Shown: one piece after another, positions 1-64,000 of the stretch | How positions within the stretch are numbered: the first letter of the stretch is position 1 | Layout of the letters: each line of letters starts with the position of its first letter | Source of the DNA: an uncultured Anaerolineaceae bacterium | GTDB lineage: Bacteria > Chloroflexota > Anaerolineae > JAAYZQ01 | NCBI GenBank assembly: GCA_964593865.1 | Contig: CAZQKE010000135.1 | Span: 9,849 to 73,848, forward strand | Direction of reading: 5' to 3' | Length of the DNA stretch: 64,000 bases | Translations under genes and position numbers: made by a program | The notes under the pieces: model-generated | What the model was told of the DNA's origin: nothing | The model's input: only the letters and a program-made list of their open reading frames with translations | Database searches by the model: none

Positions 1-108
1 CTGGTCCCCCTCTACACCGGCTCCCTGGGTGGGCCGGGCAGCGGGGCTGAGACCTATGTACAACTGATCCGCTACGACGTGACGGCCATCGTAGACGCGT
101 TGCGCTGA
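1..108 (+). CDS. 3' end (partial) of a metal ABC-transporter substrate-binding protein (ZnuA/TroA-like)
   Basis: Frame 1 reads LVPLYTGSLGGPGSGAETYVQLIRYDVTAIVDALR* (TGA 106-108), resembling the LYTxSL...TY...RY C-terminus of cluster A-I binding proteins; not in ORF track because truncated. Confidence 0.6.
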   Translation: MVPLYTGSLGGPGSGAETYVQLIRYDVTAIVDALR

Positions 109-267
109 AAATCGGAACCGCCGGGCACGCCATCGCGGTTGAAACCACCTAAAGAAGTGGTAGGACTGCTTACGGATCTGGGAAAAAGGTTGGGTAGTAA
201 TTAGGAAATACCGCCTCTGCGGACCGGGTGTCTTGGGCACCGATGCTTTCGGACAAGGAGTGTCGAG

Positions 268-909
268 ATGCCTCCCTGGCTTGAACTTGTGCTCACTCCT
301 ATTTCCCTCTATGCCGTCCTGTTTTTCCTGATCTGGATTTTTGCCCGAGACAAACTGTCTCGCCGAGCGTGCGTTCTAGGATGGACGGCTGTAGCCATAG
401 GGGTCGCCGGTTTTCTATGGTCTTTGTGGTATGAGAGCCTGCTTCCGTACATCCGCGCCGGACGCTGGACGGCGGTATTGCTCACCATGCTGCAATTTTC
501 TGCGATGCTTTCAGGAGTGGCCTTGATGGTCTACGGAACCGTTCGCTTCCTCCGCTCATGGCTAAAGTTTCTGATGTGGAGGGATTCCTCACCGTTTTCG
601 GGCTTCTTGAGGTATCTCAGGGGCGATCATCCGGCCTTGGAACGTGTTCGGAGGGGGATAACATACCGACAGCGTTTTGGGATGGCTGCAAAGATCATAA
701 TCGACATGCTCACCATATCGGGCCTGGGATGGGTGCTCGTCGGACTCGGGATCACAATTGCCGGTGGTCAGGTTCTTGAACCCGATCCGAGCATTGCCCC
801 CGACGCGCAACTTGTTGTGCTTGCGCTCATCCTGATCCTGGGAGGCGGGGTACAAGAGTGGGCGGCAAGGCGGAGGGGGCAGTATACGTGGCAAGAAAAG
901 GGAAGGTAG
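268..909 (+). CDS. Hypothetical polytopic membrane protein (about 5-6 TM)
   Basis: 213 aa ORF with AAGGAG SD about 6 nt before ATG; several hydrophobic stretches; no recognisable family motif. Confidence 0.6.
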   Translation: MPPWLELVLTPISLYAVLFFLIWIFARDKLSRRACVLGWTAVAIGVAGFLWSLWYESLLPYIRAGRWTAVLLTMLQFSAMLSGVALMVYGTVRFLRSWLKFLMWRDSSPFSGFLRYLRGDHPALERVRRGITYRQRFGMAAKIIIDMLTISGLGWVLVGLGITIAGGQVLEPDPSIAPDAQLVVLALILILGGGVQEWAARRRGQYTWQEKGR

Positions 910-1034
910 ATGGCGGTGAGACGGCCCAACCATGGCTGCGACGGACGGCGGCTTTGCCGCTCCCAGACCGCGTGCTCACTTCTTGGGGGAAGATCGAAGT
1001 TCGCATCGGACCGTACCCTGCGCCGGGCAATGGC

Positions 1035-1106
1035 GCAAGTTTGGAAACTTGACCGGGCCGGGCGCATTCGTGCATTCGCGCCCTATTCGGGACGGCCCAC
1101 GGTCGG
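1035..1106 (+). repeat. Dispersed ~75 bp REP-like repeat, copy 1
   Basis: gcaagtttggaaacttg-accgggccgggcgcattcgtgcattcgcgccctattcgggacggcccacggtcgg aligns with 4313-4389 and partly with 43825-43861. Confidence 0.8.
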
Positions 1107-1194
1107 GTGACCTACAGCAGTTTAAGAGACGAACAAGAAGAGCCGGAATAGGCTCACAGCATCATTCGCCCACCCCAGAAATTCCGAACCCGAT

Positions 1195-1223
1195 TTGACA
1201 AAGCTCTGCTTTTGTGTTAGACT
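1195..1223 (+). promoter_or_regulatory. Sigma70-type promoter for the argGH leader
   Basis: TTGACA (1195-1200), 17 bp, TG-extended TAGACT (1218-1223). Confidence 0.75.
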
Positions 1224-1233
1224 ACCGTTCGCT

Positions 1234-1314
1234 ATGGACGGGCACAAAAGCAACGTGTTGACGACCACAATCGAGCGACGACCCAGCAAGGAGCCGGAGC
1301 ATCCATCTGGATAG
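1234..1314 (+). CDS. Putative argGH leader peptide (26 aa, tandem CGA-CGA Arg codons)
   Basis: ATG 1234 to TAG 1312-1314: [26 protein letters not shown]; Arg codons at 1276-1281; overlaps the antiterminator arm. No SD, near-leaderless. Confidence 0.45.
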
Positions 1315-1345
1315 GCCCCTACAGGCGTTGCACCCTGAAAATCAC

Positions 1346-1377
1346 GCCGGCCTCCAGATGGAGGTCGGCTCTTTTTT
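1346..1377 (+). terminator. Intrinsic terminator/attenuator hairpin in the argG leader
   Basis: 10 bp stem GCCGGCCTCC/GGAGGTCGGC (one G-U), AGAT loop, then TCTTTTTT; a second perfect 10 bp hairpin at 1377-1400 is followed by TTGCTTTTTT. Confidence 0.8.
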
Positions 1378-1433
1378 GCGCGATGGGTATCCATCGCGCA
1401 TTGCTTTTTTCAAACAAAAAGGGAGGGAGCGAA

Positions 1434-2690
1434 ATGAAAAAAGTCAACAAAGTGGTGCTGGCCTACTCCGGCGGGCTGGATACGTCGGTCATCCTGCCCT
1501 GGCTCCAGGAAAACTATGGCTGCGAGGTGATCACCTTTACCGCCAACCTAGGGCAAGGCGATGAAGAACTGGACGGCCTGGAAGAAAAGGCCCTCTCCTG
1601 CGGGGCCAGCAAAGCCTACATTATGGACCTGCGCGAGGAATTCCTGACCGAGTACGCCTTTCCCACCATGCAAGCCGGGGCCATCTACGAACGGCTGTAC
1701 CTGCTGGGCACATCTTTCGCCCGGCCTATCACGGCCAAGTATCTGGTCCAGGTCGCCGAGCAGGAAGGGGCCGACGCCGTGGCCCACGGTTGCACCGGCA
1801 AAGGCAACGACCAGGTGCGCTTTGAGATCTCGGTCAAGGCCCTGAACCCTACCCTGAGCGTGATCGCCCCCTGGCGCGAGTGGGACATCCGCTCCCGTGA
1901 GGATGCCCTGGCCTACGCCCAGGCCCACGACATCCCCCTTTCGGCCACCAAATCCCTCTACAGCCGCGACCGCAACATCTGGCACATGAGCCACGAAGGC
2001 CACATTCTGGAAGACCCCTGGAACGAACCGCAGGAAGAAATGTTCTACATGACCGTCGCCCCGGAGGCCGCCCCCGATGAACCCCACTACCTGACCCTGG
2101 AGTTCGAGCAGGGGATGCCGGTTGCCCTGGACGGCCAACGGCTGGGGCCGGTGGAACTGCTCACCGCCCTCAACGAAATCGGCGGCGCCCACGGCGTGGG
2201 CCGCGTCGACCTGGTGGAAAACCGGTTGGTGGGCATGAAATCGCGGGGGGTGTACGAGACCCCCGGCGGGACCATCCTCTACACCGCCCACCAGGGCCTG
2301 GAGCAGATCTGCCTGGACCGGGAGACGCTGCACTACAAAGACGTGGTGGCCCAGCGCTACGCCGAGCTGATCTACTACGGCCAGTGGTTCACGCCGCTGC
2401 GCGAGGCGCTGGCTGCCTTTGTGGCCAAGACCCAGGAACCGGTAACGGGCACGGTGCGCCTCAAACTCTACAAAGGCAACTGCTCCGTAGTCGGTCGCAA
2501 ATCGCCCTATAGCCTCTACCGCGAAGAGTTTGCCACCTTTGGTCAGGACGATGTGTACGACCAGAGCGACGCCCAGGGCTTTATCAACCTCTTTGGGCTG
2601 CCCCTCAAGGTCCGGGCGCTGGTAATGCAGGAGAACGGCGGTGCTGCCGGGTTGGAAGGGCCGGACTATGGGCAGTTCAAGCAAGATTGA
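1434..2690 (+). CDS. argG: Argininosuccinate synthase
   Basis: [44 protein letters not shown] motifs; start moved to ATG 1434 behind a GGGAGG SD. Confidence 0.98.
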
Positions 2691-2705
2691 GCGCCGGAGG
2701 GGAAC

Positions 2706-4091
2706 ATGCTGTGGGGTGGACGGTTTACGGGCGAGATGGACGCGCTGATGTGGCGGTTCAACGCCTCTCTAGAATTTGACCGACGGCTGTACCGAGCCGA
2801 CATCAAGGGCAGTATCGCCTACGCCGCGGCGTTGGCCGAAGCGGGCGTCATCGGCGAGGAGGAACGAGCAGCCCTAGTCCAAGGGTTGGAAGCGGTGCTG
2901 GCCGAGTTCGAAGAGGGGACCTTTACCTTCCGGCCGGAGGATGAGGACATCCACACCGCCGTAGAGCGGCGGCTGGGCGAGCTGATCGGGCCGGTGGCGG
3001 GCAAACTGCACACCGGTCGCTCCCGCAACGACCAGGCGGCTACCGACCTGCGCCTGTACCTGTTGGACGAGATGGAGGCTCTGGACGCGGACCTGGTCGC
3101 CCTGCAACAGGCCATTGTGGACCAGGCCGAAGCCCACCTGGACGCCATCATGCCCGGCTACACCCACCTGCAACAGGCCCAGCCGGTGCTCTTTGCCCAT
3201 TGGCTCCTCTCCTTCTTTTGGAAGTTTCAGCGGGATCGGGAGCGGCTGGCCGACGCCGCCCGACGCACGCGGGTTTGCCCCCTGGGGGCCGGGGCGCTGG
3301 CAGGCAACCCCTTTCCCCTCGACCGCCGGGCGCTGGCCGCCGCCCTGGGGTTCGAAGCCGCCGCGCCCAACAGCATGGACGCCGTCGCCGACCGGGACCA
3401 CGTCGTTGAGTTCCTGGCTTGGGCGGCCCTGGTGCAGGTCCACCTCAGCAACTTGGCCGAAGACCTCATCCTCTGGTCCAGCCATGAGTTCGCCTTTGTC
3501 CGCGTGGACGATGCTTATGCCACCGGCTCAAGCCTGATGCCCCAAAAGCGCAACCCCGACGCCCTGGAACTGATGCGCGGCAAAGGGGGACGGCTGATCG
3601 GCCACCTGACCGGCCTGCTGACCACCCTCAAAGGGCTGCCTTCTACTTATGACAAGGACCTGCAAGAGGACAAGGAGCCGTTGTTCGACGCCCTGGACAC
3701 CCTCAAGTTGGAGCTACCCATCGCCGCCGGTCTCATCCGCACTCTGCACGTGGACCGAGAGCGAATGGCCGCCGCCCTGGACGATGCCCTGCTGGCCACC
3801 GATCTGGCCGACTATTTGGTGCGCCGGGGGGTTCCCTTCCGCCAGAGCCACCACCTGGTCGGTCAGGTGGTGCGCCGAGCCGAGGCGTTGGGCCTCCCTC
3901 TGCGAGACCTGCCTTTGGATGAATACCAGGCCATCCACCCGGCCTTTGCCGAGGACCTATACGCCCTATTTGATTTCCGGCGGTCGGTTGCGGCTCGGTC
4001 GGTCGTCGGGGGCACAGCCCCTGCTGCCGTCCGGGAGCAAATTGCCCAGGCGCGGGCGCACCTGGCCCGTCCTACTGTTCCAGCAGCGTGA
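2706..4091 (+). CDS. argH: Argininosuccinate lyase
   Basis: LWGGRF N-terminus, LHTGRSRNDQ, GSSLMPQKRNPD signature. Confidence 0.98.
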   Translation: MLWGGRFTGEMDALMWRFNASLEFDRRLYRADIKGSIAYAAALAEAGVIGEEERAALVQGLEAVLAEFEEGTFTFRPEDEDIHTAVERRLGELIGPVAGKLHTGRSRNDQAATDLRLYLLDEMEALDADLVALQQAIVDQAEAHLDAIMPGYTHLQQAQPVLFAHWLLSFFWKFQRDRERLADAARRTRVCPLGAGALAGNPFPLDRRALAAALGFEAAAPNSMDAVADRDHVVEFLAWAALVQVHLSNLAEDLILWSSHEFAFVRVDDAYATGSSLMPQKRNPDALELMRGKGGRLIGHLTGLLTTLKGLPSTYDKDLQEDKEPLFDALDTLKLELPIAAGLIRTLHVDRERMAAALDDALLATDLADYLVRRGVPFRQSHHLVGQVVRRAEALGLPLRDLPLDEYQAIHPAFAEDLYALFDFRRSVAARSVVGGTAPAAVREQIAQARAHLARPTVPAA

Positions 4092-4221
4092 GAAAGCCGC
4101 AGGGAGGGACACAGGCCGTAGCTTGGCACCGGGCGACGGCGGCTACTACTGCAGTAGCGACTCAAGTCGCTCCTTGCGGGCCTGCGGCCAGGCGTCCGCC
4201 TGCGCGGACGCGGCCTGCTTT

Positions 4222-4389
4222 GTAGCGCAAGCCTCCGGCTTGCGCAAAAGACCCTCCCGCAGGTTGACAACCCGCGGGAGGGTAGAGGCGGCTTCAACCG
4301 CGGTTTTCTTTGCAAGTTGGAAACTTGCGCCACCGGGTCGGGCGCATTCGCGCATTCGTGCCCCATTCGCGGACGGCCCAGGCGGTCGG
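4222..4389 (+). repeat. Composite REP/REPIN-like palindrome cluster, including copy 2 of the ~75 bp repeat (4313-4389)
   Basis: GTAG+CGCAAGCC-TCC-GGCTTGCG (4222-4244); central hairpin ACCCTCCCGC...GCGGGAGGGT (4251-4283); inverted GTGG+CGCAAGTT-TCC-AACTTGC on minus strand (4334-4313). Confidence 0.75.
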
Positions 4390-4418
4390 CCAACGGCGCA
4401 CAGATCAAAGGAGGAAAA

Positions 4419-5306
4419 ATGCGAAAGCTTCTATTAGGTGCTCACGAATCCATTGCCGGGGGAGTGGAAAAGGCCCTGGCCCGCGGGAAGCAAGTCGGCT
4501 GCGACACGATCCAGATCTTTGTCAAATCACCCAACCGCTGGGTTTCCAAGCCGCTGGCGGAAAGGAACATCCTGGCCTTCAAAGAAGCGGTGGCAGAGAC
4601 CGGCATCTGGCCGGTATTTGCCCATGCCCTCTATCTCATCAACCTGGCGACACCCGATGATACCCTATGGCACAAATCCCTGGATGCCCTGACCGACGAC
4701 CTGGAACGATGCGAGATGCTAGGGCTGCCGGGGTTGGTCATCCATCCCGGCTCGCACCGCGGGGCAGGGGAAGCGATGGGGTTGGCCCGCATCTCTGCCG
4801 CGTTGGACAAAGTGCACGCCCGCCTTCCCGGTTACAACGTCCAGATCTGGTTGGAGATCACCGCCGGGCAAGGCGACCATTTAGGCTACACCTTTGAGCA
4901 GTTACGCGCCATGATCGACGGCGTGCGGGAACCGGAACGACTGGGGGTCTGTTTTGACACGGCCCACGCTTTTGCCGCAGGGTATGAACTGCGCGATAGG
5001 GAAGGGTATGAGGCCACTTGGGCCGCCTTCGACAAGGTGCTGGGGTTGGACCGGCTGCGGGCCATCCATCTCAACGACTCAAAAAAAGGTTTGGGCAGCC
5101 GCATAGACCGCCACGAACACATCGGCAAGGGGATGCTGGGGCTGGAGCCGTTCCGCTTCCTGGTCAACGACCCACGCTTCCGCGGCCTGCCCATGACGCT
5201 GGAAACGGACAAGGGGCCGGACCTGGCCGAGGACAAGGAAAATTTAGCCGTCCTCCGCTCCCTGGTCAAGAACGTCGGCCTCTCGCCGGAAACCCATCCT
5301 GCCTAG
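4419..5306 (+). CDS. nfo: Endonuclease IV (deoxyribonuclease IV, AP endonuclease family 2)
   Basis: LGAHESIAGG, HALYLINL, IHPGSH, LEITAGQG, CFDTAHAFAAGY, HLNDSK, DRHEHIG; start ATG 4419 after AAGGAGG. Confidence 0.96.
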   Translation: MRKLLLGAHESIAGGVEKALARGKQVGCDTIQIFVKSPNRWVSKPLAERNILAFKEAVAETGIWPVFAHALYLINLATPDDTLWHKSLDALTDDLERCEMLGLPGLVIHPGSHRGAGEAMGLARISAALDKVHARLPGYNVQIWLEITAGQGDHLGYTFEQLRAMIDGVREPERLGVCFDTAHAFAAGYELRDREGYEATWAAFDKVLGLDRLRAIHLNDSKKGLGSRIDRHEHIGKGMLGLEPFRFLVNDPRFRGLPMTLETDKGPDLAEDKENLAVLRSLVKNVGLSPETHPA

Positions 5307-7859
5307 CTAATCTTCCGAGCCGCTGCTTTCAAAAGCGGGCAAAGTGATGGCCTCCTCGCCGATGAGGACCTCCCAGCGGGGCAGCCAGGCCAGGGCGAAT
5401 GTCTCTATGTGCACGTCGGCGCGGCGAGGGCGGACCTCAATCTCCTCCACGTCGTCGATCCATTCGGCCCACCGATCGGCCAGTTCCGCCAACGCCTGCT
5501 CCTTTTCCTCCTCCACCTCTTTGATCTCGGCCTTTAGGTCGGCAATGGTCTCTTCCGACTCCTTGATGTCGGCCAGGGCCTGGCGGGTCAGGCGCCGTTT
5601 GGTGCTGACGCGGGAAAGACGGCTGGACAGGCTTTTCCGGGAAAAGATGCTCAGCACCGACTCAACACCGGTCAGCAGTTCCTCTTGCTTGCGGGCTTCA
5701 TACTCCACCTTGTCCTGCTCCAGCTCCCGCTCCTCTCGGTCAAGGCGGTCTTGCAAACGATCCAATTTCCGATCATATTTTTCTTTGATCTTCTTGGCAT
5801 CGGCCTTGTGGGCCTTTTCCGCCGCCTTGCGACAACGCCGCCGAAACGCCTCCGCCGTTTCACCAAAGCGGGAATAGAGCTTCAGGTGGGGGTTGTAGAG
5901 CAACGTCATCACCGAGTTGTAGTAGAGATAGTCTTCAAACTCTTTTTCCAGGGAGCGCAGGCTGCGGGCGGAGCTTAGCTCCGAGGGCAGGTCGGCAAAA
6001 TAGGCTTCCTTTTCCGCCCGGCGAAGCAGGTCGCGGGGTTTGAGTTGCACCTCCGCCGCCGACCAGTCCAGGTCGCCGATCTCCTCCCCTTCCACCGGCA
6101 GGAGATAGGCCACGTCGCGGCGGTGGGTTTGGCGGCTTTTGGTATGGGGGAAGCGCAACTCGGCCAGTCCCACCAGGGCCGGGCTGTAGACCAGGTAGCC
6201 GGGCGTTTCCTTCCGCGAGCGCAGCGACCAACCCCGCCGGCGGGCCATATGGCTCAACGCCTCCTGCAAGGGAATGCGGACCGGCAAAAAGACCTGCTTG
6301 ACCGCCGAAGGCAGTTGGGGGGGCGATTTGCGGTAGGGGACCTCCGGCTCCGGTGGGGGCGTCGGTTTGGGGGCGACGGCGGCCACCGTAGCGGCGGCGG
6401 ATTCTGCCTCCCCGGCCTCTGTCGTGGCAGGGGCAGGCGGCATCGGCTGCTGTTTCATCAACTTTTGCACCTGGGGCCGGGTCAGGGGGCCGCGCAGGTA
6501 GCTCATGGCCCAGCGGGTGTGAAAGACCACCGGCTCCTTTTCGTGGACGTTGTGCAGCAGGAACACCCGCGATTGCACCGCCGAGATCATCTTGTCCAGC
6601 GTGCGGCGGCTCAGCCCCCCTTCGCCCACCTGCACCCCCTCCAGACCGTCCAGCAGGCGTTGTTTGTCCCGGTCGGCCTGCATCCGCCCGATAAACCAGG
6701 TCCCGGCATTGGAGAGGGCCTTGTAGTCCAGGTCCACCGGGTTTTGGGTGGCCAGGATCAGGCCCAGGCCAAAGGCCCGCGCCTGTTTGAGCAAGGTCAA
6801 CAGCGGCTTTTTGGTGGGCGGGTTGGCGGGGTGAGGCGGCAGGTAGCCGAATACCTCGTCCATGTAGAGCAGCGCCCGCAGGCTGGTCGTGCCGCTCTGG
6901 GTCCGCATCCAGCTGACCACTTGCTCCAGCAGCAGGGTGACAAAGAACTGTTTTTCCGCTTCCGAAAGGTGGGCGATGTAGAGGATGCTGACCTGGGGCT
7001 TGCCCGATGGGCCGTGGAGCAACCCATCAATGTCCAGGGGTTGGCCCTGGATCCAATCGGCAAAAGAGGGCGAGGCCATCAGGCCGTTGAGCAGCATGGC
7101 CAGCTCCATACGGTCCTTTTCCGGGAAGAAGGTATCCACGGGGAAAACCCCCATCTGGCTGAAAGGGGGCTTTTGGACGCGCAAGATCAGTTGGGCCAGG
7201 TCCAGGTCCTCCCCTTGCCGCCAGGCGTTTTCAAAGATGTTGGACAGGAGGATATGTTCGCGGCTGCGCACCGGATCGGCCTCAACGCCGATGAGGGCCA
7301 ACAAGGCGGAGACGACGCTTTCAATTTTGTCGCGGATCAGTTCGCCATCGGTCTCCCAGGAGAGGGGTGGGGCCTTGAGGGTGTGCAGGATACTGAGCTG
7401 CCACCCTGCGCTGCTGCCCGGCGTATAGATGGCAAAGTCGGCGGCTTCTTTGAGGCGACGGATGCGCTCCGGCCCTTGTCCGGTGCGGGCCAGGCCGTTG
7501 CGCCACAGTTCGGCCATCTTGGCCGCATAGGCATCCAGGTCCATTTCCTTGCGGCGGGCGTCATCGGGATTGACCCAGGGGGCGAAATCGGCGGGGCGTA
7601 GGTCGGGAAAGGTGAGGAGCAGGTTGGTCATATCGCCTTTGGGGTCAATCACCAAAGAAGGGACGCCATCCAGGGCCGCTTCCTCCAAGAGGATGATGCC
7701 CAGGCCGGTCTTGCCGCTGCCGGTCATCCCCAAGCAGACGGCATGGGTGGTCAGGTCGCGGGCGTCGTAATAGATCGGTTCATCAAGGATTTCCCCGGCG
7801 GCCAGGTCATACCGCTGGCCCAGGTAGAAGCTGGCAGATCGCTCCCGGATGGGGTCCAT
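5307..7859 (-). CDS. HerA/FtsK-family (DUF87-like) ATPase with C-terminal coiled coil
   Basis: Walker A GMTGSGKT, Walker B LYMDE, KQARAFGLGLILATQNP motif; charged heptad-rich C-terminus. Confidence 0.85.
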   Translation of the reverse strand: MDPIRERSASFYLGQRYDLAAGEILDEPIYYDARDLTTHAVCLGMTGSGKTGLGIILLEEAALDGVPSLVIDPKGDMTNLLLTFPDLRPADFAPWVNPDDARRKEMDLDAYAAKMAELWRNGLARTGQGPERIRRLKEAADFAIYTPGSSAGWQLSILHTLKAPPLSWETDGELIRDKIESVVSALLALIGVEADPVRSREHILLSNIFENAWRQGEDLDLAQLILRVQKPPFSQMGVFPVDTFFPEKDRMELAMLLNGLMASPSFADWIQGQPLDIDGLLHGPSGKPQVSILYIAHLSEAEKQFFVTLLLEQVVSWMRTQSGTTSLRALLYMDEVFGYLPPHPANPPTKKPLLTLLKQARAFGLGLILATQNPVDLDYKALSNAGTWFIGRMQADRDKQRLLDGLEGVQVGEGGLSRRTLDKMISAVQSRVFLLHNVHEKEPVVFHTRWAMSYLRGPLTRPQVQKLMKQQPMPPAPATTEAGEAESAAATVAAVAPKPTPPPEPEVPYRKSPPQLPSAVKQVFLPVRIPLQEALSHMARRRGWSLRSRKETPGYLVYSPALVGLAELRFPHTKSRQTHRRDVAYLLPVEGEEIGDLDWSAAEVQLKPRDLLRRAEKEAYFADLPSELSSARSLRSLEKEFEDYLYYNSVMTLLYNPHLKLYSRFGETAEAFRRRCRKAAEKAHKADAKKIKEKYDRKLDRLQDRLDREERELEQDKVEYEARKQEELLTGVESVLSIFSRKSLSSRLSRVSTKRRLTRQALADIKESEETIADLKAEIKEVEEEKEQALAELADRWAEWIDDVEEIEVRPRRADVHIETFALAWLPRWEVLIGEEAITLPAFESSGSED

Positions 7860-7877
7860 GGTCTTTCCTCCCCTCTA

Positions 7878-7911
7878 AGCAAAAGGGGTGACACCGGGCG
7901 GCGTCACCCCT
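7878..7911 (-). terminator. Terminator-like hairpin in the 5' leader of the HerA-like gene
   Basis: Minus strand AGGGGTGAC-N10-GTCACCCCT then TTTGCTT, about 20 nt upstream of the start codon. Confidence 0.5.
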
Positions 7912-8012
7912 ATCTGTCGGTTCAGGACGACACTACGACCGGTTGCAAAGCCCCCCTACTTTGACAACCACGCCGTCCTGCCCGTACAGACCACAGGAAT
8001 ATCACGCCGATT

Positions 8013-8040
8013 ATTATACTCAATTCGCTCCGTCTGTCAA
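8013..8040 (-). promoter_or_regulatory. Sigma70 promoter for the HerA-like gene
   Basis: Minus strand TTGACA (8040-8035), 16 bp, TATAAT (8018-8013). Confidence 0.75.
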
Positions 8041-8082
8041 ACCGGGAGAGGCAAAATGTCAGAGTCAGACCGCGTTACAGCC

Positions 8083-8111
8083 TTGACAGACCGCCCCCTC
8101 CTGAGTAAACT
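8083..8111 (+). promoter_or_regulatory. Sigma70 promoter for suhB
   Basis: TTGACA (8083-8088), 17 bp, TAAACT (8106-8111). Confidence 0.65.
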
Positions 8112-8144
8112 GACACAAGTCCATGCATGAACCGAGGGAACGCG

Positions 8145-9014
8145 ATGACCGATACGTTGCATTTCGCCCTGGAAACGGCCCGCCGGGCCGGTGCATTGCT
8201 GCGGGATTTTGGGCAGCGCCAAGCGGTAGGTCACAAGAGTTCGGAGATTGACATTGTGACCGCGGCCGATTTGGCTTCGGAACGCCTGATCGTGGAGGCC
8301 ATCCGCAACCGCTTTCCCGATCACCACATCCTTTCCGAAGAGGGGTTGGGGGATCTGCACGATGTGGCCGCCGAAATCCCCCACCTGTGGTTGGTGGATC
8401 CTTTGGACGGGACGGTCAATTACGCCCATGGCTTTCCCGTGTGGGGGGTAACGCTGGCCCTGGCCGAACGAGGCCGCGTGGTGATGGGCGTGACCTACGA
8501 TCCGCTGCGGGAGCAGATCTTTTGGGCAGAACAAGGGCAAGGGGCTTGGTGCAACGGCGAAAGGCTCCATGTTTCAAAGGTAGAGAGGCTTCAGGATGCC
8601 CTGCTGGCCACCGGCTTTGCCTACAAGCGGGCCAGTTTGGGCGCAGCCTCCACGGAGGAAGAGCCGGGCAACAACCTGGCCGAGTTCGGCGTGGTCATGC
8701 CCCGCGTGCAGGGCATTCGCCGCGCCGGGGCAGCAGCCCTGGATCTGGCCTATCTCGCCGCCGGCTGGTTGGATGCCTATTGGGAGATGCACCTACAACC
8801 GTGGGACTGGGCTGCCGGGACGCTGCTCATCCGGGAAGCAGGGGGCACGGTCTCCGATATGCGCGGCGAACCCTGGTCACCGGGAACCAATAGCCTGGTA
8901 GCCAGCAACGGCTTGCTCCACAACGCCCTGCTCTCCCTCCTGCACCAAGCGGACGGCAACCATGCCCAACCCCATGTAGAGCCAGAAGACGGCGACCGAG
9001 TGGGGGAAATTTAG
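8145..9014 (+). CDS. suhB: Inositol monophosphatase family protein
   Basis: DIVTAAD, WLVDPLDGTVNYAHG, RRAGAAALDLAY, WDWAAG motifs; start likely ATG 8145 (SD GAGGG). Confidence 0.93.
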   Translation: MTDTLHFALETARRAGALLRDFGQRQAVGHKSSEIDIVTAADLASERLIVEAIRNRFPDHHILSEEGLGDLHDVAAEIPHLWLVDPLDGTVNYAHGFPVWGVTLALAERGRVVMGVTYDPLREQIFWAEQGQGAWCNGERLHVSKVERLQDALLATGFAYKRASLGAASTEEEPGNNLAEFGVVMPRVQGIRRAGAAALDLAYLAAGWLDAYWEMHLQPWDWAAGTLLIREAGGTVSDMRGEPWSPGTNSLVASNGLLHNALLSLLHQADGNHAQPHVEPEDGDRVGEI

Positions 9015-10364
9015 GTTGAAGAAATAGTGATCAAGCATCCCCGCGGCCAGGATGCCCAATAGAGCGGCGGCCAATCCTAACAGGATCGATTCCAGCCCTT
9101 CCTGCCCGCCGACCAAAGGCCATGCCACCCACACCTGGCGGAAGAAGAGCAGGATGATCAGCAAAAAGGCCCCCAGGCCGATGAGGCCCATCTCCTCGGC
9201 GATCAAGAGATACACACTGGAGACGCCGATGTACAGGCTGCCCTCCGGCGCGCTGACGAAACCAACGCCGATCCAGGGGTGGCGACCGATCAGGATCAGG
9301 GCATCTTTGTATTCGCCCAGGCGCATCAGTGTCGCCAAGTCCTGAAATCGCAGACCTTCTATCAGGTGCTGCACATAGTCTTGGGCCTGGGGCAGCAACA
9401 TTAGCAGGGCCGCTCCCAGAAGCATGGCCGGGATCAGTTTGCGGTATTTGACCACGGCCAACACCCCCAGCCCCACGACCAATCCCCCCATGGACCCCCG
9501 CGAGTAGGTGAGGTACAGACACAGGGCATCCACCAAGACCATGCCCAACAGGAGCCAACGAGGAAGGATGGGCCGGCGGGCAAAAGAATGGGCAGCGGTC
9601 AAGGTTGTGATGAGGATCAACAGCCCACCCAACACGTTAGGATCGGTGGAGGTAGAGATGGCCCGCAAGGCCAAGTCCGGGTTGTCCTCCACATAGCGCA
9701 AAACACCGGGGCCGGTGGGATACCCCACCCTTCCCAGGGCGGAAAGGAGACGGATGCTCCACGCAGGGGGGAGAAAGTAAAGGACTACGCCGATCAAAGC
9801 CGCACCAAACCCGGCCAGGATGATGACCAGGATCAAGATGCGCAGCTGCTCCCGGTCGCGGACGCAGTTGACGACGACGAAAAAGAGACCGATGCTCAGC
9901 AGGATCTCAACAAAGTGGCGCAGGACGTACCGATCCAGGTAAGCATGGCCCAACCCGGCGATGAAGGATGCACAAGCCAGCAGTATGAACACCACAATCG
10001 GTAACCCCAAGGGGGTGGCGATAAAAGAGCCGGTTTTGCCGGTGGCAATCCGCATCAGCCAGACAAAGTAGACGGCCAGGAGGGCAATGTCCAGAAAGGT
10101 AGGGGTGAAACCGATCTTGAAGGGCAACGCGCCAAAGGGCAGGAGACAGATAAGGCCGATAACGGCCACCAACCCCCAGCGGACATCGCGCAACATCAGC
10201 AGCCCGCCGATGAGTGCGACCGCCCCAACGACCGCCAAGAGGGGAGACAGGACCGCCACATAGGCCCCGATGACCAGACCTGCGGCGATACAAAAAGCAA
10301 CGACCGCTGCCAGGGCAAAGCGGCGGTCGCTCGTGACAAAAATGCGGAGCAAGCCCTCTACCAT
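8877..10364 (-). CDS. O-antigen ligase/Wzy-like membrane protein
   Basis: About 12 TM; DPNVLGG, TYSRGS, PWIGVGF motifs typical of WaaL/Wzy_C family; overlaps the suhB 3' end. Confidence 0.85.
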   Translation of the reverse strand: MVEGLLRIFVTSDRRFALAAVVAFCIAAGLVIGAYVAVLSPLLAVVGAVALIGGLLMLRDVRWGLVAVIGLICLLPFGALPFKIGFTPTFLDIALLAVYFVWLMRIATGKTGSFIATPLGLPIVVFILLACASFIAGLGHAYLDRYVLRHFVEILLSIGLFFVVVNCVRDREQLRILILVIILAGFGAALIGVVLYFLPPAWSIRLLSALGRVGYPTGPGVLRYVEDNPDLALRAISTSTDPNVLGGLLILITTLTAAHSFARRPILPRWLLLGMVLVDALCLYLTYSRGSMGGLVVGLGVLAVVKYRKLIPAMLLGAALLMLLPQAQDYVQHLIEGLRFQDLATLMRLGEYKDALILIGRHPWIGVGFVSAPEGSLYIGVSSVYLLIAEEMGLIGLGAFLLIILLFFRQVWVAWPLVGGQEGLESILLGLAAALLGILAAGMLDHYFFNLNFPHSVAVFWLYMGLGMVAVRLVQEGEQGVVEQAVAGYQAIGSR

Positions 10365-10415
10365 AAGGTCAGTTGCGCTCTTTCAGCGTGGAATCGGCAC
10401 CGTTCAACACAACGA

Positions 10416-10512
10416 CGGGAGTGGATGGGAGTCGAACCCACCAGGGCTGCCTCTGCGGCACCCCTCAAACGGTTTTGAAGACCGCGGAGCCCACCGGGAC
10501 TCAACCACCCCC
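10416..10512 (-). tRNA. selC: tRNA-Sec (anticodon UCA)
   Basis: Minus strand: 8 bp acceptor GGGGGTGG/CCACTCCC, 6 bp D-stem GAGTCC/GGGCTC with 4 nt loop, anticodon loop CTTCAAA, long variable arm, 5 bp T-stem with TTCGACT; discriminator G, no encoded CCA. Confidence 0.96.
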
Positions 10513-10523
10513 ACGCCCCTCTT

Positions 10524-10552
10524 AGCATACTCGCTTTTGCACGATTCGTCAA
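10524..10552 (-). promoter_or_regulatory. Promoter of tRNA-Sec
   Basis: Minus strand TTGACG (10552-10547), 17 bp, TATGCT (10529-10524). Confidence 0.75.
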
Positions 10553-10666
10553 ATCTTTGCAGGCTTGGGGGCGCATTCCAAGTTGTGGGCGATACATTGC
10601 ATAAGCACCCAACGGCAAAGGGAGGGTTCGCCGTGCCGCCTGGAAAAGCCCAAAGAGGCGGCGTCG

Positions 10667-11458
10667 CTAGCGGGTGCGCCGCCGCCACTCTTTCTTGATC
10701 GAAAGGGCTTTTAGCTCCTCGGGGGTTTCAACATCCATAAAATCACGGAGCAAGCGGGTGAATTTGGCGGTTTGGTCCAGCATGGGGAAGTGTTGCGCGC
10801 CCGGCAGCACGATGGCACGGGCAGCATAGTGATTCCGCTCCAACTCTTGCGCTTGGGCGGGGGAGATGACATGATCTTTGGCCCCATAAACCGTCAACAA
10901 CGGAGCGTCTACGGCATCCAGCACATCCCACAAGTCCAGGCGGGCTACCGCCTGGATGCTCAGCGCAACGGCGTTCTTGGCCGCTTTGCCGACCCCCATC
11001 TCCACTTCGCGGTAAGGTTTTTGCCGATGCCAGAAGAGGCGGGCCAGGGCTTCATTGGGACCGGCGGTCAGGAGTTTGCGGTTGATGGCATTGGCGGTCA
11101 GGGGCAAACACACGGCCATTACCTTTGAGACGCGGGCCGGTTGACGGGCTGCCAGGATGGTCGCAATGGCCGCACCCAGGGTATGCCCCACCAACGGCGC
11201 CCGAAAGATGCCCAACTCATCCATAAAGGCCACAACCAGATCCACGTAGGCGTCTATGTCATAGATCTCTTTGCTCTTGTCCGAATCGCCAAAGCCCCAC
11301 AGGTCCAGGGCATAGGTGCGAAAATCGGAGGATAGCTCATCCATCACCGGAACCCAATATCGCCAAGAGCCGAGCCAGCCGTGGATCAGGACGATGGGTT
11401 TACCCCGGCCAAAGGTTTCGTAATGGATCAGGCTACCGTCAATGAGAACGCCGCTCAT
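10667..11458 (-). CDS. Alpha/beta-fold hydrolase with Thr at the nucleophile position
   Basis: LIHGWLGS, DLWGFGDS, GHTLGA elbow, GAKDHVI, HFPMLD; paralog of 31037-31819. Confidence 0.88.
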   Translation of the reverse strand: MSGVLIDGSLIHYETFGRGKPIVLIHGWLGSWRYWVPVMDELSSDFRTYALDLWGFGDSDKSKEIYDIDAYVDLVVAFMDELGIFRAPLVGHTLGAAIATILAARQPARVSKVMAVCLPLTANAINRKLLTAGPNEALARLFWHRQKPYREVEMGVGKAAKNAVALSIQAVARLDLWDVLDAVDAPLLTVYGAKDHVISPAQAQELERNHYAARAIVLPGAQHFPMLDQTAKFTRLLRDFMDVETPEELKALSIKKEWRRRTR

Positions 11459-11471
11459 ACGCAGGAACCCG

Positions 11472-11864
11472 CTATTTCAGCTTCCCCAGACGGGTGAGGA
11501 TAGAAGCCACCCGCTTCTGCAGCACATCGGGGGCAAAGGGTTTGAGGATATACTCCTCCGCCCCCAACTCCAATCCATGTTTGATCTCGGTTTCTTGGCC
11601 GCGGGCCGACAGGAACACAACCGGGATGTCTTTGGTAGATTCCAGGGATTTGAGTTTTCGGCAGGCTTCGTAGCCGTTGAGTTTCGGCATCCGCACATCC
11701 AGCATGATCAGATCCGGCTGTTCCACAGGGGCCTTTTCCACAGCCTCCGCGCCGTTGGCCGCTTGGACGACTTGATAGCCCATGAATTCCAAGCTGAAAG
11801 CGATCAGGTTGCGGATGTCTTGTTCATCTTCTGCAACAAGGATTTTGATCTTTTCTTGAGCCAT
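11472..11864 (-). CDS. Single-domain response regulator (REC)
   Basis: AEDE, phospho-Asp in LDVRMP, LSARG, YILKPF. Confidence 0.93.
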   Translation of the reverse strand: MAQEKIKILVAEDEQDIRNLIAFSLEFMGYQVVQAANGAEAVEKAPVEQPDLIMLDVRMPKLNGYEACRKLKSLESTKDIPVVFLSARGQETEIKHGLELGAEEYILKPFAPDVLQKRVASILTRLGKLK

Positions 11865-11879
11865 CACCTACTCCCAATC

Positions 11880-12311
11880 TCAGCGCATCCATTTGCGGAC
11901 GACAACGGTCGTCCCTTTCCCCACCTGCGACCGGATTTCAAATTCATCCATCAGGCGTTTGGTTCCCGCCAAGCCTACGCCCCGCTCCCGCCGGATCGGC
12001 GCGTTAGGGTCCATAATTCGCTCCAAATCGGGGATGCCCGGCCCTTGATCTTCACACCGGATTTCAATCCCCACCCGGCCCCTTTGCTGCAACCGGCTCA
12101 GCATGATCCGCCCATGGCGGGCATAGAGCAAGGCATTACGGGCCAGCTCCGAGATGGCGGTGGCGATCCGCGCCTGGTCAATGATGCCAAAGCCCAACTC
12201 TTTGGCCAGATTCCGCCCTTCGATCCGCGCCGCGACGATGTCCAAATCGCTGTGCAGCGGAATACACCTGTTATCCGAGTCGGTTTTCCCCACCGGCAAG
12301 TTGGTGCTCAA
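11880..12311 (-). CDS. rsbT: RsbT-like anti-sigma regulatory Ser/Thr kinase
   Basis: DIVAARIEGRNLAKELGF, ATAISELARN, DQGPGI, GVGLAGTKRLMDEFEIRS..GKGTTV; start uncertain (TTG 12311 after GAGGGG). Confidence 0.85.
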   Translation of the reverse strand: MSTNLPVGKTDSDNRCIPLHSDLDIVAARIEGRNLAKELGFGIIDQARIATAISELARNALLYARHGRIMLSRLQQRGRVGIEIRCEDQGPGIPDLERIMDPNAPIRRERGVGLAGTKRLMDEFEIRSQVGKGTTVVVRKWMR

Positions 12312-13971
12312 CTTTCCCCTCGAAACCCGGCGCAGCGACCATTTCTTCAATCGTGCTCAAAAGATGCGCCTGGGCTTTTACCATTTCTTGCAGATCGGTG
12401 TTGACCAGCTGGAGATCGGCCACCAACTGGGCGTTTTCAATGGCCAGGGCCGCTTCCTGGGCAAACAGTTCAATGATCCGCAATGCTTCGGCGGTAGGCA
12501 GACGGCGATCCTCCGGCTCCCCCAGGGCCACGACACCGATCATCTGCTCCTTGCGACCCAACAAGGGCACATACAACCGGTCCAGCGGATGCCAAGTTTC
12601 GGCATCCGGCGGCTCCTCCGGTTCCTCCATGCCGGGCCAGGGCGCAAAGGCACGCACTTGGGCATCCCGCCAGGGCAGGTAATAGCAACCGCCGATACGG
12701 AAGCGGGCCATTTCCTCGCCAAAGCAGACGTTTCCTTCTCGGCAAGGAAGCCAGGCGGTGTGCAACAAAGGTTCTTCCTCCGGCGTGTACCCCGCATGGG
12801 CCAGATCCGTGACGTTCATCTCCCGATCCCACAAAAAGACGGCCACCCGGCCCCATCCCAGGGAACGGAGACCTTTGGCGATCTGCTGCAACCGCGAAGG
12901 GACATCATCTGCCCGCTGAACGTCCGCGATGACCCGGTGCAGATGCACCAATTTGTCCCGCTCGGCGGCGATCTCTTGTTGGGCCTTGCGCAGCCCGGCG
13001 ACCAGGGCAGCGTTCTGCAACCCCACACCGGCCTGGTTGGCAATGGCCGAAAGCAAACGGAGTTGACGCGATGTGAAGGCATAGGGTTCGTAGCTTTGGG
13101 AGCTGATCACGCCCAGGACCCGGTCGGCAAGTTTGATCGGCACGCCGATCCACGATTGGGTAGGCTCGCCCATCACAACCGGCGCAATCGGCAGGGAATC
13201 GCGTTCCCGCTCCAGATGGCGGATCAGGAGCGGTTCACCGCTGCGGATGACGTAATCGGCCAGGCCCTCGGTCTCGCTCAGGGGCATGGTGAACGGTTCG
13301 ATCCACTTGCCTTGATCGTACATCAAACGGAAATCCAGTTCCCGACGCTGTGGGTCGTAGAGGGCCACAAAGAAAGCCGATGTGTCCATGATCCGACCGG
13401 CCTGTTCATAGATGACCTGCAAAATCCGGTCCACATCCAAGCTGGTGGCCAGCTCTGCGCCGATGTTGTAGAGCGACTCCATCTCCTCTGCCCGGCACAG
13501 GGCCTGCTCCAAAAGCCACGCCCGCTGCACAAGAGGTGCAACCCGGTCTGCAAGGGAGACCAAGCGGCGCAGATGGTCCCGATCAAAGACACCGGGTCGG
13601 CGCGCCGTGGCATAGATCACGCCGATAGCCTGTCCACCGACCATCAACGGCGCACCGGCTACCGCCCGGATCGGATCGGTGCGCCCGCTGATGTGCAACC
13701 GACGCGGGTCTTGATCGGCATCTGCAATAAGGGTCGGACGGCCCTCCCGCACGATCCAGGCGTTGATGCCCTGCTCCAGGGTCAGGTCCAGGCCCAGGAA
13801 CCATTCGGCGCCCTCGCCGCTGACGGCCCGGCATTGCAGGGTACGCCCCCGCGCCGTGACCAGGTTGATGATGCACATGTCATAGGGCAGTATCTCCCGG
13901 ACCTGCGCCAGGATGTCGTCCAGGATTTCATCTAGGTTGTCACTCCGCCCGATCATGACGTTCTGTGTCAC
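12271..13971 (-). CDS. Multi-GAF sensor protein with no output domain
   Basis: Three GAF-like repeats ending in QRAWLL / QNAALV / ENAQLV helices; short coiled tail; no HisKA, STAS or PP2C domain seen. Confidence 0.8.
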   Translation of the reverse strand: MTQNVMIGRSDNLDEILDDILAQVREILPYDMCIINLVTARGRTLQCRAVSGEGAEWFLGLDLTLEQGINAWIVREGRPTLIADADQDPRRLHISGRTDPIRAVAGAPLMVGGQAIGVIYATARRPGVFDRDHLRRLVSLADRVAPLVQRAWLLEQALCRAEEMESLYNIGAELATSLDVDRILQVIYEQAGRIMDTSAFFVALYDPQRRELDFRLMYDQGKWIEPFTMPLSETEGLADYVIRSGEPLLIRHLERERDSLPIAPVVMGEPTQSWIGVPIKLADRVLGVISSQSYEPYAFTSRQLRLLSAIANQAGVGLQNAALVAGLRKAQQEIAAERDKLVHLHRVIADVQRADDVPSRLQQIAKGLRSLGWGRVAVFLWDREMNVTDLAHAGYTPEEEPLLHTAWLPCREGNVCFGEEMARFRIGGCYYLPWRDAQVRAFAPWPGMEEPEEPPDAETWHPLDRLYVPLLGRKEQMIGVVALGEPEDRRLPTAEALRIIELFAQEAALAIENAQLVADLQLVNTDLQEMVKAQAHLLSTIEEMVAAPGFEGKVEHQLAGGENRLG

Positions 13972-13978
13972 CGGAACC

Positions 13979-16153
13979 TCAATCTGCAACCGGCAGGGTG
14001 AAGCTAAAAACGCTTCCCTTGCCCGGTTCGCTCTCCACCCAGATTTTGCCCCCGTGGAGCTCCACCAGGGACTTGGCGATGGATAGACTCAACCCCCGTC
14101 CACTGTGGTGCTGGACCACGGGGTGCTCCGCCCGGAAGAAGCGATCAAAGACATGGGGCAAGTCCTCCGGGGCAATGCCGATACCGGTATCGGCGACCGA
14201 GACGGTAATCCATTTGTTCCGATCATCTCGGCGGCGGTGGCGGCTGCCGAGCCTGGCCTCGACGGTCACACGGCCTTTAGGCAAGGTATAAAGGTAAGCG
14301 TTCATCAACAGGCTGTTCAGCACCTGGCTCAGTCGTGCCCGGTCGGCATAGACCAACGGCAACCGCGAGGATACCTTGACGTTCAGGCGCATCCCTTTGT
14401 CTTTGAACCGTTCTTTGTAGGAAGCGGTCACCTGGGTCACGACCTCTTTGAGGGAGATCGGCTCCAGCTCAAGCTGGGTCTCGCCCGTTTCCAAACGGGC
14501 GATGTCCAGCATATCCTCCATCAACTCAATGAGATAGTCGGTGCTCTCCTCAATTTTGGCGACGCTATCCAAGGCGCCGGGTTCCAACGGCCCCATCGCC
14601 CCGGAAAGGAGCATACTGCTATACCCTTTGATGGCCGTCAGAGGCGAGCGCAACTCTTGGGCCACGGATTGAACAAAGCGGCTTTGGGCCAGGTGCATCT
14701 CCTGGGCTTCCCGGTAGAGGCGGGCGTTCTCCAAAGCGATGGCCAAGGGCCGGGCTACGTTGTTCAACCGTTCCACATCCTCCTGGGTGAAAGGGCCGTC
14801 CAGCTTATTCAGCAGCTCCATCACGCCGGTACAGCGATCATGGACCATAAGGGGCACGCACAGGATGGAGCGGGTGACAAAGCCGGTCTGGGCATCTACT
14901 TCGTTGAAGAATTGGTCGTCTTGGTAGGCATTGTTGACCACCGCCGGTTGATGGGAGATGGCAACCTGACCGGCGATCCCTTGCCCCAGTTTGAGCCGCA
15001 CCCCCCGCAGCGACTCCTCTTCCCCCATCCAGCTGGTGACGAATTCCAACTCCTGGGCTTCTTCATCCAACAGCATCAGCGAACCGGCTTCAACGCGGAA
15101 CATTTCGCCGATCTTGGCCGTCACCGTGTCAAAGATTTCGTTCTGGTCCAGGGTAGAAGTCACGGTCTGGGTGATTTCGTACAGATCGGTCACCTCTTTG
15201 ATCCGCTGGGCCAAAGCCTCATCGGTGGCGCGATAGGCGCGGGCGTTTTCAATGGCAATGGCAGCGTAATCGGCCAATGCCTGGATCATGGCCTCATCGT
15301 TGGTCCCAAAGGGACGACCGGGCGTCCGGTTTGCTACGGCCAGGATACCGATGGACTGGCCTTTATACAGCAAGGGAACGGCCAGCAAGGCCGAGACGGC
15401 ATATCCCCCTCGGACGAGAATCGGGCGCGCGCCCCGTTCCGCCGCCAAGCGGAGCGGCTTGTTGCCGCGTAAGGCTTGGCCGACGATGCTCTCCCCGGCA
15501 TCGAGCACCTGCACCAACGACCGGCGTTCCCCCAACCCCTGGGCGGTCTGCAGGTGCAGGGTATCGCCCTGGCCCTCTTCCCGCAACCACAACATTCCCT
15601 CTTCGGCGCGGGTGATGAACAAAGCACCTTCTACTACGCGGTCAAGGACCTTGTCCAGGTGCAACTGGGCGGTCACCGATTTGCTGATGCCGAGGAGGAC
15701 GTTTAGTTCCCGGAGGCGTTGTTCCAGGTCCCGACGGGTCTGTTCCAATTGGCGGGTCAGCCGCTCTTTGTCCCGTTCCAGGCGCACCTGGGCCAGTACC
15801 CGGTCAATGGTCGCGGTGGCAACCTCGGTGTCAAAGGGTTTGATCAAATAGTCCCTGGCCCCCAGGCGGAAGGCTTCGGCGGCGATGGATTCGGAGCCGT
15901 GGGCGGTCATCACGATCACCGGCACATCTTGGCCTCGCTCGTGCAGGTCCCGCAGGATGTCCAGCCCATCCATATCGGGCAGCTGCAGGTCCAAGAGGAT
16001 CAAGTCCGGTTCTCGTTCGGCGATGAGGCGCATGGCCTGACGCCCGTAAGCGGTGTCCAGGGTCCGATAGCCGTACAGGGGCAACACCTCACGGCTCAGG
16101 AATTCGCGGAGCTGGTCGCTATCTTCAATTATCAGTATCAGCTCATTGCTCAC
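13979..16153 (-). CDS. REC-GAF-GAF-HisKA-HATPase hybrid kinase-like protein with H-box His replaced by Gln
   Basis: N-terminal REC (EDS, LLDLQLP, KPF); H-box reads VAQELRSP; DTGIGI, FDRFFR, GRGLSL ATP-box motifs; start GTG 16153. Confidence 0.88.
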
Positions 16154-18695
16154 GGGACATCTCCGCAACGGGCAGGGTGAAGCCAAAGGTGCTTCCCCGG
16201 CCTACCTGACTTTCTACCCACAGATCGCCGCCATGCAGTTCTACCAAAGACTTGGTAATCGCCAATCCCAGGCCAGTCCCCGGCTGTTCGCGTACCACGG
16301 GGTCCTCCGCTCGGTAGAAACGATCAAAGATGTGCTCCAAATCGTCGGGGTGAATGCCGATGCCGGTATCGCAGACGGTGATCTCCACCATGCCGTTTCT
16401 GCGCTCCGCCGCCACGGTGATCCGGCCCCCGGCGGGGGTGTAACGACAGGCATTGGTCAGCAGGTTGGTCAGAATCTGCTCCACCCGTTGGCGGTCGCCC
16501 AAGACGGTGACATCTTGGAGCGCGATCTTGACGCGCAGTCCCTTTTCCTCAATCATGGAGGTCAGGGAAGCAACAACCCCCGACACCGTATCCTGCAAGG
16601 GGAGGGGACGGGGCCGGAGGGTCAGCCGCCCGCTCTCAATACGTGCTATATCGGAGAGATCGGCCACCAGGCGCATCAGCCGCTGGGTGTTGCGGTGGAC
16701 GATTTGGAGGTAGCGTTGCCGTTGCTCTTGAGGGACATCTTTCCCCTCTCCCAACAACAATTCTGTGTACCCCCCGATGGCGGTCATCGGTGTACTCAGT
16801 TCATGGTACACGGCAGAGATGAAATCCCGCAGTTCCTTGGTGCGCTCCCGAACCTTCTTCTCCAATTCCCGGCTAAAGGCATGGACCTGTTCGTACAAAC
16901 GGGCGTTGGTGATGGCAATGGCAGCCTGGTTTGCCAGGGTGCGCAAGAGGTCCAGCTCCCGCCGCCGGTACAGATCACCGGAGAGTTTCCCCCCCACCAG
17001 GTAAAGGCCCACCAAGTTCCCACCGCTCAACAGGGGCAGAACGGCCTGGATGCCCGCCTCCTGCCAGGACGGTGGGACCTCTACCCCTTTCTCATCGGCA
17101 CGAGGCAGGTACTCACCCTCCGAGCCATCCAACAAGAGGGTTCTTTCCGAATCAAGGAGGGTGGCAACAAGGGGGCTGTCGACCGGAATGGAAAGGGAGG
17201 AAGCGGTTACCATCCCGTTACCCTCTTGATCCTCCGAGACGGTCAGGGGCACAAGATTCGCTTCCTCTTCATCGGGGATCAGCAACCAAGCACCTTTGAT
17301 GAGCAGTTGCTCCGGCACTTCACGGGTCAGCAAACGGGCAATGTCCGAGAAACGAATGCTGGTGCTGAGCCGATGGCTCCAACGGATCAAGGCGTCCTGA
17401 AAGTCCAGTTGCTGCCGAAAGAAGAGGCGGTCCACGGCGGTCTGCAAATAGGCACGCAGCGGATTGACCAGCAGGCCGATCAAAAGGGCCGAGATAAAAA
17501 CGACAAGGGTGTAGTTCCCGCTCCCGGCGGTGATGCCCAAAGCATTCGAGAGGAACGTGATAAGCAGCAGGTAGAGGGCGGCCAGCACGGCCGTCAGCAC
17601 ACCGTAAACCATGCTGCGGTTCACCACCAGGTCCACGTCCAAGAGACGGTAGCGCAACACGGCAAAGGCGAAGGAAAGGGGCAAGGTCAGTGTCCCCAAC
17701 AACAACAGGTCCGAAAGGGTGGGCATGTAGAGGTGCAACAAGGTCAGGACGATGTCCACCACGCTGGAGGCGATGGCAACGCCCAAGCCCCACATCACCC
17801 ACTGGAGCTGCCGCCGCACTACCGAATCCGCGGTGGTAGCATACACATACCCCATGCTCCCCAGGACAAAGGCAGCCGCCAAGACCAGGTATGCGAAAGC
17901 CACGTTGGAGAAGGTCTCAAAACGGGGCGCAAACCAGATGCCGGTCCCGGCCAACAACGACCGGGTATACGCCTGGATCGTCAGGGCCATCAGCACCAAG
18001 CTGGGGATGTAGAGCAGGAGCCACCACCAGGTTCCGGGCCGCAGCCGTTCCTTGGGGAAGAGCAGGGCAAAGTGGATGACCAAAGCAGGAGCCAGGGTCA
18101 AAGCCACGATCTGAACGTAGACCAGAAGGGGGGCATTTTTATCCAACAAAGCAAAATAGAGGCCCAAAGCCAGGGAGGCGATAAAGAAAAGACGGGCAGG
18201 CCGATCCCCAAACCGCTGCAACGCTACAACCATGCCCAGCAGGATAAAGACGAAGGCGATCAGGTTGCGGATGACAAAGCGCAGATCCAGACTCTTGGTG
18301 GTGATGAAAACGGGGATCTCTACAATCCGATCGCCCCGTTGCACCGTGACGACGGCCCAGCTATCCGCTTCCAGCCGGTTTTGCACCGACCGGTACTCCA
18401 TGAGGGTGGAGACGGGCCGACCGTCAACCTCAAGGATACGATCCCCCACCTGAAAACCGATTTCCGCACCGCCCGCCCGGAGGGCAGTCACAACCAGGTC
18501 CTCGTTCACCATGACGACGGCCCGGCCCAGTTCGGACTTTGTGCCTTCCGGTGGCTGGATCGAGTGCCAATGGACATCAAAGTAAATGCCGACCGCCTGG
18601 ATGCCGAAGGCCAAGACCGTCAACACGATGACAAAGGCCCGGTACGGCCACGCCAAATCGGTTGTCCGTCTCACCTTCACCACAGACGCACTCAT
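16143..18695 (-). CDS. Membrane histidine kinase with PDZ domain, multi-TM region and GAF
   Basis: N-terminal TM, PDZ-like [13 protein letters not shown], about 7-8 TM, GAF (ITNARLY), YHELSTP H-box, [21 protein letters not shown]. Confidence 0.9.
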
Positions 18696-21600
18696 TCAGA
18701 AGGCCCTTCCGCAATCGCCTTTTTGATCTCGGCCACCAGTTCTTGGACGGAGAGCGGCTTGACCAGGTACTGGCTGGCTCCCATTCCCAGCACCCGTACC
18801 TTATCCCGCTCCTTATCCACCGGACTGGCGGTGATGACGATGATGGGGATTGCCCGCGTATCTTCGTTCTCCTTGAGCCGCCGGATTACTTCATAGCCGT
18901 CCATACCCGGCATCTTGAGATCAAGCAGGATCAGGTCCGGCGGCGATTCCCGGACCATGTCCAATGCTTCCTGTCCGCCGGCAGCCGTCTGCACCCGGTA
19001 GCCTTGATGGGAAAGGGCTTGTTCCAAAAAGCCCCGGATGTCCGGATCGTCATCTACGACCAGCAAGGTCCGTTGCTCATCCTGCTCGCCGGGGGCCAGG
19101 GCCGTGCGGATGCTCTGCAGAAGCTTCTCTTCATCAAAGGGCTTGACCACGTAATCCACCGCCCCCAAAGCATAGCCCCTTTCCGAATCTGTCAACACAG
19201 AGACGATGATCACGGGGATCGGCGCAGTCACGGGGCTATCTTTGAGCCGCTCCAAGACGACAAAGCCGTCCAGGTCGGGGAGCATGATGTCCAGGGTGAT
19301 GAGGTGGGGCTGCTCCTCCCGCGCCAACCAGAGGGCGTCCTCACCGCTACCGGCGAGCAAGACCTGATACCCTTCTGCTTCCAACTGACGACGGAGCAAC
19401 AGGGCCAGGTCGTGATCGTCCTCCACGACCAGGATCTTTTGGCGACGGCCCACGACGAGGGATTCTTCGGTCAGCAGGTCCGGCTCTATTTCGGGAACCT
19501 CGGTCGTTACCAGGGGCAGGGTGAAGCTGAAGGTTGAGCCAACGCCCAGCTCGCTCTCCACCCAGATCTGGCCGCCCAGCATTTCGACGAACATCTTGAC
19601 GATGGACAGACCCAAGCCCGTGCCCCCCGCTTCCTCAACGACCGGATCGTCCACCCGATAGAAGCGGTCAAAGATGCGATCCAAGTCGTCTTCGCCGATG
19701 CCGATGCCGGTATCGCTCACGTTCACCTGCAAGAAGCCATCGTTGGGCTGGACGGTAATCGTCACTTTGCCGCCCGGCAAGGTGTACTGCCACGCATTGC
19801 TCACCAGGTTGGTGAGGATCTGGGTGACACGGGCAGCATCACCCCGCACTTGGGGCAGCTCATCGGGAGGCTCCCAGATGAGTTCCAGGTTCTTTTCCCG
19901 ATACTGTTCCCGGAAGGAAAGGACAACGTTGTTGATGATCTCTACCAGGTCCAGGGCCTCGATGGTCAAGCGGATGCGGCCTGTTTCAATGCGGGAAATG
20001 TCCAGAATGTCGTTGACCAGGGCCGTCAAGCGGTCGGCGTTGGTTTTGATGATCTGCAAAAAGTTGCGCTGGGTATCGGTCAGGCCACCGGCCATGCCCA
20101 GGAAGAGGAGGTCGGTATAGCCCTTGATGGAGGTCATGGGCGTCCGCAGTTCGTGGGAGACGGTGGAGATGAATTCGTTTTTCAGCCGTTCTACTTCGGC
20201 CTCACGGCTGATGTCGCGCAGGGCGGCAACCAAGCCCGGCACATCACCGACGGTTGTGATCAGCGGCGCGATGTTGACGGCCAGCACCCGTTTTTCCGCT
20301 TCCAAACGGACGGTGACGGGTTGCAAGGAGGTCGGTTCGCGCTGTGCCCGCTCCAGGTAACGCCGTAGTTCGGAATAGAGACCTCTGGCCAGTTCTCGCT
20401 GGGCCGTCGTTTCGCCCAAGCCCAACATGTGACGGAAATGTTCCCCTTCAATGGCAATTGCCGAAACACCCAGCAGCTCCTCGGCAGCAGGGTTGATGAG
20501 CAAGACCTTGCCGTTATGGTCCAAAACCAACACGCCGTCGGCAATGGATTCCAGGATGGCCCGGTTCTTGGCCGCTTCCTCCTGTTGGGATTGCAGCATG
20601 GAGCCGAGTTGATCGGCCTGTTCGGTGATGTAGGCGTAGAGATCCGAGTTGTTGACGGCGACGGCGATCTGGGCGGCGGCGGCGATGACCAGTTGTAGGT
20701 GATCTTCGGTAAAGTGGCCGACTTCGGGATGCCCCAGCGTCAGTACGCCCATGATGTCGCCCCCACCCAGGGAAAGGGGAGCCGCCACCACCGAGCGGAT
20801 AGGCAACGGACGATCCTCCACTTGGAGCCAGCGGGGGTCTTTGGTGACGTCGGGGATGAGGACCGGTTTCCGGTTCTCCAGCACCCAACCGGCCAGCCCC
20901 ACACCCCGTTTGAAGAAGGTGCGGGTTCCCCGGCGGGCTTGTTCCTCTTCCGGCCCCAAGACGGCCCGCAGGGTAAGGTAGCCGGTTTCTTGGTCCAGCA
21001 ACATGATGGTTCCGTGCCGGACATCCATGGCATCGGCAAAGAGGTGCAGGGCGTGGTCCAGCACCCGTTCCAGGTCCAGGGTGGCCCCCAGCTCGCTGGT
21101 GATACGGTAGAGGGTTTCGGCCCGGTCGCGCTCCAGGGTCAGCTGCTGAAGGGCTTCTTCCAGATCGCGGGTGCGTTCCTCAACACGGGCCTCCAGTTCG
21201 TTGCTAAAGTCCACCAACTGTTGGTAAAGCTGGGCGTTGCGCATGGCCACCGCCACCTGGGCCGCAATGGTCGTCAAGATGGACAGGTCCTCCGGGCTGT
21301 AGAGGTTCTCCCGGTCGTAGCTTTGGACGGCCATGACACCCAAGACCTGATCGGCGGCGATGATGGGAACGCCCATCCACGATTTGGCCTGCTCGCCCAC
21401 CCGCTCAATGCCGTGCTCTCGGTGGAATTCTGCGCTTTCTTCGGTAGTGCGGAAGAGGAGCGGACGACGGTTGCGAATGATGTAGCCGGTCAGCCCCTGG
21501 TAAATGCTGTAACGGGCCTGTGGTTCCGGCTCGCCGTGTTCGCGGGAAAAGGCCAACGTCCATTCTTCATCGCCCTCCTCATAGGTGGCGATGAAAAAGT

Positions 21601-24600
21601 TGGTTGTATCAAAGAGTCGCCCCACCTGCTGGTAGACGGTGTGCAACAGAGCATCCAGGTCCAAGGCGGAGCTGATGGCTTGGGCCATCTCGTTCAGGAC
21701 CGAGAGTTCGGCGATGCGCCGTTCGCGGTCGCCGAAGAGGCGGGCGTTTTGCAGGGCAATGGCCGCCTGTCCGGCAATGGTGCTCAGCAGGCGTAGGTGG
21801 CCCTCGTCATAGGCCGCTTCCCGCGTGTAGCTTTGGACGACGATGCCGCCGATGACCTGGTTTTCAATCTTCATGGGCACGCCCAACCACGAAAGGGCCG
21901 GTGTGCCGGAAGGGGTCAAGCCGTGTTCCTTATGGAAGGCATCGGTCCCGTGGGAAATGAGGATCGGTTCCCCCGTCTTGAGGAGGTAGCCCGTGAGGCC
22001 CTCGTCCGGACGGAGTGTGACAGGGGGTTGCCGTTGGCCACGTTCCACATAAAAGTCAACGCGGATCACATCCGCTTCTCGGTCATAGAGGGCAATGAAA
22101 AAGTTGTGCGTATCCAGCAATTTGCTAACGTGGGTGTAGATCAGTTCGGCCAGCGTCTCCTCATCCAACGCGCCGCTGAGGGCTTGACCGATCTCGTTGA
22201 CCGTAACCAGCTCCGCCACCTGGCGGCGGGTTTCTTGGAAGAGACGGGCGTTTTCCAGGGCCACGGCCAGCTGATCGGCGGCCATTTCCAGGGCGGCGGC
22301 ATCTTCCTCACTAAAGGCCCAGGCTTCTTCGGCCTCGGCGTGCAGCACACCGAGCACTTGGTCCCCAACCTTGATGGGGGCCGAGATGCTGGACGGAGCA
22401 GACCAATCGCCCATGTGGACGAACCGTTCATCGGCAAAGGCATCGTTTGCCACCACCGTCTCGCCGCTGGCGGCGGCAGAGCCGAGCAACCCCTGGCCGA
22501 TCTTCTGGCGGTAATCGGAGGGGAGGACGGACCAGAAGGCATCATTGGCAGCAGCAACGTACAGTTCTTGCCTTCTCTCATCCACCAAAAAGACGGCTAC
22601 ACGGGAATAGCCCAGGTTCCGGTGCAGGTCACGAACGGTGGTTTCCAACAGTTCTTGTGGTTCCAATTGGGCCGTAGCCCGCCGTCCGATCTCGTTCAGC
22701 AGGGAAAGGCGCACGGCTGCCCGCTGGGTGCTATCAAAGAGACGGGCGTTTTCCAGGGCTACGGCGGCTTGGTCGGCCAGGGTCGAAAGGAGGACCTGGT
22801 CGGTCTGGGTCAACGCGTATTTTTCCGAATGACCGGCCAACAGGACGCCCAGCAGCTTCTGCCCAACGGCAATGGGAGCCAGGAGCAAGGAACCGGCCAT
22901 CTCGGGGGCAAGGGGCAAGGGTGTAAATTCCGTCCGCTCCGTATCCGGGATCAGCAAGGATTTGCCACCGGCGGCCACCCGCCCCACGGCCCCTTCACCG
23001 GGGGCGTAGTGCCGGTCGGCGATCTGCTCTAGGTCCAGCCCATAGGCGACGACCGCCCCAAGTCGGTCATCGGGAGGCAACGGTTGGAAGATGACACTGA
23101 TATTGCAATGGAGGAGCAACTGCACCCCTCTGACCACCGTATCGAGTACCTTTTCCGGCTCAAGGGTGCGGTTCAGCCGACGCCCGATCTCGTTGATCAA
23201 GGCCAAATTGTCGGCCCGTCGCCGGGCATCGTGGTAGAGATTGGCGTTTTCAATGGCAACGGCGGCCTGATTGCCAAAGATGGCCAAGAGGTCCAAGACC
23301 TGGCGGGAAGGCCGCTTCCCATCCGCCGGATCGTCTACCGAGATCAAGCCGATCAGGCGTCCGCCCGATCCGCGCAGGGGGACCAAAAGCATGTCGTTGG
23401 GATGCCATTGGCCTTCCTTCCACTCGTCGGTGGGCGGCATAGCTACAACGGTATGCAGGTCGGCCCCCCAATCGTCCCGCCGGTCAAAGGGGAAGAAATA
23501 GCAAGGTCCCAGGCGGTACTCCTCGCGGAACAGGCGTTCATACCGCTCCACCGGCTGGCGAACGCGGGCCAGCTCCTCAAACTTGTGGAGGGGCAGACCT
23601 GCCGCGGCGACGCGGCGCAAGACCGCCCCCTTGCCGGTCCAGCCTTCGGCAACGCTGATGAGCACGACGTTGAACCCTGCCGTTTCCTGGATGGCATAGG
23701 CCACCTCTTCCAAGGCATCCTCCAGAGGCAGGTCGCTGCGCAGCTTCTGGCTGATGGTCAGCAGACGGTTCATCTGCTCCGTGCGGCGACGCAAGGCGTT
23801 GTTGCTCCGCACCTGCTCCTCAAAGCGCAGGGCGTTGCCGATGGCGATGGCAGCCTGTTCTGCCAGGGATTGAACGAAGGTCAGGCTTTGGTGGTCAAAG
23901 GCATAGGCTTCGGTATGGCGCAGCTGGATGATGCCCACTACATCGTGTTGGTAGGAGATGGGCACGGCCAGGGCGGAGAGGGTCCCTTCCTTGACGCAGA
24001 TAGGATACGATTCCCGGTCGGCATCCTCAATCAGGCGGGGCGTGCCACTGTTCAGCACCTGATAGGTGAGGCTTTCTTCGTCCGGGTGACGGAGCATCTC
24101 GCGGATGGTTTTTAGCTCCTCATCCGAATACCCACTGGCAACCCGCAATTCCAGTTGTCCCGTTTCCAGGTTCGTTAGCATCACGTTGCCGTGGGTCGCC
24201 CCCGTGGTCTGGATGGCAGCATCCAGAACCGAGTGGAGGATGGAATCCAGGCTCAAGGTGGAGTTCAGCTCCTGGGTGACGCGCTGCAAGGCGGTCAGTT
24301 CATCCAGGCGGGCCTGCAAGCTCTCGTCGGTCCGCTCATACAGGCGGGCGTTCTCCACAACGACCCCGGCCTGCCAAGCGATGGCATTCGCCAGCTGCAG
24401 CTCTTCTTTGCTGAACCTGCGCTCTTCCTGCGTCCAAAGCAAGTAGACGCCGCCGATGACTCGGTCGTGGGCGACCATCGGCGCAAAGAGGGTTGTCTTG
24501 CTGGGGAAGGCCGCCGCCGTATCGGGGTCTATACGGGGATCATGGAGCGGGTCGTTGCTGTACACCGCCTGGCGGGCCTGCCACGCTTCCTCAATGAAGG

Positions 24601-26911
24601 GATGACCGACGATGGGAATCCGGAATTCATGGTAGAGGGTTTGCTTATCATCGGGGATACGATAACCGGCCACGGCGTACATGTGCGTGCCCTGATCATT
24701 GGCCAAGTATACACCGGCCATATCCGCCCCCAGGGCACGGCACATCTCACGGGCTACGTTGCGCACCGTCTCCGTCAAATCCAGGGTGGAACCGATGGTC
24801 TCGCTTACCCGCAGGAGCAGTTGGGTGTGCTCGAACCGCCGCTGGGTTTCCTCATAGAGACGGGCGTTCTGAATGGCGATGGCCGCTTGGTCGGCTATGA
24901 TGCGCAGGGCCTCCACCTGCTCGGCAGAATAGGCGTTCACCCGGTCGCTGATCATCTCCAATGTGCCGATGAAAGAATCGGATGTTTGCAGGGGAAGGCC
25001 CACATAGGAACGCAAGGGAGCTTCTTCCGTGGAGATCTTGGGTCGGATCTCGGCAGTAGCTATATCGGGGATGATCAGCTCCCGGCGGTGACGGGCGATC
25101 CAGCCGCTGAAGCCTTCATCCAGCCGATAGAAACCACCGGTCTGGGAAGTGTAGGGCATATCGCCCGCACTGGCATAGGTGACGACCAACTGCTGTTCTT
25201 CATCCCAAAGACAGATTTCGGCAATATAGTATCCCACCAGGTCCCGAACGCGGGCCAAGATGAGGTCCAACGTTTGTTGCAGGTCCAGGTTGGCGACGAT
25301 CTCCCGCCCGATCTCGCCGATGGTCGAAAGCATCTGCACCCGCTGCCGCTGCTCCTGGAAGAGACGGGCGTTCTCTATGGCAATGCCGGCGTGGTCGGCC
25401 AAGTGTTCAATAAAGCGCAGGTCATCCTCGGTAAAGGCATCCGGTTCCGTGCTTTCCAGGTTCAGGACACCGATGACACGCCCTTCGCGCATGATGGGCA
25501 CGGCCAACTCGGAACGGGTCGTGCTCAGCATATCCACATAATCGGGATCCTGTTGCACATCGGGAACCAGTGCCGCTTCGCCGGTGCGGACGACACGCCC
25601 GATCACGCCCCGGTCCACCGACCACTTCTCGCGGACCAGGTCTTCGGCATTGTCGGGGCGCAGACCATGCCAGAACAGACGATCCAGAGATCGTCTATCC
25701 GATGAAAGGATACCGACAAAGCCGCTGCTGGCGTTGCAGGCTTCCACCGCCCGCCGGAGCACCAAACCGATGATCCGGTCCATATCCAGGGTCGCGCCCA
25801 ATTCATGATCTATTTCCTCAACCACCGCCAGCTCTTGCAGGCGCCTCTGGAGAGCCTCATCGGTGCTTTCGTAGAGACGGGCGTTCTCCAACGCCGTAGC
25901 CGCATGGACCGCAAAGGTGGAAAGCAGTTCTTGGTCTACGCCATCAAAGGGGGTATCATCCTTTTTGTTGATCACCTCCAGGACGCCGATGGGGCGGCCT
26001 CGGCTGATAAGGGGGACGCACAGGATAGAACGTGTCTGGAAGCCGGTGGCGATGTCAGGGGCGGTATACCACTTGGGATCGGAGCGGACATCGGGAACCA
26101 GGCGGCTTTCGCCGCTTCTGAACACTTCTCCGGCGATGCCCTCGCCGGGTGGGATCTTTTGTCCGAGGAGCTGCTCGGCATTGGGGCCGCGGACGACACG
26201 GAAGACCAAAGGTGCCTTTTCCGGATCGGCAGCCCTTTCATCGACCAGAAGCAAGGAACCGGCCTCGGCATTGAGCAACTCCACCGCTTTGTCCATGACC
26301 TGGTCAAGAACGATGTCCAGGTCCAATGTGGAGCTGATCGCCTGGCCTATTTCGTAGATCGTGGTCAGCTGCTGCAGGCGCAGGGCCAAGTCCTCACGGA
26401 TGCGGAGCTGACGCTTATCCATGGCAACGGCGTAGCCCACAATCAGGGTCAACGCCAAATAGACGATCAAACTTCCTGCGATGTAGGGAGAAAACGCTCC
26501 CCCACGTCCCAACCACGAATCCAAAAAGGGGAAGGTAAACAGGAGCCAAACAAACAGGTTGAGCACCAAAGCCGGCCACAGGCCGAGACGGGCAGCCAGG
26601 ATGGCAGCCAAGCCCACCCCAAAAAGGCGGATCTGGTTGCCTGCATCACCCGCCAGGTAGAGGGTCAAACCTACCAGGGCAATGTCGGCAACGCACAAGG
26701 CCAAACCGTGGTATTTCGGTTCGACAAAGCGCGGCACGCCCAGGTAAACGGCTGCGTGGACGAGCAAGATCGCTAAAATGCTCACAGCCACGGTGACGTT
26801 CCCGGAGAGCAAGGATGTCACCAAGAGGAACAGCCACCCCAGGCGCAGCATCCACAACAAGATGCTCTCTATGCGGTTGCCGGCTTCAATCGCGTTTCCG
26901 ATATTGCTCAT
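18692..26911 (-). CDS. Giant hybrid histidine kinase: TM region, about 11 GAF, PAS, HisKA, HATPase, 2 REC (~2740 aa)
   Basis: Eleven GAF-type repeats each closing in (E/Q/R/G/N)NAxL/RF-like helices, ILESIADGV PAS, VSHELRTP, NLVSNAWQY, GTGLGL, two REC domains; start ATG 26911 or TTG 26935. Confidence 0.93.
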   Translation of the reverse strand: MSNIGNAIEAGNRIESILLWMLRLGWLFLLVTSLLSGNVTVAVSILAILLVHAAVYLGVPRFVEPKYHGLALCVADIALVGLTLYLAGDAGNQIRLFGVGLAAILAARLGLWPALVLNLFVWLLFTFPFLDSWLGRGGAFSPYIAGSLIVYLALTLIVGYAVAMDKRQLRIREDLALRLQQLTTIYEIGQAISSTLDLDIVLDQVMDKAVELLNAEAGSLLLVDERAADPEKAPLVFRVVRGPNAEQLLGQKIPPGEGIAGEVFRSGESRLVPDVRSDPKWYTAPDIATGFQTRSILCVPLISRGRPIGVLEVINKKDDTPFDGVDQELLSTFAVHAATALENARLYESTDEALQRRLQELAVVEEIDHELGATLDMDRIIGLVLRRAVEACNASSGFVGILSSDRRSLDRLFWHGLRPDNAEDLVREKWSVDRGVIGRVVRTGEAALVPDVQQDPDYVDMLSTTRSELAVPIMREGRVIGVLNLESTEPDAFTEDDLRFIEHLADHAGIAIENARLFQEQRQRVQMLSTIGEIGREIVANLDLQQTLDLILARVRDLVGYYIAEICLWDEEQQLVVTYASAGDMPYTSQTGGFYRLDEGFSGWIARHRRELIIPDIATAEIRPKISTEEAPLRSYVGLPLQTSDSFIGTLEMISDRVNAYSAEQVEALRIIADQAAIAIQNARLYEETQRRFEHTQLLLRVSETIGSTLDLTETVRNVAREMCRALGADMAGVYLANDQGTHMYAVAGYRIPDDKQTLYHEFRIPIVGHPFIEEAWQARQAVYSNDPLHDPRIDPDTAAAFPSKTTLFAPMVAHDRVIGGVYLLWTQEERRFSKEELQLANAIAWQAGVVVENARLYERTDESLQARLDELTALQRVTQELNSTLSLDSILHSVLDAAIQTTGATHGNVMLTNLETGQLELRVASGYSDEELKTIREMLRHPDEESLTYQVLNSGTPRLIEDADRESYPICVKEGTLSALAVPISYQHDVVGIIQLRHTEAYAFDHQSLTFVQSLAEQAAIAIGNALRFEEQVRSNNALRRRTEQMNRLLTISQKLRSDLPLEDALEEVAYAIQETAGFNVVLISVAEGWTGKGAVLRRVAAAGLPLHKFEELARVRQPVERYERLFREEYRLGPCYFFPFDRRDDWGADLHTVVAMPPTDEWKEGQWHPNDMLLVPLRGSGGRLIGLISVDDPADGKRPSRQVLDLLAIFGNQAAVAIENANLYHDARRRADNLALINEIGRRLNRTLEPEKVLDTVVRGVQLLLHCNISVIFQPLPPDDRLGAVVAYGLDLEQIADRHYAPGEGAVGRVAAGGKSLLIPDTERTEFTPLPLAPEMAGSLLLAPIAVGQKLLGVLLAGHSEKYALTQTDQVLLSTLADQAAVALENARLFDSTQRAAVRLSLLNEIGRRATAQLEPQELLETTVRDLHRNLGYSRVAVFLVDERRQELYVAAANDAFWSVLPSDYRQKIGQGLLGSAAASGETVVANDAFADERFVHMGDWSAPSSISAPIKVGDQVLGVLHAEAEEAWAFSEEDAAALEMAADQLAVALENARLFQETRRQVAELVTVNEIGQALSGALDEETLAELIYTHVSKLLDTHNFFIALYDREADVIRVDFYVERGQRQPPVTLRPDEGLTGYLLKTGEPILISHGTDAFHKEHGLTPSGTPALSWLGVPMKIENQVIGGIVVQSYTREAAYDEGHLRLLSTIAGQAAIALQNARLFGDRERRIAELSVLNEMAQAISSALDLDALLHTVYQQVGRLFDTTNFFIATYEEGDEEWTLAFSREHGEPEPQARYSIYQGLTGYIIRNRRPLLFRTTEESAEFHREHGIERVGEQAKSWMGVPIIAADQVLGVMAVQSYDRENLYSPEDLSILTTIAAQVAVAMRNAQLYQQLVDFSNELEARVEERTRDLEEALQQLTLERDRAETLYRITSELGATLDLERVLDHALHLFADAMDVRHGTIMLLDQETGYLTLRAVLGPEEEQARRGTRTFFKRGVGLAGWVLENRKPVLIPDVTKDPRWLQVEDRPLPIRSVVAAPLSLGGGDIMGVLTLGHPEVGHFTEDHLQLVIAAAAQIAVAVNNSDLYAYITEQADQLGSMLQSQQEEAAKNRAILESIADGVLVLDHNGKVLLINPAAEELLGVSAIAIEGEHFRHMLGLGETTAQRELARGLYSELRRYLERAQREPTSLQPVTVRLEAEKRVLAVNIAPLITTVGDVPGLVAALRDISREAEVERLKNEFISTVSHELRTPMTSIKGYTDLLFLGMAGGLTDTQRNFLQIIKTNADRLTALVNDILDISRIETGRIRLTIEALDLVEIINNVVLSFREQYREKNLELIWEPPDELPQVRGDAARVTQILTNLVSNAWQYTLPGGKVTITVQPNDGFLQVNVSDTGIGIGEDDLDRIFDRFYRVDDPVVEEAGGTGLGLSIVKMFVEMLGGQIWVESELGVGSTFSFTLPLVTTEVPEIEPDLLTEESLVVGRRQKILVVEDDHDLALLLRRQLEAEGYQVLLAGSGEDALWLAREEQPHLITLDIMLPDLDGFVVLERLKDSPVTAPIPVIIVSVLTDSERGYALGAVDYVVKPFDEEKLLQSIRTALAPGEQDEQRTLLVVDDDPDIRGFLEQALSHQGYRVQTAAGGQEALDMVRESPPDLILLDLKMPGMDGYEVIRRLKENEDTRAIPIIVITASPVDKERDKVRVLGMGASQYLVKPLSVQELVAEIKKAIAEGPSE

Positions 26912-26959
26912 GAACACTACCCCCGGTTTTCCCAAAGGTCAACCGGTGGAGAGGGTTGT

Positions 26960-27856
26960 CTACAGGCCCTGCTGCGCGCGACGGCGGGCCTCCGCGGCGA
27001 CTTCGGTGATCTCGCGGATGTCGGAGAAGGGAGCGGTATCGTGCTGAATGAGGCCCACGGCCAGGGTCATCAGGGGTGCCCGCTGGGTTGTGCCGTCAGG
27101 GCCGACGACCTCAATGTAACCCCGTTCCCGGTCGCGGAAGTTGTAGAAGGTGGCGACCTCTTCACGGAAGCGTTGTTCCAACCGCTCCTTCATCTGCGGC
27201 GCGACATCGGGCGTGGTGATGATCAGGAAATCGTCACCGCCGATATGGCCGATGAAATCGTCGCCGGAGCCGAGTTCATCCACCACTTCGGTCAGCAGCA
27301 TGGCCGTAAAGCGCAGGACGTCGTCCCCCGCCACAAAGCCGTAGACATCGTTAAAGTCGTTGATGTGATTGATGCCGATATAGAGCACGGCCCAATCGTC
27401 GCGCCGCATGATCTGGCGCAGCTGATCTTCGATCAGCTTACTGCTGGGCAACCCCGTCACCGGACTGGTCAGGTTCAACCAGCCGGCCCTCCGCAACGCC
27501 CCCTGGACACGCAGCAGGAGAAGCTGCAGGTCAAAGGGTTTGGTGATATAGTCATCTGCGCCCAGTTCCAAACCGGCGATCTGGTCACTCCGCTCATCCT
27601 TCTGGGTAAGAAAGATGATGGGAATGTGGCTGGTGCGCAGGTTGGAGCGCAGACGACGGCAGACCTCGTAGCCGTTGATGTCCGGCAACATGATGTCCAG
27701 GATCACCAGGTTGGGTAGCTTACGACGACAGATCTCCAACGCCTCCTGACCTCGGGGGGCCACGATAGTTTCATAGCCCTGAGAATCAAAGTAGATGCGG
27801 AGCATGTTGGAGATGTCAAAGTCGTCTTCAACAATTAGCAGACGTCCTTTGCTCAT
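26960..27856 (-). CDS. Response regulator with (probably degenerate) GGDEF domain
   Basis: REC (EDD, ILDIMLP, KPF) plus FNDVYGFVAGDDVL and GHIGGDDF; start ATG 27856 after GGAGGT. Confidence 0.88.
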   Translation of the reverse strand: MSKGRLLIVEDDFDISNMLRIYFDSQGYETIVAPRGQEALEICRRKLPNLVILDIMLPDINGYEVCRRLRSNLRTSHIPIIFLTQKDERSDQIAGLELGADDYITKPFDLQLLLLRVQGALRRAGWLNLTSPVTGLPSSKLIEDQLRQIMRRDDWAVLYIGINHINDFNDVYGFVAGDDVLRFTAMLLTEVVDELGSGDDFIGHIGGDDFLIITTPDVAPQMKERLEQRFREEVATFYNFRDRERGYIEVVGPDGTTQRAPLMTLAVGLIQHDTAPFSDIREITEVAAEARRRAQQGL

Positions 27857-27957
27857 CCTGTTTACCTCCCTCACGTAGCGCCAGAACCTTTGCGCTATCT
27901 ATCTCTGCGGTTCATCCCCCGAACCGCCAAGATGCCAAATAGAATCTCCCTCGGCGG

Positions 27958-29040
27958 TCACCCGCCCGAACCGCCGAGACGCGCATTCCGGCGAATCCGC
28001 TCTATTTCCTCGTCGGTTACGGCCCGCTCAAAGCTGCGGAACCCGGCCAGTCGAAAGCCATGTTTGGCCGCCAATCGGGCGATCTCGTCCACCCGTTCCA
28101 GGGAGACCTCTTTGCCGATGGTATAGCTCTCATAACGGCCTTCCAGGGCCAGGACCATGGTCTCGGACATGCAGGCATAGGCTTTGCCCGGCGGAAAGCC
28201 AAAATCAAAGCCAAAATCCACATCACCGGGCACGCTCACCATCCCCCCCTCAATGACCAGGACATCATTTCGCCGCTCCACGACACGGCGGGAGACGTTA
28301 CGCGGACGGGCCACGTCGCAGACGACCGCACCGCTCTTGAGATGCTCCGGTTCCAAAAAAGGGGTGACGGCACTGGTGACGGTCAGCACGATGTCGGCTT
28401 GCCGCACCGCATCTAGCTCGGTCTGCGTTGTGGCCGTGGCCCCTTCCGCTTCAACCAACGGCTTGATCTCTTCCAAGCGACGCGGGTCGCGCCCGATAAG
28501 TATCACGTGGGGGACGCTCCGGGCGATCAGCCGGGCACACGCCTGCCCCACCGAGCCGTAGGCCCCGACCACGGCAACGGTACACTGCGCCGGATCCCGG
28601 TCCAACCGTCTGGCCCCTTCTAACGCCGCCTCTACGGCAATGGCTACGGTGTAACTATTGCCCGTCGTCACCGGGATCGAGAGGCGACGGGAAATGGTGA
28701 TCCCGGCATCCCCCACAACGGAGGTGAACGCCCCCAACCCCAGGATCTTGGCCCCCAGCTTTTCGGCCAGCCGCCCGGTTTGCACGATTTTGCGGTAGGC
28801 CGTTGCCGTCCGCACTTGGAGCATCCGCCGCGGCGTTAGAGGGCAAGCCAGCAGCCAGCCTTCAATCTCTTTGCCCGTCGCCTCCGAGCGGACGCCGACG
28901 ACATGGGAAAGATACACCGGAGGAAAGAACCGGGAGCCAAAGTCAATGATGGCTGGCGGCAGTTTGCCCAGCAACGGGTATTTGCGGGCTACATCCTTTT
29001 GTGGTTCAATGGGATGGATGATGAACGCAAAATTGTCCAT
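27958..29040 (-). CDS. Long-chain acyl-ACP reductase (AAR)-like NAD(P)-dependent oxidoreductase
   Basis: FAFIIHP, LGLGAFTS, TTGNSYT, Rossmann VVGAYGSVG, DVARPRNV, IEGG, AYACMSET (Cys equivalent to the AAR catalytic Cys). Confidence 0.75.
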   Translation of the reverse strand: MDNFAFIIHPIEPQKDVARKYPLLGKLPPAIIDFGSRFFPPVYLSHVVGVRSEATGKEIEGWLLACPLTPRRMLQVRTATAYRKIVQTGRLAEKLGAKILGLGAFTSVVGDAGITISRRLSIPVTTGNSYTVAIAVEAALEGARRLDRDPAQCTVAVVGAYGSVGQACARLIARSVPHVILIGRDPRRLEEIKPLVEAEGATATTQTELDAVRQADIVLTVTSAVTPFLEPEHLKSGAVVCDVARPRNVSRRVVERRNDVLVIEGGMVSVPGDVDFGFDFGFPPGKAYACMSETMVLALEGRYESYTIGKEVSLERVDEIARLAAKHGFRLAGFRSFERAVTDEEIERIRRNARLGGSGG

Positions 29041-29092
29041 AGCCAGACGATTCCCCGCCGGCCTCCGCCTGCTATCCCTCCATCTATCATTC

Positions 29093-30337
29093 TCAACGAG
29101 GGTACAGCTGAGGGTGCAGGTCAGAATCGGGCCACTTTAGGTGATCGCTTTCCTCATAAGAGACGTTGTGTGTAATCACCGACCGCTCGTTGGTACGGAC
29201 CAACACTACGTCCGATTCTATCATCCGGGCCGGATAGATGGTCAAATCCGCGCCGATGCGGCAATGATGGCCCACACAGCCACCCAACACCGTCATCCCC
29301 ACATCTTCCAACTGTCCCCGGTGGAAGGTGCGCAGCGGTTTGGGCAACAGGTTAAAGTCGGTAAAGGTCGTCCCTGCTCCGATGAAGGAATCACGCCCGA
29401 CCACGCAGAATTGCAGGCAGGCGTTCTGGGCCACCATCGTATCTTCCATCAAGGTAGTCATAAACAAAGAGGTGCGGAAGGGAAGGTAACACCGGTCACC
29501 GACAACGCTGATCAGCAGTTCGTTGCCGTGCAGGATGCTCACATTGTTGCCGATGATGCAGTTGGAGATCACGACCCCCGCACCGATATAGACGTTATCG
29601 CCGATGATGGTCGGCCCCTGGATGACCGCCGTGGGATCAATTTGGGTATTCCGCCCCACCTTGACCATCGCCGAATTGGAAAGAAACTGCTTTCGTTCCA
29701 GCAAGGAGCGCCAGAGGATCTTGAGCACCGTGCTGGGCTTGTTCAAGCTCCGCTCCATGCGTGCGCCCTCGGCCAGAACGCCGAACAGGCAATTGGCGAT
29801 AAAGATGTGCACCCAATTCTCTACCGAAAGAAAAGCCCGCAAAGGGATTTGGAAAACCAGGTCTCCCTTTTCCGACGACATGTGGGTCGGCACACGGTAG
29901 GAGCCAAACTCATACGCACCGCAATCGATCACCAGGGGGCGGGTGAGCTCCTCCAACCCACGGGGGTAGTACCACATGTTGGCTACATAGACATCACCTT
30001 CCCGCCGGATGCCGCTTTGCAAAGGCAAGGCGTGGGTAGTAATCACCTCATCGTCCAGGGAAAAGGCCACGCGGCAGGCTTTGCCCAAAGAGCGGGCCTT
30101 GGATAAAAAGGTCTCGATGAAGGCTTGATCAAAAAAGAGATTGTCCCGGTAGACTAGGGTTTCTTCATAACTATCGGGAATCTGCTCGAAAAAATCGGTT
30201 TCTATCTCGGAATCGCAATAAGGCTCCAGAATATCTTTTTGATGCAGCCACAGAGGCTTGTTCAACACCCGCAATTCACGCGCAGGCTCGTTGAAAGGTG
30301 GGATTTTGCGTTTGTCGCGGATGATCACTTTCCTCAT
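29093..30337 (-). CDS. Left-handed beta-helix (hexapeptide repeat) protein with a nucleotidyltransferase-like N-terminal remnant
   Basis: VGRNTQIDPTAVIQGPTIIGDNVYIGAGVVISNCIIG repeats; N-terminal LNKPLWLHQ. Confidence 0.8.
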   Translation of the reverse strand: MRKVIIRDKRKIPPFNEPARELRVLNKPLWLHQKDILEPYCDSEIETDFFEQIPDSYEETLVYRDNLFFDQAFIETFLSKARSLGKACRVAFSLDDEVITTHALPLQSGIRREGDVYVANMWYYPRGLEELTRPLVIDCGAYEFGSYRVPTHMSSEKGDLVFQIPLRAFLSVENWVHIFIANCLFGVLAEGARMERSLNKPSTVLKILWRSLLERKQFLSNSAMVKVGRNTQIDPTAVIQGPTIIGDNVYIGAGVVISNCIIGNNVSILHGNELLISVVGDRCYLPFRTSLFMTTLMEDTMVAQNACLQFCVVGRDSFIGAGTTFTDFNLLPKPLRTFHRGQLEDVGMTVLGGCVGHHCRIGADLTIYPARMIESDVVLVRTNERSVITHNVSYEESDHLKWPDSDLHPQLYPR

Positions 30338-30349
30338 GCGATCCCTCGT

Positions 30350-31012
30350 TCAATCCAACGGTCGCTTTTCGATCAAGTATGTGCAGGTTGGATCGCCTTT
30401 GGCAATGCACAGGATCTCTTCCACGCGGACGTTTTTGCCCCCCGTGACCCAGTGCAAACCCTCCTGGAGCAGCCCCAAACCGGCATGGCAGATAGGTACA
30501 TCCGAGTGTCGCCCCCAACAAACAGGGCAGCGATCAATGTGGTAGAGAAAGTGATCAATATCCTCCTCCACCCGGACGATCTGATCGCTGGTCTTGTTGA
30601 AGGTTTCGGCCATGGCGTTGATGCCGACTTTGAGCTTCATGCTCAGAGGCAAAAGGCGGAAGGCCAGATCGGCCACGCCCAGCACCGCGCCGAATTCACG
30701 GATGCCGTAATAGAACCCAGCCCGTCCGGCCCGGATGGCCAGACCGCGCCCCCCTCGCGGCCCGTACATATCGTCCAGGGCCTGGTTCAGGGCAGCCATC
30801 TCCTCAAAACTCCAGCCCAGGTCCAGGTTGTTAGGCGGATAGTTGTTGATGCGGTGGCGCAATTTGGCCAAGTTCAGAACGGCGTTGACGCCGTTCTTGC
30901 CCATCACATCCTCCAGGGCGATCAGCATCATCCGCCCCATTTTGTTGGGCCAATAATATTGCACCTTTTCTTCTTCTTCCTTGTGTTCGTGGCTGTGTTC
31001 ATTATCGGTCAT
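30350..31012 (-). CDS. V4R (4-vinyl reductase) domain protein
   Basis: CPVCWGR, ICH..LGLLQEGL, VEEILCIAKGDPTC Cys pattern. Confidence 0.88.
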   Translation of the reverse strand: MTDNEHSHEHKEEEEKVQYYWPNKMGRMMLIALEDVMGKNGVNAVLNLAKLRHRINNYPPNNLDLGWSFEEMAALNQALDDMYGPRGGRGLAIRAGRAGFYYGIREFGAVLGVADLAFRLLPLSMKLKVGINAMAETFNKTSDQIVRVEEDIDHFLYHIDRCPVCWGRHSDVPICHAGLGLLQEGLHWVTGGKNVRVEEILCIAKGDPTCTYLIEKRPLD

Positions 31013-31036
31013 CGAGTACCCCTCACAAAACGATCC

Positions 31037-31819
31037 CTAACCGGCCAGAAAATCGAGCAAAATGGCGTGGAATCGGTCGGGTTCATCCAGCATGGGGAAA
31101 TGGCGCGAATGTTCCAGGATTTCTATGCGGGAACGGGCCACACGGCGAAACAGCTCGGCCTGTTTGGGGTCCACGATCTTGTCGCCCTTCCCATAGACGC
31201 CCAGCGTCGGCATCCGCAGCGTGCCCAACCGGGGGGTGAGATCGGTACGGTGCAAGGAGTGGATGCTCCACAAGAACGATTCCAGCGTCATCTTGGATAG
31301 GTCTCGCATGAGCAGATCGTACCACTCACTCCAGTTGGCTGCGATCCAGGGGGCAAAGATTTTGATGCCCAGCCGCAACAGGGCGGGCGAGTTCCAAACC
31401 AGGAAGGCGATCCATGGATAGCCGGCCAGCTTGAGGAAAAAGTTCAGCGACCGGCCGTCCACCGGCGAGCCGACGACGGCAACTTTTTCCACCCGCTGGG
31501 GCCGGTCCAGGGCCAGATTGAGGGCAACCGTTCCCCCCATTGAATGGCCGATCACCGGCGCGTGCTGGATGCCCATGCGCTCCATGAATTGGTCAACGAG
31601 GGCAACAAAGTCCGCAATTTCGTAGCTTTCGCGGCGTTTATCCGATTCGCCAAACCCCCAAAAGTCCAAAGCATAGGCCCGGTGTCTGGGGGCCAGGGCT
31701 TCCATCGTGCCCAACCAACAACCCCACGACCCCAGCCAGCCATGCAACAGAACAACCGGTTTTCCTCGGCCATACACTTCATAGTGTACGACCCCCTGAC
31801 TGGTGACGATTGAACTCAA
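31037..31819 (-). CDS. Alpha/beta-fold hydrolase (canonical Ser)
   Basis: LLHGWLGS, DFWGFGES, GHSMGG nucleophile elbow, GKGDKIV, HFPMLDE. Confidence 0.92.
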   Translation of the reverse strand: MSSIVTSQGVVHYEVYGRGKPVVLLHGWLGSWGCWLGTMEALAPRHRAYALDFWGFGESDKRRESYEIADFVALVDQFMERMGIQHAPVIGHSMGGTVALNLALDRPQRVEKVAVVGSPVDGRSLNFFLKLAGYPWIAFLVWNSPALLRLGIKIFAPWIAANWSEWYDLLMRDLSKMTLESFLWSIHSLHRTDLTPRLGTLRMPTLGVYGKGDKIVDPKQAELFRRVARSRIEILEHSRHFPMLDEPDRFHAILLDFLAG

Positions 31820-31828
31820 TCTTTTCTC

Positions 31829-32200
31829 CTAGATGAGGCGGCTAAAGTCTTCGGCAGCCCGCCGCATATCCAAAAAGACCAAACCGAGCTTGGCATTCTG
31901 GCGGGCCAGAACGGTCAAGACCGCATCCTCCCCCACCGCCGACAGGATCACATAGCCGTTCGCGCCGCGAATGTAAACCTGATCAAGGACACCACGCCCC
32001 AGCTCACTGGCGATCCGCTCGCCCAGGCTGAGCATGGCCGCGCTCATCGCCGAGACCCGGTCCTCTTCCACATCGGGCGGCAGGGCGGAAGCGATGATCA
32101 GGCCATCCACGCTGACAACAGCCGAAGCCTCAATGTCCGGTGTATTGACCTGCAAGTCTTTGAGACGGGCGATCATTTGCTCTGTGCGCGATTGTGCCAT
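31829..32200 (-). CDS. Roadblock/LC7 domain protein (MglB/CvnB-like)
   Basis: SAVVSVDGLIIAS, AMSAAMLSLGE, VYIRGANGYV, AKLGLVF pattern; 123 aa. Confidence 0.92.
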   Translation of the reverse strand: MAQSRTEQMIARLKDLQVNTPDIEASAVVSVDGLIIASALPPDVEEDRVSAMSAAMLSLGERIASELGRGVLDQVYIRGANGYVILSAVGEDAVLTVLARQNAKLGLVFLDMRRAAEDFSRLI

Positions 32201-32260
32201 TTTTCCAATCCTTTCTTACAAAAGATGTGTATCGGTCAACTCGGTGTTGCCCAGACGAAT

Positions 32261-32800
32261 CTACTCCTCTTCGGGAGGCGTCTTTTCCAAAATGGTGTAC
32301 AATAACTCCAACAATACGTTTTTGACGCTCTCCTTATCGGTAGCCACGCAGGGCAAAATTTTGACATCAGGGCTGACCTTGAGGGCGATCCGCAGGTCTT
32401 CGGGCGGCCAAGCATCCTCCAAGTCCTGCTTGTTGGCCGCTACCACATAGGGTGTATCCGCATAATGGCGGAAGACATCCAAGATGCGGCGGGCTTCGCG
32501 AAAGGTCTCAGGACGTACACTATCCACCAGCACGATGAACCCCAACATGCCTTCGGACAGGATCTCCCACATAAAGTCAAACCGCTTCTGACCGGGAGTC
32601 CCGAACAGATAGAGCACCAGGTCATCATCCACCGTGATCCGCCCAAAGTCCATCGCCACGGTGGTTTCCTTCTTCACCCGCGAGGTCGCATCGGTGATCT
32701 TGCGTTCCGTGGAGACCACATCAATCTCACTGACGCTCTGGATGAAGGCGGTTTTGCCTGCGCTGAAAGGTCCGGTGACAACCATCTTCACTGTTTGCAT
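32261..32800 (-). CDS. MglA/CvnD-family small GTPase
   Basis: G1 GPFSAGKT, TTVAMDFG, G3 LFGTPGQKRF, G4 NKQD, CVA G5; start ATG 32800 (or GTG 32812). Confidence 0.93.
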   Translation of the reverse strand: MQTVKMVVTGPFSAGKTAFIQSVSEIDVVSTERKITDATSRVKKETTVAMDFGRITVDDDLVLYLFGTPGQKRFDFMWEILSEGMLGFIVLVDSVRPETFREARRILDVFRHYADTPYVVAANKQDLEDAWPPEDLRIALKVSPDVKILPCVATDKESVKNVLLELLYTILEKTPPEEE

Positions 32801-32865
32801 CTTTGCGCACACCTTGTCCTTAACTAGTCATGCTCTCTTCCACGCGGGCCGGTGATTGAAGCCGA

Positions 32866-33684
32866 TCACAGCCGTTTGATGCGAGCAATCAGTTTATGGA
32901 TGACAGATCGCTTGACGGCGGGCGGGCGGGAGACAACCTCAGCCGTGGGCGGGCGGCGCGGTGGTGCGCCTTCCGGCTCCACCATTTCAACCAGCCCGGC
33001 CTGCAACAGGCCGTAGATGATCTTGCGGATCTGGAAATCGTCCATACCGATCCGCTGGGCGATCTGCCTGATTGTATTGCGGGGGTTGATATAGGAAATC
33101 ACCCGCCATTCGTCCACGCTGAGATTGATGTTGCGCAGCTGAGCCTGGGGCCGGTCGGTAAACTTGAGGGCCATATCCAGGTCCGGCAACTCATCCTGGA
33201 GCCGCTCCCATTCCTTGACCCGGCGGCTGCCCTCCAAGATGATATTTTCCAGATCAATCGAGACGGTGATGACGCCGCCGGGGGGTAGCTGGTTCGGTTC
33301 AAAGTGGAACAACCCCTCCGTCCACGTGAACAAACCGTAGACGGTGTCCAAAATATCGTTGCGGACGCTGTTGATAATGTCCTCGTGGGTGACATACCCG
33401 GCGTTGATCAACAACATGCCCAGTTCTTTATCGGGCTTGTTCCCCGATTTGGTGCGGATGATCTTGGCCTGCTCTGCCGTGAGTTTGCCGTTGCGCGCCA
33501 GGATGCTGGCAAGGTGTTCATCCCGGTTGCTGTTGGTAGCGTATACCAGTTTCCCTTCCCGAAAATATAGAGCGGTCACGCCGGATTGCACCTGAATCGT
33601 CAACGCACCGGTTTTGCGAGCCAGATGGATCAGATTCAAGAGCTGCGTCGTGCTAAAGTCTCTGAGGTTTCCTTTCAGTGCCAT
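32866..33684 (-). CDS. DUF4388/PATAN-domain protein with C-terminal winged-helix
   Basis: MALKGNLRDFS..QLLNLI...KTGAL, LFTWTEGLFHF, ENIILEG; C-terminal EWRVIS..TIRQIA..GMDDFQIRKIIYGLLQAGLVE. Confidence 0.87.
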   Translation of the reverse strand: MALKGNLRDFSTTQLLNLIHLARKTGALTIQVQSGVTALYFREGKLVYATNSNRDEHLASILARNGKLTAEQAKIIRTKSGNKPDKELGMLLINAGYVTHEDIINSVRNDILDTVYGLFTWTEGLFHFEPNQLPPGGVITVSIDLENIILEGSRRVKEWERLQDELPDLDMALKFTDRPQAQLRNINLSVDEWRVISYINPRNTIRQIAQRIGMDDFQIRKIIYGLLQAGLVEMVEPEGAPPRRPPTAEVVSRPPAVKRSVIHKLIARIKRL

Positions 33685-33759
33685 CGCGATCTATCCTTTG
33701 GCAAGTTGTTGGCCCGGACCGGCTCCGAATCGGCTGCCGAGCTTCCAGCACTTGCGCCC

Positions 33760-33788
33760 ATTATACCCTGTCTCCGGGTATTAGTCAA
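33760..33788 (-). promoter_or_regulatory. Promoter of the signalling super-operon
   Basis: Minus strand TTGACT (33788-33783), 17 bp, TATAAT (33765-33760). Confidence 0.8.
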
Positions 33789-33937
33789 CTAGCCCATGAG
33801 CATTATCAACACCGGGCAGCAACAACGCATGAACTCGCCGCCGGGATCCCAGGCTAAACCGGATAGAGACACCCAAAAACTGCCTATAATCGGAAAAGGT
33901 CGCACCGTCGCCGAGGGCGGATCGATCACCACCTAAC

Positions 33938-33967
33938 TTGTGAAAAGGCGCGCTACTGTGATATAAT
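33938..33967 (+). promoter_or_regulatory. Promoter for the DUF3048 gene
   Basis: TTGTGA (33938-33943), 18 bp, TG-extended TATAAT (33962-33967). Confidence 0.6.
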
Positions 33968-34009
33968 GGACACAAGTTGGGGTAGATCGTTCCCGGAGGT
34001 TAGAATCTA

Positions 34010-35269
34010 ATGCGCAATCAACAGAGAACCTGGCAGACGATTGTAATCGCAGTGGTTCTGTTTGCCGTCGCGCTGTATGCGACCGCTTGCTTGCCCTCCG
34101 GCCCCTCCGATGTCACACCAACACCGACCAAGACGCCCAAACCCCCTCTGACCGAGATCGCCGTGCTGCCGACCGCAACACCCACCCCCACTCTGACACC
34201 TACGCCTTCCCCCACCCTCGCACCGACCGACACGCCTACCGCCACACCCGAACCGACCGAAACGCCGCCTCCCACCGTCGCCGCCTGGCCTACCCTGGCC
34301 CCCAACGTTTGCCCTCTGACCGGCCAGGAAGTCAAAGACCCGGCCTTGTTGGAACGCCGTCCCCTGGCCATCAAAATCCAGAACGCCCCCATCTCCCGGC
34401 CCCAGTACGGCTTCCCCCAAGCGGACATCGTCTACGAGCACCTCTCGGAAGCCGGCATCACCCGTTTCACCGCCATCTACCTTTGCAAACCGGTGGAAAA
34501 GATCGGCTCCGTCCGCAGTGCGCGCTTCATTGACCTGGAGATCCCGGCTATGTACAAAAGCCTCATGGCCTTTTCCGGGACCAGCGCGGGCCTCTACCCC
34601 AAATTCCTCAACGCCGATTTTTACGACCGGGAATTCTGCTACGGTTGGGGGCTGCATTCCGAAGCCTTCTACCGGGATACCGAATTGCGCCGGAAAGGCA
34701 TACCCATTGAGCACACCCTGTTCGCCAGCGCAAGCAAGATCTGGGCCATTGCCGACGAACTGGGAATCAACCAGCGGCAGGAGCTGAAAGGACTGAACTT
34801 TGGCGTAGAAGTGCCCGAAGGCGGTCAACCGGCTACCCACATCAACATCCCCTACCCCCACCGCGATATGGTGGTGGACTATCGCTACGACCCGCAACAG
34901 GGCGTATACCTGCGCTGGCAAGGCGGAGACCCCTTCTTGGACGCAGCCACCGGCAAACAGATCACCGTGACCAACGTCGTCGTCCTGTACGCAACCCACG
35001 TGGACACCGACATCTACGAAGACGAACCCCGCCGCAACCACCCTTCGGTCCAGATTCAGCTTTGGGGCACAGGGCCGGCGGTCATCTTCCGCGACGGGCA
35101 GGCCTTTGAAGGGCTATGGGCCAGGCCCCGCCGGGAGGACATGGTCGTTTTCCGCGACCCTACCGGCCAGATTCCGATCCCCCTCAAGCCCGGCAATACC
35201 TGGATGCAACTGGTCCCCTTGCCGGGGCACCGCTGGAGCTTTGAGGTCTCTTGGGATGCCGAGGAGTAG
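34010..35269 (+). CDS. DUF3048-family lipoprotein with Pro/Thr linker
   Basis: Lipobox-like ALYATAC, TPTP linker, RPLAIKIQN..RPQYG..ADIVYE...GITRF, GSVRSAR. Confidence 0.85.
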   Translation: MRNQQRTWQTIVIAVVLFAVALYATACLPSGPSDVTPTPTKTPKPPLTEIAVLPTATPTPTLTPTPSPTLAPTDTPTATPEPTETPPPTVAAWPTLAPNVCPLTGQEVKDPALLERRPLAIKIQNAPISRPQYGFPQADIVYEHLSEAGITRFTAIYLCKPVEKIGSVRSARFIDLEIPAMYKSLMAFSGTSAGLYPKFLNADFYDREFCYGWGLHSEAFYRDTELRRKGIPIEHTLFASASKIWAIADELGINQRQELKGLNFGVEVPEGGQPATHINIPYPHRDMVVDYRYDPQQGVYLRWQGGDPFLDAATGKQITVTNVVVLYATHVDTDIYEDEPRRNHPSVQIQLWGTGPAVIFRDGQAFEGLWARPRREDMVVFRDPTGQIPIPLKPGNTWMQLVPLPGHRWSFEVSWDAEE

Positions 35270-35275
35270 CATACG

Positions 35276-35692
35276 ATGGTGATCAACCGCCGTATCCGAT
35301 TTCACACCCAGGGCAACGGCCACGTCCTAGACATCACCGATCAGGTCGGTGAGGAAGTGGCCCGTTCCGGCTTGCAAAACGGCATCGTGACCATCTTTTC
35401 CCCCAGCTCCACCAGCGCACTGACAACCCTGGAATACGAATCGGGAGCCGTTTACGACCTGCAACACCTCTTCGACCGCATGATCCCTCCCGACGCCGAC
35501 TATCGCCACAACCTGCGCTGGGGGGACGGCAACGGCCACTCTCACCTGCGCAGCGCACTGCTGGGGACATCGCTCACCGTGCCTTTTGTCGAAGGGCGGC
35601 TGACCCTGGGCACTTGGCAGCAGATTATCTTTGTGGACTTTGACAACCGCCCGCGTTCTCGTTCCGTGGTGCTTCAAATCATCGGCGAATAG
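35276..35692 (+). CDS. yjbQ: YjbQ/UPF0047 family protein
   Basis: DITDQV, STSALTTLE, YRHN...DGNGHSHLRSALLG, LGTWQQI..VDFD.RPRSR. Confidence 0.92.
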   Translation: MVINRRIRFHTQGNGHVLDITDQVGEEVARSGLQNGIVTIFSPSSTSALTTLEYESGAVYDLQHLFDRMIPPDADYRHNLRWGDGNGHSHLRSALLGTSLTVPFVEGRLTLGTWQQIIFVDFDNRPRSRSVVLQIIGE

Positions 35693-35792
35693 CCGATGCA
35701 ATTTGTTAAGGTACGGCGGGAACGGCAAAGCCGCCCCTGTCATTATAGCACAGGCCCAGGGCCGCGAGCAATAGGCTGCGGGGATGAATAAA

Positions 35793-35897
35793 ACCCGACA
35801 AAGAGGACCTTCGGGGCGTAGTCCTTCCAGGTCCTCACCGGTAGCGCAAGCCCCCGGCCTGTACAAATCGCGCCCCCTGGCGGGCGGCCTGCGATTT
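35793..35897 (+). repeat. Hairpin-rich intergenic region with a degenerate REP-like unit
   Basis: GAGGACCT/AGGTCCTC and AAATCGC/GCGATTT stems; GTAGCGCAAGCCCCCGGCC resembles the 4222 unit. Confidence 0.45.
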
Positions 35898-35907
35898 CCG
35901 AGGAGAC

Positions 35908-36519
35908 ATGACCGACAGGCAACCGTTGTGGGATTGGCTACACGGACGGGCCAGACTCCGGCCCGACCTGTTGCCCCACTCCCCACCCTGGGTGCGAGCA
36001 CACTTTGATCACGCTTGGGCGCCCATGCAAGCTTTGGCACATCAGCTGCGCCCGCTCCCTGCTTCCGTGTGGGCCTGGCTGCTCGGCCAAAACGGCGGCT
36101 TTGTCCTCATCACAACCGGAGCATCCCGGTACGTTCCCGGCCCGGCCACCATCCGGCGGAAAACCGTCCAAAACGTAGCCTACATCTCCGTAGAAGACTT
36201 GGCCCGGCAGAACGAACAACCCCTCCACGTCATCGGACACCTGCTTGACCACTATCTGGGCTGCGGCGGCGCTCCCGACGGCCTTTGGCTTTCCGGCGGA
36301 GGGGGAACAACCGACCGCTGGCGGGAGGCAGGCCGCCGCCTGGAGAAACTCTTCGCCCTGGGCTACGGCCTGGACACCACGGCCCAGGCCAACGTACAGG
36401 ATTACTTTGCCCAGTCCCTGGCCTTCTACTGCCGGGACCGCCGACGCCTGAACACAGCCGATCCGCAGATCACCAAATGGTTCCGCAGCACCCTGTGGAA
36501 CCCTGCCTTTTGGAAATGA
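35908..36519 (+). CDS. Degenerate zincin (MtfA/ATLF-like) hypothetical protein
   Basis: HVIGHLLD in place of HExxH..D and NVQDYFAQSLAFY in place of N..E(Y/F)FAE; C-terminal L...DPQI..WF. Confidence 0.6.
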   Translation: MTDRQPLWDWLHGRARLRPDLLPHSPPWVRAHFDHAWAPMQALAHQLRPLPASVWAWLLGQNGGFVLITTGASRYVPGPATIRRKTVQNVAYISVEDLARQNEQPLHVIGHLLDHYLGCGGAPDGLWLSGGGGTTDRWREAGRRLEKLFALGYGLDTTAQANVQDYFAQSLAFYCRDRRRLNTADPQITKWFRSTLWNPAFWK

Positions 36520-36535
36520 CCGGAAGAGGAAAGGA

Positions 36536-37642
36536 ATGATTACATCACGTATTGAAGCTCTCCGCCGCCTGCAGAAGGCCAACGGCATCGCCTGCGTCGT
36601 TTTGATGCCCGGCGCAAACCTGCGCTATTTCACCGGCCTGGAAAAGCACCTCTCCGAACGGCCCCTGCTGGCCTTCCTCCCCGCCGATGGGGAACCGGTC
36701 CTCCTCCTGCCCGAACTGGAGGCTCCCGCCGCCCGTTCCCTGCTGGGCCGGGAGATCCGCCTGTTCACCTACCGAGATGAAGAAGGCCACGAGCACGCCT
36801 TCTACCGGGTCGCCGAAGCCCTGAACCTGGCAGGCCAACCCCTCGGCATTGAGTACCTGACCATGCGCGTCTTGGAGCTACGCCGCCTTGAGCAAGCCTT
36901 CCCGGATTGCCCCATCATGGCCGTTGAACCCTGGCTGCCGCCCCTGCGCATGAGCAAGGACGAAACCGAATTGGCCCACATGCGCCGCGCCGTCCGGATC
37001 GCCCAGGAGGCAATGCAGCGGCTGCTGGACGAAAAAGCGATCCGTCCGGGCCGCACCGAACTTGAAATCGCCGCCGATCTCAAAGTCGCCCTCCTTCGCG
37101 CCGGAAACCAGGGGGATGCCTTCGCCCCCATCGTCGTGGCGGGACCCAACTCGGCCCAACCCCATGCCACGCCGTCGGACCGACCGCTGGCCGAAGGCGA
37201 TCTGGTCATCATTGACTGGGGAGCGGTATACGCCGGCTACCGCTCCGACATCACCCGCACCTTCATCCTGGGGCAACCTACGGAGGAAATGCAACGCATC
37301 TACCGCACCGTGCGGACGGCCAACAAAGCCGCCCGCCTGACCATCCGGCCCGACAGAACCGCCCAAGACATAGACCGAGCTGCACGCCAGATCATCACCC
37401 AAGCCGGATACGGCGACTATTTCATCCACCGCACCGGTCACGGCCTGGGCCTGGAAACCCACGAACCGCCGTACATCGTCGAAGGCAACCTGGACATCCT
37501 CAAACCGGGCATGACCTTCACCGTAGAACCGGGGATCTATGTACCGGGGCTGGGCGGCGTGCGCATTGAAGACGACGTAGTCGTGACAGAGGACGGCGTG
37601 GAAACGCTAACCACCCTGCCACGAGAACTGATCGCGTTGTAA
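36536..37642 (+). CDS. Xaa-Pro dipeptidase/aminopeptidase (M24B)
   Basis: PHATPS, IIDWG, YRSDITRT, HRTGHGLGLETHE, TVEPGIY, GVRIEDDV. Confidence 0.95.
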   Translation: MITSRIEALRRLQKANGIACVVLMPGANLRYFTGLEKHLSERPLLAFLPADGEPVLLLPELEAPAARSLLGREIRLFTYRDEEGHEHAFYRVAEALNLAGQPLGIEYLTMRVLELRRLEQAFPDCPIMAVEPWLPPLRMSKDETELAHMRRAVRIAQEAMQRLLDEKAIRPGRTELEIAADLKVALLRAGNQGDAFAPIVVAGPNSAQPHATPSDRPLAEGDLVIIDWGAVYAGYRSDITRTFILGQPTEEMQRIYRTVRTANKAARLTIRPDRTAQDIDRAARQIITQAGYGDYFIHRTGHGLGLETHEPPYIVEGNLDILKPGMTFTVEPGIYVPGLGGVRIEDDVVVTEDGVETLTTLPRELIAL

Positions 37643-37646
37643 TCGT

Positions 37647-39356
37647 ATGAAAAACGCAACCTCCCCCCCCACCGAGGTCCCATTTGACCGCAAACGCTAC
37701 CGGCGCGTCGTCCGTTACTTTGCCGGAGTCCTGGCCCACTTTATCTGGTGGGAGCTGATCCTGCGCCGTCTCCTGGGCCGCCGCTTCGTGGAACGATCCT
37801 TTGAACGGCGGTGGCAGCGCATCGCCCACGACTTTCGCATCATGGCGGTAGAATTGGGAGGGGTGCTGATCAAACTGGGCCAGTTCCTCAGCATCCGCGT
37901 AGACATGCTCCCTCAAGCGGTCACGGCGGAACTGGCAGGGCTGCAAGATGAAGTCCCCCCGGAGCGTCTGGAAGACATCCAGGCGGTCGTCGAGGCCGAA
38001 TACGGGCAACCGTTGGACAAAGTATTTTCCTGGTTCAGTCCCCGGCCGGAGGCAGCCGCCTCCCTGGCCCAGGTTCACCGCGCCCGGCTCCTCACCGGCG
38101 ACGAAGTCGTCGTCAAGATCCAGCGGCCCAACATAGAAACCATCGTCGAGACCGACCTACGGGCCATCCAGACCCTGACCCGCTGGCTCAAACGTTATGA
38201 ACCGATCCGCCGCCGCGCCGACCTGGACCGACTTTTTGAGGAATTCAGCCGCACCACCCGCGCCGAGCTGGATTTTGAGGCCGAAGCGAGCAACGCCGAA
38301 CGGTTCGCCCTCAACTTTGCCGACGACGGCCGTGTGCGCATCCCCCGCATCTACACCCAGGCATCAACGCGCCGCGTGCTGATCATGCAAAACGTAGCCA
38401 GCATCAAAATCGACGACCTGGCCGCCCTGGATGCAGCGGGCATCAACCGCTCCGAAGTGGCCCACTGCCTGTTGGACATCTACCTCCAACAGGTGTTTGA
38501 AGACAACTTTGTCCATGCCGACCCCCACCCCGGCAACCTGTTCGTCCAACCCCTGCCCCCCCTGGTCTCCGATCTGGGCTTGGTCCCCCCCACCCAGGGG
38601 ACGCCCTTCCGCATCGCCTTTGTGGATTTCGGCATGGTCGCAACGGTCCCGGAACGGGTGCTGCCCCACTTTCGGGATTATTTGATCGGCTTTGTCCAAC
38701 GGGATACGGACCGCATGGTGCGGGCCTACCAAGGGGCAGGAGTGCTGTTGCCCGGCGCAGACCTGGATCGCCTGGCCCAGATGGAAGCCGATCTGCTGGA
38801 TCGCTACGCGGGCCTGACCCTGCGGGAGGTACAGCAGCTGGCCATGAGCGAATGGCGAGAACTGGCCCGCGAGTACCGCGACATCCTCTACGAAATGCCC
38901 TTCCAGCTACCTGCAGAACTCCTGTTCGTGGGACGGGCCATCGCCATTCTCATCGGGATCGCCACCTCCCTGGATCCCGATTTTGACCCCTGGGCGGCCA
39001 TAGAACCCTATGCCCGCCAGCTGGCCGCCGCCGAGATCAAACGCGACTGGCGCGCCTGGCTGGGAGAAGCGGAATCCTTCGTCCGCCTGCTCTTTTCCCT
39101 CCCCGTCCAGGCCGACCGCTTCTTCCGGGAGGCCAACCGAGGTCATCTGACGGTACAAACCCGCTGGTCGGCCGAGGACCAACGGGCGGTGCGGGGGGTA
39201 GAAACGGCCGTCAACCGCCTGACAGGGGCCATCATCTTTGCCGCCCTGCTCCTGGCAGCGGTAGCCCTGCACATCACCCAGGGGGGAAGTTGGCTCGGCT
39301 ACACCCTCTTCGCCCTGGCCGCCCTTTCCCTATTGGCGACCCTGATCCCCCGCTGA
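37647..39356 (+). CDS. ABC1/UbiB (AarF) family atypical kinase
   Basis: LGGVLIKLGQFLS, AASLAQVH, VVVKIQRP, ELDFEAEA, HADPHPGN, VDFGMV; two C-terminal TM. Confidence 0.95.
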   Translation: MKNATSPPTEVPFDRKRYRRVVRYFAGVLAHFIWWELILRRLLGRRFVERSFERRWQRIAHDFRIMAVELGGVLIKLGQFLSIRVDMLPQAVTAELAGLQDEVPPERLEDIQAVVEAEYGQPLDKVFSWFSPRPEAAASLAQVHRARLLTGDEVVVKIQRPNIETIVETDLRAIQTLTRWLKRYEPIRRRADLDRLFEEFSRTTRAELDFEAEASNAERFALNFADDGRVRIPRIYTQASTRRVLIMQNVASIKIDDLAALDAAGINRSEVAHCLLDIYLQQVFEDNFVHADPHPGNLFVQPLPPLVSDLGLVPPTQGTPFRIAFVDFGMVATVPERVLPHFRDYLIGFVQRDTDRMVRAYQGAGVLLPGADLDRLAQMEADLLDRYAGLTLREVQQLAMSEWRELAREYRDILYEMPFQLPAELLFVGRAIAILIGIATSLDPDFDPWAAIEPYARQLAAAEIKRDWRAWLGEAESFVRLLFSLPVQADRFFREANRGHLTVQTRWSAEDQRAVRGVETAVNRLTGAIIFAALLLAAVALHITQGGSWLGYTLFALAALSLLATLIPR

Positions 39357-39361
39357 GACCC

Positions 39362-39850
39362 TTATTCCTCCGTCAGCTTACGCAGCCAGTAACGAGCATC
39401 CCGGTCCAGGGGATTGACCTGGATGGCCCGTCGGAAGGCGGCGACGGCCAGATCGGTGTCACCTCTGTCTACAAAGATGAGGCCCAGGTTGTAATGGACG
39501 TTGGGTGCAGCCGGGTTCAATTCCAGGGCCTTTTCAAAGGCACCGATGGCCTGCATCTGCTGTTCGGCGGTGGCGAGAACCGGGTTGCCCAGGTAGGCCG
39601 CCCCCAAATTGATCCAGACCATGACGTTATCCGGTTCGGCATCACGGGCCGCTTCCAGCAAGGGGATGGCCTCCTTGTGCCGCCCGGCCATGATATACGC
39701 ACCGCCCAGGTTGATGAGGGTAGGGACATCCTCCGGGGCGAGACGGTACGCCCGCTCCAGGTGCGGGATCGCTTCTTGAGCCTTGCCCGCTTCCAACAGG
39801 GCAGCCCCCCGGTTGAGCAGTTGCCGCAGATCTTCCCGTTCTTCTGTCAC
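39362..39850 (-). CDS. TPR-repeat protein
   Basis: Repeats such as AIPHLERAYRLAP, NLGGAY, FEKALELNP..HYNLG. Confidence 0.88.
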   Translation of the reverse strand: MTEEREDLRQLLNRGAALLEAGKAQEAIPHLERAYRLAPEDVPTLINLGGAYIMAGRHKEAIPLLEAARDAEPDNVMVWINLGAAYLGNPVLATAEQQMQAIGAFEKALELNPAAPNVHYNLGLIFVDRGDTDLAVAAFRRAIQVNPLDRDARYWLRKLTEE

Positions 39851-39859
39851 TCGTCGGTC

Positions 39860-41503
39860 CTACCTTTCCATCTCTTTCCAGCGGCGGGCGACGCGGGGCA
39901 GGATCGGCACGACCTGCTTTTTGCGAGACATGACGCCGCCTATCATCACCGAATGGGGCGAGGCCAAACGCTGGCCCAACGCCTCGGCCACCATCTCCTC
40001 CAAGCCGACGATGAGGATCTCGGTCTGACTGTGCACAATGTCTACGACCATGAACAGCAAAGATACGTATCCCTTTTCGGCGCGGAGGGCCTGCATCTCG
40101 GCCAAAAGATCGTCGCGGATCTCGTCCACGCGGCGTTTGTGGACCGTTTCCATATAGCCCACGGCAAAGGGCACACCCTCAATGCGAAACTCTTTGAAAT
40201 CGGTGGTCAAAATCTGGCGGGGCGAGCGACCCGAAAGGTCCGAAGCGACGGCGAAAATTTCCTGGCCGAACTCCTCCACATCCACCTGGGCAATGGCCGC
40301 CAGCTCGCGGGCCACCCGCTCGTCGCGGGGGGTGCTGGTGGGCGAGCGGAAGAGAACCGTGTCGGTGATCAAGCCGCCCAGCAGGATACCGGCGATGGGC
40401 GGCGGGATGGGGATACCCGCTTCGTCAAACAGCCCGGCGATGATGGTACTGGTTGAGCCGACGATCTCGTTGCGGAAGAGGATGGGCGCCGCGCTCTGAA
40501 TGTCGGCAATGCGATGGTGGTCCACGATGCCCAACAGCTCCGCCTCATCCAACCCCTCCACCGTCTGGCTGCGCTCGTTGTGGTCCACCAGGTAGACGCC
40601 GTGGCGCACCGGGTTGATCAAGTCGCTGCGGGAGATGATGCCCACCACCCGCCCATCCCCATCCACCACCGGCAGGGTGCGCCGACGGCGTAGCTTATAG
40701 CGCAAGGAATCCAGCGAATCGTCCGGGTGGGCGGTCAGCACATCGCGGCGCATGAAATAGGAAATGGGCGTGCTCAGGTTCAGCAGACGGACCGTGGCAA
40801 AGGTGTGATGGGGAGAAGAGATGAGGGTCACATTGTGCTGCCGGGCCAGCTCCATGATCTCCTCGGAAACGGGCAGCCCGCCGGTAATGACCAATGCTCC
40901 CACCTTGCCCTCAATGGCCACCCGCTGGGCGTCCTCTCGGTCACCCATCACCATCAGAATATCCGGCTCCACCCGCCGCCGGACGTTTTCCAGGCTCATG
41001 GCCGCCACCAGGGCCTTGTCGCGGAGGCGACGGCCCCGCGCCTCTACCAGCAGCTCCCCGCCCAGCGTCTCGATGATGTTGCGGATGTCCAGGGGGATGT
41101 GATCCATCTTGTCCCGGTCCAGACCGTCGAGGAGAATGCGGGCAAAATCGCCCACGGTGACCAACCCCGCCAAGCGGCCCTCGTCATCCAAAACGGGCAT
41201 GGCCCGGATGCCGTGCTCCCGCAACCGCCGCCCCACACGATAGGCCGACTCATCGGCCTGCCCCGCGATCAACTCGGCGGTCATTACATCGCGGGCATGG
41301 GGCCGGACATCCTCCACCAAGACGGGCAAAGGCACGCCGAAGCGATCCAAAATGTAGCGAGTCTCGCGCCAGACTTCGCCCTGGCGGGCGGCGACGACGT
41401 TTTGGACCCCCTGCAGGCGCAGCAGCTCGGCATAGGCTACGGCGGAGACAATGGAATCGGTATCGGGGTTTTTGTGGCCGATGACAAAGATCTTTCTAGG
41501 CAT
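39860..41503 (-). CDS. ppaC: Mn-dependent family II inorganic pyrophosphatase with CBS-DRTGG insert
   Basis: GHKNPDTDS, two CBS domains plus DRTGG (GDRED), LVDHNE, VDHHRI, GSTSTI, DHHA2 tail SRKKQVVP; start ATG 41503. Confidence 0.95.
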   Translation of the reverse strand: MPRKIFVIGHKNPDTDSIVSAVAYAELLRLQGVQNVVAARQGEVWRETRYILDRFGVPLPVLVEDVRPHARDVMTAELIAGQADESAYRVGRRLREHGIRAMPVLDDEGRLAGLVTVGDFARILLDGLDRDKMDHIPLDIRNIIETLGGELLVEARGRRLRDKALVAAMSLENVRRRVEPDILMVMGDREDAQRVAIEGKVGALVITGGLPVSEEIMELARQHNVTLISSPHHTFATVRLLNLSTPISYFMRRDVLTAHPDDSLDSLRYKLRRRRTLPVVDGDGRVVGIISRSDLINPVRHGVYLVDHNERSQTVEGLDEAELLGIVDHHRIADIQSAAPILFRNEIVGSTSTIIAGLFDEAGIPIPPPIAGILLGGLITDTVLFRSPTSTPRDERVARELAAIAQVDVEEFGQEIFAVASDLSGRSPRQILTTDFKEFRIEGVPFAVGYMETVHKRRVDEIRDDLLAEMQALRAEKGYVSLLFMVVDIVHSQTEILIVGLEEMVAEALGQRLASPHSVMIGGVMSRKKQVVPILPRVARRWKEMER

Positions 41504-41822
41504 CGTCCTTGTCAGAAGCGTGCAGCCGGTAACTCGCCAAGTCGGCGGCGAAATACTCGACGGCATAAAAGACGGGCAGCCCCATCGGCTCGCACACCTC
41601 CCGGACCGTCGCCTCTACCAAGCTCCGGACCTGTTCGGATGGCAGATCGGCGATGGCCTCCCGCCACAGCAGAAACGTGCCGTACACACCGTCGGACGTG
41701 TAATGCAGATCCAGTTTGCCGATGCTCAAGGGGTCGTAGTTGGCGTCGGTCCGATCCAGGTCAAACAGAGCATACTGCTCGGAGGAAAGGGTCCGCACCA
41801 GCCTACGCAGCTTGAGGTTCAT
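41496..41822 (-). CDS. Hypothetical protein (108 aa)
   Basis: Overlaps both neighbours by a few nt (operonic coupling); globular-looking composition. Confidence 0.65.
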   Translation of the reverse strand: MNLKLRRLVRTLSSEQYALFDLDRTDANYDPLSIGKLDLHYTSDGVYGTFLLWREAIADLPSEQVRSLVEATVREVCEPMGLPVFYAVEYFAADLASYRLHASDKDDA

Positions 41823-42823
41823 TCAGGCCAACCTTCCCCTCCGGCAGCCCAGGCCGGAAGATCGTCCTCCGGAATTCCCTCCACTTCATAGAGCACAAAG
41901 TTGGTTTCGCCACCGGAAAGGGCCAGCTCGGCCAACGCCTCGTCAATGGCAATCTGCAGGTCTTCATCGGCATCTTCCAGGGCATCAAGGAGGACCTGTT
42001 TGGCCTCGGCCCCACCGATCTGCCCCAAGGCCCAAACGGCAACATCGCACACCTGCCGGTCGGGGTCGTTGATGAGACGGGCCAGGAGGGGGACCGCTTC
42101 ACGGAGCATCATCTCGCCGCTGGCCAAAGCCGCCTCGTAGCGCATGGCAGGCGAATGGCTCTCCAGCTCGGTCAGGAGGATAGAAGCCCAACGGGGATCG
42201 CAGCTGCGCCCCATGCCCAACACCGCGCTGCGCCGCATCGCTTCATCCTCATCGTAATAGGCCAGCTCAATGGCCTCCAACACCGGCGGCGTCGCCGCAT
42301 AGGACGCCGACTCAATGGCCCGACGGCGCACATCAACGCTTTCCCCCGCCCGATGGATGGTCGCCAGCAACTCGGCCACGATCCGTTGTTGGATGGAAGC
42401 ATCCAGCTTCTCCAACTCCCCGGCCAGGACAAAACGGCCCAGACTGGCGGCCACCGCTTCCCGCACGCGGGGAGAAGGATCGGCCCGGAGCATAGACAGC
42501 AGGGGAGCAATGAGATGCACCTGCTCGTTCTCCCACAGGCCGTCCACCGAGGCGGCCCGCACCCCCTCATCGGGGTCACCCATGCTCTGGATGAAAATGG
42601 CGTCAAAATTGACCTGGAAGCTGGCCTCGGCCAGCTCCACCAGGGCGGTGATCAGGCGGCGACGCTGGAAAGCAGGGCGCGTCTCCCAATCGGCCCAAAA
42701 GGCATCCAACTTTGACCCGCTGAGATCGGAAAGCTCGTACAGGTGCGCAACCGGCACCGCACCGGTTCCGGCATAGATCTTGGCTAAAATCTCCTGAAAA
42801 CTACTCAACTTCTTACCCCTCAC
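41819..42823 (-). CDS. HEAT-repeat protein
   Basis: DPDEGVRAASVDGL, DPSPRVREAVAASLG, DPDRQVCDVAVWALGQIG repeats. Confidence 0.9.
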   Translation of the reverse strand: MRGKKLSSFQEILAKIYAGTGAVPVAHLYELSDLSGSKLDAFWADWETRPAFQRRRLITALVELAEASFQVNFDAIFIQSMGDPDEGVRAASVDGLWENEQVHLIAPLLSMLRADPSPRVREAVAASLGRFVLAGELEKLDASIQQRIVAELLATIHRAGESVDVRRRAIESASYAATPPVLEAIELAYYDEDEAMRRSAVLGMGRSCDPRWASILLTELESHSPAMRYEAALASGEMMLREAVPLLARLINDPDRQVCDVAVWALGQIGGAEAKQVLLDALEDADEDLQIAIDEALAELALSGGETNFVLYEVEGIPEDDLPAWAAGGEGWPE

Positions 42824-42848
42824 CGATCACCCCATATCTTCTGTCCTC

Positions 42849-42877
42849 ATTTTAGCACAGAGCGACCGATTTGCCAA
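42849..42877 (-). promoter_or_regulatory. Promoter of the HEAT-hyp-ppaC-TPR operon
   Basis: Minus strand TTGGCA (42877-42872), 17 bp, TG-extended TAAAAT (42854-42849). Confidence 0.65.
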
Positions 42878-42946
42878 TTGGGCACAGCAGATGCGACAGG
42901 GCGTAATGCGCGCCTCTTTCTCGCTGCCGGGATCCCGGCGGGCAGG

Positions 42947-42975
42947 TTGCGTTTCCCCTCCGGATCGGGTATAAT
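42947..42975 (+). promoter_or_regulatory. Promoter for the 43076 gene
   Basis: TTGCGT (42947-42952), 17 bp, TATAAT (42970-42975). Confidence 0.65.
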
Positions 42976-43075
42976 CTCCCCGGAGGCATCATCCCCGCCG
43001 GGCCGAGTTCCGGCGGACCGTTTCGGGTGCGGAGTTTGGCTCCGCCGAACCGGCTTGAACTCTGGAGGTTATGTC

Positions 43076-43672
43076 ATGTTCCGACCACGCCGACCGTTTC
43101 GCCGCCGACCGCCGTTGCCGCCGCTGGTGCGGCCCCGCCGACGCCTGCCGCCCCGCCGCCGTCGCGTCTCGCCCATCGTCGCCGAGGTAGAACGCTTGAT
43201 GCAGGCAGGCGAATTTGACAAAGCAGCCGAACGTTTCTACACCCTGGCCCAAGAAGCCGAAAAGCGCGGGCGTAGCGGGGGCGCAGGGGAGCTGTACCTG
43301 CGGGCAGCACGCTGCTACCTGGAGGCAGGAAATGTGGACCGGGCAGATGACTGCGCCGAGCAGGCCATCCATCTCCTGATCAAAGCACGGCGCGTCAGGC
43401 GAGTGCGCCAGGTGCTGCCCAAAGTGCTGCGCGCGCTGGAACGCAACGGCCGCCACGATGACGCCGAACGCCTGCGGGCCGAGGTAGAGACCGCCTTCCG
43501 AGGACGACAAATGATGTTCCCACCGGCGCAGGAACAGGCAGCCGCCCGGCTCCCGACCAAGTGCCCCGCCTGCGGCGCACCCCTCCGGCCCGACGAAGTA
43601 TCCTGGACCGGTCCGACTACGGCAGAATGCCCCTACTGCGGCAGCATCGTCCGGGCCGAAGAAGACGTCTAG
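43076..43672 (+). CDS. Hypothetical protein: Arg/Pro-rich N-terminus, TPR-like helices, C-terminal zinc ribbon
   Basis: GGAGG SD at 43064-43068; MFRPRRPFRRR..., YLRAARCY helical repeats, CPACG...CPYCG. Confidence 0.75.
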   Translation: MFRPRRPFRRRPPLPPLVRPRRRLPPRRRRVSPIVAEVERLMQAGEFDKAAERFYTLAQEAEKRGRSGGAGELYLRAARCYLEAGNVDRADDCAEQAIHLLIKARRVRRVRQVLPKVLRALERNGRHDDAERLRAEVETAFRGRQMMFPPAQEQAAARLPTKCPACGAPLRPDEVSWTGPTTAECPYCGSIVRAEEDV

Positions 43673-43800
43673 GAGCACGCCTGCCCGAAAAGAACGCCGA
43701 GGCGCGGTGAAACCTGTATCCTATCCGCACCTCGGCGTCGCCGCAAAAGTTTACCGATCCCCGGCACATCGGAGCAAAAATCGGTGTTTTCGGGCTGCCC

Positions 43801-43861
43801 GCGAATGCGCACAAATACACGAAACGGACCGGGCGCACCCGCGCCCAATTCGCGGACGGCC
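43801..43861 (+). repeat. Partial third copy of the dispersed repeat
   Basis: ccgggcgcacccgcgcccaattcgcggacggcc matches the 1055-1098 and 4337-4378 cores; gcgaatgcgc is the exact reverse complement of 4342-4351. Confidence 0.55.
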
Positions 43862-43885
43862 TGCGATTCTGAGGGAAGAGGGCGA

Positions 43886-44401
43886 TCAAGCAGGTGGAGT
43901 GGTCGAGAAAGCGGTGCACACACCGCTGAGCAGCAAAACGATCACCCCCAAAACGATGTTGACGATCAGCAATACCGCCTTGAGCTTCTCCTGCTGCTGG
44001 CGCTTCGCCTGGTCCTGTCCCCCTTGCTGTGGCGCACCGGACCGACGGCCCAGAACCAAGCTGCGGGTCAGGGCAATGGCGATCATGGCGAGCACCAGAA
44101 TATGTTTGATGGACAGGGCAGCAGAGTAGGTGTTGGCGAAGCTAAACAACCCCTGGAACGCAGGCGAACGATTGGACATGAGCAAGCCGCTCAGCACCAA
44201 ACCGACGATACTCACATAGACCAGCACGCTCAGCCGCTTTTGGATGGTATCCATCAGTTGCTTGGTCTGTGGCCCCATCCCCAGCACTTTCTTGGCCGAG
44301 GGCATAACGGTAACCCCCAGGGTGATCAAGCCTCCTACCCACACGACGGTAAACAGGTTGTGCATGAAGGTCATCAGGGCAAACACGATTTGCTTGGGCA
44401 T
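43886..44401 (-). CDS. CopD/DUF4149-like 4-TM membrane protein
   Basis: HNLFTVVWVGG, LVLSGLL, LSIKHILV pattern. Confidence 0.75.
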   Translation of the reverse strand: MPKQIVFALMTFMHNLFTVVWVGGLITLGVTVMPSAKKVLGMGPQTKQLMDTIQKRLSVLVYVSIVGLVLSGLLMSNRSPAFQGLFSFANTYSAALSIKHILVLAMIAIALTRSLVLGRRSGAPQQGGQDQAKRQQQEKLKAVLLIVNIVLGVIVLLLSGVCTAFSTTPPA

Positions 44402-44435
44402 CTTTCCTCCTCCAAATGTTTTTTTACGCGTCTTC

Positions 44436-44867
44436 TCACGGCCCGGATGCCTGGGCCTCGGCGGCGCGAATGGCCCGTTCCAACAAGGTCAGAAGGGTTT
44501 CCACTTCCTCGGCAGTCAGCCCGGCGAGGATCCGACTCATCTTTTCCCGGCGGAAAGCGTGTGCCTGCTCCTGCAAAACCCGCCCCCGCGGCGTCAGAAA
44601 GAGACGAACGGCACGACCATCGTGGGGGTCCGGGCGGCGTTCCAGCAAACCGGCCCCTTCCAAACGACGCACCCCCACACTGGCAGTAGGTGCAGTCACG
44701 CCCAACCCATCGGCGATCTCCTGAATGCCACAACCGGGTGAGGCGGCCACCCAATCGAGCAGGGCAAGCTGAGGCATCGTCACCCCGCTGTCCTCCAGAG
44801 GATTTTGATCCAGCGCCAGCTGGCGCAATCGCCCGAACAAAGCCAACAGCCGCTCTTCGGCGGTCAC
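44436..44867 (-). CDS. MarR-family transcriptional regulator
   Basis: VTMPQL..L, IADGLGVTAPTASVGVRRLEGAGLLERRPDPHDGRAVRLFLT..G. Confidence 0.93.
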   Translation of the reverse strand: MTAEERLLALFGRLRQLALDQNPLEDSGVTMPQLALLDWVAASPGCGIQEIADGLGVTAPTASVGVRRLEGAGLLERRPDPHDGRAVRLFLTPRGRVLQEQAHAFRREKMSRILAGLTAEEVETLLTLLERAIRAAEAQASGP

Positions 44868-44883
44868 ATCTTTCCCCCGAAAA

Positions 44884-44929
44884 TTTAGTTAGACAAACAA
44901 AGTATATCACAAAGCCCAAACGCTGTCAA
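44884..44929 (-). promoter_or_regulatory. marR promoter with a possible autoregulatory operator
   Basis: Minus strand TTGACA (44929-44924), 17 bp, TATACT (44906-44901); imperfect AT-rich palindrome TTAGTTAGACAAACAAA just downstream of -10. Confidence 0.7.
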
Positions 44930-45137
44930 CAACACGCCGACCGGGCGAGTGCCAAGATTTCACACCGCGAAGGTGAAGCACGCCGAGGAACGGCCGACTC
45001 TCCGGCGCAGCGTCGCAGCAGCAGGGATCGCCCTTTTCAAATCCCCCCAACAATGGTATAATGCCCTTGCTCCCACGCCGGGCCACAACCCGGCACAGGG
45101 GCGCGGCGGGCGCGGAGCATCGCCCGCACCGCACAAC

Positions 45138-46193
45138 ATGGCGCAAGCCTCCCGGCCTGCGCCCTGCGAGGGTAGATTGCGAGGAGATCAAGGGCAAAGG
45201 AACCCAACAGCACCCCCGGAGGAGCAGATCGCCGTCCTCATGAAGCGGGGAAAAGCCGCCGTCCGCGCCGGACAACGCACCCGTGCCCGGCGGCTCTTTG
45301 CTGCCATCCTGGAGCTGGACCCAACCCATGCCGAGGCATGGCGGGAACGGGCTGCCGTCTTGGACGACCCCCAAGAAGCCCTGGCCCACCTGGCCCAAGC
45401 CCTGACCCTCAATCCCCACGATGAACAGGCACGTCGGCTCCTGCGTTCCATCCGGCGACAGGTGGCGCAAGCATCCCCCCCGGCCTCCGTCGGGCATTCT
45501 CCCCCCGGCCCCCGACTGCCGGTTCCCCGCCCTCTAACCCCTATCTCCCCTTCCACCAACCGACGATCTCTGCCCGGCGTGTGGGCCGCCCTGGCCGGTG
45601 TGCTGCTTATCCTCGCCCTGGCCCTCCTCCTGTGGAGCGATGCGCCCCGTACCGTCGTCGCCGCCCTTTTGCCCACCCCCACCCCGACGCCGACCTTCAC
45701 CCCCACTCCCACGCCGACTTTCACCCCCACTCCCACGCCGACCTTCACCCCCACACCCACCCGTACACCGACACCCACACCCACCCTAACGCCGACGCCC
45801 ACACCCACCCCGACCCCCGTCCCCGCCGATCAAAGCGCATCGGGCAAATGGATAGAGGTAGACCTTTCGGAGCAACGCCTTTACGCCCACGAAGGCCGGA
45901 AAACGGTATTCAGCACCCTCGTTTCCACCGGAACCCGCTGGTACCCGACCGTCACCGGTCGCTTCAAAATCTACCGCAAGTACCGCTCAACCAGGATGCG
46001 CGGGCCGGGATACGATCTGCCCAACGTACCCTGGACCATGTACTTTTACCGTGGCTACGCCATCCATGGGACCTACTGGCACAACAACTTTGGAAGGCCC
46101 ATGAGCCACGGATGCGTCAACATGCGTACCCATGAGGCCAAATGGCTCTACAACTGGGCACCCCTGGGAACCCTCGTCGTCATCCACCATTAG
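45138..46193 (+). CDS. Membrane-anchored L,D-transpeptidase (YkuD) with N-terminal TPR and Pro/Thr linker
   Basis: [39 protein letters not shown]; one TM; start uncertain (45138 or 45240); TG-TATAAT at 45057-45062. Confidence 0.9.
45687..45758 (+). repeat. 3 x 24 bp coding tandem repeat (TPTFTPTP)
   Basis: ACGCCGAC(C/T)TTCACCCCCAC(T/A)CCC units at 45687, 45711 and 45735. Confidence 0.85.
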
Positions 46194-46244
46194 CCGATAC
46201 CGCCCTCCGGAAACGCATACCTTCGCGGGTCGGGGAGGATTCGT

Positions 46245-46273
46245 TTGCCACCCTCACCCTTTTCGGGTATAAT
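46245..46273 (+). promoter_or_regulatory. Promoter for the small ORF-tgt-uppP operon
   Basis: TTGCCA (46245-46250), 17 bp, TATAAT (46268-46273). Confidence 0.75.
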
Positions 46274-46294
46274 AGCCTGCGAAAGGGGAATGTA

Positions 46295-46465
46295 ATGGAA
46301 CAAGTGGCTGTCCATCATAGAATGCTGCGACCGTCGAGGCCCTCGGCTCTGCCGGAGCGCAGCAGGGTTCGGGTGTGGACCGAAGCGAACACACCGACGG
46401 CACGTGCCCCGGCACACATTTCGGATCTAAGCATCGCCCAACCATTCGGGCAGCACGAGCGGTGA
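46295..46465 (+). CDS. Small AF2212/DUF104-like antitoxin-family ORF (56 aa, possibly decaying)
   Basis: SD AAAGGGG; [30 protein letters not shown] resembles A(V/I)YENGVL(R/K)P..P..LPEG..V.V. Confidence 0.45.
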
Positions 46466-46479
46466 CCGGCGGCGGATCT

Positions 46480-47592
46480 ATGCAATTCATCCTCTTCCAT
46501 ACCGACGCCGCGGGGCAGGCCCGTTTGGGGCGCATCATCACCCCCCATGGCGAAATCGCCACACCTGCCTTTGCCCCCGTGGGAACCCAAGCCACCGTCA
46601 AAGCCCTGGACCCCCGCGACCTGCACGAGCTCGGCGCAGAATTGATCCTGAGCAACACCTACCACCTCTACCTGCGGCCTGGCGCCGACGTGGTGGAGGA
46701 GATGGGCGGGTTGCACCGTTTCATGGGGTGGGATGGCCCCATCCTGACCGATTCGGGCGGCTTTCAGGTGTTCAGCCTGGCCGAACGACGCAAGGTCGGC
46801 GACGAGGGCGTTGAGTTCCGCTCCCATATTGACGGCTCTCGCCACTTTTTCACCCCGGAGATGGTTATCCGCGTCCAGGAGCAGTTGGGAGCCGACATCA
46901 TCATGGTCCTGGACGAATGCGCCGTGCCCGACGACCGAGCCTACAACGAGCAGGCATTGGCCCGCACCCACGCCTGGGCGGAGCGTTGCCGCGCCGCCCA
47001 GAGCCGCGACGACCAGGCGTTGTTCGGCATCGTCCAAGGAGGCATCTTTCCCGACCTGCGCCGTCGGAGTGCAAAGTTTCTGGTGGACCTTGACTTCCCC
47101 GGCTATGCCATCGGCGGGCTGAGCGTGGGAGAAAGCAAGGAGCAGATGTACGCTACGCTTGACGTCACCGTACCGCTGCTGCCCGCCGACAAGCCCCGTT
47201 ACCTGATGGGCGTCGGCGCACCGGAAGACCTGCTGGAAGGGGTGGCACGGGGTGTGGACCTGTTTGACTGCGTCCTACCCACCCGCCTGGCCCGCAACGC
47301 CGCACTGCTCACCCACACCGGACGGATCAATATCCGCAACGCCCGCTTTGAACGGGACCCCGCCCCCATTGAGGAGGGTTGCAGCTGCTACACCTGTCGC
47401 CACTTCTCACGGGCCTATCTGCGCCATCTGTTCAAAGCAGGGGAGATCCTGGCCGCACGCCTGGCGACCATCCACAACGTCCACTTTTTGCTGCAGCTGA
47501 TGCGCGACATCCGCGCCGCCATCGCCGCCGACCGCTTCTCCGCTTTCAAAAAAGCCTTCCTGGCCGACTATTTTCATTCCTCCCAACGATGA
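46480..47592 (+). CDS. tgt: tRNA-guanine transglycosylase
   Basis: [58 protein letters not shown] zinc site; start ATG 46480. Confidence 0.97.
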
Positions 47593-47599
47593 GGTGCCC

Positions 47600-48409
47600 A
47601 TGAATATCGTTCAAGCCGTCATCCTCGGCCTTTTGCAAGGGGCCACCGAGTTCATCCCCGTTTCCAGTTCCGGCCATCTGGTCCTGGTTCCCTGGCTGCT
47701 GGGCTGGGACGAGCCGGGCCTGGTGTTTGACACGGTTGTCCACTGGGGCACGCTGGTTGCCGTGGTCGCCTACTTCCGGCACGATTGGCCGACCCTCATC
47801 GGCGCGTGGCTACGGGGATCGGTCCGCCGGGAGTGGGATGACCCCGACGCCCGGCTAATGTGGCTGCTTATCGTGGGTAGCCTGCCGGCGGCGATCATCG
47901 GCTTTTTGCTGGAGGATTTTTTTGAATCGCTATTCGGCCGGCCGCTCTGGGTGAGCGTCTTTTTGCTGGTCACGGCGGCACTGCTGGCCCTCAGTGAGCG
48001 GTTAGGCCACCGGACACGGGCGATGGAGGACCTGAACCGGACCGACGCGGTCATCATCGGGCTGGGGCAAGCAGCGGCCATCGCGCCGGGTATCTCCCGC
48101 TCCGGTTCGACCCTGGCCGCCGGATTGCTCCGCGGCCTGGAGCGGGCGGCAGCAGCCCGGTTCAGCTTCTTGCTGAGCACGCCCATCATCTTGGGCGCGG
48201 GCCTCTTCAAAATGCTGGACCTCTTGGACACCCCCGACCCACTGGCCCAAGCCCCCATGCTGTTGGCGGGCTTTCTGGCAGCGGCGGTCGGCGGTTACCT
48301 CTGCATCCGTTTCCTGTTGCGCTATTTGCAGCGGGGAAGACTGTACCCCTTTGCCCTCTACTGCGCCGCCTTCGGTTCCTTCTGTCTGCTCGTAGCGATA
48401 GCGCGTTGA
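47600..48409 (+). CDS. uppP: Undecaprenyl-diphosphate phosphatase
   Basis: QGATEFIPVSSSGHL, PGISRSGST, AARFSFLLS. Confidence 0.96.
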   Translation: MNIVQAVILGLLQGATEFIPVSSSGHLVLVPWLLGWDEPGLVFDTVVHWGTLVAVVAYFRHDWPTLIGAWLRGSVRREWDDPDARLMWLLIVGSLPAAIIGFLLEDFFESLFGRPLWVSVFLLVTAALLALSERLGHRTRAMEDLNRTDAVIIGLGQAAAIAPGISRSGSTLAAGLLRGLERAAAARFSFLLSTPIILGAGLFKMLDLLDTPDPLAQAPMLLAGFLAAAVGGYLCIRFLLRYLQRGRLYPFALYCAAFGSFCLLVAIAR

Positions 48410-48915
48410 GCAACCATCACAACTACCGCCCCCTAGGACCGATCCAACACAGACTTCAGGTCGTCATAGGTCTGCAGCCAGGTCTGCGGCACAACGCGCA
48501 TATCACCGATGACGGGCATAAAATTGGTATCACCTATCCAGCGGGGCACGGCGTGAAGGTGCACATGCTCCTCAATCCCGGCCCCCGCCGCTTGGCCCAA
48601 ATTGGCCCCGATGTTGAACCCCTGGGGATGCATGACCTCCCGCAATGCGGCCAGCCCCCGCTGGAGCATCAACATCATCTCCGTCAGCGTCGGCGCATCC
48701 AAATCCTCCAGGCTCGGCACATGCACGTAGGGCACAACCATAAAATGGCCGTTGTTGTACGGAAAGCGATTGAGGATGAGGAACACCCGCTCCCCCCGTA
48801 AAAGAACCAGGTTCTCCCGGTCCTGATCGCTGGCCGCAGCATGACAAAACACGCAACCTTCCACTTTGGGCGCGGTCAAGTACTCCAACCGCCAAGGCGA
48901 CCACAGGTGCTTCAT
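48406..48915 (-). CDS. HIT-family hydrolase (Ap4A hydrolase-like)
   Basis: LWSPWR, GCVFC, LNRFPYNNGH, GFNIGANLG.AAGAG..HVHLHAVPRW. Confidence 0.93.
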
Positions 48916-48949
48916 CGCTTCTCTCCCGATCAGTTTTTATGTCTTCTCA

Positions 48950-48978
48950 ATTATAGCACAAGCACCCACCCAGGTCAA
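48950..48978 (-). promoter_or_regulatory. Promoter for the HIT gene
   Basis: Minus strand TTGACC (48978-48973), 17 bp, TG-extended TATAAT (48955-48950). Confidence 0.75.
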
Positions 48979-49047
48979 CGCCCGGCGCGCCAACCCAGAG
49001 CAGGTGCATCACCGTTCCCACTGCCGGTCCCGATGGCATGTGCCCCC

Positions 49048-50190
49048 TCAACGCCGTTCGTGTCCTGCGGCGCGGTAGACCGCCAGCAACCGCCGTGCTG
49101 CATCCTCCCAGCGGAACTTGGCCGCCTGCTCCCGCCCGGCGGCAATCAGACGCGCCCGCAACTCCGCATCGCCCAAAATCCGCTCCAACGCCTCAGCTAC
49201 GGCCTCGGCATCGGCAGCATCCACCAGCAGCCCCGCCTCCCCCACCACCTCCGGCAGAGATGAGTTGTCGGCGGCGACGACGGGTGTACCGCAAGCCATC
49301 GCCTCCAGCACGGGCAGGCCGAACCCTTCGTACCACGAAGGGAACGCAAAAACCCGGGCCAGGGTGTAAAGGGCCGGCAGGTCGGCATCGTCCACAAAGC
49401 CGGGGAAATGCACCCGGCCCACCAGATCGGGCTGCTCGGCCAGGGCCAGGGTGTCCTCAAACATCCAGCCCCGCCCCCCGGCGATGACCAGATGCAGGTC
49501 GGCTGCGGGTAGCCGACGAAATGCTTCCATGAGGGTTGCAAAGTTCTTGCGCGGCTGGAGCGTGCCCAGCCCCAAAACAAACCGTTCCGGTAGGGCATAG
49601 CGCGCGCGGACGCGGGCCAACTCCCGGCCATCTTCCACAGGGCGAAAGCGGCCCTCCACTCCCGGATAGAGAACACTCACCCGCTCCGGTTCAACGGACA
49701 AGAGGGCAATGAGATCGCGGCGGGTGCTTTGCGAATCGGCCAGAATGTGTCGCGCCCGTTTCACGGCGCGGGAGACGGCCCCCTCCAGGTAGGCGCGAAA
49801 GCCGGGGACAAAGAATTGGGGAAAGCGCAAGAAGGAAAGATCGTGGACGGTCAACACCGCCGGAGCACGGCCCGTCGGCGGCAACACAAAATCGGGCGAA
49901 TGAAAGAGATCCAGCGGCCCGGTGACAACCTGGACCGGGACCGGCAACCGCAACCGCTGCCAAAAGATGTGCATCCAGCGGTCCGAAAAGGGCAAGGAAC
50001 GGAGCCGGAAATTCTCCGGCCACGGCCCTAAACCGTCGTCGCCCCGCCCGGCGGTAAACAGGGTATAGCGATTTTCCCGGTCCAACGCCGCCAGGGCACG
50101 GATCAGGTTGCGGGTGTAACGGCCGATACCGCCCCCTTGCCGCACCGCCGCCGTGTAATCAATCCCGATCCTCAAAACGCGCTCCTCCAC
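49048..50190 (-). CDS. GT4 glycosyltransferase
   Basis: [37 protein letters not shown]. Confidence 0.95.
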
Positions 50191-50196
50191 AACCCC

Positions 50197-50754
50197 CTAT
50201 TCAATCCCGCGATAGGTCCAGATACGGTTGACGCCGAAATTCCAAAACAGGACAACGCCGATGGCAAAGGCTTTGGCCAGGTTGTAGCTCAACCGCTCGC
50301 CGACGAAATGTTGGAAAACGAACCGGTCCATGATGACCAAGATCACCGTGTTGATGATCAACCCCAACACGTTGACGGTGGCAAACTGGGCCAACTGGCT
50401 ACCGATCGGTCGCTCCCGCGATTCGGGAAAGGTCCACAAACGATTCCAGGTGAAATTACTCAGAACCGCCGTACTGAACGAGATGATATTGGCCGCCACA
50501 AGCTGCACCTGATGCGGCGGCCAAGCCACCCCCCAGCCGACGCCCAAACCCAGCCCTTCAAAGACCACTTTCATCACGTTCAGCACAACGAAATCCACCA
50601 CCGCGCCGATGGCGCCGACGATGGCAAATTTGACGAACCGTTCCAGCTCTTTGGGATTGGACAGAAGCTTGGTCCAAAGAGGCCCCAACAGCGGCAGGTT
50701 CCCGATCCAACCCGACCAACGACTCTTTTCTATGACTGCGACGATGCGAAACAA
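50197..50754 (-). CDS. GtrA-family membrane protein
   Basis: RFVKFAIVGAIGAVVDF, SNFTWNRLWTF, FWNFGVNRIWTY. Confidence 0.9.
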   Translation of the reverse strand: MFRIVAVIEKSRWSGWIGNLPLLGPLWTKLLSNPKELERFVKFAIVGAIGAVVDFVVLNVMKVVFEGLGLGVGWGVAWPPHQVQLVAANIISFSTAVLSNFTWNRLWTFPESRERPIGSQLAQFATVNVLGLIINTVILVIMDRFVFQHFVGERLSYNLAKAFAIGVVLFWNFGVNRIWTYRGIE

Positions 50755-50798
50755 ATCTTTGACCTCCTCATTTGTCCGCCGCTACGGCTGCGGCCCGG

Positions 50799-52265
50799 CT
50801 AGGGCAATCTGCGAGGCAGCATTCCCAGCAGGATCGCCAAATGCAAGTACATGCTATGGACATACAGATTGTCAAAGATGCTGTGGACACTCAGGTGAAC
50901 CAGCACTCCCAGCACACCCAGGGCAAGCCCCCACTCCCAACCAGACGCCCGCCTTGCTGCCCGCCAGGCCAATAGCAAGGCCGCCCCCCACAAAAGAAGA
51001 TAGGCCCCCAGCCCCAGCAGGCCCGCTTCGGCGGCGACGTTGAGGTAATAGTTGTGGGCGTGGCCCAGGGCGTGCGGCCACAAGGGGAGGGCATAGTCGC
51101 CGTAGACCGCCTCATAGTTGCCGATGCCCACCCCCAACCAGGGATGATCGGTCCACATGGCCAGGGCCGATTGCCAATGGGCCATCCGTTCCAGAACGGC
51201 GAAATTGGCGTCGGTCACTTCTACGCCGCGCACGTCGGCCAGGCCCAGGTAGGGCGTAAAATCGCCGAACCGTTGGACGATGGCCGGTGGGATCAGGGAG
51301 ATGCCCCCCGCAAACAACAGATAGGCCGCCAACAAGACCAGCACCGCAATCAGGACCGCCCCCCGCCCGCTGCGGACCACCACGGCCAGAAGCATCACGC
51401 CGACCGCCGCCGCCAAGCCCAGCCATGCCCCCCGCGACCAGGACATGACCAGGGCCAAGAGCATCGGCCCGCCGCAGCCCACCGCCCACAGCAGCCAGCC
51501 CCACACCCCGACCTCGTGTGCTCCCCGAGTCTTCGCGGCGGAATCCCGGCGACGCCCGGCAGCGAGCTGCACCACCGACGCCACAAGGAAGCCCAGGGCC
51601 AGGGGCAAAGTCAGCCCCAGATACCCGGCGTAGGGGTTGGGTTGCTCAAAGGTGCCGTAAGCCCGCATGAAACGGCCAAAGAGGACAAACTCCTCCGGGC
51701 CGACCTGAAAGAGGAACTGGTAGATGCCGTGCAGGGCGGCCAACGCCCCCGTCCCCAGCATGACGAACACCACCGCCCGCCGCAGGCGTCCGGTGGTGGT
51801 CAGGTTGAAGGCCATGACGTAGAGGGCCAGCGTTTCGCTCCATTTGATGATCTCTTTGAGGCTGGCCCGCAGGGAGACGGCCCCCAACGACGACAGCAGG
51901 ATGACGCCCCAAAAGAACAGCAGGGGCAGCGTCAGCGGCGGCCAGGCGATGCGCACCTTGCGGCGGGCAACCATGCCCATCAGCCAGGCGGCCAGCACCA
52001 GGGCCACCAGCACCTCCGTCACGCCGACGTTCATCCCGCCGACCCGCACCTGACGCACCGCGCCAAAGGGAACGGCAGGCACGAGGAGCAGCAGGCCGAC
52101 CTGGGGGCGGATCAATGTGGCAACCAAGACAATGCCCCCCAAGACCAGCAGCACAGCCCAGGTCAGGGGCAGAAGGGCAACGGCAAGCCCTACCAACAGG
52201 ATTGCCGGACCGACGACCCAGTTCGCGGAAAGGAAACGCGGCGGGAAAGGAAACGAATCCGTCAT
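50799..52265 (-). CDS. O-antigen ligase-family protein
   Basis: RAYGTFEQPNPY, SWSRGAW, ER.AHW, PWLGVGIGN, HAHN..L..AAE.G..G. Confidence 0.92.
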   Translation of the reverse strand: MTDSFPFPPRFLSANWVVGPAILLVGLAVALLPLTWAVLLVLGGIVLVATLIRPQVGLLLLVPAVPFGAVRQVRVGGMNVGVTEVLVALVLAAWLMGMVARRKVRIAWPPLTLPLLFFWGVILLSSLGAVSLRASLKEIIKWSETLALYVMAFNLTTTGRLRRAVVFVMLGTGALAALHGIYQFLFQVGPEEFVLFGRFMRAYGTFEQPNPYAGYLGLTLPLALGFLVASVVQLAAGRRRDSAAKTRGAHEVGVWGWLLWAVGCGGPMLLALVMSWSRGAWLGLAAAVGVMLLAVVVRSGRGAVLIAVLVLLAAYLLFAGGISLIPPAIVQRFGDFTPYLGLADVRGVEVTDANFAVLERMAHWQSALAMWTDHPWLGVGIGNYEAVYGDYALPLWPHALGHAHNYYLNVAAEAGLLGLGAYLLLWGAALLLAWRAARRASGWEWGLALGVLGVLVHLSVHSIFDNLYVHSMYLHLAILLGMLPRRLP

Positions 52266-52281
52266 CGGAAACAGACCATTG

Positions 52282-53226
52282 TCAGAAAAGCTGCTCCCGG
52301 AACCATTCTACCGTCCGGCTTAATCCTTCTTCCAGAGAGACCCGGGGTTCCCAGCCCAGTACCTTCCGCGCCTTGCTGATATCCGGCTGGCGGACCATGG
52401 GGTCGTCCTGGGTGCGTTCATCACGGGGCCGGACGAACACGATCTCTGATTTGCTACCGGTCACTTCCAGCACCTTGTGGGCAAACTCCAAGATCGTCAT
52501 TTCGCGGGGGTTGCCCAGATTTACCGGATAGACCTCGCTGGACCACAAAAGGCGCACCATGCCCTCCACCAAGTCGGAGACGTAGCAGAAGCTACGCGTC
52601 CGCGAACCGTCATCGTATACCGTCAACGGCTCGCCCAAAAGGGCCTGGCGGATGAAATTAGGCACCACCCGTCCGTCATCCAACCTCATGCGCGGGCCGT
52701 AGGTATTGAAAATGCGCACGATGCGCGTCTCCACGCCGTGGTAACGATGATAAGCCATGGTCAACGCTTCGGCAAACCGCTTGGATTCGTCATAGACGCC
52801 CCGTGGCCCCACCGGATTGACGTTGCCCCAATAGTCCTCCGGCTGGGGATGTACTTTGGGATCGCCGTACACTTCTGACGTTGAGGCCAGCAAAAAGCGT
52901 GCACCCTTTTCCTTCGCCAGCCCCAGGGCCTTGTGCGTACCCAACGCCCCCACTTTGAGGGTTTGGATGGGGAAATTCAAATAATCCACCGGGCTGGGTA
53001 GGGAAGCCAAATGCAACACCGCATCCAGCGGCCCGGCGATGAAAATGTATTCGGTCACATCGTACCGGATGAAATGAAACCTCTCATGCCCGGCCAAGTG
53101 GGCAATGTTGTCGGTCGAGCCGGTGCTGAGGTTATCCATCGCGATCACTTCGTGGCCTTGCTCCAACAGATAATCGCAAAGATGGGAACCGATAAACCCC
53201 GCCCCTCCGGTAATCAAAATACGCAT
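52282..53226 (-). CDS. UDP-glucuronate decarboxylase-like SDR (UXS family)
   Basis: [50 protein letters not shown]. Confidence 0.93.
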
Positions 53227-53265
53227 TGCTCCTCCTCACACGTGTCGCCAATATTCTCCGCTTTG

Positions 53266-53294
53266 ATTGTAAGGGGAAACCCCCTTGCTGTCAA
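53266..53294 (-). promoter_or_regulatory. Promoter of the UXS-ligase-GtrA-GT4 operon, with inverted repeat in the spacer
   Basis: Minus strand TTGACA (53294-53289), 17 bp, TACAAT (53271-53266); AAGGGG-AAAC-CCCCTT at 53271-53286. Confidence 0.75.
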
Positions 53295-53469
53295 TTTCAC
53301 CGGGGCAACGCGAATCCACCGGCAATCGGCCCTCCGGGATGACGACCTGCTCCGCACCGCAAAGGCAGCGTTCACCGAGAACGGCCGACCGCGCACCGTT
53401 CCCCTGCGCTCCCCGGCATCGCCGCATGGGATCGGTGCCGGGAACGACAAATCTTACTTTGCCGGATCC

Positions 53470-53498
53470 TTGACAAGCCCCTTGTTCCATGCTACTAT
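53470..53498 (+). promoter_or_regulatory. Promoter for the 53518 membrane protein
   Basis: TTGACA (53470-53475), 17 bp, TG-extended TACTAT (53493-53498); GGAGGTG SD downstream. Confidence 0.75.
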
Positions 53499-53517
53499 CC
53501 CCCGCCGGGAGGTGAAC

Positions 53518-54888
53518 ATGCAGAGACTAGCAAAACTCGTGGACCGTTTCTTCGGCTCTCTGCCGGGTCTGCTCCTCGTCGTCGTAGCTTGGGATGCCTT
53601 TATCATCGCCAGCTTGTCCATGTTCTCCGGCCCGGTCCGGGGGCTGGGTCTGGCCGACCTGCTGGGTATAGACTTGAGCGACGCCAACCGCGTGGGCCGC
53701 ATCATCATGCTCTACCACTCCCTGGCCATCCCCTTTATCGCCGCCCTGGTCTATCTGGTCCTTGACCGGCTCCCCTTTGGCTCCTCGCCGGAGGAGGAAA
53801 GGCGCATCCGCCGCTCCATCACCGCGCCGGTCACCATCGGCTACATGCTGACCAGCATCGGCGGCATGACCTTTGCTTACGCAGGGCGCAATTGGGTGAT
53901 GCACGGCCTATTCCTGATCGGACTCTCGCTGGTGTTCTACGCCGGGGCGCTGCTGACCGTGGCCCTTTGGCCCTCGCGCCGTTGGGCCACCGATCCGGCC
54001 CAGGAATCGCACCTGGCCGACGTCCCCCTGGAGCGGGTAGCCTTTTTCCTCACCGCCCTTTTTACCCTCATCTCTGCGGCCATCGGCGGCGCGGCAGGGG
54101 CCTTTTTCGGCAACGGCTTTGTGGCCTTTTTGGCCGAAGACATCGTCCGGCACGATGTCCACACCCTGTTTGAGCTGATGATCATCGCCCACCTGCACAT
54201 TATGTTGACTCTAATTGACGTGATGATCCTGCTCCTCGTCATCCGCACCTACCGCGTCCGGGGCCTCGTCCACAAAATCGTCGTACCGTTGACCATCCTC
54301 GGCACAATTGTCATCAGCTGGGCCACCTGGTCGGTCATGTTCTGGGAAGGGGCGCACAAGGTCATCAACATCGGGTCATCCCTCCTGCTGCCGGGGGCGA
54401 TCATGGTGGCGATCTGGGGCTGGGCCAAGATGGCCCGCGAGGGCGGTTCCTGGCGGGCCATTCTGCGCGATCCGGTGCGCTTTGGCATCTTTTTTGAGCT
54501 GATTTTCGTCAACGTCGTCGTCACCGTGCCGGGGGTCTATACCGCCATCAACCTGGAAACCTTCCGCCAGGAAGCCTATCTGGCCGTGGAGCGCACCATC
54601 TTGGTCGGCCACTGGCACGTGCTGGCCACCCTGTCGGCGGTCATCGTCCTGTTCCTCATTGCCGACCGCCTGGGAACGCGGGGCCGGCTGCGCCAGGTCA
54701 TCGGCTGGGGGATGCTGGTCGGTTCCTCGCTGGCCTTTGTCTTTGTCAACCTCTACATGTTCCGCCTGCCCGGCCAGGAGAAAGCCTGGACGGAGCCGTT
54801 CTTTGAACTGGGGATCGCCCTGAGCCTGCTGGCCCTGGGCATTTTCGTCGTGGCCCTTTTGCTGGGCAAAGGCAGCAAAGAACCTTGA
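53518..54888 (+). CDS. 12-TM His-rich membrane protein with heme-copper-oxidase subunit I-like layout
   Basis: Real start ATG 53518 (the ORF-track N-extension is antisense to UXS); His in TM2 (YHS), TM6 (AHLH), TM10 (GHWH). Confidence 0.75.
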   Translation: MQRLAKLVDRFFGSLPGLLLVVVAWDAFIIASLSMFSGPVRGLGLADLLGIDLSDANRVGRIIMLYHSLAIPFIAALVYLVLDRLPFGSSPEEERRIRRSITAPVTIGYMLTSIGGMTFAYAGRNWVMHGLFLIGLSLVFYAGALLTVALWPSRRWATDPAQESHLADVPLERVAFFLTALFTLISAAIGGAAGAFFGNGFVAFLAEDIVRHDVHTLFELMIIAHLHIMLTLIDVMILLLVIRTYRVRGLVHKIVVPLTILGTIVISWATWSVMFWEGAHKVINIGSSLLLPGAIMVAIWGWAKMAREGGSWRAILRDPVRFGIFFELIFVNVVVTVPGVYTAINLETFRQEAYLAVERTILVGHWHVLATLSAVIVLFLIADRLGTRGRLRQVIGWGMLVGSSLAFVFVNLYMFRLPGQEKAWTEPFFELGIALSLLALGIFVVALLLGKGSKEP

Positions 54889-54895
54889 GAAGAGT

Positions 54896-55146
54896 CGCGG
54901 ATCGGCAGAGCCGCGGATCAACGGAAATTCGCGGATTTCGGTGCACGATGCCGTGTAGTCTGAGGCGAAGGGGCGCGGGTTTCGCTGCAACCTGCGTCTT
55001 GCCACAACCCGTGGTTCCGATCCCACCCGCGTCTTCCCACAAATCCCCGGTTCAACCTTGCCTATATTATGGCAACTTTCGCAGGCGAAATCCGCGTCCT
55101 TCCACAATCCGTGGTTCCAATCCCATCCGCGTCTTTGGTTTCAACC
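54896..55146. repeat. Intergenic block of heptamer repeats and a duplicated ~55-65 bp unit
   Basis: CGCGGAT at 54896, 54912, 54930; inverted ATCCG(C/T)G at 55090, 55107, 55125; 54992-55057 resembles 55092-55146. Confidence 0.7.
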
Positions 55147-55159
55147 GTTTGAGAGAACC

Positions 55160-57526
55160 ATGAAACAGTATTTCCCGGTGTTCGGCGCGTTGGCGGTCAT
55201 CACCCTGGCTTTGGGCCTGGCCCTGCACCCCCTGGCCGTGGACGACGCCTTCATCACCTACCGCTACGCCTATAACCTGGCGCACGGGCAGGGCTTTGTC
55301 TACAACCCCGGTCGCCCGGTGCTGAGCACCACCGCCCCTCTGTGGGCCTTGATCCTGGCGGCGGGGGCATGGTTGGGCGCGGACCTGCCCGCCCTGGCCA
55401 ACGCCCTCTCGGCGGTCGCCGTGGGCATGGCCGCCCTGTGCCTCTTTGCCCTGGGCCGCCGCGAAGGGACCCCCCGGCCGGGCGCATTGGCCGCCCTGTT
55501 CTACGCCCTCCATCCCCTCCTGTGGCTGACGCTGGGCCTGGAAACGGCGGCTTTCCTGGCCCTGGCCCTGGCCGCCGTCCTGGCCTACCGGAGCGGGCGG
55601 CTCTACCTGACCGCCGTGCTGCTGGCCCTGGCGACCCTCACCCGCGCCGACGGCCTGGTCCTGGCCGCCGTCCTGGTCGTTGATTTCTGCCGTGCGAACC
55701 TGCAACGTGCGCCCCTGCGGTTGAACCCCCAAGGCCCCAAGCGGGGGTTGGGCGCGGCGGCCCTCTATCTCGCCGTGATGCTGCCCTTGCTGGCCTGGCT
55801 GACCCGGCAGTTCGGCTCCCCTCTGCCCGCGACCCTCGCCGCCAAACGCGCCCAGGCCGCATTGGGCATCACCGGCTTTTACGCCCACACCACCTACCTG
55901 CAAGGGTTGGGCGTCCTGGGCCGCGCCCGCCTGGCCCAAACGCCCCTCTACTTCCTCATCCCGCCGACGCTGCTCCTGGGCCTGGTGGCCCTCCTGCGAC
56001 GCGGCGCAGCGGGGGCGAAGGGGCGCACAGCCTCCCCCGGCCGCACCTCTGCGGGAGGGTACGGCTGGGTATGGCTCCTCCTCGCTTGGGGGGCGGCCCA
56101 CCTGGTCGGCTATGCCATCCTCGGCGTGACGCCCTACTACTGGTACTATGCGCCGCTGCTGCCGGGGATCGTAGGGCTGTTGGCGGTGGGCGTGGGGACG
56201 TTGGGAACGGGAACCTGGGAGACGGGGAAAGCGGGGAGTTGGGTGCGAGTGGCCTGGACCGGGTTGTTGGTCGCCACCTTCCTCCGGTCCGATGGGATGA
56301 TGGTGCGGGCGTTGACGGGGCCGGTCCCGCCGCCGGAGGAGCCGCTCAGCAAGGCGTTGCCGGAGGCCAAAGGGGATATTTACGAGCGGGCGGGCCGCTG
56401 GCTGCGCGAGAACACGCCCGCCGGGGCATTGGTCGGCGTGACCGAGGTGGGCATCCTGGGCTACTACAGCCAACGGCCCATGGTGGATTTCCTGGGGCTG
56501 CTGGAACCGGATGTGGCCGAGGCGTTGGCGCGGGGGGACCTGGTCTGGGCATTGCTCCACTACCAGCCCGACTATCTGGTCCTGACCGCCCTTTCCCCCC
56601 TCTATGCCTATGACCTGCGGGCCGACCCCTGGTTCCAGGCGGCCTATGCCCCGGTCCAAACTTTTGACGACCCGCGCTTTTGGGGATCGCCCCTGACGGT
56701 CTACCGACGGCAAGGGGAGCGCATCCCGCTGCCGGAAGGGGAAGGGGGGGAACTGCCCGACGAGGCGATCCCCCTGGAGGCCGAATTCGGCGACCAGATC
56801 CGCCTGCTGGGGGCCGTGACCGGTGCGGAAACGGCCCAACCGGGCGACATCCTGCCCCTGACCCTCTATTGGCAGGCGGAGGGGCCGGTAGAAGGCGATT
56901 ACACCGTCTTTGTCCACCTGCTGGGCCGGTACGAACGGGTGATCGCCCAGCGCGACGCCCCGCCGGGCCTGGGCGCCCGCCCGACGAGCGGTTGGACGCC
57001 GGGCCGGTTGGTGGTGGACCCCTACCTGCTGACCTTGCCCCCGGCGGTCTACACCCCCGACGAGGCGGTCTGGGAAGTGGGCCTCTACGACGCGGAGACC
57101 GGCCAACGCCTACCCCTGGCCGACGGCAGCGACCGCGTGCGCTTTGGTGCAGTGACGATCCGACCCTCCGCCGAGCCGCTGCACCTGGACTTTGGTCCCG
57201 TGGCCCTAACCGGCTACGACGTGGACCGCCTGCTCCTGGCGCCCGGCGAGACGCTCCGTGTGACGCTGGATTGGGAGGGGACGGGACCGGCGGCGGTGGC
57301 CGTGCAGTTGGTGAGCGAGGAAGGGAAGGTCGTCGTCCGCGCCGAAAGCGATTCGCCCCGGCGGACCTTTGCGCTGCAACTGCTCTCCGGCGATCCCCCC
57401 GGCGCGTATGACCTGGAGGTGCAGGTCACCGACCCGGCCACGGGGGCGACGTTACCCCTTTTGGGGGCCGACGGCCAACCCCAGGGCGACCGGGCGCGGC
57501 TGACCAAGATTCGGTTGCTCCCCTAA
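55160..57526 (+). CDS. GT-C-fold membrane glycosyltransferase with C-terminal beta-sandwich domains
   Basis: VDDAFITYRYA..L..G.G..YN, LGLET, TRADG, YYWY..P; extracellular LTLYW...YTVFVHLL repeats; start ATG 55160. Confidence 0.85.
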   Translation: MKQYFPVFGALAVITLALGLALHPLAVDDAFITYRYAYNLAHGQGFVYNPGRPVLSTTAPLWALILAAGAWLGADLPALANALSAVAVGMAALCLFALGRREGTPRPGALAALFYALHPLLWLTLGLETAAFLALALAAVLAYRSGRLYLTAVLLALATLTRADGLVLAAVLVVDFCRANLQRAPLRLNPQGPKRGLGAAALYLAVMLPLLAWLTRQFGSPLPATLAAKRAQAALGITGFYAHTTYLQGLGVLGRARLAQTPLYFLIPPTLLLGLVALLRRGAAGAKGRTASPGRTSAGGYGWVWLLLAWGAAHLVGYAILGVTPYYWYYAPLLPGIVGLLAVGVGTLGTGTWETGKAGSWVRVAWTGLLVATFLRSDGMMVRALTGPVPPPEEPLSKALPEAKGDIYERAGRWLRENTPAGALVGVTEVGILGYYSQRPMVDFLGLLEPDVAEALARGDLVWALLHYQPDYLVLTALSPLYAYDLRADPWFQAAYAPVQTFDDPRFWGSPLTVYRRQGERIPLPEGEGGELPDEAIPLEAEFGDQIRLLGAVTGAETAQPGDILPLTLYWQAEGPVEGDYTVFVHLLGRYERVIAQRDAPPGLGARPTSGWTPGRLVVDPYLLTLPPAVYTPDEAVWEVGLYDAETGQRLPLADGSDRVRFGAVTIRPSAEPLHLDFGPVALTGYDVDRLLLAPGETLRVTLDWEGTGPAAVAVQLVSEEGKVVVRAESDSPRRTFALQLLSGDPPGAYDLEVQVTDPATGATLPLLGADGQPQGDRARLTKIRLLP

Positions 57527-57530
57527 CCGC

Positions 57531-58577
57531 TCACACCAGCTCCACACCCGGCTCACCGGCCAACACCTCCCCCACCTCCCAAAAGGGTTGATCAAGGGCA
57601 GCACAGCGGGCGGCAAACCGCTCCATCTCCGATGCAGGAATGGCCGCCAGGATACCGCCGTTGGTTTGGGGATCGTGGCAGAGCATGACAAACTCATCGG
57701 AAAGGGCCGGATCCACCGTTACCCACCGGCCGAAGTACTTTTCGTTGGCCGCTGCACCGCCGGGGAAAAGCCATTGCTCCGCATAGATCCGCGCCGCCTC
57801 CTGGATCGGGATGCGCTCCGCATAAAAGCGCAAGCGCACCCGACCGGCACGGGCCATCTCTACGGCGTGGCCCAACAACCCAAACCCGGTAACATCCGTC
57901 ACCCCACGACCGGAGGTGGCATGGACGGCGGCCACGGCATCACGGTTGAGGCGCAACATCCAGCGGGTCGCTTCCTCCAACGCTTCCGGCGAGCCTTGAT
58001 CGGCGCGGCAAGCGGTAGTAATGACGCCGGAACCGAGGGGCTTGGTCAGCACCAAACGTTCGCCGGGACGTGCCCCCCCTTTGAGCAGCAACGTGGAGGT
58101 TGTAACGGTCCCCAGCACGACCAAGCCGTATTTCGGCTCTTTATCGTCCATTGTGTGCCCACCGGCAACCAGCACCCCGGCCTCACGCGCTTTATCCCGC
58201 CCGCCACGCAGGATGTCGCTGGCAATGTGGGAAGGCATATCGGCAGGGAAGGAAGAAAGGTTCAGGGCAAGGAAGGGCGTCCCGCCCATCGCATACACAT
58301 CGCTGATTGAGTTGGCCGCGGCTATCGCGCCGTACGTGTAGCCATCATCCACCACCGGCGCAAAAAAGTCGGTGGTGACGACCAACATGGTATCATCGTT
58401 CAAGCGATAAACCACAGCATCATCCGGCTCATCCAGGCCGACGATAATGCGTTTATCGGCATGTACCTCTTTGAGCAAAGGGCGCAGCACCTGCGCCAGG
58501 GCCTCTGGGGCCAGTTTGCCTGCTCAACCCGCACAAGAGGCGATCTTGGTCAGGCGGGTGAAATCCCGTTTGGCCAT
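57531..58577 (-). CDS. selD: Selenide, water dikinase (selenophosphate synthetase), Sec-containing form (UGA at codon 18)
   Basis: AAGGAGG SD; MAKRDFTRLTKIASCAG-U-AGKL in frame with the ORF-track fragment; DDAVVY, TTDFF, AANSISDVYAMGG, GGHT, LTKPLG.G, TDVTGFGLLGH, DPQT.GG. Confidence 0.95.
58481..58526 (-). promoter_or_regulatory. Candidate bacterial SECIS of selD
   Basis: After UGA (58526-58524): perfect stem GGCGCAG/CUGCGCC with GUG loop, 33 nt from UGA. Confidence 0.65.
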
Positions 58578-58608
58578 CGCCGATCCTCCTTTCCGGTTCG
58601 GTCGTGGT

Positions 58609-58644
58609 AAATACAAAACCGCCGTCGGCCCACGCCGACGGCGG
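58609..58644 (-). terminator. Strong intrinsic terminator in the selD leader
   Basis: 11 bp perfect stem CCGCCGTCGGC/GCCGACGGCGG, GTGG loop, then TTTTGTATTT, about 30 nt before the selD start. Confidence 0.85.
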
Positions 58645-58666
58645 CAGGAGGACGCGCCCCAGAGCC

Positions 58667-58774
58667 TTAGGGAGCGGTTCCGTCACCGTTCTTTGGCGTG
58701 CGCCGACCGGTTCGCGGGCGCAACCCGGCGCCCCCGACCTCACCTCAAGTCTGACAACAATGCATCGCAAACAT
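58667..58774 (-). CDS. Putative Sec-containing leader peptide (35 aa) of selD
   Basis: GGAGGGGAGAGG then ATG 58774; MFAMHCCQT-U(TGA 58747-58745)-GEVGGAGLRPRTGRRTPKNGDGTAP-TAA; SECIS-like hairpin 58716-58733. Confidence 0.6.
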
Positions 58775-58813
58775 ACGAACCTCTCCCCTCCATGCCTCTC
58801 ACGAGCAGGCCCC

Positions 58814-58842
58814 AGTATACCAAAAGCGGAACGGTAGGGCAA
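58814..58842 (-). promoter_or_regulatory. Promoter of the selD leader
   Basis: Minus strand TTGCCC (58842-58837), 17 bp, TG-extended TATACT (58819-58814). Confidence 0.7.
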
Positions 58843-58864
58843 GTCCAAACAGGCGAAAGGCCAT

Positions 58865-58893
58865 TTGCCTTCTGGCGCAAAAAGGGCTATAAT
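58865..58893 (+). promoter_or_regulatory. Promoter of the LCP gene (divergent from selD)
   Basis: TTGCCT (58865-58870), 17 bp, TATAAT (58888-58893). Confidence 0.7.
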
Positions 58894-58946
58894 AACCTTG
58901 TAGATTCAGACCTGCCTCCACCAGGCAGGGATCGAAAGAGCAGTAT

Positions 58947-60473
58947 GTGAACAGGAATCGCAGATCAACCAATGAGAAACCACCCCAGGACCGTTTGACG
59001 CCGGCCCTTATCGGTGTTGCCTTGATCCTGGCATGTATCGTCACCGCCCTGGGAATCGGCCTCTTGCGGGCCGAGGACGGACCGACAGACGACTTGGCCG
59101 CTCTGGCCACCGACCCGGCGCGGGCCATCGTCATCCCCACCGTCCCTACCCTGCCGGTGACGCCCACACCCCCACCCATCACCCCGCCACCTTGCACACC
59201 TCCGGCCGACTGGCAGACCCACACGGTCCAAGAAGGAGACACCCTCTTTGCCCTGGCCCAGACCTACGACTCCGACATAGAATCTCTGCAAAGGGCTAAC
59301 TGCCTAGACAACGACATCATCCGCGTCGGCCAGGAACTGTTCGTCCCCGATCCTACCTACCGTCCTCCCCCGGCAGGGGCAACCGGCTCCGGCCCGACCT
59401 ATACCACATCGGCCAACCGCTACCTCAACATCGCCCTGCTGGGTTCCGACAAGAGGCCGAATAGCCCAACCTGGAGGACAGACACTATCATCGTCGTCTC
59501 CCTGGACATGGACCGCAACCTGGTCCGCCTGCTTTCCATCCCCCGCGACCTATGGGTGAACATCCCCGGCCACGGGCCGGACCGGATCAACACCGCCGAC
59601 CTGTGGGGCGAGATGGATCACAAGGGAGGCGGACCGGAGCTGGTCAAGCAAACCATCTACCAAAATCTGGGGATTCCCATCCACTACTGGGTCCGCGTAG
59701 ATTTTGACGGCTTCAAGCGGATCATTGATGCAGTCGGTGGCGTAGATGTAGATGTGGAATGCCCTCTGCCCGACATCGGCCTGGAAACGGGGGTCCAACA
59801 CATGGACGGCGAGATGGCATTGTGGTACGCCCGCTCGCGCATGACGACCAACGATTTTGACCGAAGCCGTCGCCAGCGCAAGCTCCTGATGGCCCTTTGG
59901 GAGCAAGCCCTCAACCCCGGCATCATCCCCCAAATCCCCACCCTGCTGGCGACGATGAACGATGCCGTCCAAACCGACCTACCGCCCGATCAGATCATCG
60001 CCTTGGCCATGCTGGGGCTGAAACTCCGGCCCAACCAAATCTTTAGCCAATCCATCGGCCCGTGGCAGGTCCAAAACTGGACGACACCGGGCGGCGCGGA
60101 GGTCCTGTTACCCCTCCACGACAAGATCAAAGAGCTGCTAGATAGCTTCTACGGACCGATAGATCTGGATTTCCTGGAGAGGGTGAGTCGGACGACGGTC
60201 GCCGTCCAAAACGGGACCTCGCGTCCGGAGGCAGGGCAACTGGCGATCAGCAACCTCCACTGGGCAGGCTTCCAAGTCCACGATGCCGGCCCGGCCCCCA
60301 CCCCCACGGCCCTTTCCCAGGTCATCGTCTACAACGCCGAACAGGACATCGCCGAATTGGTCGCCATTTCTCTGGACTTGATGCCTTCCTCTTTGTCATA
60401 CCGGCCCGATCCCAACGGCGAAACCGACATCTTGGTCGTGCTGGGCGAAGACTACGATCCCTGCCGCCGCTGA
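58947..60473 (+). CDS. LCP (LytR-CpsA-Psr) protein with LysM and LytR_C domains
   Basis: One TM; LysM HTVQEGDTLFALA..Y...N.L..D.I.VGQ.L; NIALLGSD, RTDTI, LSIPRD, R.R....DF.R.RRQ; C-terminal VQNGT..LytR_C. Confidence 0.93.
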   Translation: MNRNRRSTNEKPPQDRLTPALIGVALILACIVTALGIGLLRAEDGPTDDLAALATDPARAIVIPTVPTLPVTPTPPPITPPPCTPPADWQTHTVQEGDTLFALAQTYDSDIESLQRANCLDNDIIRVGQELFVPDPTYRPPPAGATGSGPTYTTSANRYLNIALLGSDKRPNSPTWRTDTIIVVSLDMDRNLVRLLSIPRDLWVNIPGHGPDRINTADLWGEMDHKGGGPELVKQTIYQNLGIPIHYWVRVDFDGFKRIIDAVGGVDVDVECPLPDIGLETGVQHMDGEMALWYARSRMTTNDFDRSRRQRKLLMALWEQALNPGIIPQIPTLLATMNDAVQTDLPPDQIIALAMLGLKLRPNQIFSQSIGPWQVQNWTTPGGAEVLLPLHDKIKELLDSFYGPIDLDFLERVSRTTVAVQNGTSRPEAGQLAISNLHWAGFQVHDAGPAPTPTALSQVIVYNAEQDIAELVAISLDLMPSSLSYRPDPNGETDILVVLGEDYDPCRR

Positions 60474-60577
60474 CGCACCTGCGTCGGAGCCACAGGCCGT
60501 CCGGCGTGGAGCGCGAACACGGCAGGGGCGACTGCCGCTCAACTCCACAGATTACGCTCCGCTCCCACCCGGACCGT

Positions 60578-62647
60578 TTACGGCGATCCCTTCTCACGCA
60601 ACATCAGGCGCGAAACGGCAGCAATCGTCTCCCGATTGAGGGCAGCAGCTTCCCGGCAAAGAGAAAAAGCCCTGGAGATCGCCTGAGCGACTCTCCTTTG
60701 CTCTTCAATGGGCGGAATAGGGACCAAAACCTGGGCCAGCAATTCGGTCGAGATGGCCGGAATAGCATGACCGGTCATCAACCGCCGCACCTGGCGCAGA
60801 AAAGGATCGGTCCGCATATACGCCAGCAGGAAAAGCGGCTCCACACCCCGAACATTCCGAATCACGGCAAAGCCGTTAGAACAGATCGCGCCTTCCTCCT
60901 CCTCGGTGATGAAAGCAACGGCATGTTTCGCCGTGCCCGTGCTCGCTCCAGAAATCGCGGTAATGATGTCCCCACGGCGCAACCGATAGCTCGCCCGCGA
61001 TGGAGCATCATACGCCCGGAACTTTTGCTGAGAAACAACCTGCATCGTTCTGGCATCTACGTCTGAGATGGCAATATAGCGGATCTCTCGGTCCGGCTCG
61101 GTGCGAAAGTCGTCTTTGCGGGTAAGGATGTCGGCGATCTCGCCCAGAGGCTTGGCTCCATTGGCCCGGAGATCGGTAAGCAGTTGCAAATCATCAGGGC
61201 TATAGTGTTCAACATCTAGACGAGAGTTGAGATATTCCTGGGCAACGGTGAATACCTGCGCTGAATCGGCAACTGTGCCCTCCTTCACATAACGACGATA
61301 TGCTTCGGCAATCTTGCCAATGTCCTCATCGAGGACCGGCCCAGACGGCCCCCGGAGGAGGTTGCCTTTCTCATCCCGCCTGTAAACCGGGCGACCCTTG
61401 ACATCGTAACCGATCTTCTCGATCCGGGCCATAAACACAGGTCGTGCCGGATCAGCCGGGGGCAACTTTTGCAAAAACAGGAGAGAGGTTTTGATCCCCG
61501 TGCCGTAAGGCACGAATGCCTCCTGGGGGATCGAGACAACGGCCTGCACCACGGCTTGGTCCCGCAGCCAAGCCCGCAGGTAACCACTGGAAGCGTTCTG
61601 CAACAGGCCATCGGGCAACACAATGGCCAAGCGACCTCCCGGCTTTAGTAGACGCAAACACTTTTCCACAAAAAGGATCTCAGGCGATTGACGAGGAAGG
61701 AGAACAGGGGAAACCCGCCACGCACCAGAAGGAGATTTCTTCCATTTGTGGGCCAGCTCATAGGACCGAAGAATCCGTTGGTCGTGGATCTTCCCCCTGC
61801 TACCAAAAGGAGGATTAGTCAGTACAATATCAAATGTGCCATCCAGGTGATCAATGTCGGAGAGTGAATTGGCACAAAGGATTTCCCGTCCGGTCCCCCC
61901 CTCTAGGGCTAATCGCACGCTGGCAGATAAAGCTACATCGGGGTTGAATTCTACCCCCCGGATGCAATCCCGGATATACCGTTCCCGACGCCGAGGATCC
62001 ATATTCTGGAATGCGATAGCCTGGATCAGGAATCCGCCACTGCCACAAGCCGGGTCGATGATCCGTTCGGTTGGTTGGGGAGCCACCATCTCTACGGCCA
62101 ACCGGACCAGAGGATGGGGAGTAAAGAACTCACCTCGGTCTCCGCGCTGGTGGCGGTAGACAAATGCCTGAAACGCCTCACCCTTAATATCGCCGGGAGT
62201 GCGGCTCAAGTCCACATACTGCAACCGACCGACCACATAGGCCAGCGTTGGCAGTTGGAGCCGCAACGCAGCTTCGGCAAACATACCCTTGTATTCATCA
62301 CAAACCATCGCAAACAAATGCCGAATGCGCTTCTCAAAAAGGGTGGGACGCCCGGCAAAGACGGACCGATACTCAGACGCCGTGATACCAAAACGCAAGC
62401 CCTTTGCTCGATTCACCCGCTCATCATACAATTTCATGGTCAACAATTTGACCATTTCGTGGAAAATCTGTTCTTTCAGCAAACCTTCATTTGCATAGAT
62501 GTAGTTATGACAATCGTCGAAAATGGCTGCCAGGTTGCGCGCCGGTCGCAATTCATCGGGACGCGGCAGATGATCGGGGAGCAAATGGCGTTCGGTAAAC
62601 AGAGGAAGCTGCTTTTGTAATTCTCTATCCGCCTTGATCAAGTCCAT
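60578..62647 (-). CDS. N6-adenine DNA methyltransferase (type I M-like, gamma class) fused to one S-type target-recognition domain
   Basis: GEFFTP, IIDPACGSGGFL, TNPPFG; C-terminal TRD (RGDII, CSNGFAV, GHAIPAI, VLVPIPPIEEQRR); start likely ATG 62647. Confidence 0.92.
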   Translation of the reverse strand: MDLIKADRELQKQLPLFTERHLLPDHLPRPDELRPARNLAAIFDDCHNYIYANEGLLKEQIFHEMVKLLTMKLYDERVNRAKGLRFGITASEYRSVFAGRPTLFEKRIRHLFAMVCDEYKGMFAEAALRLQLPTLAYVVGRLQYVDLSRTPGDIKGEAFQAFVYRHQRGDRGEFFTPHPLVRLAVEMVAPQPTERIIDPACGSGGFLIQAIAFQNMDPRRRERYIRDCIRGVEFNPDVALSASVRLALEGGTGREILCANSLSDIDHLDGTFDIVLTNPPFGSRGKIHDQRILRSYELAHKWKKSPSGAWRVSPVLLPRQSPEILFVEKCLRLLKPGGRLAIVLPDGLLQNASSGYLRAWLRDQAVVQAVVSIPQEAFVPYGTGIKTSLLFLQKLPPADPARPVFMARIEKIGYDVKGRPVYRRDEKGNLLRGPSGPVLDEDIGKIAEAYRRYVKEGTVADSAQVFTVAQEYLNSRLDVEHYSPDDLQLLTDLRANGAKPLGEIADILTRKDDFRTEPDREIRYIAISDVDARTMQVVSQQKFRAYDAPSRASYRLRRGDIITAISGASTGTAKHAVAFITEEEEGAICSNGFAVIRNVRGVEPLFLLAYMRTDPFLRQVRRLMTGHAIPAISTELLAQVLVPIPPIEEQRRVAQAISRAFSLCREAAALNRETIAAVSRLMLREKGSP

Positions 62648-63608
62648 AGCTAAGCGTATACCGCCTATCGACCTGCATATCTCGCTCGTCCACGCAATCT
62701 TCCGCTTTGAGCGTGGCATAAACATCCAGAAACTCCTCGGCCCATTCGTCGCTCAGGCTCAAGATTGGCCGACCCGTCTCATCCGTGAACACAAACCCGA
62801 TGACATAATTTTGCTGGAGATGGTTTGGATCGCTCCCTGACGATTCGAGGTGACGGGGATTGGCAAACAGGAATTTATGTTCAGGATAGCGCAGTACAAT
62901 ATCTACCGCTACAATGTTGAACTCATCCTTGCGGGGAGTAGCCTGCGTCCGCTCACTGCTGCCGGAGATGCCGGCTACAAAATGGGTCTCCAGAACTTTG
63001 ACCTTGGTCATCACATAACGCAAGCGTTCATCAATCAACGCTCCGATCTGCTCCCGACTGTAACCCCGCAAAGCAGAAACGGCTCTGGATTTAGGCGTTT
63101 CGCGACGGGGTGGATTATGAAGGTAGGATTGCACTTCCTCATACTCGTACAAGGGCTGCCGATATTCATCGAGAAATTTGGGCAAATTTCCGCCAATCCA
63201 GGCCATGATCTGCGGTTCAACATCATGTGCCGGATCGAGCCAAAAAATCTTGTCTGCATGGGCAACGAGAAACCGCCTGAGGTTCCCAAGGTTGTAGAGC
63301 TTATGCCATTTCTCCGAATTGGATTTGATACCCTTTGACTCCAAAACAAACCAGTACGGTGTCCCTTTTTTGCGGAAATAAAAGTCTCCGTGGTGCCTGG
63401 GATGTTTTCGCCCTTCCCACTTCTCCCTGATCCTCCTAACCTCAAAGCCCATGCCCTCCAATTCCTTTTTAAGCAACAGCTCGGAAACCGATCCCAATAC
63501 ATAGCCCTGAGCATTGGGGCTGAGCTGCAACGCTTCCAAGAAAATTTCTACGCTAGTCTTGAATACCCGGCGCACAAACTGCGCCAAGCGGTCAAACACA
63601 TCCGTCAT
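62625..63608 (-). CDS. Putative PD-(D/E)xK restriction endonuclease
   Basis: GSVSELLL..., HGDFYF...VLESKG catalytic pattern; coupled to the MTase by a 23 nt overlap; A/T-richer than the flanks. Confidence 0.7.
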   Translation of the reverse strand: MTDVFDRLAQFVRRVFKTSVEIFLEALQLSPNAQGYVLGSVSELLLKKELEGMGFEVRRIREKWEGRKHPRHHGDFYFRKKGTPYWFVLESKGIKSNSEKWHKLYNLGNLRRFLVAHADKIFWLDPAHDVEPQIMAWIGGNLPKFLDEYRQPLYEYEEVQSYLHNPPRRETPKSRAVSALRGYSREQIGALIDERLRYVMTKVKVLETHFVAGISGSSERTQATPRKDEFNIVAVDIVLRYPEHKFLFANPRHLESSGSDPNHLQQNYVIGFVFTDETGRPILSLSDEWAEEFLDVYATLKAEDCVDERDMQVDRRYTLSYGLDQGG

Positions 63609-63747
63609 GTTCTGCCTTCACTTAGATGCGAGAATGCGGAAAGAAATCGTGTAAAAGCAATCGTCTCTCCGGTCTCTGCGGCACGGAACCTCATCCCGGC
63701 AAATAGATCGCGTCTATCTTGAACACCCGGACACCTAGAGAAGTTGC

Positions 63748-64000
63748 TCAGCCGACAATGCGGCTGATAAGGGGCGGAGGGGTGACCGGCTCTTCGCTCC
63801 ACGCATAGGCGGCCAGCAAGCGATGCCGTGCTTCGTCCAGCTGTGCTTGATCGTTGGCATGGATGGTGAACAAGGGTTGCCCTTTTTCCACCCGGTCGCC
63901 GATCTTGGCCTGGAGGACGATGCCCACGCCGTGATCCACCGGTTCGCCCTTTTTGCTCCTCCCCCCACCGAGAAGCATGGAAGTCAACCCCACCTCACGG
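63748..64000 (-). CDS. pdp: Pyrimidine-nucleoside/thymidine phosphorylase, C-terminal part (runs off window)
   Basis: LLGGGRSKKGEPVDHGVGIVLQAKIGDRVEKGQPLFTIHA is the typical PYNP C-terminal domain. Confidence 0.92.
   Translation of the reverse strand, partial: REVGLTSMLLGGGRSKKGEPVDHGVGIVLQAKIGDRVEKGQPLFTIHANDQAQLDEARHRLLAAYAWSEEPVTPPPLISRIVG

Follow-up and report, generated by a model that had tools for sequence, protein, structure and literature searches.

A probable ribosome-dependent attenuator with tandem arginine codons in the leader of the argGH operon of Anaerolineae (Chloroflexota)

Arginine biosynthesis is the textbook case of control by a repressor, ArgR or AhrC, that is, by a DNA-binding protein acting at operators, the ARG boxes; the goal, repression of arg genes by arginine, is the same as that proposed here for an RNA leader. 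An upstream open reading frame (uORF) before an arginine-pathway gene that responds to arginine is familiar from fungi, where the arginine attenuator peptide encoded by the arg-2/CPA1 uORF, through its own sequence, brings the ribosome to a halt when free arginine is high and prevents scanning. That system is eukaryotic. The peptide encoded by the leader described below is not conserved outside its Arg codons and those positions on which RNA pairing imposes a constraint. Rare cognate codons are likewise familiar from leader peptides, the leu leader of Salmonella with its rare CUA codons being an example.

Classical leader-peptide attenuators have been described for trp, his, leu, thr, ilv and pheA in Proteobacteria, and trp, leu, ilv and cys leaders are known in Actinobacteria (PMC1262725, PMC10272879). 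In the openly accessible literature, to which our search extended, the amino acids with this mode of regulation are Trp, His, Leu, Thr, Ile/Val, Phe and Cys, and no leader-peptide attenuator of arginine biosynthesis genes was found. For Actinobacteria, no RNA element is reported upstream of arginine operons, and T-boxes are named as the RNA-level control by arginine (PMC1262725). A T-box riboswitch with an Arg specifier resembles the argGH leader in that it senses the charging of tRNA-Arg and controls a terminator; the argGH leader differs in having no Stem I, specifier loop or T-box sequence, in its proposed sensing via the translating ribosome, and in its shortness, with no more than about 150 nt between the transcription start and the first terminator.

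Two further described systems are also close. In the Salmonella speF leader, two consecutive Arg codons of orf34 sense arginine via ribosome pausing (PMC6386406), so that both leaders have a pair of Arg codons in a uORF and, in both, pausing switches (in our case, is proposed to switch) alternative mRNA structures. However, speF orf34 controls ornithine decarboxylase, an enzyme of polyamine synthesis, acts through Rho termination, unfolding of the ribosome-binding site and RNase G decay rather than through an intrinsic terminator, represses speF by mRNA decay at high arginine, and shows no homology to the argGH leader. A preprint on mycobacteria reports leaderless polycysteine uORFs that attenuate a cysteine biosynthetic operon (bioRxiv 10.1101/834739). 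The likeness to the locus analysed here lies in a leaderless short ORF rich in the amino acid of the pathway, and the differences are the amino acid, cysteine instead of arginine, and the affiliation with Actinobacteria.

The locus described here lies at the beginning of a 64-kb stretch of DNA, henceforth the window, from a genome of Anaerolineae; an earlier note made from the letters alone had placed the DNA in Chloroflexota, and rightly so. Positions 1195-1433 are the leader of an argG-argH operon, with the following features:

1195 to 1223, forward strand: sigma-70-type promoter, with -35 TTGACA at 1195-1200, a 17-nt spacer and a TG-extended -10 TAGACT at 1218-1223
1234 to 1314, forward strand: leader peptide uORF of 26 codons plus TAG (ATG at 1234, TAG at 1312-1314)
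1276 to 1281, forward strand: tandem Arg codons CGA CGA, at which ribosomes short of Arg-tRNA are proposed to stall; aligned with RR/RRR in the family
1282 to 1290, forward strand: 9-nt spacer from the last Arg codon to the alternative arm, the 5' strand of the 1:2 helix in relatives
1291 to 1311, forward strand: segment A, the uORF tail, a putative decoy 5' arm (from sequence and the minimum free energy (MFE) fold)
1314 to 1328, forward strand: segment B, the post-stop segment; in the MFE fold, GGCC at 1314-1317 and GGCGT at 1324-1328 pair with ACGCCGGCC at 1344-1352
1346 to 1377, forward strand: terminator T1, GCCGGCCTCC-AGAT-GGAGGTCGGC (1346-1369) followed by the U-tract TCTTTTTT (1370-1377)
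1377 to 1410, forward strand: hairpin T2, TGCGCGATGG-GTAT-CCATCGCGCA (1377-1400) followed by the interrupted U-tract TTGCTTTTTT
1421 to 1429, forward strand: Shine-Dalgarno (SD) sequence of argG, GGGAGGGAG, read from the sequence
1434 to 2690, forward strand: argG, argininosuccinate synthase, 418 aa, the regulated gene (Pfam PF00764, PF20979)
2706 to 4091, forward strand: argH, argininosuccinate lyase, 461 aa (Pfam PF00206, PF14698)

In its overall plan, the leader is like the classical attenuators: a promoter, a short uORF with tandem, rare cognate codons, a 1:2 helix that is well formed in relatives though degenerate in the window, a putative antiterminator that excludes an intrinsic terminator, and the location of this terminator directly before biosynthetic genes. 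The differences are the amino acid, arginine, the genes, argGH, and the phylum, Chloroflexota; moreover, the antiterminator is nested, such that the uORF tail pairs with the loop and 3' arm of the terminator and the post-stop segment with the base of its 5' arm, a second conserved terminator-like hairpin follows, and there is no sequence similarity to the leader families of Rfam.

The promoter, with 10 of 12 consensus matches, is the sole sigma-70-like site between positions 800 and 1600 (0.3 expected), and the predicted transcription start falls at about 1230-1231. Because the gap between T2 and the start of argG is only 33 nt, there is no space for another promoter, and argGH must be transcribed through the leader. 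argH begins 15 nt 3' of argG, and the two genes are presumably co-transcribed. The match at argG is the single one that nhmmer gives in the 64-kb window, with no additional copy such as one preceding other arg genes. The public sequencing runs found to contain the locus are all DNA metagenomes (hydrothermal vent, sediment), with 0 RNA runs among them. The absence of an ARG box and of a T-box, both noted previously, is borne out. A search for TGAAT-N4-ATTCA with up to 3 mismatches, an E. coli-type consensus from which the Chloroflexota motif may diverge, gives 0 matches in 1-9000, hence none near the promoter, and 5 in the whole window against 4.7 expected. Rfam 15, searched with 850-1600 at E<=10, yields no T-box, riboswitch or known leader family and only sub-threshold matches to small RNAs that are driven by the terminator hairpins (ncS54, 25.8 bits with a gathering score of 43; mmgR, 23.4 with 41); six related loci give no T-box at the gathering score and no riboswitch or known leader.

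The leader belongs to a family that we found at 36 of the 80 argG loci in GTDB (nhmmer; Anaerolineae MAGs) and on 25 metagenome contigs, the latter being what nhmmer left of 119 matches to a pattern after removal of 94 chance matches in unrelated DNA. Wherever the downstream gene is readable, it is argG, which follows the leader immediately and has the same orientation: in the 25 metagenome members, the downstream ORF is ArgG by blastp in 20 and an out-of-frame read of argG in 1 more, and in the remainder it runs off the contig or is not resolvable. These sequences are phylogenetically related, and Arg codons entered into their selection, through an 'RR' filter for alignment A1 and a pattern containing CGACGA for the metagenome set. 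The recurrence of one architecture, with compensatory changes, in about 60 independent contigs puts the pattern far beyond chance. The TTGACA-17-TAnnnT promoter is kept in nearly all members. The conservation of an Arg-codon uORF, of T1 and of the pairing between uORF tail and terminator in argG leaders, proposed earlier as a check, is thus found in Anaerolineae, together with covariation.

The uORF is homologous, with the same frame, stop position and tail, at 30 GTDB loci. An in-frame start is conserved across the family and the TAG stands at a fixed alignment column, whereas the N-terminal part varies in sequence and length, with indels that preserve the reading frame. The window uORF has no SD sequence, as had been seen before, and its ATG lies 10 nt past the -10 hexamer; with GTG at 1255 and TTG at 1258 as other possible in-frame starts, the start codon is ambiguous. 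To judge from these positions, the uORF is probably leaderless or nearly so, and its translation is predicted. Relatives in the main family have a 5'UTR of 21-34 nt with purine-rich SD-like motifs. The missing SD sequence of the window can be explained by the fact that leaderless-type spacing, with the start codon 6-10 nt past the -10, is common among the other argG leaders (12 of 16). In locus L018, the ATG also lies at 10 nt, but a later in-frame ATG follows a purine-rich stretch.

The Arg codons of the leaders are strongly biased: 62 of 88 (70%) are CGA, compared with 5.4% in the genes of the window and 2.2% in the argG genes of the family. The codons are single or non-adjacent in 4 of about 37 complete members (L003, L009, L020 and L037). 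In 24 of 31 members, 9 nt separate the last Arg codon from the alternative arm.

The 10-bp stem of T1 pairs 1346-1355 with 1360-1369, with one G-U pair and the loop AGAT. Across the family, 92% of the cells in the alignment of this stem are paired and double changes occur at 7 of the 13 pairs, values that 0 of 500 shuffles reach. Mutually exclusive with T1 is a putative antiterminator in which 1291-1311 and 1314-1328 pair with 1344-1371. Its core is the uORF tail: GAGCCG at 1291-1296 is the exact reverse complement of 1366-1371, with GAGCCG(G) at 1291-1297 pairing with 1365-1371, and TCCATCTGGA at 1302-1311 is the exact reverse complement of 1353-1362, that is, the loop and upper 3' arm of T1. 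Family-wide, 95-97% and 86-90% of the cells in these two pairings are paired, with compensatory changes. The partner of segment B, 1344-1352, takes in the base of the T1 5' arm and the nucleotides that flank it on the 5' side; the equivalent pairing in relatives, GGCTCT:AGAGCC, is about 70% paired in a variable register. The earlier note had read the promoter, the 26-codon uORF with CGA-CGA, T1, the tail pairings of 10/10 and 6/6, and T2 from the window; all of these are present where it placed them. The trp-like 1:2 helix and the pairing of the post-stop segment with the base of the T1 5' arm are additions to that account.

The MFE fold of 1229-1412 is the long alternative hairpin, with 1288-1297/1365-1374, 1302-1311/1353-1362 and 1314-1328/1344-1352 paired, at -73.9 kcal/mol (z = -4.2; 0 of 200 shuffles fold as well). 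Over the family, 87-88% of the alternative pairing is realized, compared with 35-45% for slid controls, and 12-14 pairs covary. Covariation extends to three-way sets that link segment A with both arms of T1: columns 33/100/119 read AAT in 19 sequences and GGC in 4, and columns 39/105/115 read CCG in 8 and TTA in 7. The nested topology implies that the alternative hairpin shares the 3' strand of the terminator beside the U-tract; its basal helix of 7-10 bp abuts this tract and is terminator-like on paper, and we infer that the long hairpin does not itself terminate.

In the family, the Arg-codon spacer also pairs with the post-stop segment, forming a trp-like 1:2 helix. RNAalifold recovers only the apical 4 bp in this region, because the lower stem changes register between sequences, and an own-versus-cross duplex test was used in its place: the segments of a leader pair with each other at a mean of -10.75 kcal/mol, against -7.45 kcal/mol for cross combinations (permutation p<1e-4), which is indicative of co-evolution. 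In the window this helix is degenerate, at -3.5 kcal/mol, rank 29 of 31, such that the leader without a ribosome folds into the alternative hairpin rather than T1. Partition functions with masked ribosome footprints, an equilibrium model, give a family median P(T1) of 0.99 for the free RNA, 0.10 with the ribosome stalled at the Arg codons and 0.99 with the ribosome at the stop; the values for the window are 0.02, 0.00 and 0.89, respectively. Within this model, and considering the 9-nt spacing, the trp/his-type geometry suggested earlier, whereby a stalled ribosome frees the arm and one at the stop masks it, holds up, with no T1 under stalling and T1 at the stop. At equilibrium, 10 of 31 members do not switch, and with a mask lengthened by 3 nt T1 is favoured in 27 of 31, which implies that the switch depends on the exact footprint geometry or on folding kinetics.

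Taken with the elements themselves, the conservation and covariation, the codon bias, the 9-nt spacing and the footprint-dependent equilibrium switch, all of them established by computation, these findings make it quite likely that the leader is a transcription attenuator of the leader-peptide type, which depends on the ribosome and senses charged tRNA-Arg. We infer from these patterns that the uORF is translated, that ribosomes stall on it, and that read-through into argGH responds to arginine, in the following manner. Transcription would start at about 1230 and the short uORF would be translated at once. When arginine is replete, the ribosome would clear CGA-CGA and reach the TAG at 1312, its footprint covering 1302-1311 and the post-stop segment, so that the T1 hairpin (1346-1369) could form and RNA polymerase would terminate in the U-tract at 1370-1377. 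When arginine is limiting, the ribosome would wait at the rare CGA codons with its leading edge about 9 nt beyond them, and the tail and post-stop segment, left free, would pair with the loop, 3' arm and 5'-arm base of T1, precluding T1 and allowing read-through into argGH. In most relatives, a leader without a ribosome would form the 1:2 helix and terminate at T1 by default, as in trp; the window copy has lost most of this helix. A stalled ribosome at the 5' end of the alternative hairpin would presumably also block completion of the basal helix.

This last point can be elaborated into a steric variant of the mechanism. The uORF tail would act as a decoy of the T1 5' arm that pairs with the 3' strand of T1 up to the U-tract, and a ribosome parked exactly 9 nt upstream would keep the base of the decoy hairpin open; with the ribosome absent, either the decoy hairpin or T1 would terminate. 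A comprehensive reading that combines the ribosome as a steric wedge against RNA polymerase with a further input at T2, and has the leader replace ArgR control of argGH across Anaerolineae, with convergent forms in other uncultured phyla, is speculative and, as a whole, rather unlikely.

T2 follows T1 directly and has to be read through for any expression of argGH. It is conserved in most members, with a loop of variable length and some compensatory changes, and its stem, GCGCGATGG/CCATCGCGC, is unusually conserved in sequence. We found no pairing partner that would regulate T2 and no competing structure for it; T2 may serve as a fail-safe terminator, have a stabilising role or bind a protein. 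Two other interpretations were considered and rejected, namely that T2 is a dispersed REP-like repeat (there is one copy per locus, in the leader only) and that a conserved ATG within it is the start of another regulatory ORF or extends argG at its N-terminus (neither frames nor stops agree among the members).

Could the leader work in a different way? Proline-rich tails and PPG motifs are stall-prone sequences, and the tail E-P-x-x-P-S-G-stop looks conserved in about 30 members, which would fit a peptide that arrests the ribosome on sensing free arginine, or some other metabolite, in the tunnel, after the manner of the fungal arginine attenuator peptide, TnaC or SpeFL, with EPxxPSG-stop as the motif responsible. 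With the ribosome halted at the stop, the antiterminator would stay masked and T1 would form; the folding model gives a P(T1) of about 0.99 for a ribosome held there. Yet the conservation of the tail tracks the RNA pairing: conserved residues coincide with paired nucleotides, no peptide conservation independent of mRNA structure was found, and the third positions of its codons either are invariant or change together with T1 (columns 30, 33/119, 42/112, 45 and 48/105). With synonymous sites of the tail constrained by pairing and the two internal-loop codons free to vary (D/G/V/N/A and H/Y/C/S/L), selection appears to act on the RNA and the Arg codons, not on the peptide; other argG leader types keep the Arg codons in front of wholly different, unrelated tails, and the CGA bias fits hungry-codon sensing. 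An arrest peptide thus seems very improbable. The same holds for an RNA switch independent of translation, in which the uORF would be incidental and an RNA-binding protein or small ligand would set the balance of T1 and the alternative hairpin, or act on T2. The conserved T2 stem, which lacks a competitor and is confined to the leader as a protein site might be, and the window uORF without an SD sequence are in line with such a switch, which nevertheless leaves unexplained why the in-frame start, Arg codons and stop are conserved despite a variable N-terminal part, why indels keep the frame, why rare codons are preferred, why the spacing equals 9 nt, a length suggestive of the ribosome footprint, and why unrelated leaders share only an RR uORF; nor does any Rfam riboswitch or T-box match.

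More weight, although still a minor share, should be given to the possibility that the family is a true Arg attenuator of which the window holds a degenerate or rewired copy, weakly translated and either constitutive or altered in its default state. The window is the sole member of the main family in which the first in-frame ATG lies 10 nt past the -10 with no later ATG preceded by an SD sequence; its 1:2 helix is the third weakest, its T1 is shorter and includes the G-U pair, its nhmmer score, 95.2 bits, is exceeded by 23 of the 36 members from GTDB, and its ribosome-free fold is the alternative hairpin. All the same, CGA-CGA, the 9-nt spacing, the 10/10 and 6/6 pairings, T1, T2 and the promoter are intact, other argG leader types normally have their start codon close to the -10, and masking the stop codon restores T1. 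Finally, a trans-acting role is reported for attenuator RNAs that are set free at terminators in other bacteria (PMC6614838), and the weak, hairpin-driven Rfam similarities to small RNAs could be taken to mean that the stretch from the promoter to T1/T2 is an independent gene for a small RNA or small protein upstream of argG. We regard this as the least probable of the alternatives, next to negligible, inasmuch as the unit keeps its place and orientation before argG, no promoter lies between T2 and argG, so that argGH is transcribed through the unit, and the small peptide shows no conservation at the protein level. A tRNA-Arg-sensing attenuator that operates through the translating ribosome is the reading that we prefer.

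If it is correct, the argGH leader would add a new amino-acid specificity to classical attenuation and extend this mechanism to Chloroflexota, a large, mostly uncultured phylum. The family would then also provide a natural example of sensing through a rare codon (CGA, read by I:A wobble) and of leaderless regulatory uORFs, and its covariance-supported motif is ready for use in the annotation of MAGs.

The arrangement extends beyond this family. Sequence-unrelated argG leaders from Anaerolineales, Marinimicrobia and Bipolaricaulota share with it only a promoter, an RR or RxRR uORF and a terminator. At outgroup loci, argR adjoins argG and the leader is absent. The retention of nothing but the Arg-codon uORF and the terminator in at least three unrelated leaders, among Anaerolineae, Marinimicrobia and Bipolaricaulota, points to repeated, convergent use of this device before argG.

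The attenuator reading proposed in the earlier note, i.e. ribosome-dependent, trp/his-type control by arginine ahead of argGH, is supported by comparative, computational evidence (conservation of the leader family, covariation, a bias toward CGA codons and footprint-masked folding); most probably the leader attenuates argGH by sensing Arg-tRNA. All the elements from which that note built its case, namely the promoter, the leader peptide frame (uORF) with its CGA CGA pair, the terminator hairpin T1, the second terminator-like hairpin T2 and the alternative pairings, are found in the sequence at the positions it had assigned to them.

Elements of the leader and the genes that follow it in the window
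1195-1223, promoter: TTGACA-17 nt-TAGACT with TG before the -10, sigma-70-type, the sole promoter-like site in 800-1600
1234-1314, uORF: ATG at 1234 to TAG at 1312-1314, 26 codons, CGA CGA at 1276-1281
1302-1311, alternative pairing: exact reverse complement of 1353-1362; 1291-1296 likewise of 1366-1371
1346-1369, T1: GCCGGCCTCC-AGAT-GGAGGTCGGC, then TCTTTTTT
1377-1400, T2: TGCGCGATGG-GTAT-CCATCGCGCA, then TTGCTTTTTT
1434-2690, argG: Pfam-confirmed
2706-4091, argH: Pfam-confirmed

The 33 nt that separate T2 from the argG start codon contain no promoter, so that all argGH transcripts must cross both T1 and T2. The lowest-energy fold of 1229-1412 is a long alternative hairpin (z-score -4.2 against dinucleotide shuffles), in which 1314-1317 and 1324-1328 are additionally paired with 1344-1352. 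Some 40 nt 5' of the -35 element, between it and the upstream membrane-protein gene (268-909), lies a small GC hairpin, GAGCCGGAATAGGCTC (1140-1155), with a terminator-like score on the minus strand only.

How far does this leader extend beyond the window? Scanning the ArgG protein against one genome per GTDB species yielded 80 loci, most of them from Anaerolineae/Chloroflexota metagenome-assembled genomes with 62-84% identity, which places the window in an Anaerolineae genome; the DNA runs that contain the window locus come from hydrothermal-vent and sediment metagenomes. Scanned mechanically, the upstream regions of approximately 30 of them share one architecture: promoter, a uORF of 20-26 codons with RR or RRR and a tail of the form EPxxPSG-stop, T1 and T2. 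An alignment of 31 leaders (A1) was turned into a profile HMM. At E<1e-15 this HMM detects the leader in 36 of the 80 loci, with weaker matches in three more, and exactly one match falls in the 64-kb window. The leader was also found in 25 of 119 metagenome contigs fetched by DNA pattern and then searched with the profile HMM; in 20 of these 25, the downstream ORF is ArgG by blastp, in one (L126) argG is read out of frame, and in the remainder the downstream ORF runs off the contig or is unresolved. The blastp results thus make the family look argG-specific. No Rfam 15 family matches the leader in the window or in six related loci. The earlier note would have given up its reading if the uORF or the pairings were not conserved in relatives; both are strongly conserved, well beyond that threshold.

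The case for alternating RNA structures comes from covariation among the A1 sequences, which are phylogenetically related. T1 is 92% base-paired across A1, with compensatory double changes in 7 of its 13 pairs, values reached by none of 500 shuffles. Pairing of the uORF tail (1291-1311) reaches 95-97% with the 3' arm of T1 and 86-90% with its loop and upper arm, the latter including six covarying pairs; between the post-stop segment (1314-1328) and the base of the T1 5' arm the figure is ~70%, in a shifting register. Slid controls give 35-45%. At two sites a base of the shared T1 3' strand covaries with both of its partners, one in the uORF and one in the T1 5' arm: columns 33 (uORF), 100 (T1 5') and 119 (T1 3') are AAT in 19 members but GGC in four, and columns 39/105/115 are CCG in eight and TTA in seven, the signature of two mutually exclusive helices. 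The antiterminator is predicted to be nested: inside the helix that joins the tail to the T1 loop and 3' arm, the post-stop segment pairs with the 5' arm at its base. The helices described in the earlier note are all present, but a third, 1:2 helix, evident in unconstrained folds of relatives, was overlooked there: the spacer that follows the Arg codons (1282-1290 in the window), together with GAGCC, is paired to GGCUC and the post-stop segment, and a small CCAGAC/GUCUGG hairpin forms the cap. Register shifts hid the lower stem of this helix from RNAalifold. The cognate spacer/post-stop duplex is more stable than non-cognate combinations (mean -10.75 versus -7.45 kcal/mol, permutation p<1e-4), and given this co-evolution, the family has the classical 1:2, 2:3, 3:4 layout.

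Partition functions were computed for the 31 members over RNA ending at the T1 end, in three ribosome states. With no ribosome, the median P(T1) is 0.99 (above 0.5 in 28 of 31; window 0.02); with a mask ending 9 nt beyond the last Arg codon, it drops to 0.10 (10 of 31; window 0.00); with a ribosome at the stop codon, it is 0.99 (31 of 31; window 0.89). In these calculations the window therefore behaves as had been proposed, with T1 absent upon stalling and formed when the stop codon is reached. Its 1:2 helix is degenerate (-3.5 kcal/mol, rank 29 of 31), which is why its ribosome-free RNA folds as the alternative hairpin. When the stall mask reaches 3 nt further, T1 prevails again in most members, so that the equilibrium switch requires the entire uORF tail, including GAGCCAG, which pairs right beside the U-tract.

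The alternative hairpin itself is terminator-like on paper because its last helix directly abuts the U-tract. So how could it prevent termination? The leading edge of the stalled ribosome would lie 0-3 nt from the 5' strand of the basal helix, the 3' strand of which would still be inside the polymerase exit channel; ribosome and polymerase would clash, and the bottom base pairs therefore presumably could not close, while the upper pairings would block T1 formation. Kinetic trapping could be another route to the same effect because the helix between the post-stop segment and the 5' arm forms before the 3' arm is made.

The uORF shows the features of a frame that is translated for its Arg codons. 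TTGACA-17-TAnnnT and an in-frame start codon are kept across the family; the N-terminal part varies in sequence and length, with the frame always open, indels preserving it and the stop codon at one fixed alignment column. CGA accounts for 62 of the 88 leader Arg codons, against shares of 5.4% across 12 genes of the window and 2.2% across the argG genes that follow these leaders, and this is not a selection artefact because A1 members were chosen for 'RR' rather than for codon identity. Bacterial CGA is decoded by tRNA-Arg(ICG) via inefficient I:A wobble, and the Salmonella leu leader is likewise marked by rare cognate codons. The regulatory codons often read CGA-CGA-CCN (Arg-Arg-Pro; window 1276-1284, A1 columns 13-21), and this context may add to slow decoding; in yeast, both CGA-CGA and CGA-CCG rank with the most strongly inhibitory codon pairs reported. 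Four complete members (L003, L009, L020 and L037) have single or non-adjacent Arg codons. In 24 of 31 members, 9 nt separate the last Arg codon from the conserved GAGCC downstream; six have 6 or 12 nt and one has 3 nt. By ribosome profiling, bacterial footprints extend ~12 nt 3' of the first base of the A-site codon, that is, 9 nt past the codon. The apparent conservation of the peptide tail reflects RNA: at third codon positions the tail is either invariant or covaries with T1, and the two internal-loop codons show non-synonymous change.

The second hairpin noted earlier next to T1 is a conserved, integral part of the leader. T2 occurs once per locus and nowhere else than in the leader, with a loop of variable length followed by an interrupted U-tract, and shows compensatory changes in three loci (L019, L045 and L147). 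Searches of the leader for structures competing with T2, and for a conserved ORF from its ATG, found none. Possible roles of T2 are as a fail-safe terminator fixing the basal level, as a stabiliser of the 5' end once the transcript is processed, or as the target of a second regulator.

The uORF indeed lacks a Shine-Dalgarno sequence, as the earlier note had cautioned: the ATG sits 10 nt after the -10 hexamer, so that, unless translation begins at GTG 1255 or TTG 1258, the window uORF is leaderless or nearly so. Main-family relatives have 5'UTRs of 21-34 nt with AGGA/GAGG-like motifs. Other argG loci, in Anaerolineales, two Marinimicrobia and four Bipolaricaulota, carry leaders without sequence kinship to the main family, in which only TTGAC-17-TAnnnT, R-x-R-R or RR(R) in CGT/CGA and a terminator are kept; in 12 of 16, the distance from the -10 to the start codon is 6-10 nt, a leaderless arrangement. 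Masked folding predicts stall-dependent loss of the terminator in L053, L054, L061 and L072. The Anaerolineales loci represent a second argG leader type (L051-L055, L057, L061, L062, L066, L067, L078), marked by conserved R-x-R-R in CGT/CGA codons and, for the most part, a leaderless start, and short RR/RRR uORFs, e.g. MTSNCHSAFVRRRKAG and MIDQLRRSINRRRASL, precede argG in L071 and L072 (Marinimicrobia) and L025, L033, L039 and L040 (Bipolaricaulota). The presence of Arg-codon leaders in other phyla suggests convergence or horizontal transfer. Leaderless amino-acid-sensing uORFs are already described from mycobacteria (bioRxiv 10.1101/834739).

The mechanism belongs to the same class as classical leader-peptide attenuators, from which the leader differs in amino acid, phylum, nested topology and the second hairpin; arginine specificity, Chloroflexota as the phylum and the unusual topology are what is new. 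In a full-text search of literature outside subscription journals, no leader-peptide attenuator of arginine biosynthesis came to light. A comparison of Actinobacteria reported no RNA element upstream of arginine operons and cited T-boxes for RNA-level arginine control elsewhere (PMC1262725). The closest functional precedent, with different outputs, is Salmonella speF orf34, in which two consecutive Arg codons sense arginine by ribosome pausing (PMC6386406). The reported absence of an ARG box and T-box holds in a search with the E. coli consensus near the window promoter and in the Rfam 15 scans. In five outgroup loci (L068, L069, L075, L076 and L080; Deltaproteobacteria, Myxococcota and unclassified), argR (PF01316, PF02863; Pfam-confirmed in L069 and L076) lies directly upstream of argG, without the leader.

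Several side loci deserve mention. In L001, two tandem Arg-uORF/terminator units precede one argG: a family member complete with both T1 and T2 (603-745) and a diverged unit, MNDKQKTQVGPQPARRREPVPPLR, with its own Shine-Dalgarno and terminator (797-940), an arrangement that recalls tandem riboswitches or T-boxes. In L015 (1645-2632), two tandem ORF-less group II introns (Rfam RF02001, RF01998, RF00029) lie right after T1, before argG, at the usual T2 site, which fits homing to sites after intrinsic terminators. L035 has a weak family match (2574-2697) ~300 nt upstream of argG, with an intervening short ORF that by eye resembles a HicB-type antitoxin. In six loci (L049, L056, L058, L059, L063 and L065), argG directly follows, with no leader in between, a gene with a conserved C-terminal FPEKVW-x-DC...C...CDE motif, possibly an acetyltransferase related to argA. 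The window itself encodes, convergently with the argGH-nfo-like unit, an 850-aa protein (5307-7859, minus strand) with an N-terminal HerA/DUF87 ATPase domain and a long, charged, coiled-coil-like C-terminus. Farther along is a giant 2747-aa hybrid sensor histidine kinase (18692-26935, minus strand) with ~10 GAF domains, a PAS, HisKA/HATPase and two receiver domains, flanked by GAF histidine kinases (13979-16186 and 16143-18695, both minus strand) and, on the other side, by a receiver-GGDEF protein (26960-27874, minus strand).

Follow-up and report, generated by a model that had tools for sequence, protein, structure and literature searches.

A conserved gene order in Anaerolineae points to a possible ligand-gated G-protein signalling system

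Do the 15 genes at 10667–33684 of the window (the whole 64,000-nucleotide stretch that was analysed) form one unit, and what could a small GTPase, a V4R protein, enzyme-like proteins and a phosphorelay do together? ORF calling in the window returned 15 co-directional minus-strand ORFs (g1 to g15, numbered from the 33684 end), separated by 53, 60, 9, 24, 12, 52, 83, 24, -4, -44, -11, -80, 12 and 13 bp, a spacing of -80 to +83 bp, which reproduces the tightly coupled run proposed in an earlier sequence-only reading; the -80 overlap becomes -41 if g13 starts at an RBS-supported TTG at 12311. The single heading promoter of that reading was also recovered, as the best sigma-70-type site of the region (TTGACT-17-TATAAT, 11/12 matches; 33760..33788, minus strand). 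The string AGTTGAC..17..GGTATAAT is invariant in the window and seven relatives (L001, L005, L006, L007, L010, L011 and L084), among which the sequence flanking the promoter is unalignable, and a conserved AAGGA RBS lies downstream. Inside the cluster, promoter-like and terminator-like sites did not exceed their frequency in shuffled sequence. The cluster is probably transcribed as one unit and forms a signalling operon conserved within the class Anaerolineae. A divergent YerB-like DUF3048 lipoprotein gene (34010..35269, plus strand), with a promoter-like site ahead of it (33938–33967, plus strand), is a candidate associated gene from its recurrence among 47 loci: it is divergent from the PATAN gene in 20 and directly downstream of the second hydrolase gene in 5. 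Envelope genes (Wzy-like, DUF3048 lipoprotein) are found in the cluster flanks.

All 15 domain calls of the sequence-only reading were reproduced by Pfam and NCBIfam: DUF4388/PatA_N, small GTPase, Robl_LC7, alpha/beta hydrolase and V4R (g1–g5); hexapeptide LbH, AAR/PigE-N-like reductase, REC-GGDEF and 11xGAF-PAS-HisKA-HATPase-2xREC (g6–g9); and PDZ-GAF-HK, REC-2xGAF-HK, 3xGAF, HATPase_c_2, REC and alpha/beta hydrolase (g10–g15). Two of them need correction, however: g8 has a degenerate GGDEF domain, and g15, read as a 'Thr hydrolase', is a pseudo-hydrolase with a variable nucleophile. Catalytic motifs are retained in g2, g4 and g7 and missing in g8, g11 and g15.

The cluster starts with its G-protein genes. 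Protein g1 (32866..33684, on the minus strand like all cluster genes below; 272 aa) carries a PATAN domain (DUF4388/PatA_N; PF14332, E 3.6e-29) and a C-terminus that weak MarR/wHTH matches (residues 188–237, E ~0.03) tentatively mark as a winged helix; no DUF742 was found in g1. The MglA-family small GTPase g2 (32261..32812; 183 aa), whose orthologs are 74–88% identical, is of the GTPGQ type (Wuichet groups 2–5) and keeps all nucleotide-binding motifs (G1 GPFSAGKT, G2 TT, G3 GTPGQ and G4 NKQD, the last two in 58/58 sequences). The GTPGQ motif and the lack of an intrinsic Arg finger rule out a Myxococcus-type (group 1) MglA. The MglB-like Roadblock/LC7 protein g3 (31829..32200; 123 aa; PF03259, E 3.8e-20) has the VDG Asp-Gly pair and is 67–80% identical to the roadblock protein of separate Robl-V4R-REC operons; the big cluster and the small operons thus encode the same, highly conserved protein.

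The stand-alone V4R protein g5 (30350..31012; 220 aa; V4R E 1.6e-6) has an H-NOX/V4R/Bet3 fold and a conserved Cys cluster, with C162, C165, C175, C202 and C210 and many Arg residues, and no His, invariant in the alignment. Foldseek matched its predicted fold (AF2 model, pLDDT 89) to H-NOX (E 2e-6), MopR/PoxR (~2e-4) and TRAPPC3/Bet3 (5e-4 to 2e-3), and g5 is accordingly predicted to have a ligand-binding fold of the H-NOX/MopR/Bet3 type. Relatives of the subfamily are also found fused to the C-terminus of TIR, Ser/Thr-kinase-TIR and CHAT-FHA proteins, a placement that looks sensor-like. V4R adjoins genes for the GTPase, PATAN or roadblock protein in three architectures that are independent of one another, namely the full cluster with the order hydrolase>V4R>LbH (n=43, one contig counted twice), three-gene operons with the order Robl>V4R>REC-pseudoGGDEF (n=15), and three-gene PATAN-GTPase-V4R units. 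The V4R tree contains two ancient paralog clades, and both types occur within one MAG (L012 with L028; L015 with L074). The small V4R operons hold no enzyme genes; therefore, the ligand may stem from general metabolism, or V4R may need none.

A few genes of the cluster are enzyme-like. In the alpha/beta-fold serine hydrolase g4 (31037..31819; 260 aa), Asp and His are conserved, and 52/53 orthologs carry GHSMGG. Its paralog g15 (10667..11458; 263 aa; 39% identical, E 1e-57) reads GHTLG, with Thr at the nucleophile position, and this position varies among 18 orthologs (T4, A6, G5, S3) while His and Asp are retained, so that what had been taken for a Thr hydrolase is a pseudo-enzyme. In the left-handed beta-helix (hexapeptide) protein g6 (29093..30337; 414 aa), residues 223–320 resemble the GlmU C-domain; the divergent N-terminal domain has no GxGTR signature and the structure model is poor, and given both, g6 may be non-catalytic. 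The 360-aa protein g7 (27958..29040) is an NAD(P)H acyl-thioester reductase of the AAR/PigE-N type (PigE 6.5e-61; AcACP_reductase 3.9e-35, under that model's cut-off; PDB 4ppm 1.7e-33 and 6jzq 3.9e-27), in which the Cys motif YACM[AS]ET (46/46) and the NAD(P) motif are conserved.

The remaining genes encode a phosphorelay and further kinases. The receiver Asp is conserved in g8 (26960..27874; 304 aa), and its GGDEF-fold domain reads GGDDF; in a survey of 54 type-A and 17 type-B sequences, the canonical GG[DE]EF was present in only 1 of the 54 type-A orthologs, and cyclase activity should not be assumed from the REC-GGDEF call. The membrane-anchored hybrid histidine kinase g9 (18692..26935; 2747 aa; 11xGAF-PAS-HisKA-HATPase-REC-REC) has about six N-terminal TM segments, an SHELRTP H-box and GAF repeats that are at most 40% identical among themselves; its orthologs span 844–2304 aa. 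Next come four lineage-specific genes: the polytopic PDZ-GAF-HisKA-HATPase membrane kinase g10 (16143..18695; 850 aa; H-box YHELSTP, ~10 TM segments), which is also present in L007, L009, L001 and L084; g11 (13979..16186; 735 aa; REC-2xGAF-HisKA-HATPase), rightly called a pseudokinase, in whose H-box, SVAQELRSP, the phospho-acceptor His is replaced by Gln; g12 (12271..13989; 572 aa), in which Pfam and NCBIfam find three GAF domains only; and the RsbT/SpoIIAB-type HATPase_c_2 serine kinase g13 (11880..12350; probable start TTG 12311), with similar genes near other clusters (L023 and L013). A domain search found no STAS partner within the cluster, and neither a PP2C partner there nor a histidine phosphotransfer (Hpt) domain was seen. 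The single-domain receiver g14 (11472..11867; 131 aa) keeps its phospho-acceptor Asp, and its orthologs are 55–74% identical.

At least 45 other loci, spread over several orders of Anaerolineae, share this gene order, with protein identities of 50–88%. Among the 45 type-A loci, in all of which PATAN is present by construction of the set, the interval between PATAN and REC-GGDEF contains the GTPase and LbH genes in 45/45, V4R in 44/45, the hydrolase in 43/45 and the reductase in 40/45, and at least 17 loci have the REC and second hydrolase genes as a tail after the GAF kinase. The sequence-only reading had staked its proposal on gene order being kept beyond the GTPase/roadblock pair; since the same order extends far past this pair in 45 Anaerolineae loci, it stands on that point. 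It was too generous in the size of the unit, of which only ~10–11 genes are conserved: as lineage-specific insertions, g10–g13 are missing from the closest GTDB relative (L005) and most other loci. The conserved genes run in the order PATAN-wHTH, GTPase, (roadblock), hydrolase, V4R, LbH, (reductase), REC-pseudoGGDEF, multi-GAF hybrid kinase, REC and pseudo-hydrolase. Nor is its core the GTPase plus roadblock, as had been supposed, because only 5/45 clusters, all from near relatives, contain a g3-type roadblock gene, and 7 more contain a divergent one. The constant partners of the GTPase are PATAN, V4R and LbH, and no member is less conserved than the roadblock gene.

In the reading we favour, to which we give a probability of about 40%, V4R is the ligand sensor of a conserved operon, through which a hydrophobic metabolite acts on a G-protein switch of the MglA family (GTPGQ type) and on a phosphorelay. 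V4R would sense a small hydrophobic molecule, possibly made or trimmed from an acyl-thioester by the neighbouring hydrolase, LbH protein and reductase. Against this supply step, L007, L009 and L084 have no hydrolase and 5/45 loci no reductase, each enzyme being dispensable. V4R would then act by protein contact both on the GTPase module, with the PATAN-wHTH and roadblock proteins as regulators or effectors, and on the REC-pseudoGGDEF adaptor. As a second input, the membrane multi-GAF kinase would phosphorylate the receivers of g8, g14 and g9 itself, joined in this genome by the PDZ kinase, pseudokinase, GAF protein and RsbT-like kinase; receiver phosphorylation could bias the GTPase cycle, much as receiver proteins act on MglA in Myxococcus. 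Output would most likely run through the PATAN-wHTH protein, by DNA binding or recruitment of a cellular machine. All of this coupling we infer from guilt by association.

That three unrelated operons (G-protein, enzymes, two-component system) merely lie together by chance in this genome is highly improbable: the kinase section is plastic among loci, and the gaps, at most 83 bp here and up to ~250 bp in L017, leave room for internal promoters, but the upstream promoter is conserved, 45 loci keep the order even at protein identities as low as ~50% and in spite of differing flanks, and in the rearranged loci L066, L080 and L031 the parts are still neighbours. The synteny data thus contradict chance juxtaposition. 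A regulated biosynthetic operon is a better contender, albeit an unlikely one. The hydrolase, an LbH acyltransferase and the thioester reductase would make a lipid-derived product (aldehyde, alcohol or envelope lipid) with V4R as carrier, as proposed for BchJ, and the GTPase and two-component genes would only regulate. It would account for the conserved catalytic residues of g4 (Ser/Asp/His) and g7 (Cys and NAD(P) motif), the homology of g7 to AAR and the PigE N-domain, the annotation of V4R proteins as hydrocarbon-binding and the envelope genes in the flanks. However, only two enzymes are clearly active by prediction, each missing in some lineages; no synthase, carrier protein, ADO partner or exporter is present; at least 10 of the 15 genes encode signalling proteins; and V4R retains its G-protein neighbours in the enzyme-free operons.

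The role of V4R itself could also be different. TRAPP exchange factors combine roadblock/longin platforms with Bet3-fold subunits (PMC3747258, PMC10933270, PMC2253512), and V4R and roadblock might likewise form a nucleotide-exchange or GAP platform, making V4R a G-protein regulator and not a ligand sensor. The TRAPPC3/Bet3 chains matching g5 (6aq3 5e-4, 7u05_F, 7b6d_G and 1wc9, TMt 0.67) and the three layouts in which V4R directly adjoins GTPase or roadblock genes fit this proposal, yet we consider it distinctly unlikely, as g5 is nearer in fold to the H-NOX and MopR/PoxR sensors than to Bet3, its conserved Zn-type Cys cluster is a V4R sensor feature, and the subfamily is fused to TIR, kinase and CHAT-FHA proteins, with no fusion to roadblock or GTPase among the best 150 representatives. 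As for the output, the system might switch cell polarity, filaments or development in the manner of Myxococcus MglAB, as first suggested for this locus; this idea, which we find doubtful, concerns only what the switch controls and is therefore compatible with the V4R-sensor reading. Cultured members of Anaerolineae, the class of the carriers, are filamentous, and in cyanobacteria the pilus motor and divisome are targets of PATAN proteins. Polarity in Myxococcus and Thermus is governed by relatives of this GTPase and roadblock (PMC3199381), and the system resembles MglA-MglB in pairing a Ras-like GTPase with a roadblock-fold partner and in having receiver-domain proteins that would modulate the switch here too. 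In contrast, the GTPase here is not group 1 (GTPGQ for TVPGQ, no Arg finger), RomR/RomX are absent, and neither the window nor any inspected locus has pilus, motility, gliding, division or cytoskeleton genes linked to the cluster.

How does the cluster relate to known systems? In some conservons, a small-molecule enzyme (cytochrome P450) is part of the neighbourhood. Like the actinobacterial conservons (CvnA sensor kinase, CvnB roadblock, CvnC DUF742, CvnD GTPase; cvn8, PMC8510531), the cluster joins sensor kinases to an MglA-family GTPase of the GTPGQ type, a roadblock and a small protein resembling a helix-turn-helix in one operon, but it lacks DUF742, has NKQD instead of NxFD at G4, has kinases of the ordinary HisKA kind that bear GAF arrays and receivers, adds PATAN, V4R and LbH, and often has its roadblock encoded elsewhere. 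In H-NOX sensor operons, a stand-alone H-NOX lies next to a histidine kinase or GGDEF protein; here, too, a stand-alone protein of ligand-binding fold is found beside kinases and a GGDEF-fold protein, and MopR/PoxR share the Zn-type Cys cluster, these two families being the best structural matches of g5. Protein g5 nevertheless has no invariant His for haem, is not fused to a sigma-54 activator and is partnered with a GTPase module. Signalling alpha/beta hydrolases are known from RsbQ-RsbP and D14/KAI2-type pathways, and here too small hydrolases, a predicted active and inactive paralog pair (g4, g15), stand beside a partner-switch-type kinase; no specific sequence relationship to RsbQ or D14/KAI2 was found, the best PDB matches being generic esterases and meta-cleavage-product (C-C bond) hydrolases, and the cluster has no PP2C or STAS partner. 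Reductase g7 is homologous over its full length to cyanobacterial AAR and the PigE N-terminal thioester reductase, but its score (121.8) is far under the AAR equivalog cut-off (449.7), and no aldehyde-deformylating oxygenase or aminotransferase partner is present.

As in eukaryotic/Asgard TRAPP, where Bet3/TRAPPC3 and longin/roadblock platforms act on Rab GTPases (PMC2253512, PMC10933270, PMC3747258), V4R/Bet3, roadblock and small GTPase folds occur together, here as operon-linked genes, a linkage reported lacking in the Asgard archaeon MK-D1; longin subunits are absent, and the likeness of g5 to Bet3 is weaker than to bacterial sensors. Among the close systems is also MglA group 5, which shares with g2 the GTPGQ G3, Thr in place of the intrinsic Arg finger, a G1–G2 insertion and an adjoining PATAN gene (PMC4316618; PATAN: Makarova et al. 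2006). The PATAN-MglA group 5 pairing in Chloroflexi has already been tabulated, including Anaerolinea thermophila ANT_06780, which has an orphan MglB elsewhere, but group 5 neighbourhoods were called variable and PATAN noted only 'occasionally' (Wuichet & Sogaard-Andersen 2014, PMC4316618); 'V4R' has zero occurrences in that text and supplement, and LbH, hydrolases, reductase and phosphorelay are likewise unmentioned there, whereas here they are nearly invariant partners. No description of a V4R/GTPase/enzyme/phosphorelay operon was found in the searchable literature, in keeping with the sequence-only reading. We class the system as a variant of known MglA/roadblock/PATAN and conservon-type modules, in which the constant order of a ~10-gene core suggests a ligand-gated form of G-protein signalling not described before.

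The segment 10667-33684 comprises 15 successive ORFs, all on the minus strand, and all 15 domain assignments of the sequence-only reading were reproduced with Pfam and NCBIfam. From the first gene (g1, encoding a PATAN-wHTH protein) to the last (g15, encoding a second hydrolase, hydrolase-2), the junctions measure 53, 60, 9, 24, 12, 52, 83, 24, -4, -44, -11, -80, 12 and 13 bp; the -80 overlap shrinks to -41 when the start of g13, the RsbT-like kinase gene, is placed at the TTG at 12311, where a GAGGGG ribosome-binding site is found. The promoter claimed to head the run, TTGACT-17-TATAAT at 33788-33760 (minus strand), was the top site of the region, with 11 of 12 matches. In addition, the 200 bp upstream of the PATAN gene in the window and in seven relatives shared AGTTGAC, GGTATAAT and an AAGGA ribosome-binding site, and the remainder could not be aligned; conserved promoter elements amid unalignable flanks represent the phylogenetic footprint of a real promoter, which bears out the claim. 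Promoter-like and terminator-like sites inside the cluster were not more common than in shuffled sequence. At its 5' edge the cluster is bounded by a divergent intergenic region of 325 bp, and at its 3' edge by a tRNA-Sec gene (anticodon TCA; 10416-10512, minus strand), which lies directly downstream of g15 and has its own promoter-like site just upstream (TTGACG-17-TATGCT, 10552-10524, minus strand); no terminator-like site was found between the two genes. An Rfam scan of the window detected tRNA-Sec only, with no riboswitch or sRNA in the cluster leader.

A profile search with the V4R protein (g5) traced relatives to at least 578 species-level genomes, and the best 80 loci were compared by mapping the 15 window proteins onto them with tblastn and ORF/blastp, using simple ORF calls and the taxonomy labelled in the records. 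Except for records labelled Chloroflexia (L060) and Archaeoglobales (L065), these best 80 of at least 578 loci belong to the Chloroflexota, class Anaerolineae, with labels including Anaerolineales, Ardenticatenaceae, Caldilineaceae, Thermoflexales, Promineifilaceae and Aggregatilineales. The Archaeoglobales MAG record (QMZE01000099.1) carries a typical cluster and is most likely a mis-binned Anaerolineae contig.

Three recurrent layouts, types A, B and C, were observed among the best 80 loci. Type A, the full cluster, has the order PATAN, GTPase, (roadblock), hydrolase, V4R, LbH, (reductase), REC-pseudoGGDEF, multi-GAF hybrid kinase, REC and hydrolase-2. Across the 45 loci with the full interval from PATAN to REC-pseudoGGDEF, the GTPase and LbH genes were present in 45, V4R in 44, the hydrolase in 43 and the reductase in 40. 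A GAF kinase followed by REC and then hydrolase-2 was found in 17 loci, and the size of this kinase varied from 844 to 2747 aa. The genes for the PDZ kinase, the pseudokinase, the 3xGAF protein and the RsbT-like kinase (g10-g13) are missing from L005, the closest GTDB relative, and from most other loci; a PDZ kinase also occurs in L007, L009, L001 and L084, and an RsbT-like kinase in L023 and L013. Therefore, the gene order proposed as a 15-gene unit does recur in relatives, but the conserved unit comprises about 10-11 genes, and the kinase section of the window is expanded. The proposed GTPase-roadblock core did not survive the comparison, since the g3-type roadblock lies inside the cluster in only 5 of the 45 type-A loci, with a divergent roadblock in 7 more. 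This divergent family (about 120-129 aa) fills the slot between GTPase and hydrolase in L014-L017, L026, L029 and L034 (for example, L017 8691-9080); its Pfam match is weak (E 1.3e-3), and profile-profile comparison (hhalign) gave a probability of 92% (E 5.6e-7). Flanking housekeeping genes were common to near relatives only, the exception being a divergent DUF3048 gene.

Apparent fusion ORFs in L037 (V4R, 443 aa), L039 (ABH, 436 aa) and L048 were rejected as fusions, being N-terminal extensions from first-start ORF calls. In L084, a 1.0-Mb contig of a near relative, many genes, among them those for the GTPase, V4R and GAF kinase and the YjbQ and M24 genes of the flanks, are in fragments, which points to frameshift errors from long-read assembly more than to pseudogenes. 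The g4 hydrolase is also missing from this contig.

The V4R gene also occurs in two smaller units. In type B, roadblock, V4R and REC-pseudoGGDEF form an operon of three genes, bounded by genes on the opposite strand; V4R has these two neighbours in 15 loci, and the type includes L049 (9608-11475), L033, L046, L051, L052 and L071-L083. Type C consists of PATAN, GTPase and V4R alone, with no enzymes or kinases and with unrelated thiamine genes downstream of it, the minimal units being L021 (8627-10654), L061 (8217-10609), L063, L037 and L031, the last with two roadblock genes between GTPase and V4R. A neighbour-joining tree of the V4R proteins separated an A clade, within which type C is nested, from a B clade, and types A and B were found in the same MAG in two cases (L012 with L028, and L015 with L074). 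Both L066 and L080 have a type-A cluster without an internal V4R and, 4-5.5 kb upstream of it, a B-type V4R-REC pair. The roadblock protein g3 shares 67-80% identity with the type-B roadblocks, whereas g5 shares only 56-65% with the type-B V4R proteins, suggesting a single conserved roadblock component whose gene can reside in either type of operon. That V4R stays beside G-protein parts through independent rearrangements is the strongest evidence of joint function.

The GTPase (g2) is an MglA-family protein of the GTPGQ type, in which G1, G3 (GTPGQ) and G4 (NKQD) are invariant in 58 of 58 aligned sequences, and its top PDB sequence matches were 8oul and 8ouk (deposited as 'Arf GTPase') and Thermus MglA (E about 1e-8 to 1e-7). 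Beside the G2 Thr, a Thr replaces the intrinsic Arg finger (xTTVAMD in 58/58). GKT and TT are separated by 29 residues, an insertion between G1 and G2 that is typical of bacterial MglA; in Ras, about 18 residues lie between the corresponding positions. Group 1 MglA proteins are recognized by TVPGQ and an intrinsic Arg finger, and g2 has GTPGQ and Thr at the Arg position, features of MglA-family groups 2-5 (Wuichet and Sogaard-Andersen, PMC4316618), to which g2 would belong by its sequence motifs. The roadblock protein g3 matches Robl_LC7 (3.8e-20) and has a VDG motif, containing the Asp-Gly of MglB/roadblock partners. For g1, the wHTH call depends on weak matches, no match to DUF742/CvnC was obtained even at E up to 10, and a sequence search of the PDB returned no PATAN structure.

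Against the V4R profile PF02830, g5 scored 28.5 bits (E 1.6e-6), below the gathering cut-off of 31; nearly all of its orthologs have a precomputed PF02830 match. Foldseek searches with its AF2 model (pLDDT 89.4) returned H-NOX most strongly (E 2e-6, TM about 0.7 relative to the target), then the phenol-sensing V4R domains of MopR, PoxR and DmpR (5kbe, 7vqf and 5fru; E 2e-4 to 6e-4), and, more weakly than both H-NOX and MopR, TRAPPC3/Bet3 chains (E 5e-4 to 2e-3, TMt 0.43-0.67). Across 65 V4R sequences, C162, C165, C175, C202, C210 and several Arg residues are invariant, a Cys set like that of Zn-stabilised V4R sensors with the MopR/PoxR-type Zn Cys cluster. The same 65 sequences contain no invariant His that could act as the proximal haem ligand of H-NOX, indicating that H-NOX-type haem ligation is unlikely, and the YxSxR propionate motif was absent as judged by eye. 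In a V4R profile search of 1.84 billion representatives, 1440 relatives were found, including 352 at E <= 1e-30. The longer proteins in the top 150 had TIR-V4R, Ser/Thr kinase-TIR-V4R and CHAT-FHA-V4R arrangements (P0264, P0285, P0302, P0339 and P0353), and this set contained no fusion of V4R to a roadblock or GTPase. Architectures of this kind, with TIR, Ser/Thr kinase-TIR or CHAT-FHA, typify proteins of conflict or stress signalling. A PADLOC scan for anti-phage defence yielded no matches apart from one weak receiver-domain match.

The sequence-only interpretation is upheld in part, the cluster being conserved and undescribed, but several of its enzyme labels required correction. The serine hydrolase g4 has GHSMGG in 52 of 53 orthologs, with Asp and His conserved. 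Its paralog g15 (39% identity, E 1e-57) does have the Thr for which it was named a Thr hydrolase, but the nucleophile position is occupied by T, A, G or S among 18 orthologs, indicating a pseudo-hydrolase. The reductase g7 has two homologs of known structure, the PigE N-terminal domain (4ppm, 1.7e-33) and an acyl-ACP reductase (6jzq, 3.9e-27); it scored 121.8 bits against the long-chain acyl-ACP reductase equivalog TIGR04058, whose cut-off is 449.7, and the PigE N-domain score was higher. It conserves the nucleotide-binding GxxGxxG and, in 46 of 46 sequences, the motif YACM[AS]ET, the Cys of which is the catalytic one. The REC-GGDEF label of g8 is correct for the fold, which is genuine, but the active-site motif is degenerate: it reads GGDDF in the window, and the canonical GG[DE]EF was found in 1 of 54 type-A and 0 of 17 type-B orthologs. 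In g6, the LbH domain resembles the GlmU C-domain and the N-terminal domain lacks the GxGTR signature; its AF2 model was poor (pLDDT 55), and Foldseek returned nothing at E <= 0.001, with non-significant hints of a nucleotidyltransferase joined to LbH. The cluster is rich in pseudo-enzymes (a pseudo-GGDEF, a pseudo-kinase, a pseudo-hydrolase and probably a pseudo-nucleotidyltransferase) and is a useful system for studying the reuse of dead enzymes as signalling adaptors.

Both the 11xGAF hybrid kinase g9 and the PDZ kinase g10 are membrane-anchored and have intact H-boxes (SHELRTP and YHELSTP), and the pseudo-kinase is g11, whose H-box QELRSP has no phospho-acceptor His. A segment-wise comparison showed that the GAF repeats of g9 are old, sharing at most 40% identity with one another. 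The RsbT-like kinase g13 matched HATPase_c_2 (PF13581) at 8.5e-13 and spIIAB at 4.8e-13, the latter below its cut-off; no STAS domain, the RsbT/SpoIIAB-type substrate, was found in the 15 proteins or in the scanned flanking genes.

With the operon anatomy, the conserved partner set, the catalytic sites kept or lost and the predicted V4R fold established, we propose, with a probability of roughly 40%, that V4R is a ligand sensor coupled to a GTPase module and a phosphorelay, with output through the PATAN-wHTH protein. The V4R protein would bind a hydrophobic small molecule, possibly one derived from acyl thioesters by the reductase, hydrolase and LbH protein, and would pass the signal on through protein contact; its partners would be the GTPGQ-type GTPase, acting with PATAN-wHTH and roadblock, and the REC-pseudoGGDEF adaptor. 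A second input may come from the membrane multi-GAF kinase and the extra kinases of the window, which would phosphorylate the receivers, and PATAN-wHTH would carry the output. The proposal has weak points: the enzymes are individually dispensable and absent from types B and C, which bears on the making of a ligand; no Hpt domain was seen for the phosphorelay; and the wHTH matches of g1 are weak.

Read for its reductase and hydrolase, the cluster might be a regulated biosynthetic operon with V4R as a carrier, which we regard as unlikely; V4R is retained in the enzyme-free layouts. A TRAPP-like arrangement, in which V4R, as a Bet3/TRAPPC3 homolog, and the roadblock would directly regulate the Ras-like GTPase as an exchange factor or GAP platform, agrees with the Bet3 matches and the gene linkage; however, V4R as a C-terminal module on varied effector domains has the look of a sensor module, which speaks more for ligand sensing than for a dedicated exchange factor. 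We regard the TRAPP-like arrangement as improbable. If it were true, the V4R-roadblock-GTPase partnership of eukaryotic membrane traffic would already be an operon-encoded module in Bacteria. Chance juxtaposition, given the gene order kept in 45 loci, is very improbable. The earlier idea of a polarity, filament or developmental switch concerns the output; it is neither favoured nor contradicted by the data, and we give it a low probability. The GTPase is of the MglA family, and none of the loci examined has a linked pilus, gliding, division or cytoskeleton gene.

A YerB-like DUF3048 lipoprotein gene (34010-35269, plus strand), whose product has a lipobox-like LYATAC followed by a Pro/Thr linker, is divergent from the cluster and is faced by a promoter-like TTGTGA-18-TATAAT with an extended -10 TG (33938-33967, plus strand), back-to-back with the cluster promoter. 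A DUF3048 gene is divergent from PATAN in 20 of the 47 loci with enough upstream sequence and lies directly after hydrolase-2 in 5 of the 47 (L064, L067, L070, L075 and L077); its product may be an extracytoplasmic member of the system. The remaining window contains housekeeping genes, including argG, argH, tgt, uppP, glycosyltransferases, two Wzy-like proteins and an N6 methyltransferase. The two Wzy_C (O-antigen-ligase-like) membrane proteins (8877-10364 and 50799-52265, minus strand), together with an NAD-dependent epimerase/dehydratase (52282-53226), a GT4 glycosyltransferase and UppP, suggest a cell-envelope polysaccharide neighbourhood. Encoded at 60578-62725 (minus strand), where the local GC drops to 0.53-0.58, is a 715-aa protein that has N6_Mtase and Eco57I-type methylase domains and is possibly a type IIG/IIL restriction-modification enzyme.

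The closest described kind of system is that of the MglA-family group 5 GTPases with PATAN and MglB neighbours, rather than MglAB itself, to which the cluster had been likened. Table S2 of Wuichet lists ANT_06780 of Anaerolinea thermophila (<MglA><PATAN>), with an orphan MglB, and Cagg_2798 of Chloroflexus (PMC4316618). Prokaryotic stand-alone V4R proteins are without established function. Group 5 GTPases are described as uncharacterised and their neighbourhoods as variable (PMC4316618, PMC3791482); V4R is unmentioned in the account of group 5 (PMC4316618). Like this cluster, actinobacterial conservons contain a GTPase, a roadblock protein, a small HTH-like protein and a sensor kinase; unlike it, they contain a DUF742 protein (CvnC), for which there is no candidate among the 15 proteins. 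The G4 motif of the group 2 GTPases of conservons is NxFD, whereas this GTPase family has NKQD throughout. Kinases of the conservon CvnA type have a C-terminal LPxR extension; Pfam classes g9 and g10 as ordinary HisKA/HATPase kinases. On the sensor side, H-NOX/kinase operons and MopR/PoxR are the nearest analogues, and TRAPP is the closest eukaryotic analogue for the fold combination. In the Asgard archaeon MK-D1, V4R/Bet3-roadblock-GTPase linkage is reported to be missing, which made GTPases hard to match with regulators (PMC10933270); this bacterial cluster physically links the genes for a V4R/Bet3-fold protein, a roadblock protein and a small GTPase. GTPase neighbours are not mentioned by Podar 2008, and our full-text literature searches returned no description of a bacterial V4R-GTPase-roadblock cluster. 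For stand-alone V4R proteins and group 5 GTPases alike, the cluster provides fixed partners that can be tested in hundreds of genomes. Anaerolineae abound in sludge, sediments and digesters, and a signalling system shared across the class could be relevant to their filamentous way of life.

Follow-up and report, generated by a model that had tools for sequence, protein, structure and literature searches.

The four genes analysed here, encoding a reductase (RED), an LbH protein, a V4R protein and a hydrolase (ABH1), belong to an undescribed signalling system that is common to filamentous Chloroflexota and centres on a giant sensor kinase together with a Ras-like GTPase; a literature search found no published description of this system. 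As to their function, we see roughly an even chance that they form an accessory small-molecule arm of the conserved kinase/GTPase system, in which an acyl-derived ligand would be made, converted or removed, and sensed by the V4R protein.

Organization of the locus

The window, i.e. the whole stretch of 64,000 nucleotides that was analysed, contains the cassette on the minus strand at positions 27958-31819. The placement of four genes inside a signalling array, noted earlier from the sequence alone, was confirmed: all four are genuine open reading frames and catalytically plausible. Gaps of 52, 12 and 24 nt separate the reductase, LbH, V4R and hydrolase genes, which look co-transcribed. They are flanked by DUF4388/PATAN, small GTPase and Roadblock genes upstream and by genes for a REC-GGDEF protein and a 2747-aa GAF kinase downstream, and a promoter-like site (TTGACT-17-TATAAT, minus strand, 33788-33760) lies near the PATAN gene, the first in the array. 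The features are:

32866..33684, minus strand: DUF4388/PATAN protein, heading the array (DUF4388, 3.6e-29)
32261..32812, minus strand: MglA/CvnD-like small GTPase, 183 aa (ATP_bind_1, 5e-20; Ras, 1.6e-9)
31829..32200, minus strand: Roadblock/LC7 (MglB-like) protein (Robl_LC7, 3.8e-20)
31037..31819, minus strand: ABH1, alpha/beta-fold serine hydrolase, 260 aa (Abhydrolase_1, 1.4e-31)
30350..31012, minus strand: stand-alone V4R protein, 220 aa, H-NOX/V4R/TRAPPC3 fold (Pfam V4R, 1.6e-6; AF2 model; Foldseek)
29093..30337, minus strand: LbH protein, GlmU/ST0452-shaped, 414 aa (AF2 model; Foldseek; profile against PDB)
27958..29040, minus strand: RED, stand-alone thioester reductase of the AAR / PigE-N / KecF superfamily, 360 aa (NCBIfam PigE; PDB matches)
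26960..27874, minus strand: response regulator with REC and degenerate GGDEF (Response_reg, 8.8e-28; GGDEF, 3e-12)
18692..26935, minus strand: hybrid histidine kinase, 2747 aa, with about ten GAF domains, PAS, HisKA, HATPase and two REC (domain calls)
10667..18695, minus strand: remaining co-directional array
16143-18695, minus strand: PDZ-GAF kinase
13979-16186, minus strand: REC-GAF kinase
12271-13989, minus strand: triple-GAF protein
11472-11867, minus strand: REC-only protein
10667-11458, minus strand: ABH2, hydrolase paralogue with Ser replaced by Thr

Conservation of the arrangement

Fourteen related genomes from many Anaerolineae families share the order PATAN-GTPase-(Robl)-ABH-V4R-LbH-RED-REC/GGDEF-kinase, and it returns in the 80 top-ranking loci out of at least 587 species-level matches (about 90 Chloroflexota loci overall), far beyond what chance would produce. 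Across the roughly 90 loci of Anaerolineae type that were examined, the four genes never occurred away from the signalling genes. The PATAN gene always adjoins that of the GTPase in the loci examined, the giant GAF kinase follows REC-GGDEF in nearly all, and a distal pair of REC and ABH2 genes after the kinase recurs in many. The P-loop, GTPGQ and NKQD motifs of the GTPase are invariant or show one exception in 69 orthologues, while the REC-GGDEF motif, here GGDDF, varies at its first three positions in 65 orthologues (G/S, G/D, D/N).

The sequence-only reading had regarded the four genes as one module. They are indeed conserved inside the signalling operon, and all of them occur in 34 of the 57 operons that are complete within this set of 80 top loci (from at least 587 species matches), but the cassette is modular rather than indivisible: some operons lack the reductase (9/57), the hydrolase ABH1 (6/57) or V4R (12/57). 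The V4R gene sometimes lies at another place in the genome, and no RED-family gene was found anywhere in five of the nine genomes with a RED-less operon, these being MAGs of unreported completeness. In other classes of Chloroflexota a V4R-LbH-REC-GGDEF-kinase unit is separate from the GTPase, and one genome keeps a minimal PATAN-GTPase-V4R module.

All phyletic profiles refer to a single set of 201 sampled Chloroflexota genomes. Of these, 37 contain LbH; the RED family occurs in exactly the same 37, the V4R orthologue in these and one more, and the GTPase orthologue in 36 of the 37 plus two others. The proposed co-occurrence of the cassette with the GTPase is therefore strongly positive at the genome level, and it persists where the genes sit at separate loci; it spans only seven families, and thus few independent gain or loss events lie beneath it.

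The reductase and the hydrolases

RED has a Shikimate_DH-type NAD(P) domain, and the motifs that had suggested a cyanobacterial acyl-ACP reductase (AAR) are all present: GAFTS (aa 103-107), TTGNSYT (125-131) and YAC (288-290) align with GGFTS, TTGNTHT and FAC (Cys294) of Synechococcus AAR (6jzq) and with the Cys of PigE (4ppm). Both structures are matched by the protein in PDB (6jzq, 3.9e-27; 4ppm, 1.7e-33) with the catalytic Cys aligned, and all 63 of 63 orthologues retain Cys290, Glu293 and the three glycines of the GxxGxxG motif. RED thus resembles AAR of Synechococcus elongatus (6JZQ/6JZU; TIGR04058) in fold, length, the GxFTS/TTGNxxT/(F/Y)AC motifs, the catalytic Cys and the NAD(P)H-binding GxxGxxG. 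Its identification as an AAR was nevertheless rejected: it scores 121.8 bits against TIGR04058, for which the equivalog cut-off is 449.7, the N-terminal part of the NCBIfam PigE model fits better (206.7 bits, model positions 53-356), and the genome lacks an aldehyde-deformylating oxygenase (ADO) partner. RED also differs from AAR in its place inside a signalling operon. The lack of ADO (PF11266), previously noted for the window, extends to the rest of the 88%-complete genome, in a search that detected PF11266 in Synechococcus elongatus.

The best-scoring characterised relative is the N-terminal thioester-reductase domain of PigE, from the prodigiosin MAP pathway, whose Cys296 aligns with the catalytic Cys of RED (PMC8341465); KecF and TamH have related reductase domains. 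Unlike PigE, RED stands alone: an aminotransferase is neither fused to it nor encoded next to it, and genes of a polyketide or pyrrole pathway are absent. In AAR, PigE-N and GluTR an acyl-Cys intermediate is formed and then reduced by NADPH, and AAR and GluTR pass the aldehyde straight to a partner (PMC8341465). A fatty-acyl substrate for RED is hypothetical, and the fatty-aldehyde messenger proposed earlier is unproven.

In ABH1, Ser93 of the GHSMGG motif is conserved in 70 of 71 orthologues and Asp213 and His240 in all 71. Its PDB matches are generic esterases and C-C hydrolases, and all NCBIfam matches that might assign a subfamily fall far under their cut-offs. The nucleophile of ABH2 is frequently lost across lineages (GHALGG, GHGLGG).

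The LbH and V4R proteins

The LbH fold (Hexapep, 1e-17; Pfam LbH_EIF2B, 48.4 bits) that had suggested an acyltransferase is there, but the protein is not a plain acyltransferase. According to its AF2 model (pLDDT 78.9, pTM 0.81), it is composed of a degenerate nucleotidyltransferase-like N-domain, a helical arm and a left-handed beta-helix. Foldseek matches of the model include ST0452 (5z0a, 1.7e-8), GMPPA/B, VTC1, GlmU and eIF2B, the latter weak (E 5.8e-3, probability 0.44); a profile search against PDB retrieved the arm and LbH of GlmU (2.6e-10), and none of the NCBIfam models came near its cut-off. GlmU and ST0452 are bifunctional sugar-1-phosphate nucleotidylyltransferase-acetyltransferases, GMPPA and eIF2B gamma/epsilon being non-catalytic relatives, and all share with our protein the nucleotidyltransferase domain, helical arm and LbH. 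Unlike in GlmU and ST0452, the nucleotide-binding G-x-G-T-R loop reads RDKRKIPPFNEPAR here and is replaced in the family by a PF(N/G)ExA...NKPL motif, and the LbH domain has invariant motifs of its own. Because the nucleotidyltransferase signature is lost, the protein may in part be a pseudoenzyme. In 89 sequences from several classes, 57 residues are invariant or show one exception, among them D281, E298, Q304, N305, R315, D327, H357 and R371.

The V4R protein matches Pfam V4R slightly below the cut-off of 31 (28.5 bits, 1.6e-6), and its AF2 model (pLDDT 92.7) resembles H-NOX (4iae, 3.3e-6, TM 0.71), the phenol sensors MopR/PoxR/DmpR and palmitoylated TRAPPC3 (6aq3). The association of V4R with hydrophobic ligands made in the earlier reading holds for proteins of this fold, since H-NOX, the V4R domains of phenol sensors and palmitate-bound TRAPPC3 all bind such ligands (PMC10933270). 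Cys162, 165, 175, 202 and 210 are invariant (55/55), and a Cys cluster marks the zinc-binding V4R/TRAPPC3 branch, not the haem-binding H-NOX branch (PMC10933270). The ligand is not necessarily an acyl lipid, since genes for relatives of V4R are also found alongside those for tetrapyrroles and bilins (PMC10151467).

Alternative explanations

These data can be read in several ways, of which a messenger that is made, sensed and turned over is one; the enzymes might just as well be a regulated output or pseudoenzymes that bind proteins. The messenger gains from an independent recurrence in an unrelated lineage, where a distant member of the LbH family lies between a thioester-reductase-like SDR (TIGR01746, 72.7 bits; NAD_binding_4), non-homologous to RED, and a 7TM kinase with a REC-REC protein. 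Another distant member, fused to a GT21 glycosyltransferase, comes immediately after a PAS kinase and is counted on the same side.

That the enzymes are the output seems to us rather unlikely. The kinase/GTPase would then control modification of envelope lipids or glycolipids in filamentous Chloroflexota through acyl or sugar chemistry by LbH, thioester reduction and ester hydrolysis, with V4R as a lipid carrier. Regulators and their targets often share operons in bacteria, and distant LbH relatives lie beside lipid-type GT2/GT21 glycosyltransferases, or contain one as a fusion, and beside AP-type phosphodiesterases; their neighbours include HpnB/CruG-like GT21 enzymes and a GT2-LPG_synthase_TM protein, and the fused GT21 domain is that of the member behind the PAS kinase. 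Such company suits a biosynthetic output no less than a signal. The same explanation would accommodate a RED paralogue fused to an unknown N-domain and a C-terminal membrane helix, which occurs in every LbH-positive genome without stand-alone RED among the 201 sampled. However, the Chloroflexota operon and its flanks contain no glycosyltransferase, transporter or lipid-synthesis gene, in other classes the immediate neighbours of V4R-LbH are REC-GGDEF and the kinase alone, and RED, or ABH1 from its usual place, can drop out while the V4R-LbH-kinase part stays.

Somewhat less probable still is a set of protein-binding regulators with no diffusible messenger, in which the degenerate nucleotidyltransferase-LbH protein, taken as similar to eIF2B gamma/epsilon or GMPPA, the TRAPPC3-like V4R protein and Roadblock would together provide the MglA-like GTPase with its missing GEF/GAP platform. 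The GAP would be expected to be Roadblock, which is present in 8 and absent in 49 of the 57 complete operons, so another regulator is needed, and the near-identical profiles of LbH, V4R and GTPase, the minimal PATAN-GTPase-V4R module, the lost G-x-G-T-R loop and the loss of the ABH2 nucleophile in several lineages agree with this. The resemblance of LbH to GMPPA and, through the LbH_EIF2B score, to eIF2B is counted on the same side, although the structural match to eIF2B is weak. The catalytic residues of RED and ABH1, complete in all or nearly all orthologues, argue against such a platform, as do the dense invariant polar residues of LbH, typical of an active or ligand site, and the fact that V4R-LbH accompanies the kinase, not the GTPase, in other Chloroflexota classes.

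We consider it improbable that the ligand is a tetrapyrrole/bilin-type chromophore or other non-acyl hydrophobic cofactor, tailored by the enzymes and relayed by V4R to the GAF domains of the kinase. To our knowledge, neither a thioester reductase nor a GlmU-like protein has a role in tetrapyrrole tailoring, and genes for a haem oxygenase, a bilin reductase or tetrapyrroles are missing from the operon. About ten GAF domains in the kinase and haem-binding H-NOX domains as closest structural matches of the V4R model would be in keeping with a chromophore, as would V4R proteins in bacteriochlorophyll (BchJ, a weak NCBIfam match of our protein) and pre-PcyA/bilin gene clusters (PMC10151467), but the Cys cluster is the mark of the zinc-binding branch (PMC10933270). 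Ordinary metabolism of hydrocarbons or waxes, with an AAR-type route to alkanes or fatty alcohols placed by accident beside signalling genes, to which the homology of RED with AAR and its retained Cys might point, is effectively refuted by the synteny, class-wide in gene order and phylum-wide in co-varying presence, and by the missing ADO, with the low AAR score also against it.

Comparison with known systems and proposed mechanism

In H-NOX/HnoK-type systems, the neighbouring kinase and proteins with c-di-GMP domains are under the control of a haem sensor that stands alone. The locus resembles them in having a stand-alone protein of the same superfamily (Foldseek TM 0.6-0.7) beside a histidine kinase and REC-GGDEF; it differs in the Cys-cluster, not haem-binding, V4R branch and in the additional enzymes and GTPase module. 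Actinobacterial conservons (CvnA kinase, CvnB Roadblock, CvnC, CvnD GTPase, and accessory CvnE P450 or CvnF GAF protein) likewise combine in one operon a histidine kinase, a CvnD/MglA-like GTPase, here only sometimes a Roadblock protein, and accessory enzyme-like or ligand-binding proteins, and the conservon accessory proteins (P450 or GAF protein) modulate the cognate kinase (PMC13343842, PMC13621833). Unlike conservons, the present system belongs to another phylum, has PATAN/DUF4388 in place of DUF742/CvnC and mostly lacks Roadblock, its kinase is a giant cytoplasmic multi-GAF hybrid, and its accessory set (V4R, GlmU-like LbH, hydrolase, thioester reductase) is wholly different.

For the accessory small-molecule arm that we favour, the core of the system would consist of the giant multi-GAF hybrid kinase, the REC/pseudo-GGDEF adaptor and the MglA-like GTPase with its PATAN partner. 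The folds, the retained catalytic residues, the synteny and the co-occurrence across genomes are established here. We infer that V4R binds the ligand, which way information flows and all contacts between proteins, as well as the nature of the ligand, which would probably be hydrophobic and derived from an acyl thioester. RED would convert the acyl thioester to an aldehyde with NAD(P)H, via an acyl-Cys290 intermediate, and ABH1, with its Ser-Asp-His triad, would also be a working enzyme, so that together they would make, convert or remove the ligand. The stand-alone V4R protein, by analogy with solved relatives, would offer a hydrophobic cavity and act as the receptor, with the GlmU-shaped pseudo-nucleotidyltransferase/LbH protein as its constant partner beside the kinase. 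Through contacts between proteins, the state of the ligand would thus reach the kinase and the GTPase switch of these filamentous Chloroflexota, much as H-NOX controls HnoK-type kinases and CvnE/CvnF modulate CvnA kinases.

The four genes are part of a single signalling array

The four open reading frames at 27958-31819 on which the sequence-only reading had built its proposal are real and all lie on the minus strand. They are co-directional and closely packed, with intergenic gaps of 52, 12 and 24 nt, and form the middle part of a single long co-directional array in the window, whose main elements are listed here in the order in which they would be transcribed.

33788-33760, minus strand: promoter-like site TTGACT-17-TATAAT, upstream of the PATAN gene
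32866-33684, minus strand: DUF4388/PATAN protein
32261-32812, minus strand: MglA/CvnD-like GTPase with GTPGQ
31829-32200, minus strand: Roadblock protein
31037-31819, minus strand: alpha/beta hydrolase ABH1, 260 aa
30350-31012, minus strand: V4R protein, 220 aa
29093-30337, minus strand: protein with a left-handed beta-helix (LbH protein), 414 aa
27958-29040, minus strand: reductase (RED), 360 aa
26960-27874, minus strand: REC protein with a degenerate GGDDF domain, downstream of the cassette
18692-26935, minus strand: hybrid kinase of 2747 aa with about ten GAF domains, after the REC-GGDEF gene
10667-11458, minus strand: second hydrolase (ABH2), last gene of the array

Between the 2747-aa kinase and ABH2 there are two more GAF kinases, a triple-GAF protein and a REC-only protein. 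A scan for internal terminators and promoters within the array gave a count not above that of shuffled sequence, the promoter-like site upstream of the PATAN gene being the sole standout. On the plus strand, divergent from the PATAN gene, lies a gene (34010-35269) for a DUF3048 protein that has a hydrophobic segment at its N-terminus and a linker rich in Pro and Thr; this neighbour is also found at about 20 of 80 related loci. The GGDEF domain of the response regulator (26960-27874, minus strand) reads GGDDF, and variation at the first three positions among 65 orthologues (G/S, G/D and D/N) points to a probable pseudo-cyclase that acts as an adaptor, not a c-di-GMP synthase.

RED, a reductase of the AAR/PigE-N superfamily

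RED keeps the motifs that had led to its comparison with cyanobacterial acyl-ACP reductase (AAR): GAFTS (residues 103-107), TTGNSYT (125-131) and YAC (288-290) align in HMMER with GGFTS, TTGNTHT and FAC of Synechococcus AAR (6jzq, E 3.9e-27), placing Cys290 opposite the catalytic Cys294 of the S. elongatus enzyme, and the corresponding Cys is also matched in the alignment with PigE (4ppm, E 1.7e-33). Among 63 RED orthologues no variation was seen at Cys290, at Glu293 or at the three Gly of the GxxGxxG motif. Against the AAR model TIGR04058 the protein scores 121.8 bits, the equivalog cut-off being 449.7, and against positions 53-356 of the PigE model NF053554, the N-terminal, thioester-reducing part, 206.7 bits, with the full-model cut-off of 850 bits not reached. 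The N-domain of PigE converts a thioester to an aldehyde and, like AAR and glutamyl-tRNA reductase, is thought to act via an acyl-Cys intermediate (PMC8341465). RED shares with PigE and KecF the reductase domain and its conserved Cys, but it is devoid of their aminotransferase: neither a class III aminotransferase domain in the 360-aa protein nor such a gene in the operon was found.

The aldehyde-deformylating oxygenase (ADO, PF11266), cyanobacterial partner of AAR, had been reported as missing from the window, and none was found in the rest of the 88%-complete genome either; the control search did detect it in Synechococcus elongatus. An assignment of RED as an AAR was rejected: it is a member of the superfamily and has the catalytic Cys and NADPH-binding motif in common with AAR, yet its TIGR04058 score is below the cut-off and there is no ADO partner.

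The same genome encodes a fused RED paralogue (G000:C42:5252-6316, locus L027:4328-6499; also found at L028-L030 and L139-L142). These proteins of 690-790 aa consist of an N-domain of about 300 aa, with no match to any Pfam or NCBIfam model, an AAR/PigE-type reductase domain in which YACLAE is kept, and a C-terminal hydrophobic or membrane helix; no conserved neighbours were found across seven loci.

A predicted GlmU-shaped protein in which the nucleotide-binding loop is absent

An AlphaFold2 model of the LbH protein, built from 41 orthologues, reached a pLDDT of 78.9 and a pTM of 0.81, with only moderate values (pLDDT about 47-71) in residues 211-330. Its best Foldseek match was ST0452, a bifunctional sugar-1-phosphate nucleotidylyltransferase/acetyltransferase (5z0a, E 1.7e-8, probability 1.0), followed by GMPPA/GMPPB, VTC1, GlmU and, weakly, eIF2B, and the family profile matches the helical arm and beta-helix of GlmU (2.6e-10). 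According to the model, this is a two-domain protein of GlmU/ST0452 architecture, consisting of a nucleotidyltransferase-like (NT) domain, a helical arm and the LbH. It shares the architecture of those enzymes but not their defining nucleotide loop. In the N-domain, VIIRDKRKIPPFNEPAR stands where the G-x-G-T-R nucleotide-binding signature would be, a replacement that makes nucleotidyl transfer unlikely, and the Gly-rich loop is absent from all 89 orthologues and from distant members. Among these 89 sequences, drawn from several classes, 57 positions show no variation or a single exception; those in the beta-helix half include D281, E298, Q304, N305, R315, D327, H357 and R371.

The best match among family models was Arch_glmU (45.1 bits, under the cut-off of 292.1), and the homologues listed were close Anaerolineae relatives only, with uninformative names ('multidrug transporter', 'isoleucine patch superfamily'). 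A profile search against 1.84 billion cluster representatives returned 116 clusters with E up to 1e-30 and 596 with E up to 1e-10. Distant full-length members keep the N-terminal PFG-D/E-x-A ... N-x-PL and C-terminal G-x-C-x-G-H motifs, and are found in two kinds of context, lipid-type glycosyltransferases and two-component signalling, both of which recall the window. On metagenome contigs (loci L129-L131, L136 and L138), distant members lie beside HpnB/CruG-like GT21 glycosyltransferases and phosphodiesterases of the AP superfamily, with such a GT21 gene and an AP-type phosphodiesterase gene placed directly downstream; a GT2-LPG_synthase_TM gene was found upstream of a member, and an 813-aa protein (P0207) is a GT21::LbH fusion whose gene begins 4 nt past that of a PAS histidine kinase. 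An unrelated lineage (locus L134:2717-8619) has a run of neighbouring genes that encode a thioester-reductase-like SDR, an LbH-family protein, a 7TM-GAF histidine kinase and a REC-REC protein. The SDR (NAD_binding_4; TIGR01746, 72.7 bits) is non-homologous to AAR, and that an analogous arrangement recurs with another reductase fold independently supports a functional link of reductase and LbH protein in a signalling setting.

V4R and the two hydrolases

The V4R protein scores just under the Pfam cut-off (28.5 versus 31), and a sequence search against the PDB gave no match; only fold comparison succeeded. In Foldseek, a high-confidence AlphaFold2 model (pLDDT 92.7) matched, at probability 1.0, H-NOX domains, which bind haem (TM up to 0.71), the V4R domains with which MopR, PoxR and DmpR bind phenols, and TRAPPC3 with bound palmitate. 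The solved relatives of this fold all bind hydrophobic ligands (palmitate, phenols or haem), and by analogy we infer that V4R binds a small hydrophobic ligand and may be read as a ligand receptor. Five Cys are invariant in 55 of 55 orthologues, in the region of the four-Cys zinc site described for PoxR and archaeal TRAPPC3 (V4R/Thor-TRAPPC3/PoxR) (PMC10933270). Two more V4R paralogues are present in the same genome (G000:C80:23584-24216 and G000:C52:9217-9843), and related genomes carry 2-5. TGA codons flagged in V4R paralogues, one of these two among them, as possible selenocysteine were in both cases plain stop codons read through by the match.

ABH1 (Abhydrolase_1, 110.5 bits) has the nucleophile elbow GHSMGG, with Ser93 present in 70 of 71 orthologues and Asp213 and His240 in all 71. 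No specific subfamily was found for it, as all NCBIfam matches were below their cut-offs and the PDB matches generic. ABH2 is 39% identical to ABH1 and its elbow reads GHTLG, the nucleophilic Ser being replaced by Thr, while distal paralogues of this type in other genomes have GHALGG, GHGLGG or GHALGA. ABH2 thus appears to be a hydrolase-fold protein that has lost catalysis but is retained in the signalling array, perhaps for binding or as an adaptor.

Conservation, modularity and co-occurrence

Searched for in 40 relatives, RED has orthologues of 50-72% identity across many Anaerolineae families. With gene calls at related loci based on ORF prediction and BLASTP assignment, 14 loci share the order PATAN-GTPase-(Roadblock)-hydrolase-V4R-LbH-reductase-REC/GGDEF-giant kinase, barring single-gene gaps. 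When 185,579 species genomes were scanned with two LbH motifs, at least 587 matches were confirmed, and the best 80 of these are all in Chloroflexota (Anaerolineae, Thermoflexales and Caldilineaceae). Among cultivable bacteria, isolates of Thermoflexus and Anaerolineae type have the operon in full. The kept order and this distribution indicate that the four genes are not commonly found apart from signalling genes, the pattern that the sequence-only reading had named as refuting it.

The cassette is nevertheless modular, not a fixed unit. Among the 57 loci with a complete stretch from GTPase to REC-GGDEF on the contig, all four genes are present in 34; V4R is missing at its usual place in 12, the reductase in nine and the hydrolase in six, and Roadblock is present in eight. 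An orthologue of V4R (55-61% identical) was located elsewhere in 13 of 13 genomes with none at the usual operon place, sometimes just upstream of the PATAN gene. No RED orthologue was found elsewhere in the nine genomes with a RED-less operon, all of them MAGs of unreported completeness, four having only a 42-46% identical paralogue and five nothing. Other Chloroflexota classes have a conserved (V4R)-LbH-REC/GGDEF-giant kinase block, sometimes with the hydrolase after the kinase, in which neither the GTPase nor the stand-alone reductase is included; these genomes have a 68-70% identical GTPase, together with its PATAN partner, elsewhere. The V4R-LbH-REC/GGDEF-kinase block is also the form found in the cultivable phototrophic filamentous Chloroflexia. 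In one family the arrangement is PATAN-GTPase-Roadblock-V4R-LbH-hydrolase-Roadblock, with the reductase on another contig. One Anaerolineae genome (G257, locus L147:7976-10147) has a minimal PATAN-GTPase-V4R module only, and neither the LbH nor the reductase family was found in it, which hints that V4R could work with the GTPase alone.

The phylogenetic co-occurrence proposed as a check by the sequence-only reading was analyzed with all four queries in one evenly drawn set of 201 Chloroflexota genomes, and the resulting sets were nearly identical:

Genomes positive for each query among 201 Chloroflexota genomes
LbH family: 37 of 201 (reference set)
V4R orthologue: 38 of 201 (the LbH 37 plus one)
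Reductase family: 37 of 201 (identical to the LbH 37)
GTPase orthologue, at least 68% identical: 38 of 201 (36 of the LbH 37 plus two others)

In the sole LbH-positive genome with no close GTPase, the operon contig ends at that point. Seventeen of the 37 genomes positive for the RED family carry the stand-alone form and 20 the fused 690-790-aa paralogue only, which is the sole RED-family gene in these 20 LbH/V4R-positive genomes. Since the 37 genomes fall in only seven families, independent gains and losses are few; within that limit, the matching sets argue that LbH, V4R, reductase and GTPase function together even where their genes are scattered.

Comparison with known G protein systems

The array shares with actinobacterial conservons the logic of a kinase, a small GTPase and accessory proteins: an ATP_bind_1/Ras GTPase with GTPGQ is followed by kinases in the same orientation, corresponding to the CvnD-type GTPase and the histidine kinase. 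The accessory set, however, is wholly different. No operon protein matched DUF742 (CvnC), the protein before the GTPase matching only DUF4388; PATAN stands in the Chloroflexota array instead of CvnC, and Roadblock, which is CvnB in conservons, appears in only the eight operons already mentioned. An MglA-type GTPase and Roadblock pair is present in the window; the Roadblock protein scores only 18.2 bits with the MglB model, and most orthologous operons have no Roadblock. Neighbouring PATAN genes have previously been noted near MglA-family GTPases of groups 1 and 5 (PMC4316618). A literature search for the operon or the cassette found no description of either.

Possible function of the cassette

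The reading we favour is that of an accessory module for sensing and ligand processing. V4R would be the ligand receptor and, with the GlmU-shaped LbH protein, would dock on the REC/pseudo-GGDEF adaptor and the giant kinase; RED and the hydrolase would make, convert or remove a hydrophobic ligand derived from an acyl thioester, acyl-transfer activity of the LbH domain possibly contributing to its handling, and the kinase and the GTPase/PATAN switch would read the outcome. A precedent for such wiring, which we apply here because of the fold match between V4R and H-NOX, is the control that stand-alone H-NOX sensors exert over kinases and c-di-GMP proteins encoded next to them. In actinobacterial G protein systems, CvnE (P450) and CvnF (GAF) accompany kinases devoid of an external sensor domain, and CvnF8 stimulates its own kinase in vitro (PMC13343842). 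Based on folds, the conserved catalytic residues of RED and ABH1, a polar site conserved in the LbH domain, synteny and phyletic profiles, we regard this reading as a whole as evenly poised. The proposal from which it derives, synthesis, sensing and turnover of a fatty-aldehyde messenger, gains from the conserved catalytic residues, the V4R fold, synteny and co-occurrence; these do not reach the fatty aldehyde itself, and this narrower claim is perhaps rather unlikely, because nothing here fixes the chain length or even the acyl carrier.

Instead, the enzymes could be an output under the system's control, remodelling a lipid or glycolipid of the envelope, as the glycosyltransferase contexts of distant LbH relatives and the membrane-anchored reductase paralogue might suggest; the Chloroflexota operons, however, contain neither glycosyltransferases nor transporters, and we consider this unlikely while worth keeping in mind. 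The lost nucleotide loop of the LbH protein, its resemblance to GMPPA and eIF2B, the rarity of Roadblock and the dead ABH2 paralogues would all suit cassette proteins that are protein-binding pseudoenzymes supplying the missing GEF or GAP for the GTPase. This fits poorly with the intact catalytic residues and with the other classes, in which V4R-LbH accompanies the kinase and not the GTPase, and its probability seems low to us. The Chloroflexota may have a 'G-protein plus two-component' system of their own, in which proteins with eukaryote-like GEF-platform folds, namely V4R (TRAPPC3-like), Roadblock (longin-like) and a degenerate NT-LbH (eIF2B gamma/epsilon-like), would control both the giant kinase and the MglA-like GTPase. 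Their activity would depend on an acyl-derived ligand or an acyl adduct, made by the AAR-like RED and removed by the serine hydrolase. This is a long shot; if true, bacteria would have an equivalent of the lipid-loaded exchange factors of TRAPP type. That the ligand is a tetrapyrrole or bilin (PMC10151467) appears very improbable. Finally, an ordinary alkane or wax pathway is effectively refuted, given a genome with no ADO and an AAR score far below the cut-off.

Relevance of the system

Most of what is understood about the small Ras-like GTPases of bacteria comes from work on polarity in Myxococcus and, recently, on the conservons of actinobacteria, and to our knowledge their signal inputs are largely unknown. 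The cassette links a kinase/GTPase pair with a V4R protein read as a ligand binder and with three proteins that resemble enzymes, two of them with their catalytic residues kept. Among the Chloroflexota are filamentous bacteria that abound in hot springs and in wastewater sludge, and the system, carried by hundreds of species, is phylum-wide, highly conserved and experimentally approachable. Solving it would assign functions to a large GlmU-like family and to a branch of AAR/PigE-type reductases, would show the role of prokaryotic V4R (TRAPPC3-ancestor) proteins beside small GTPases, and could possibly reveal a new endogenous signal molecule.
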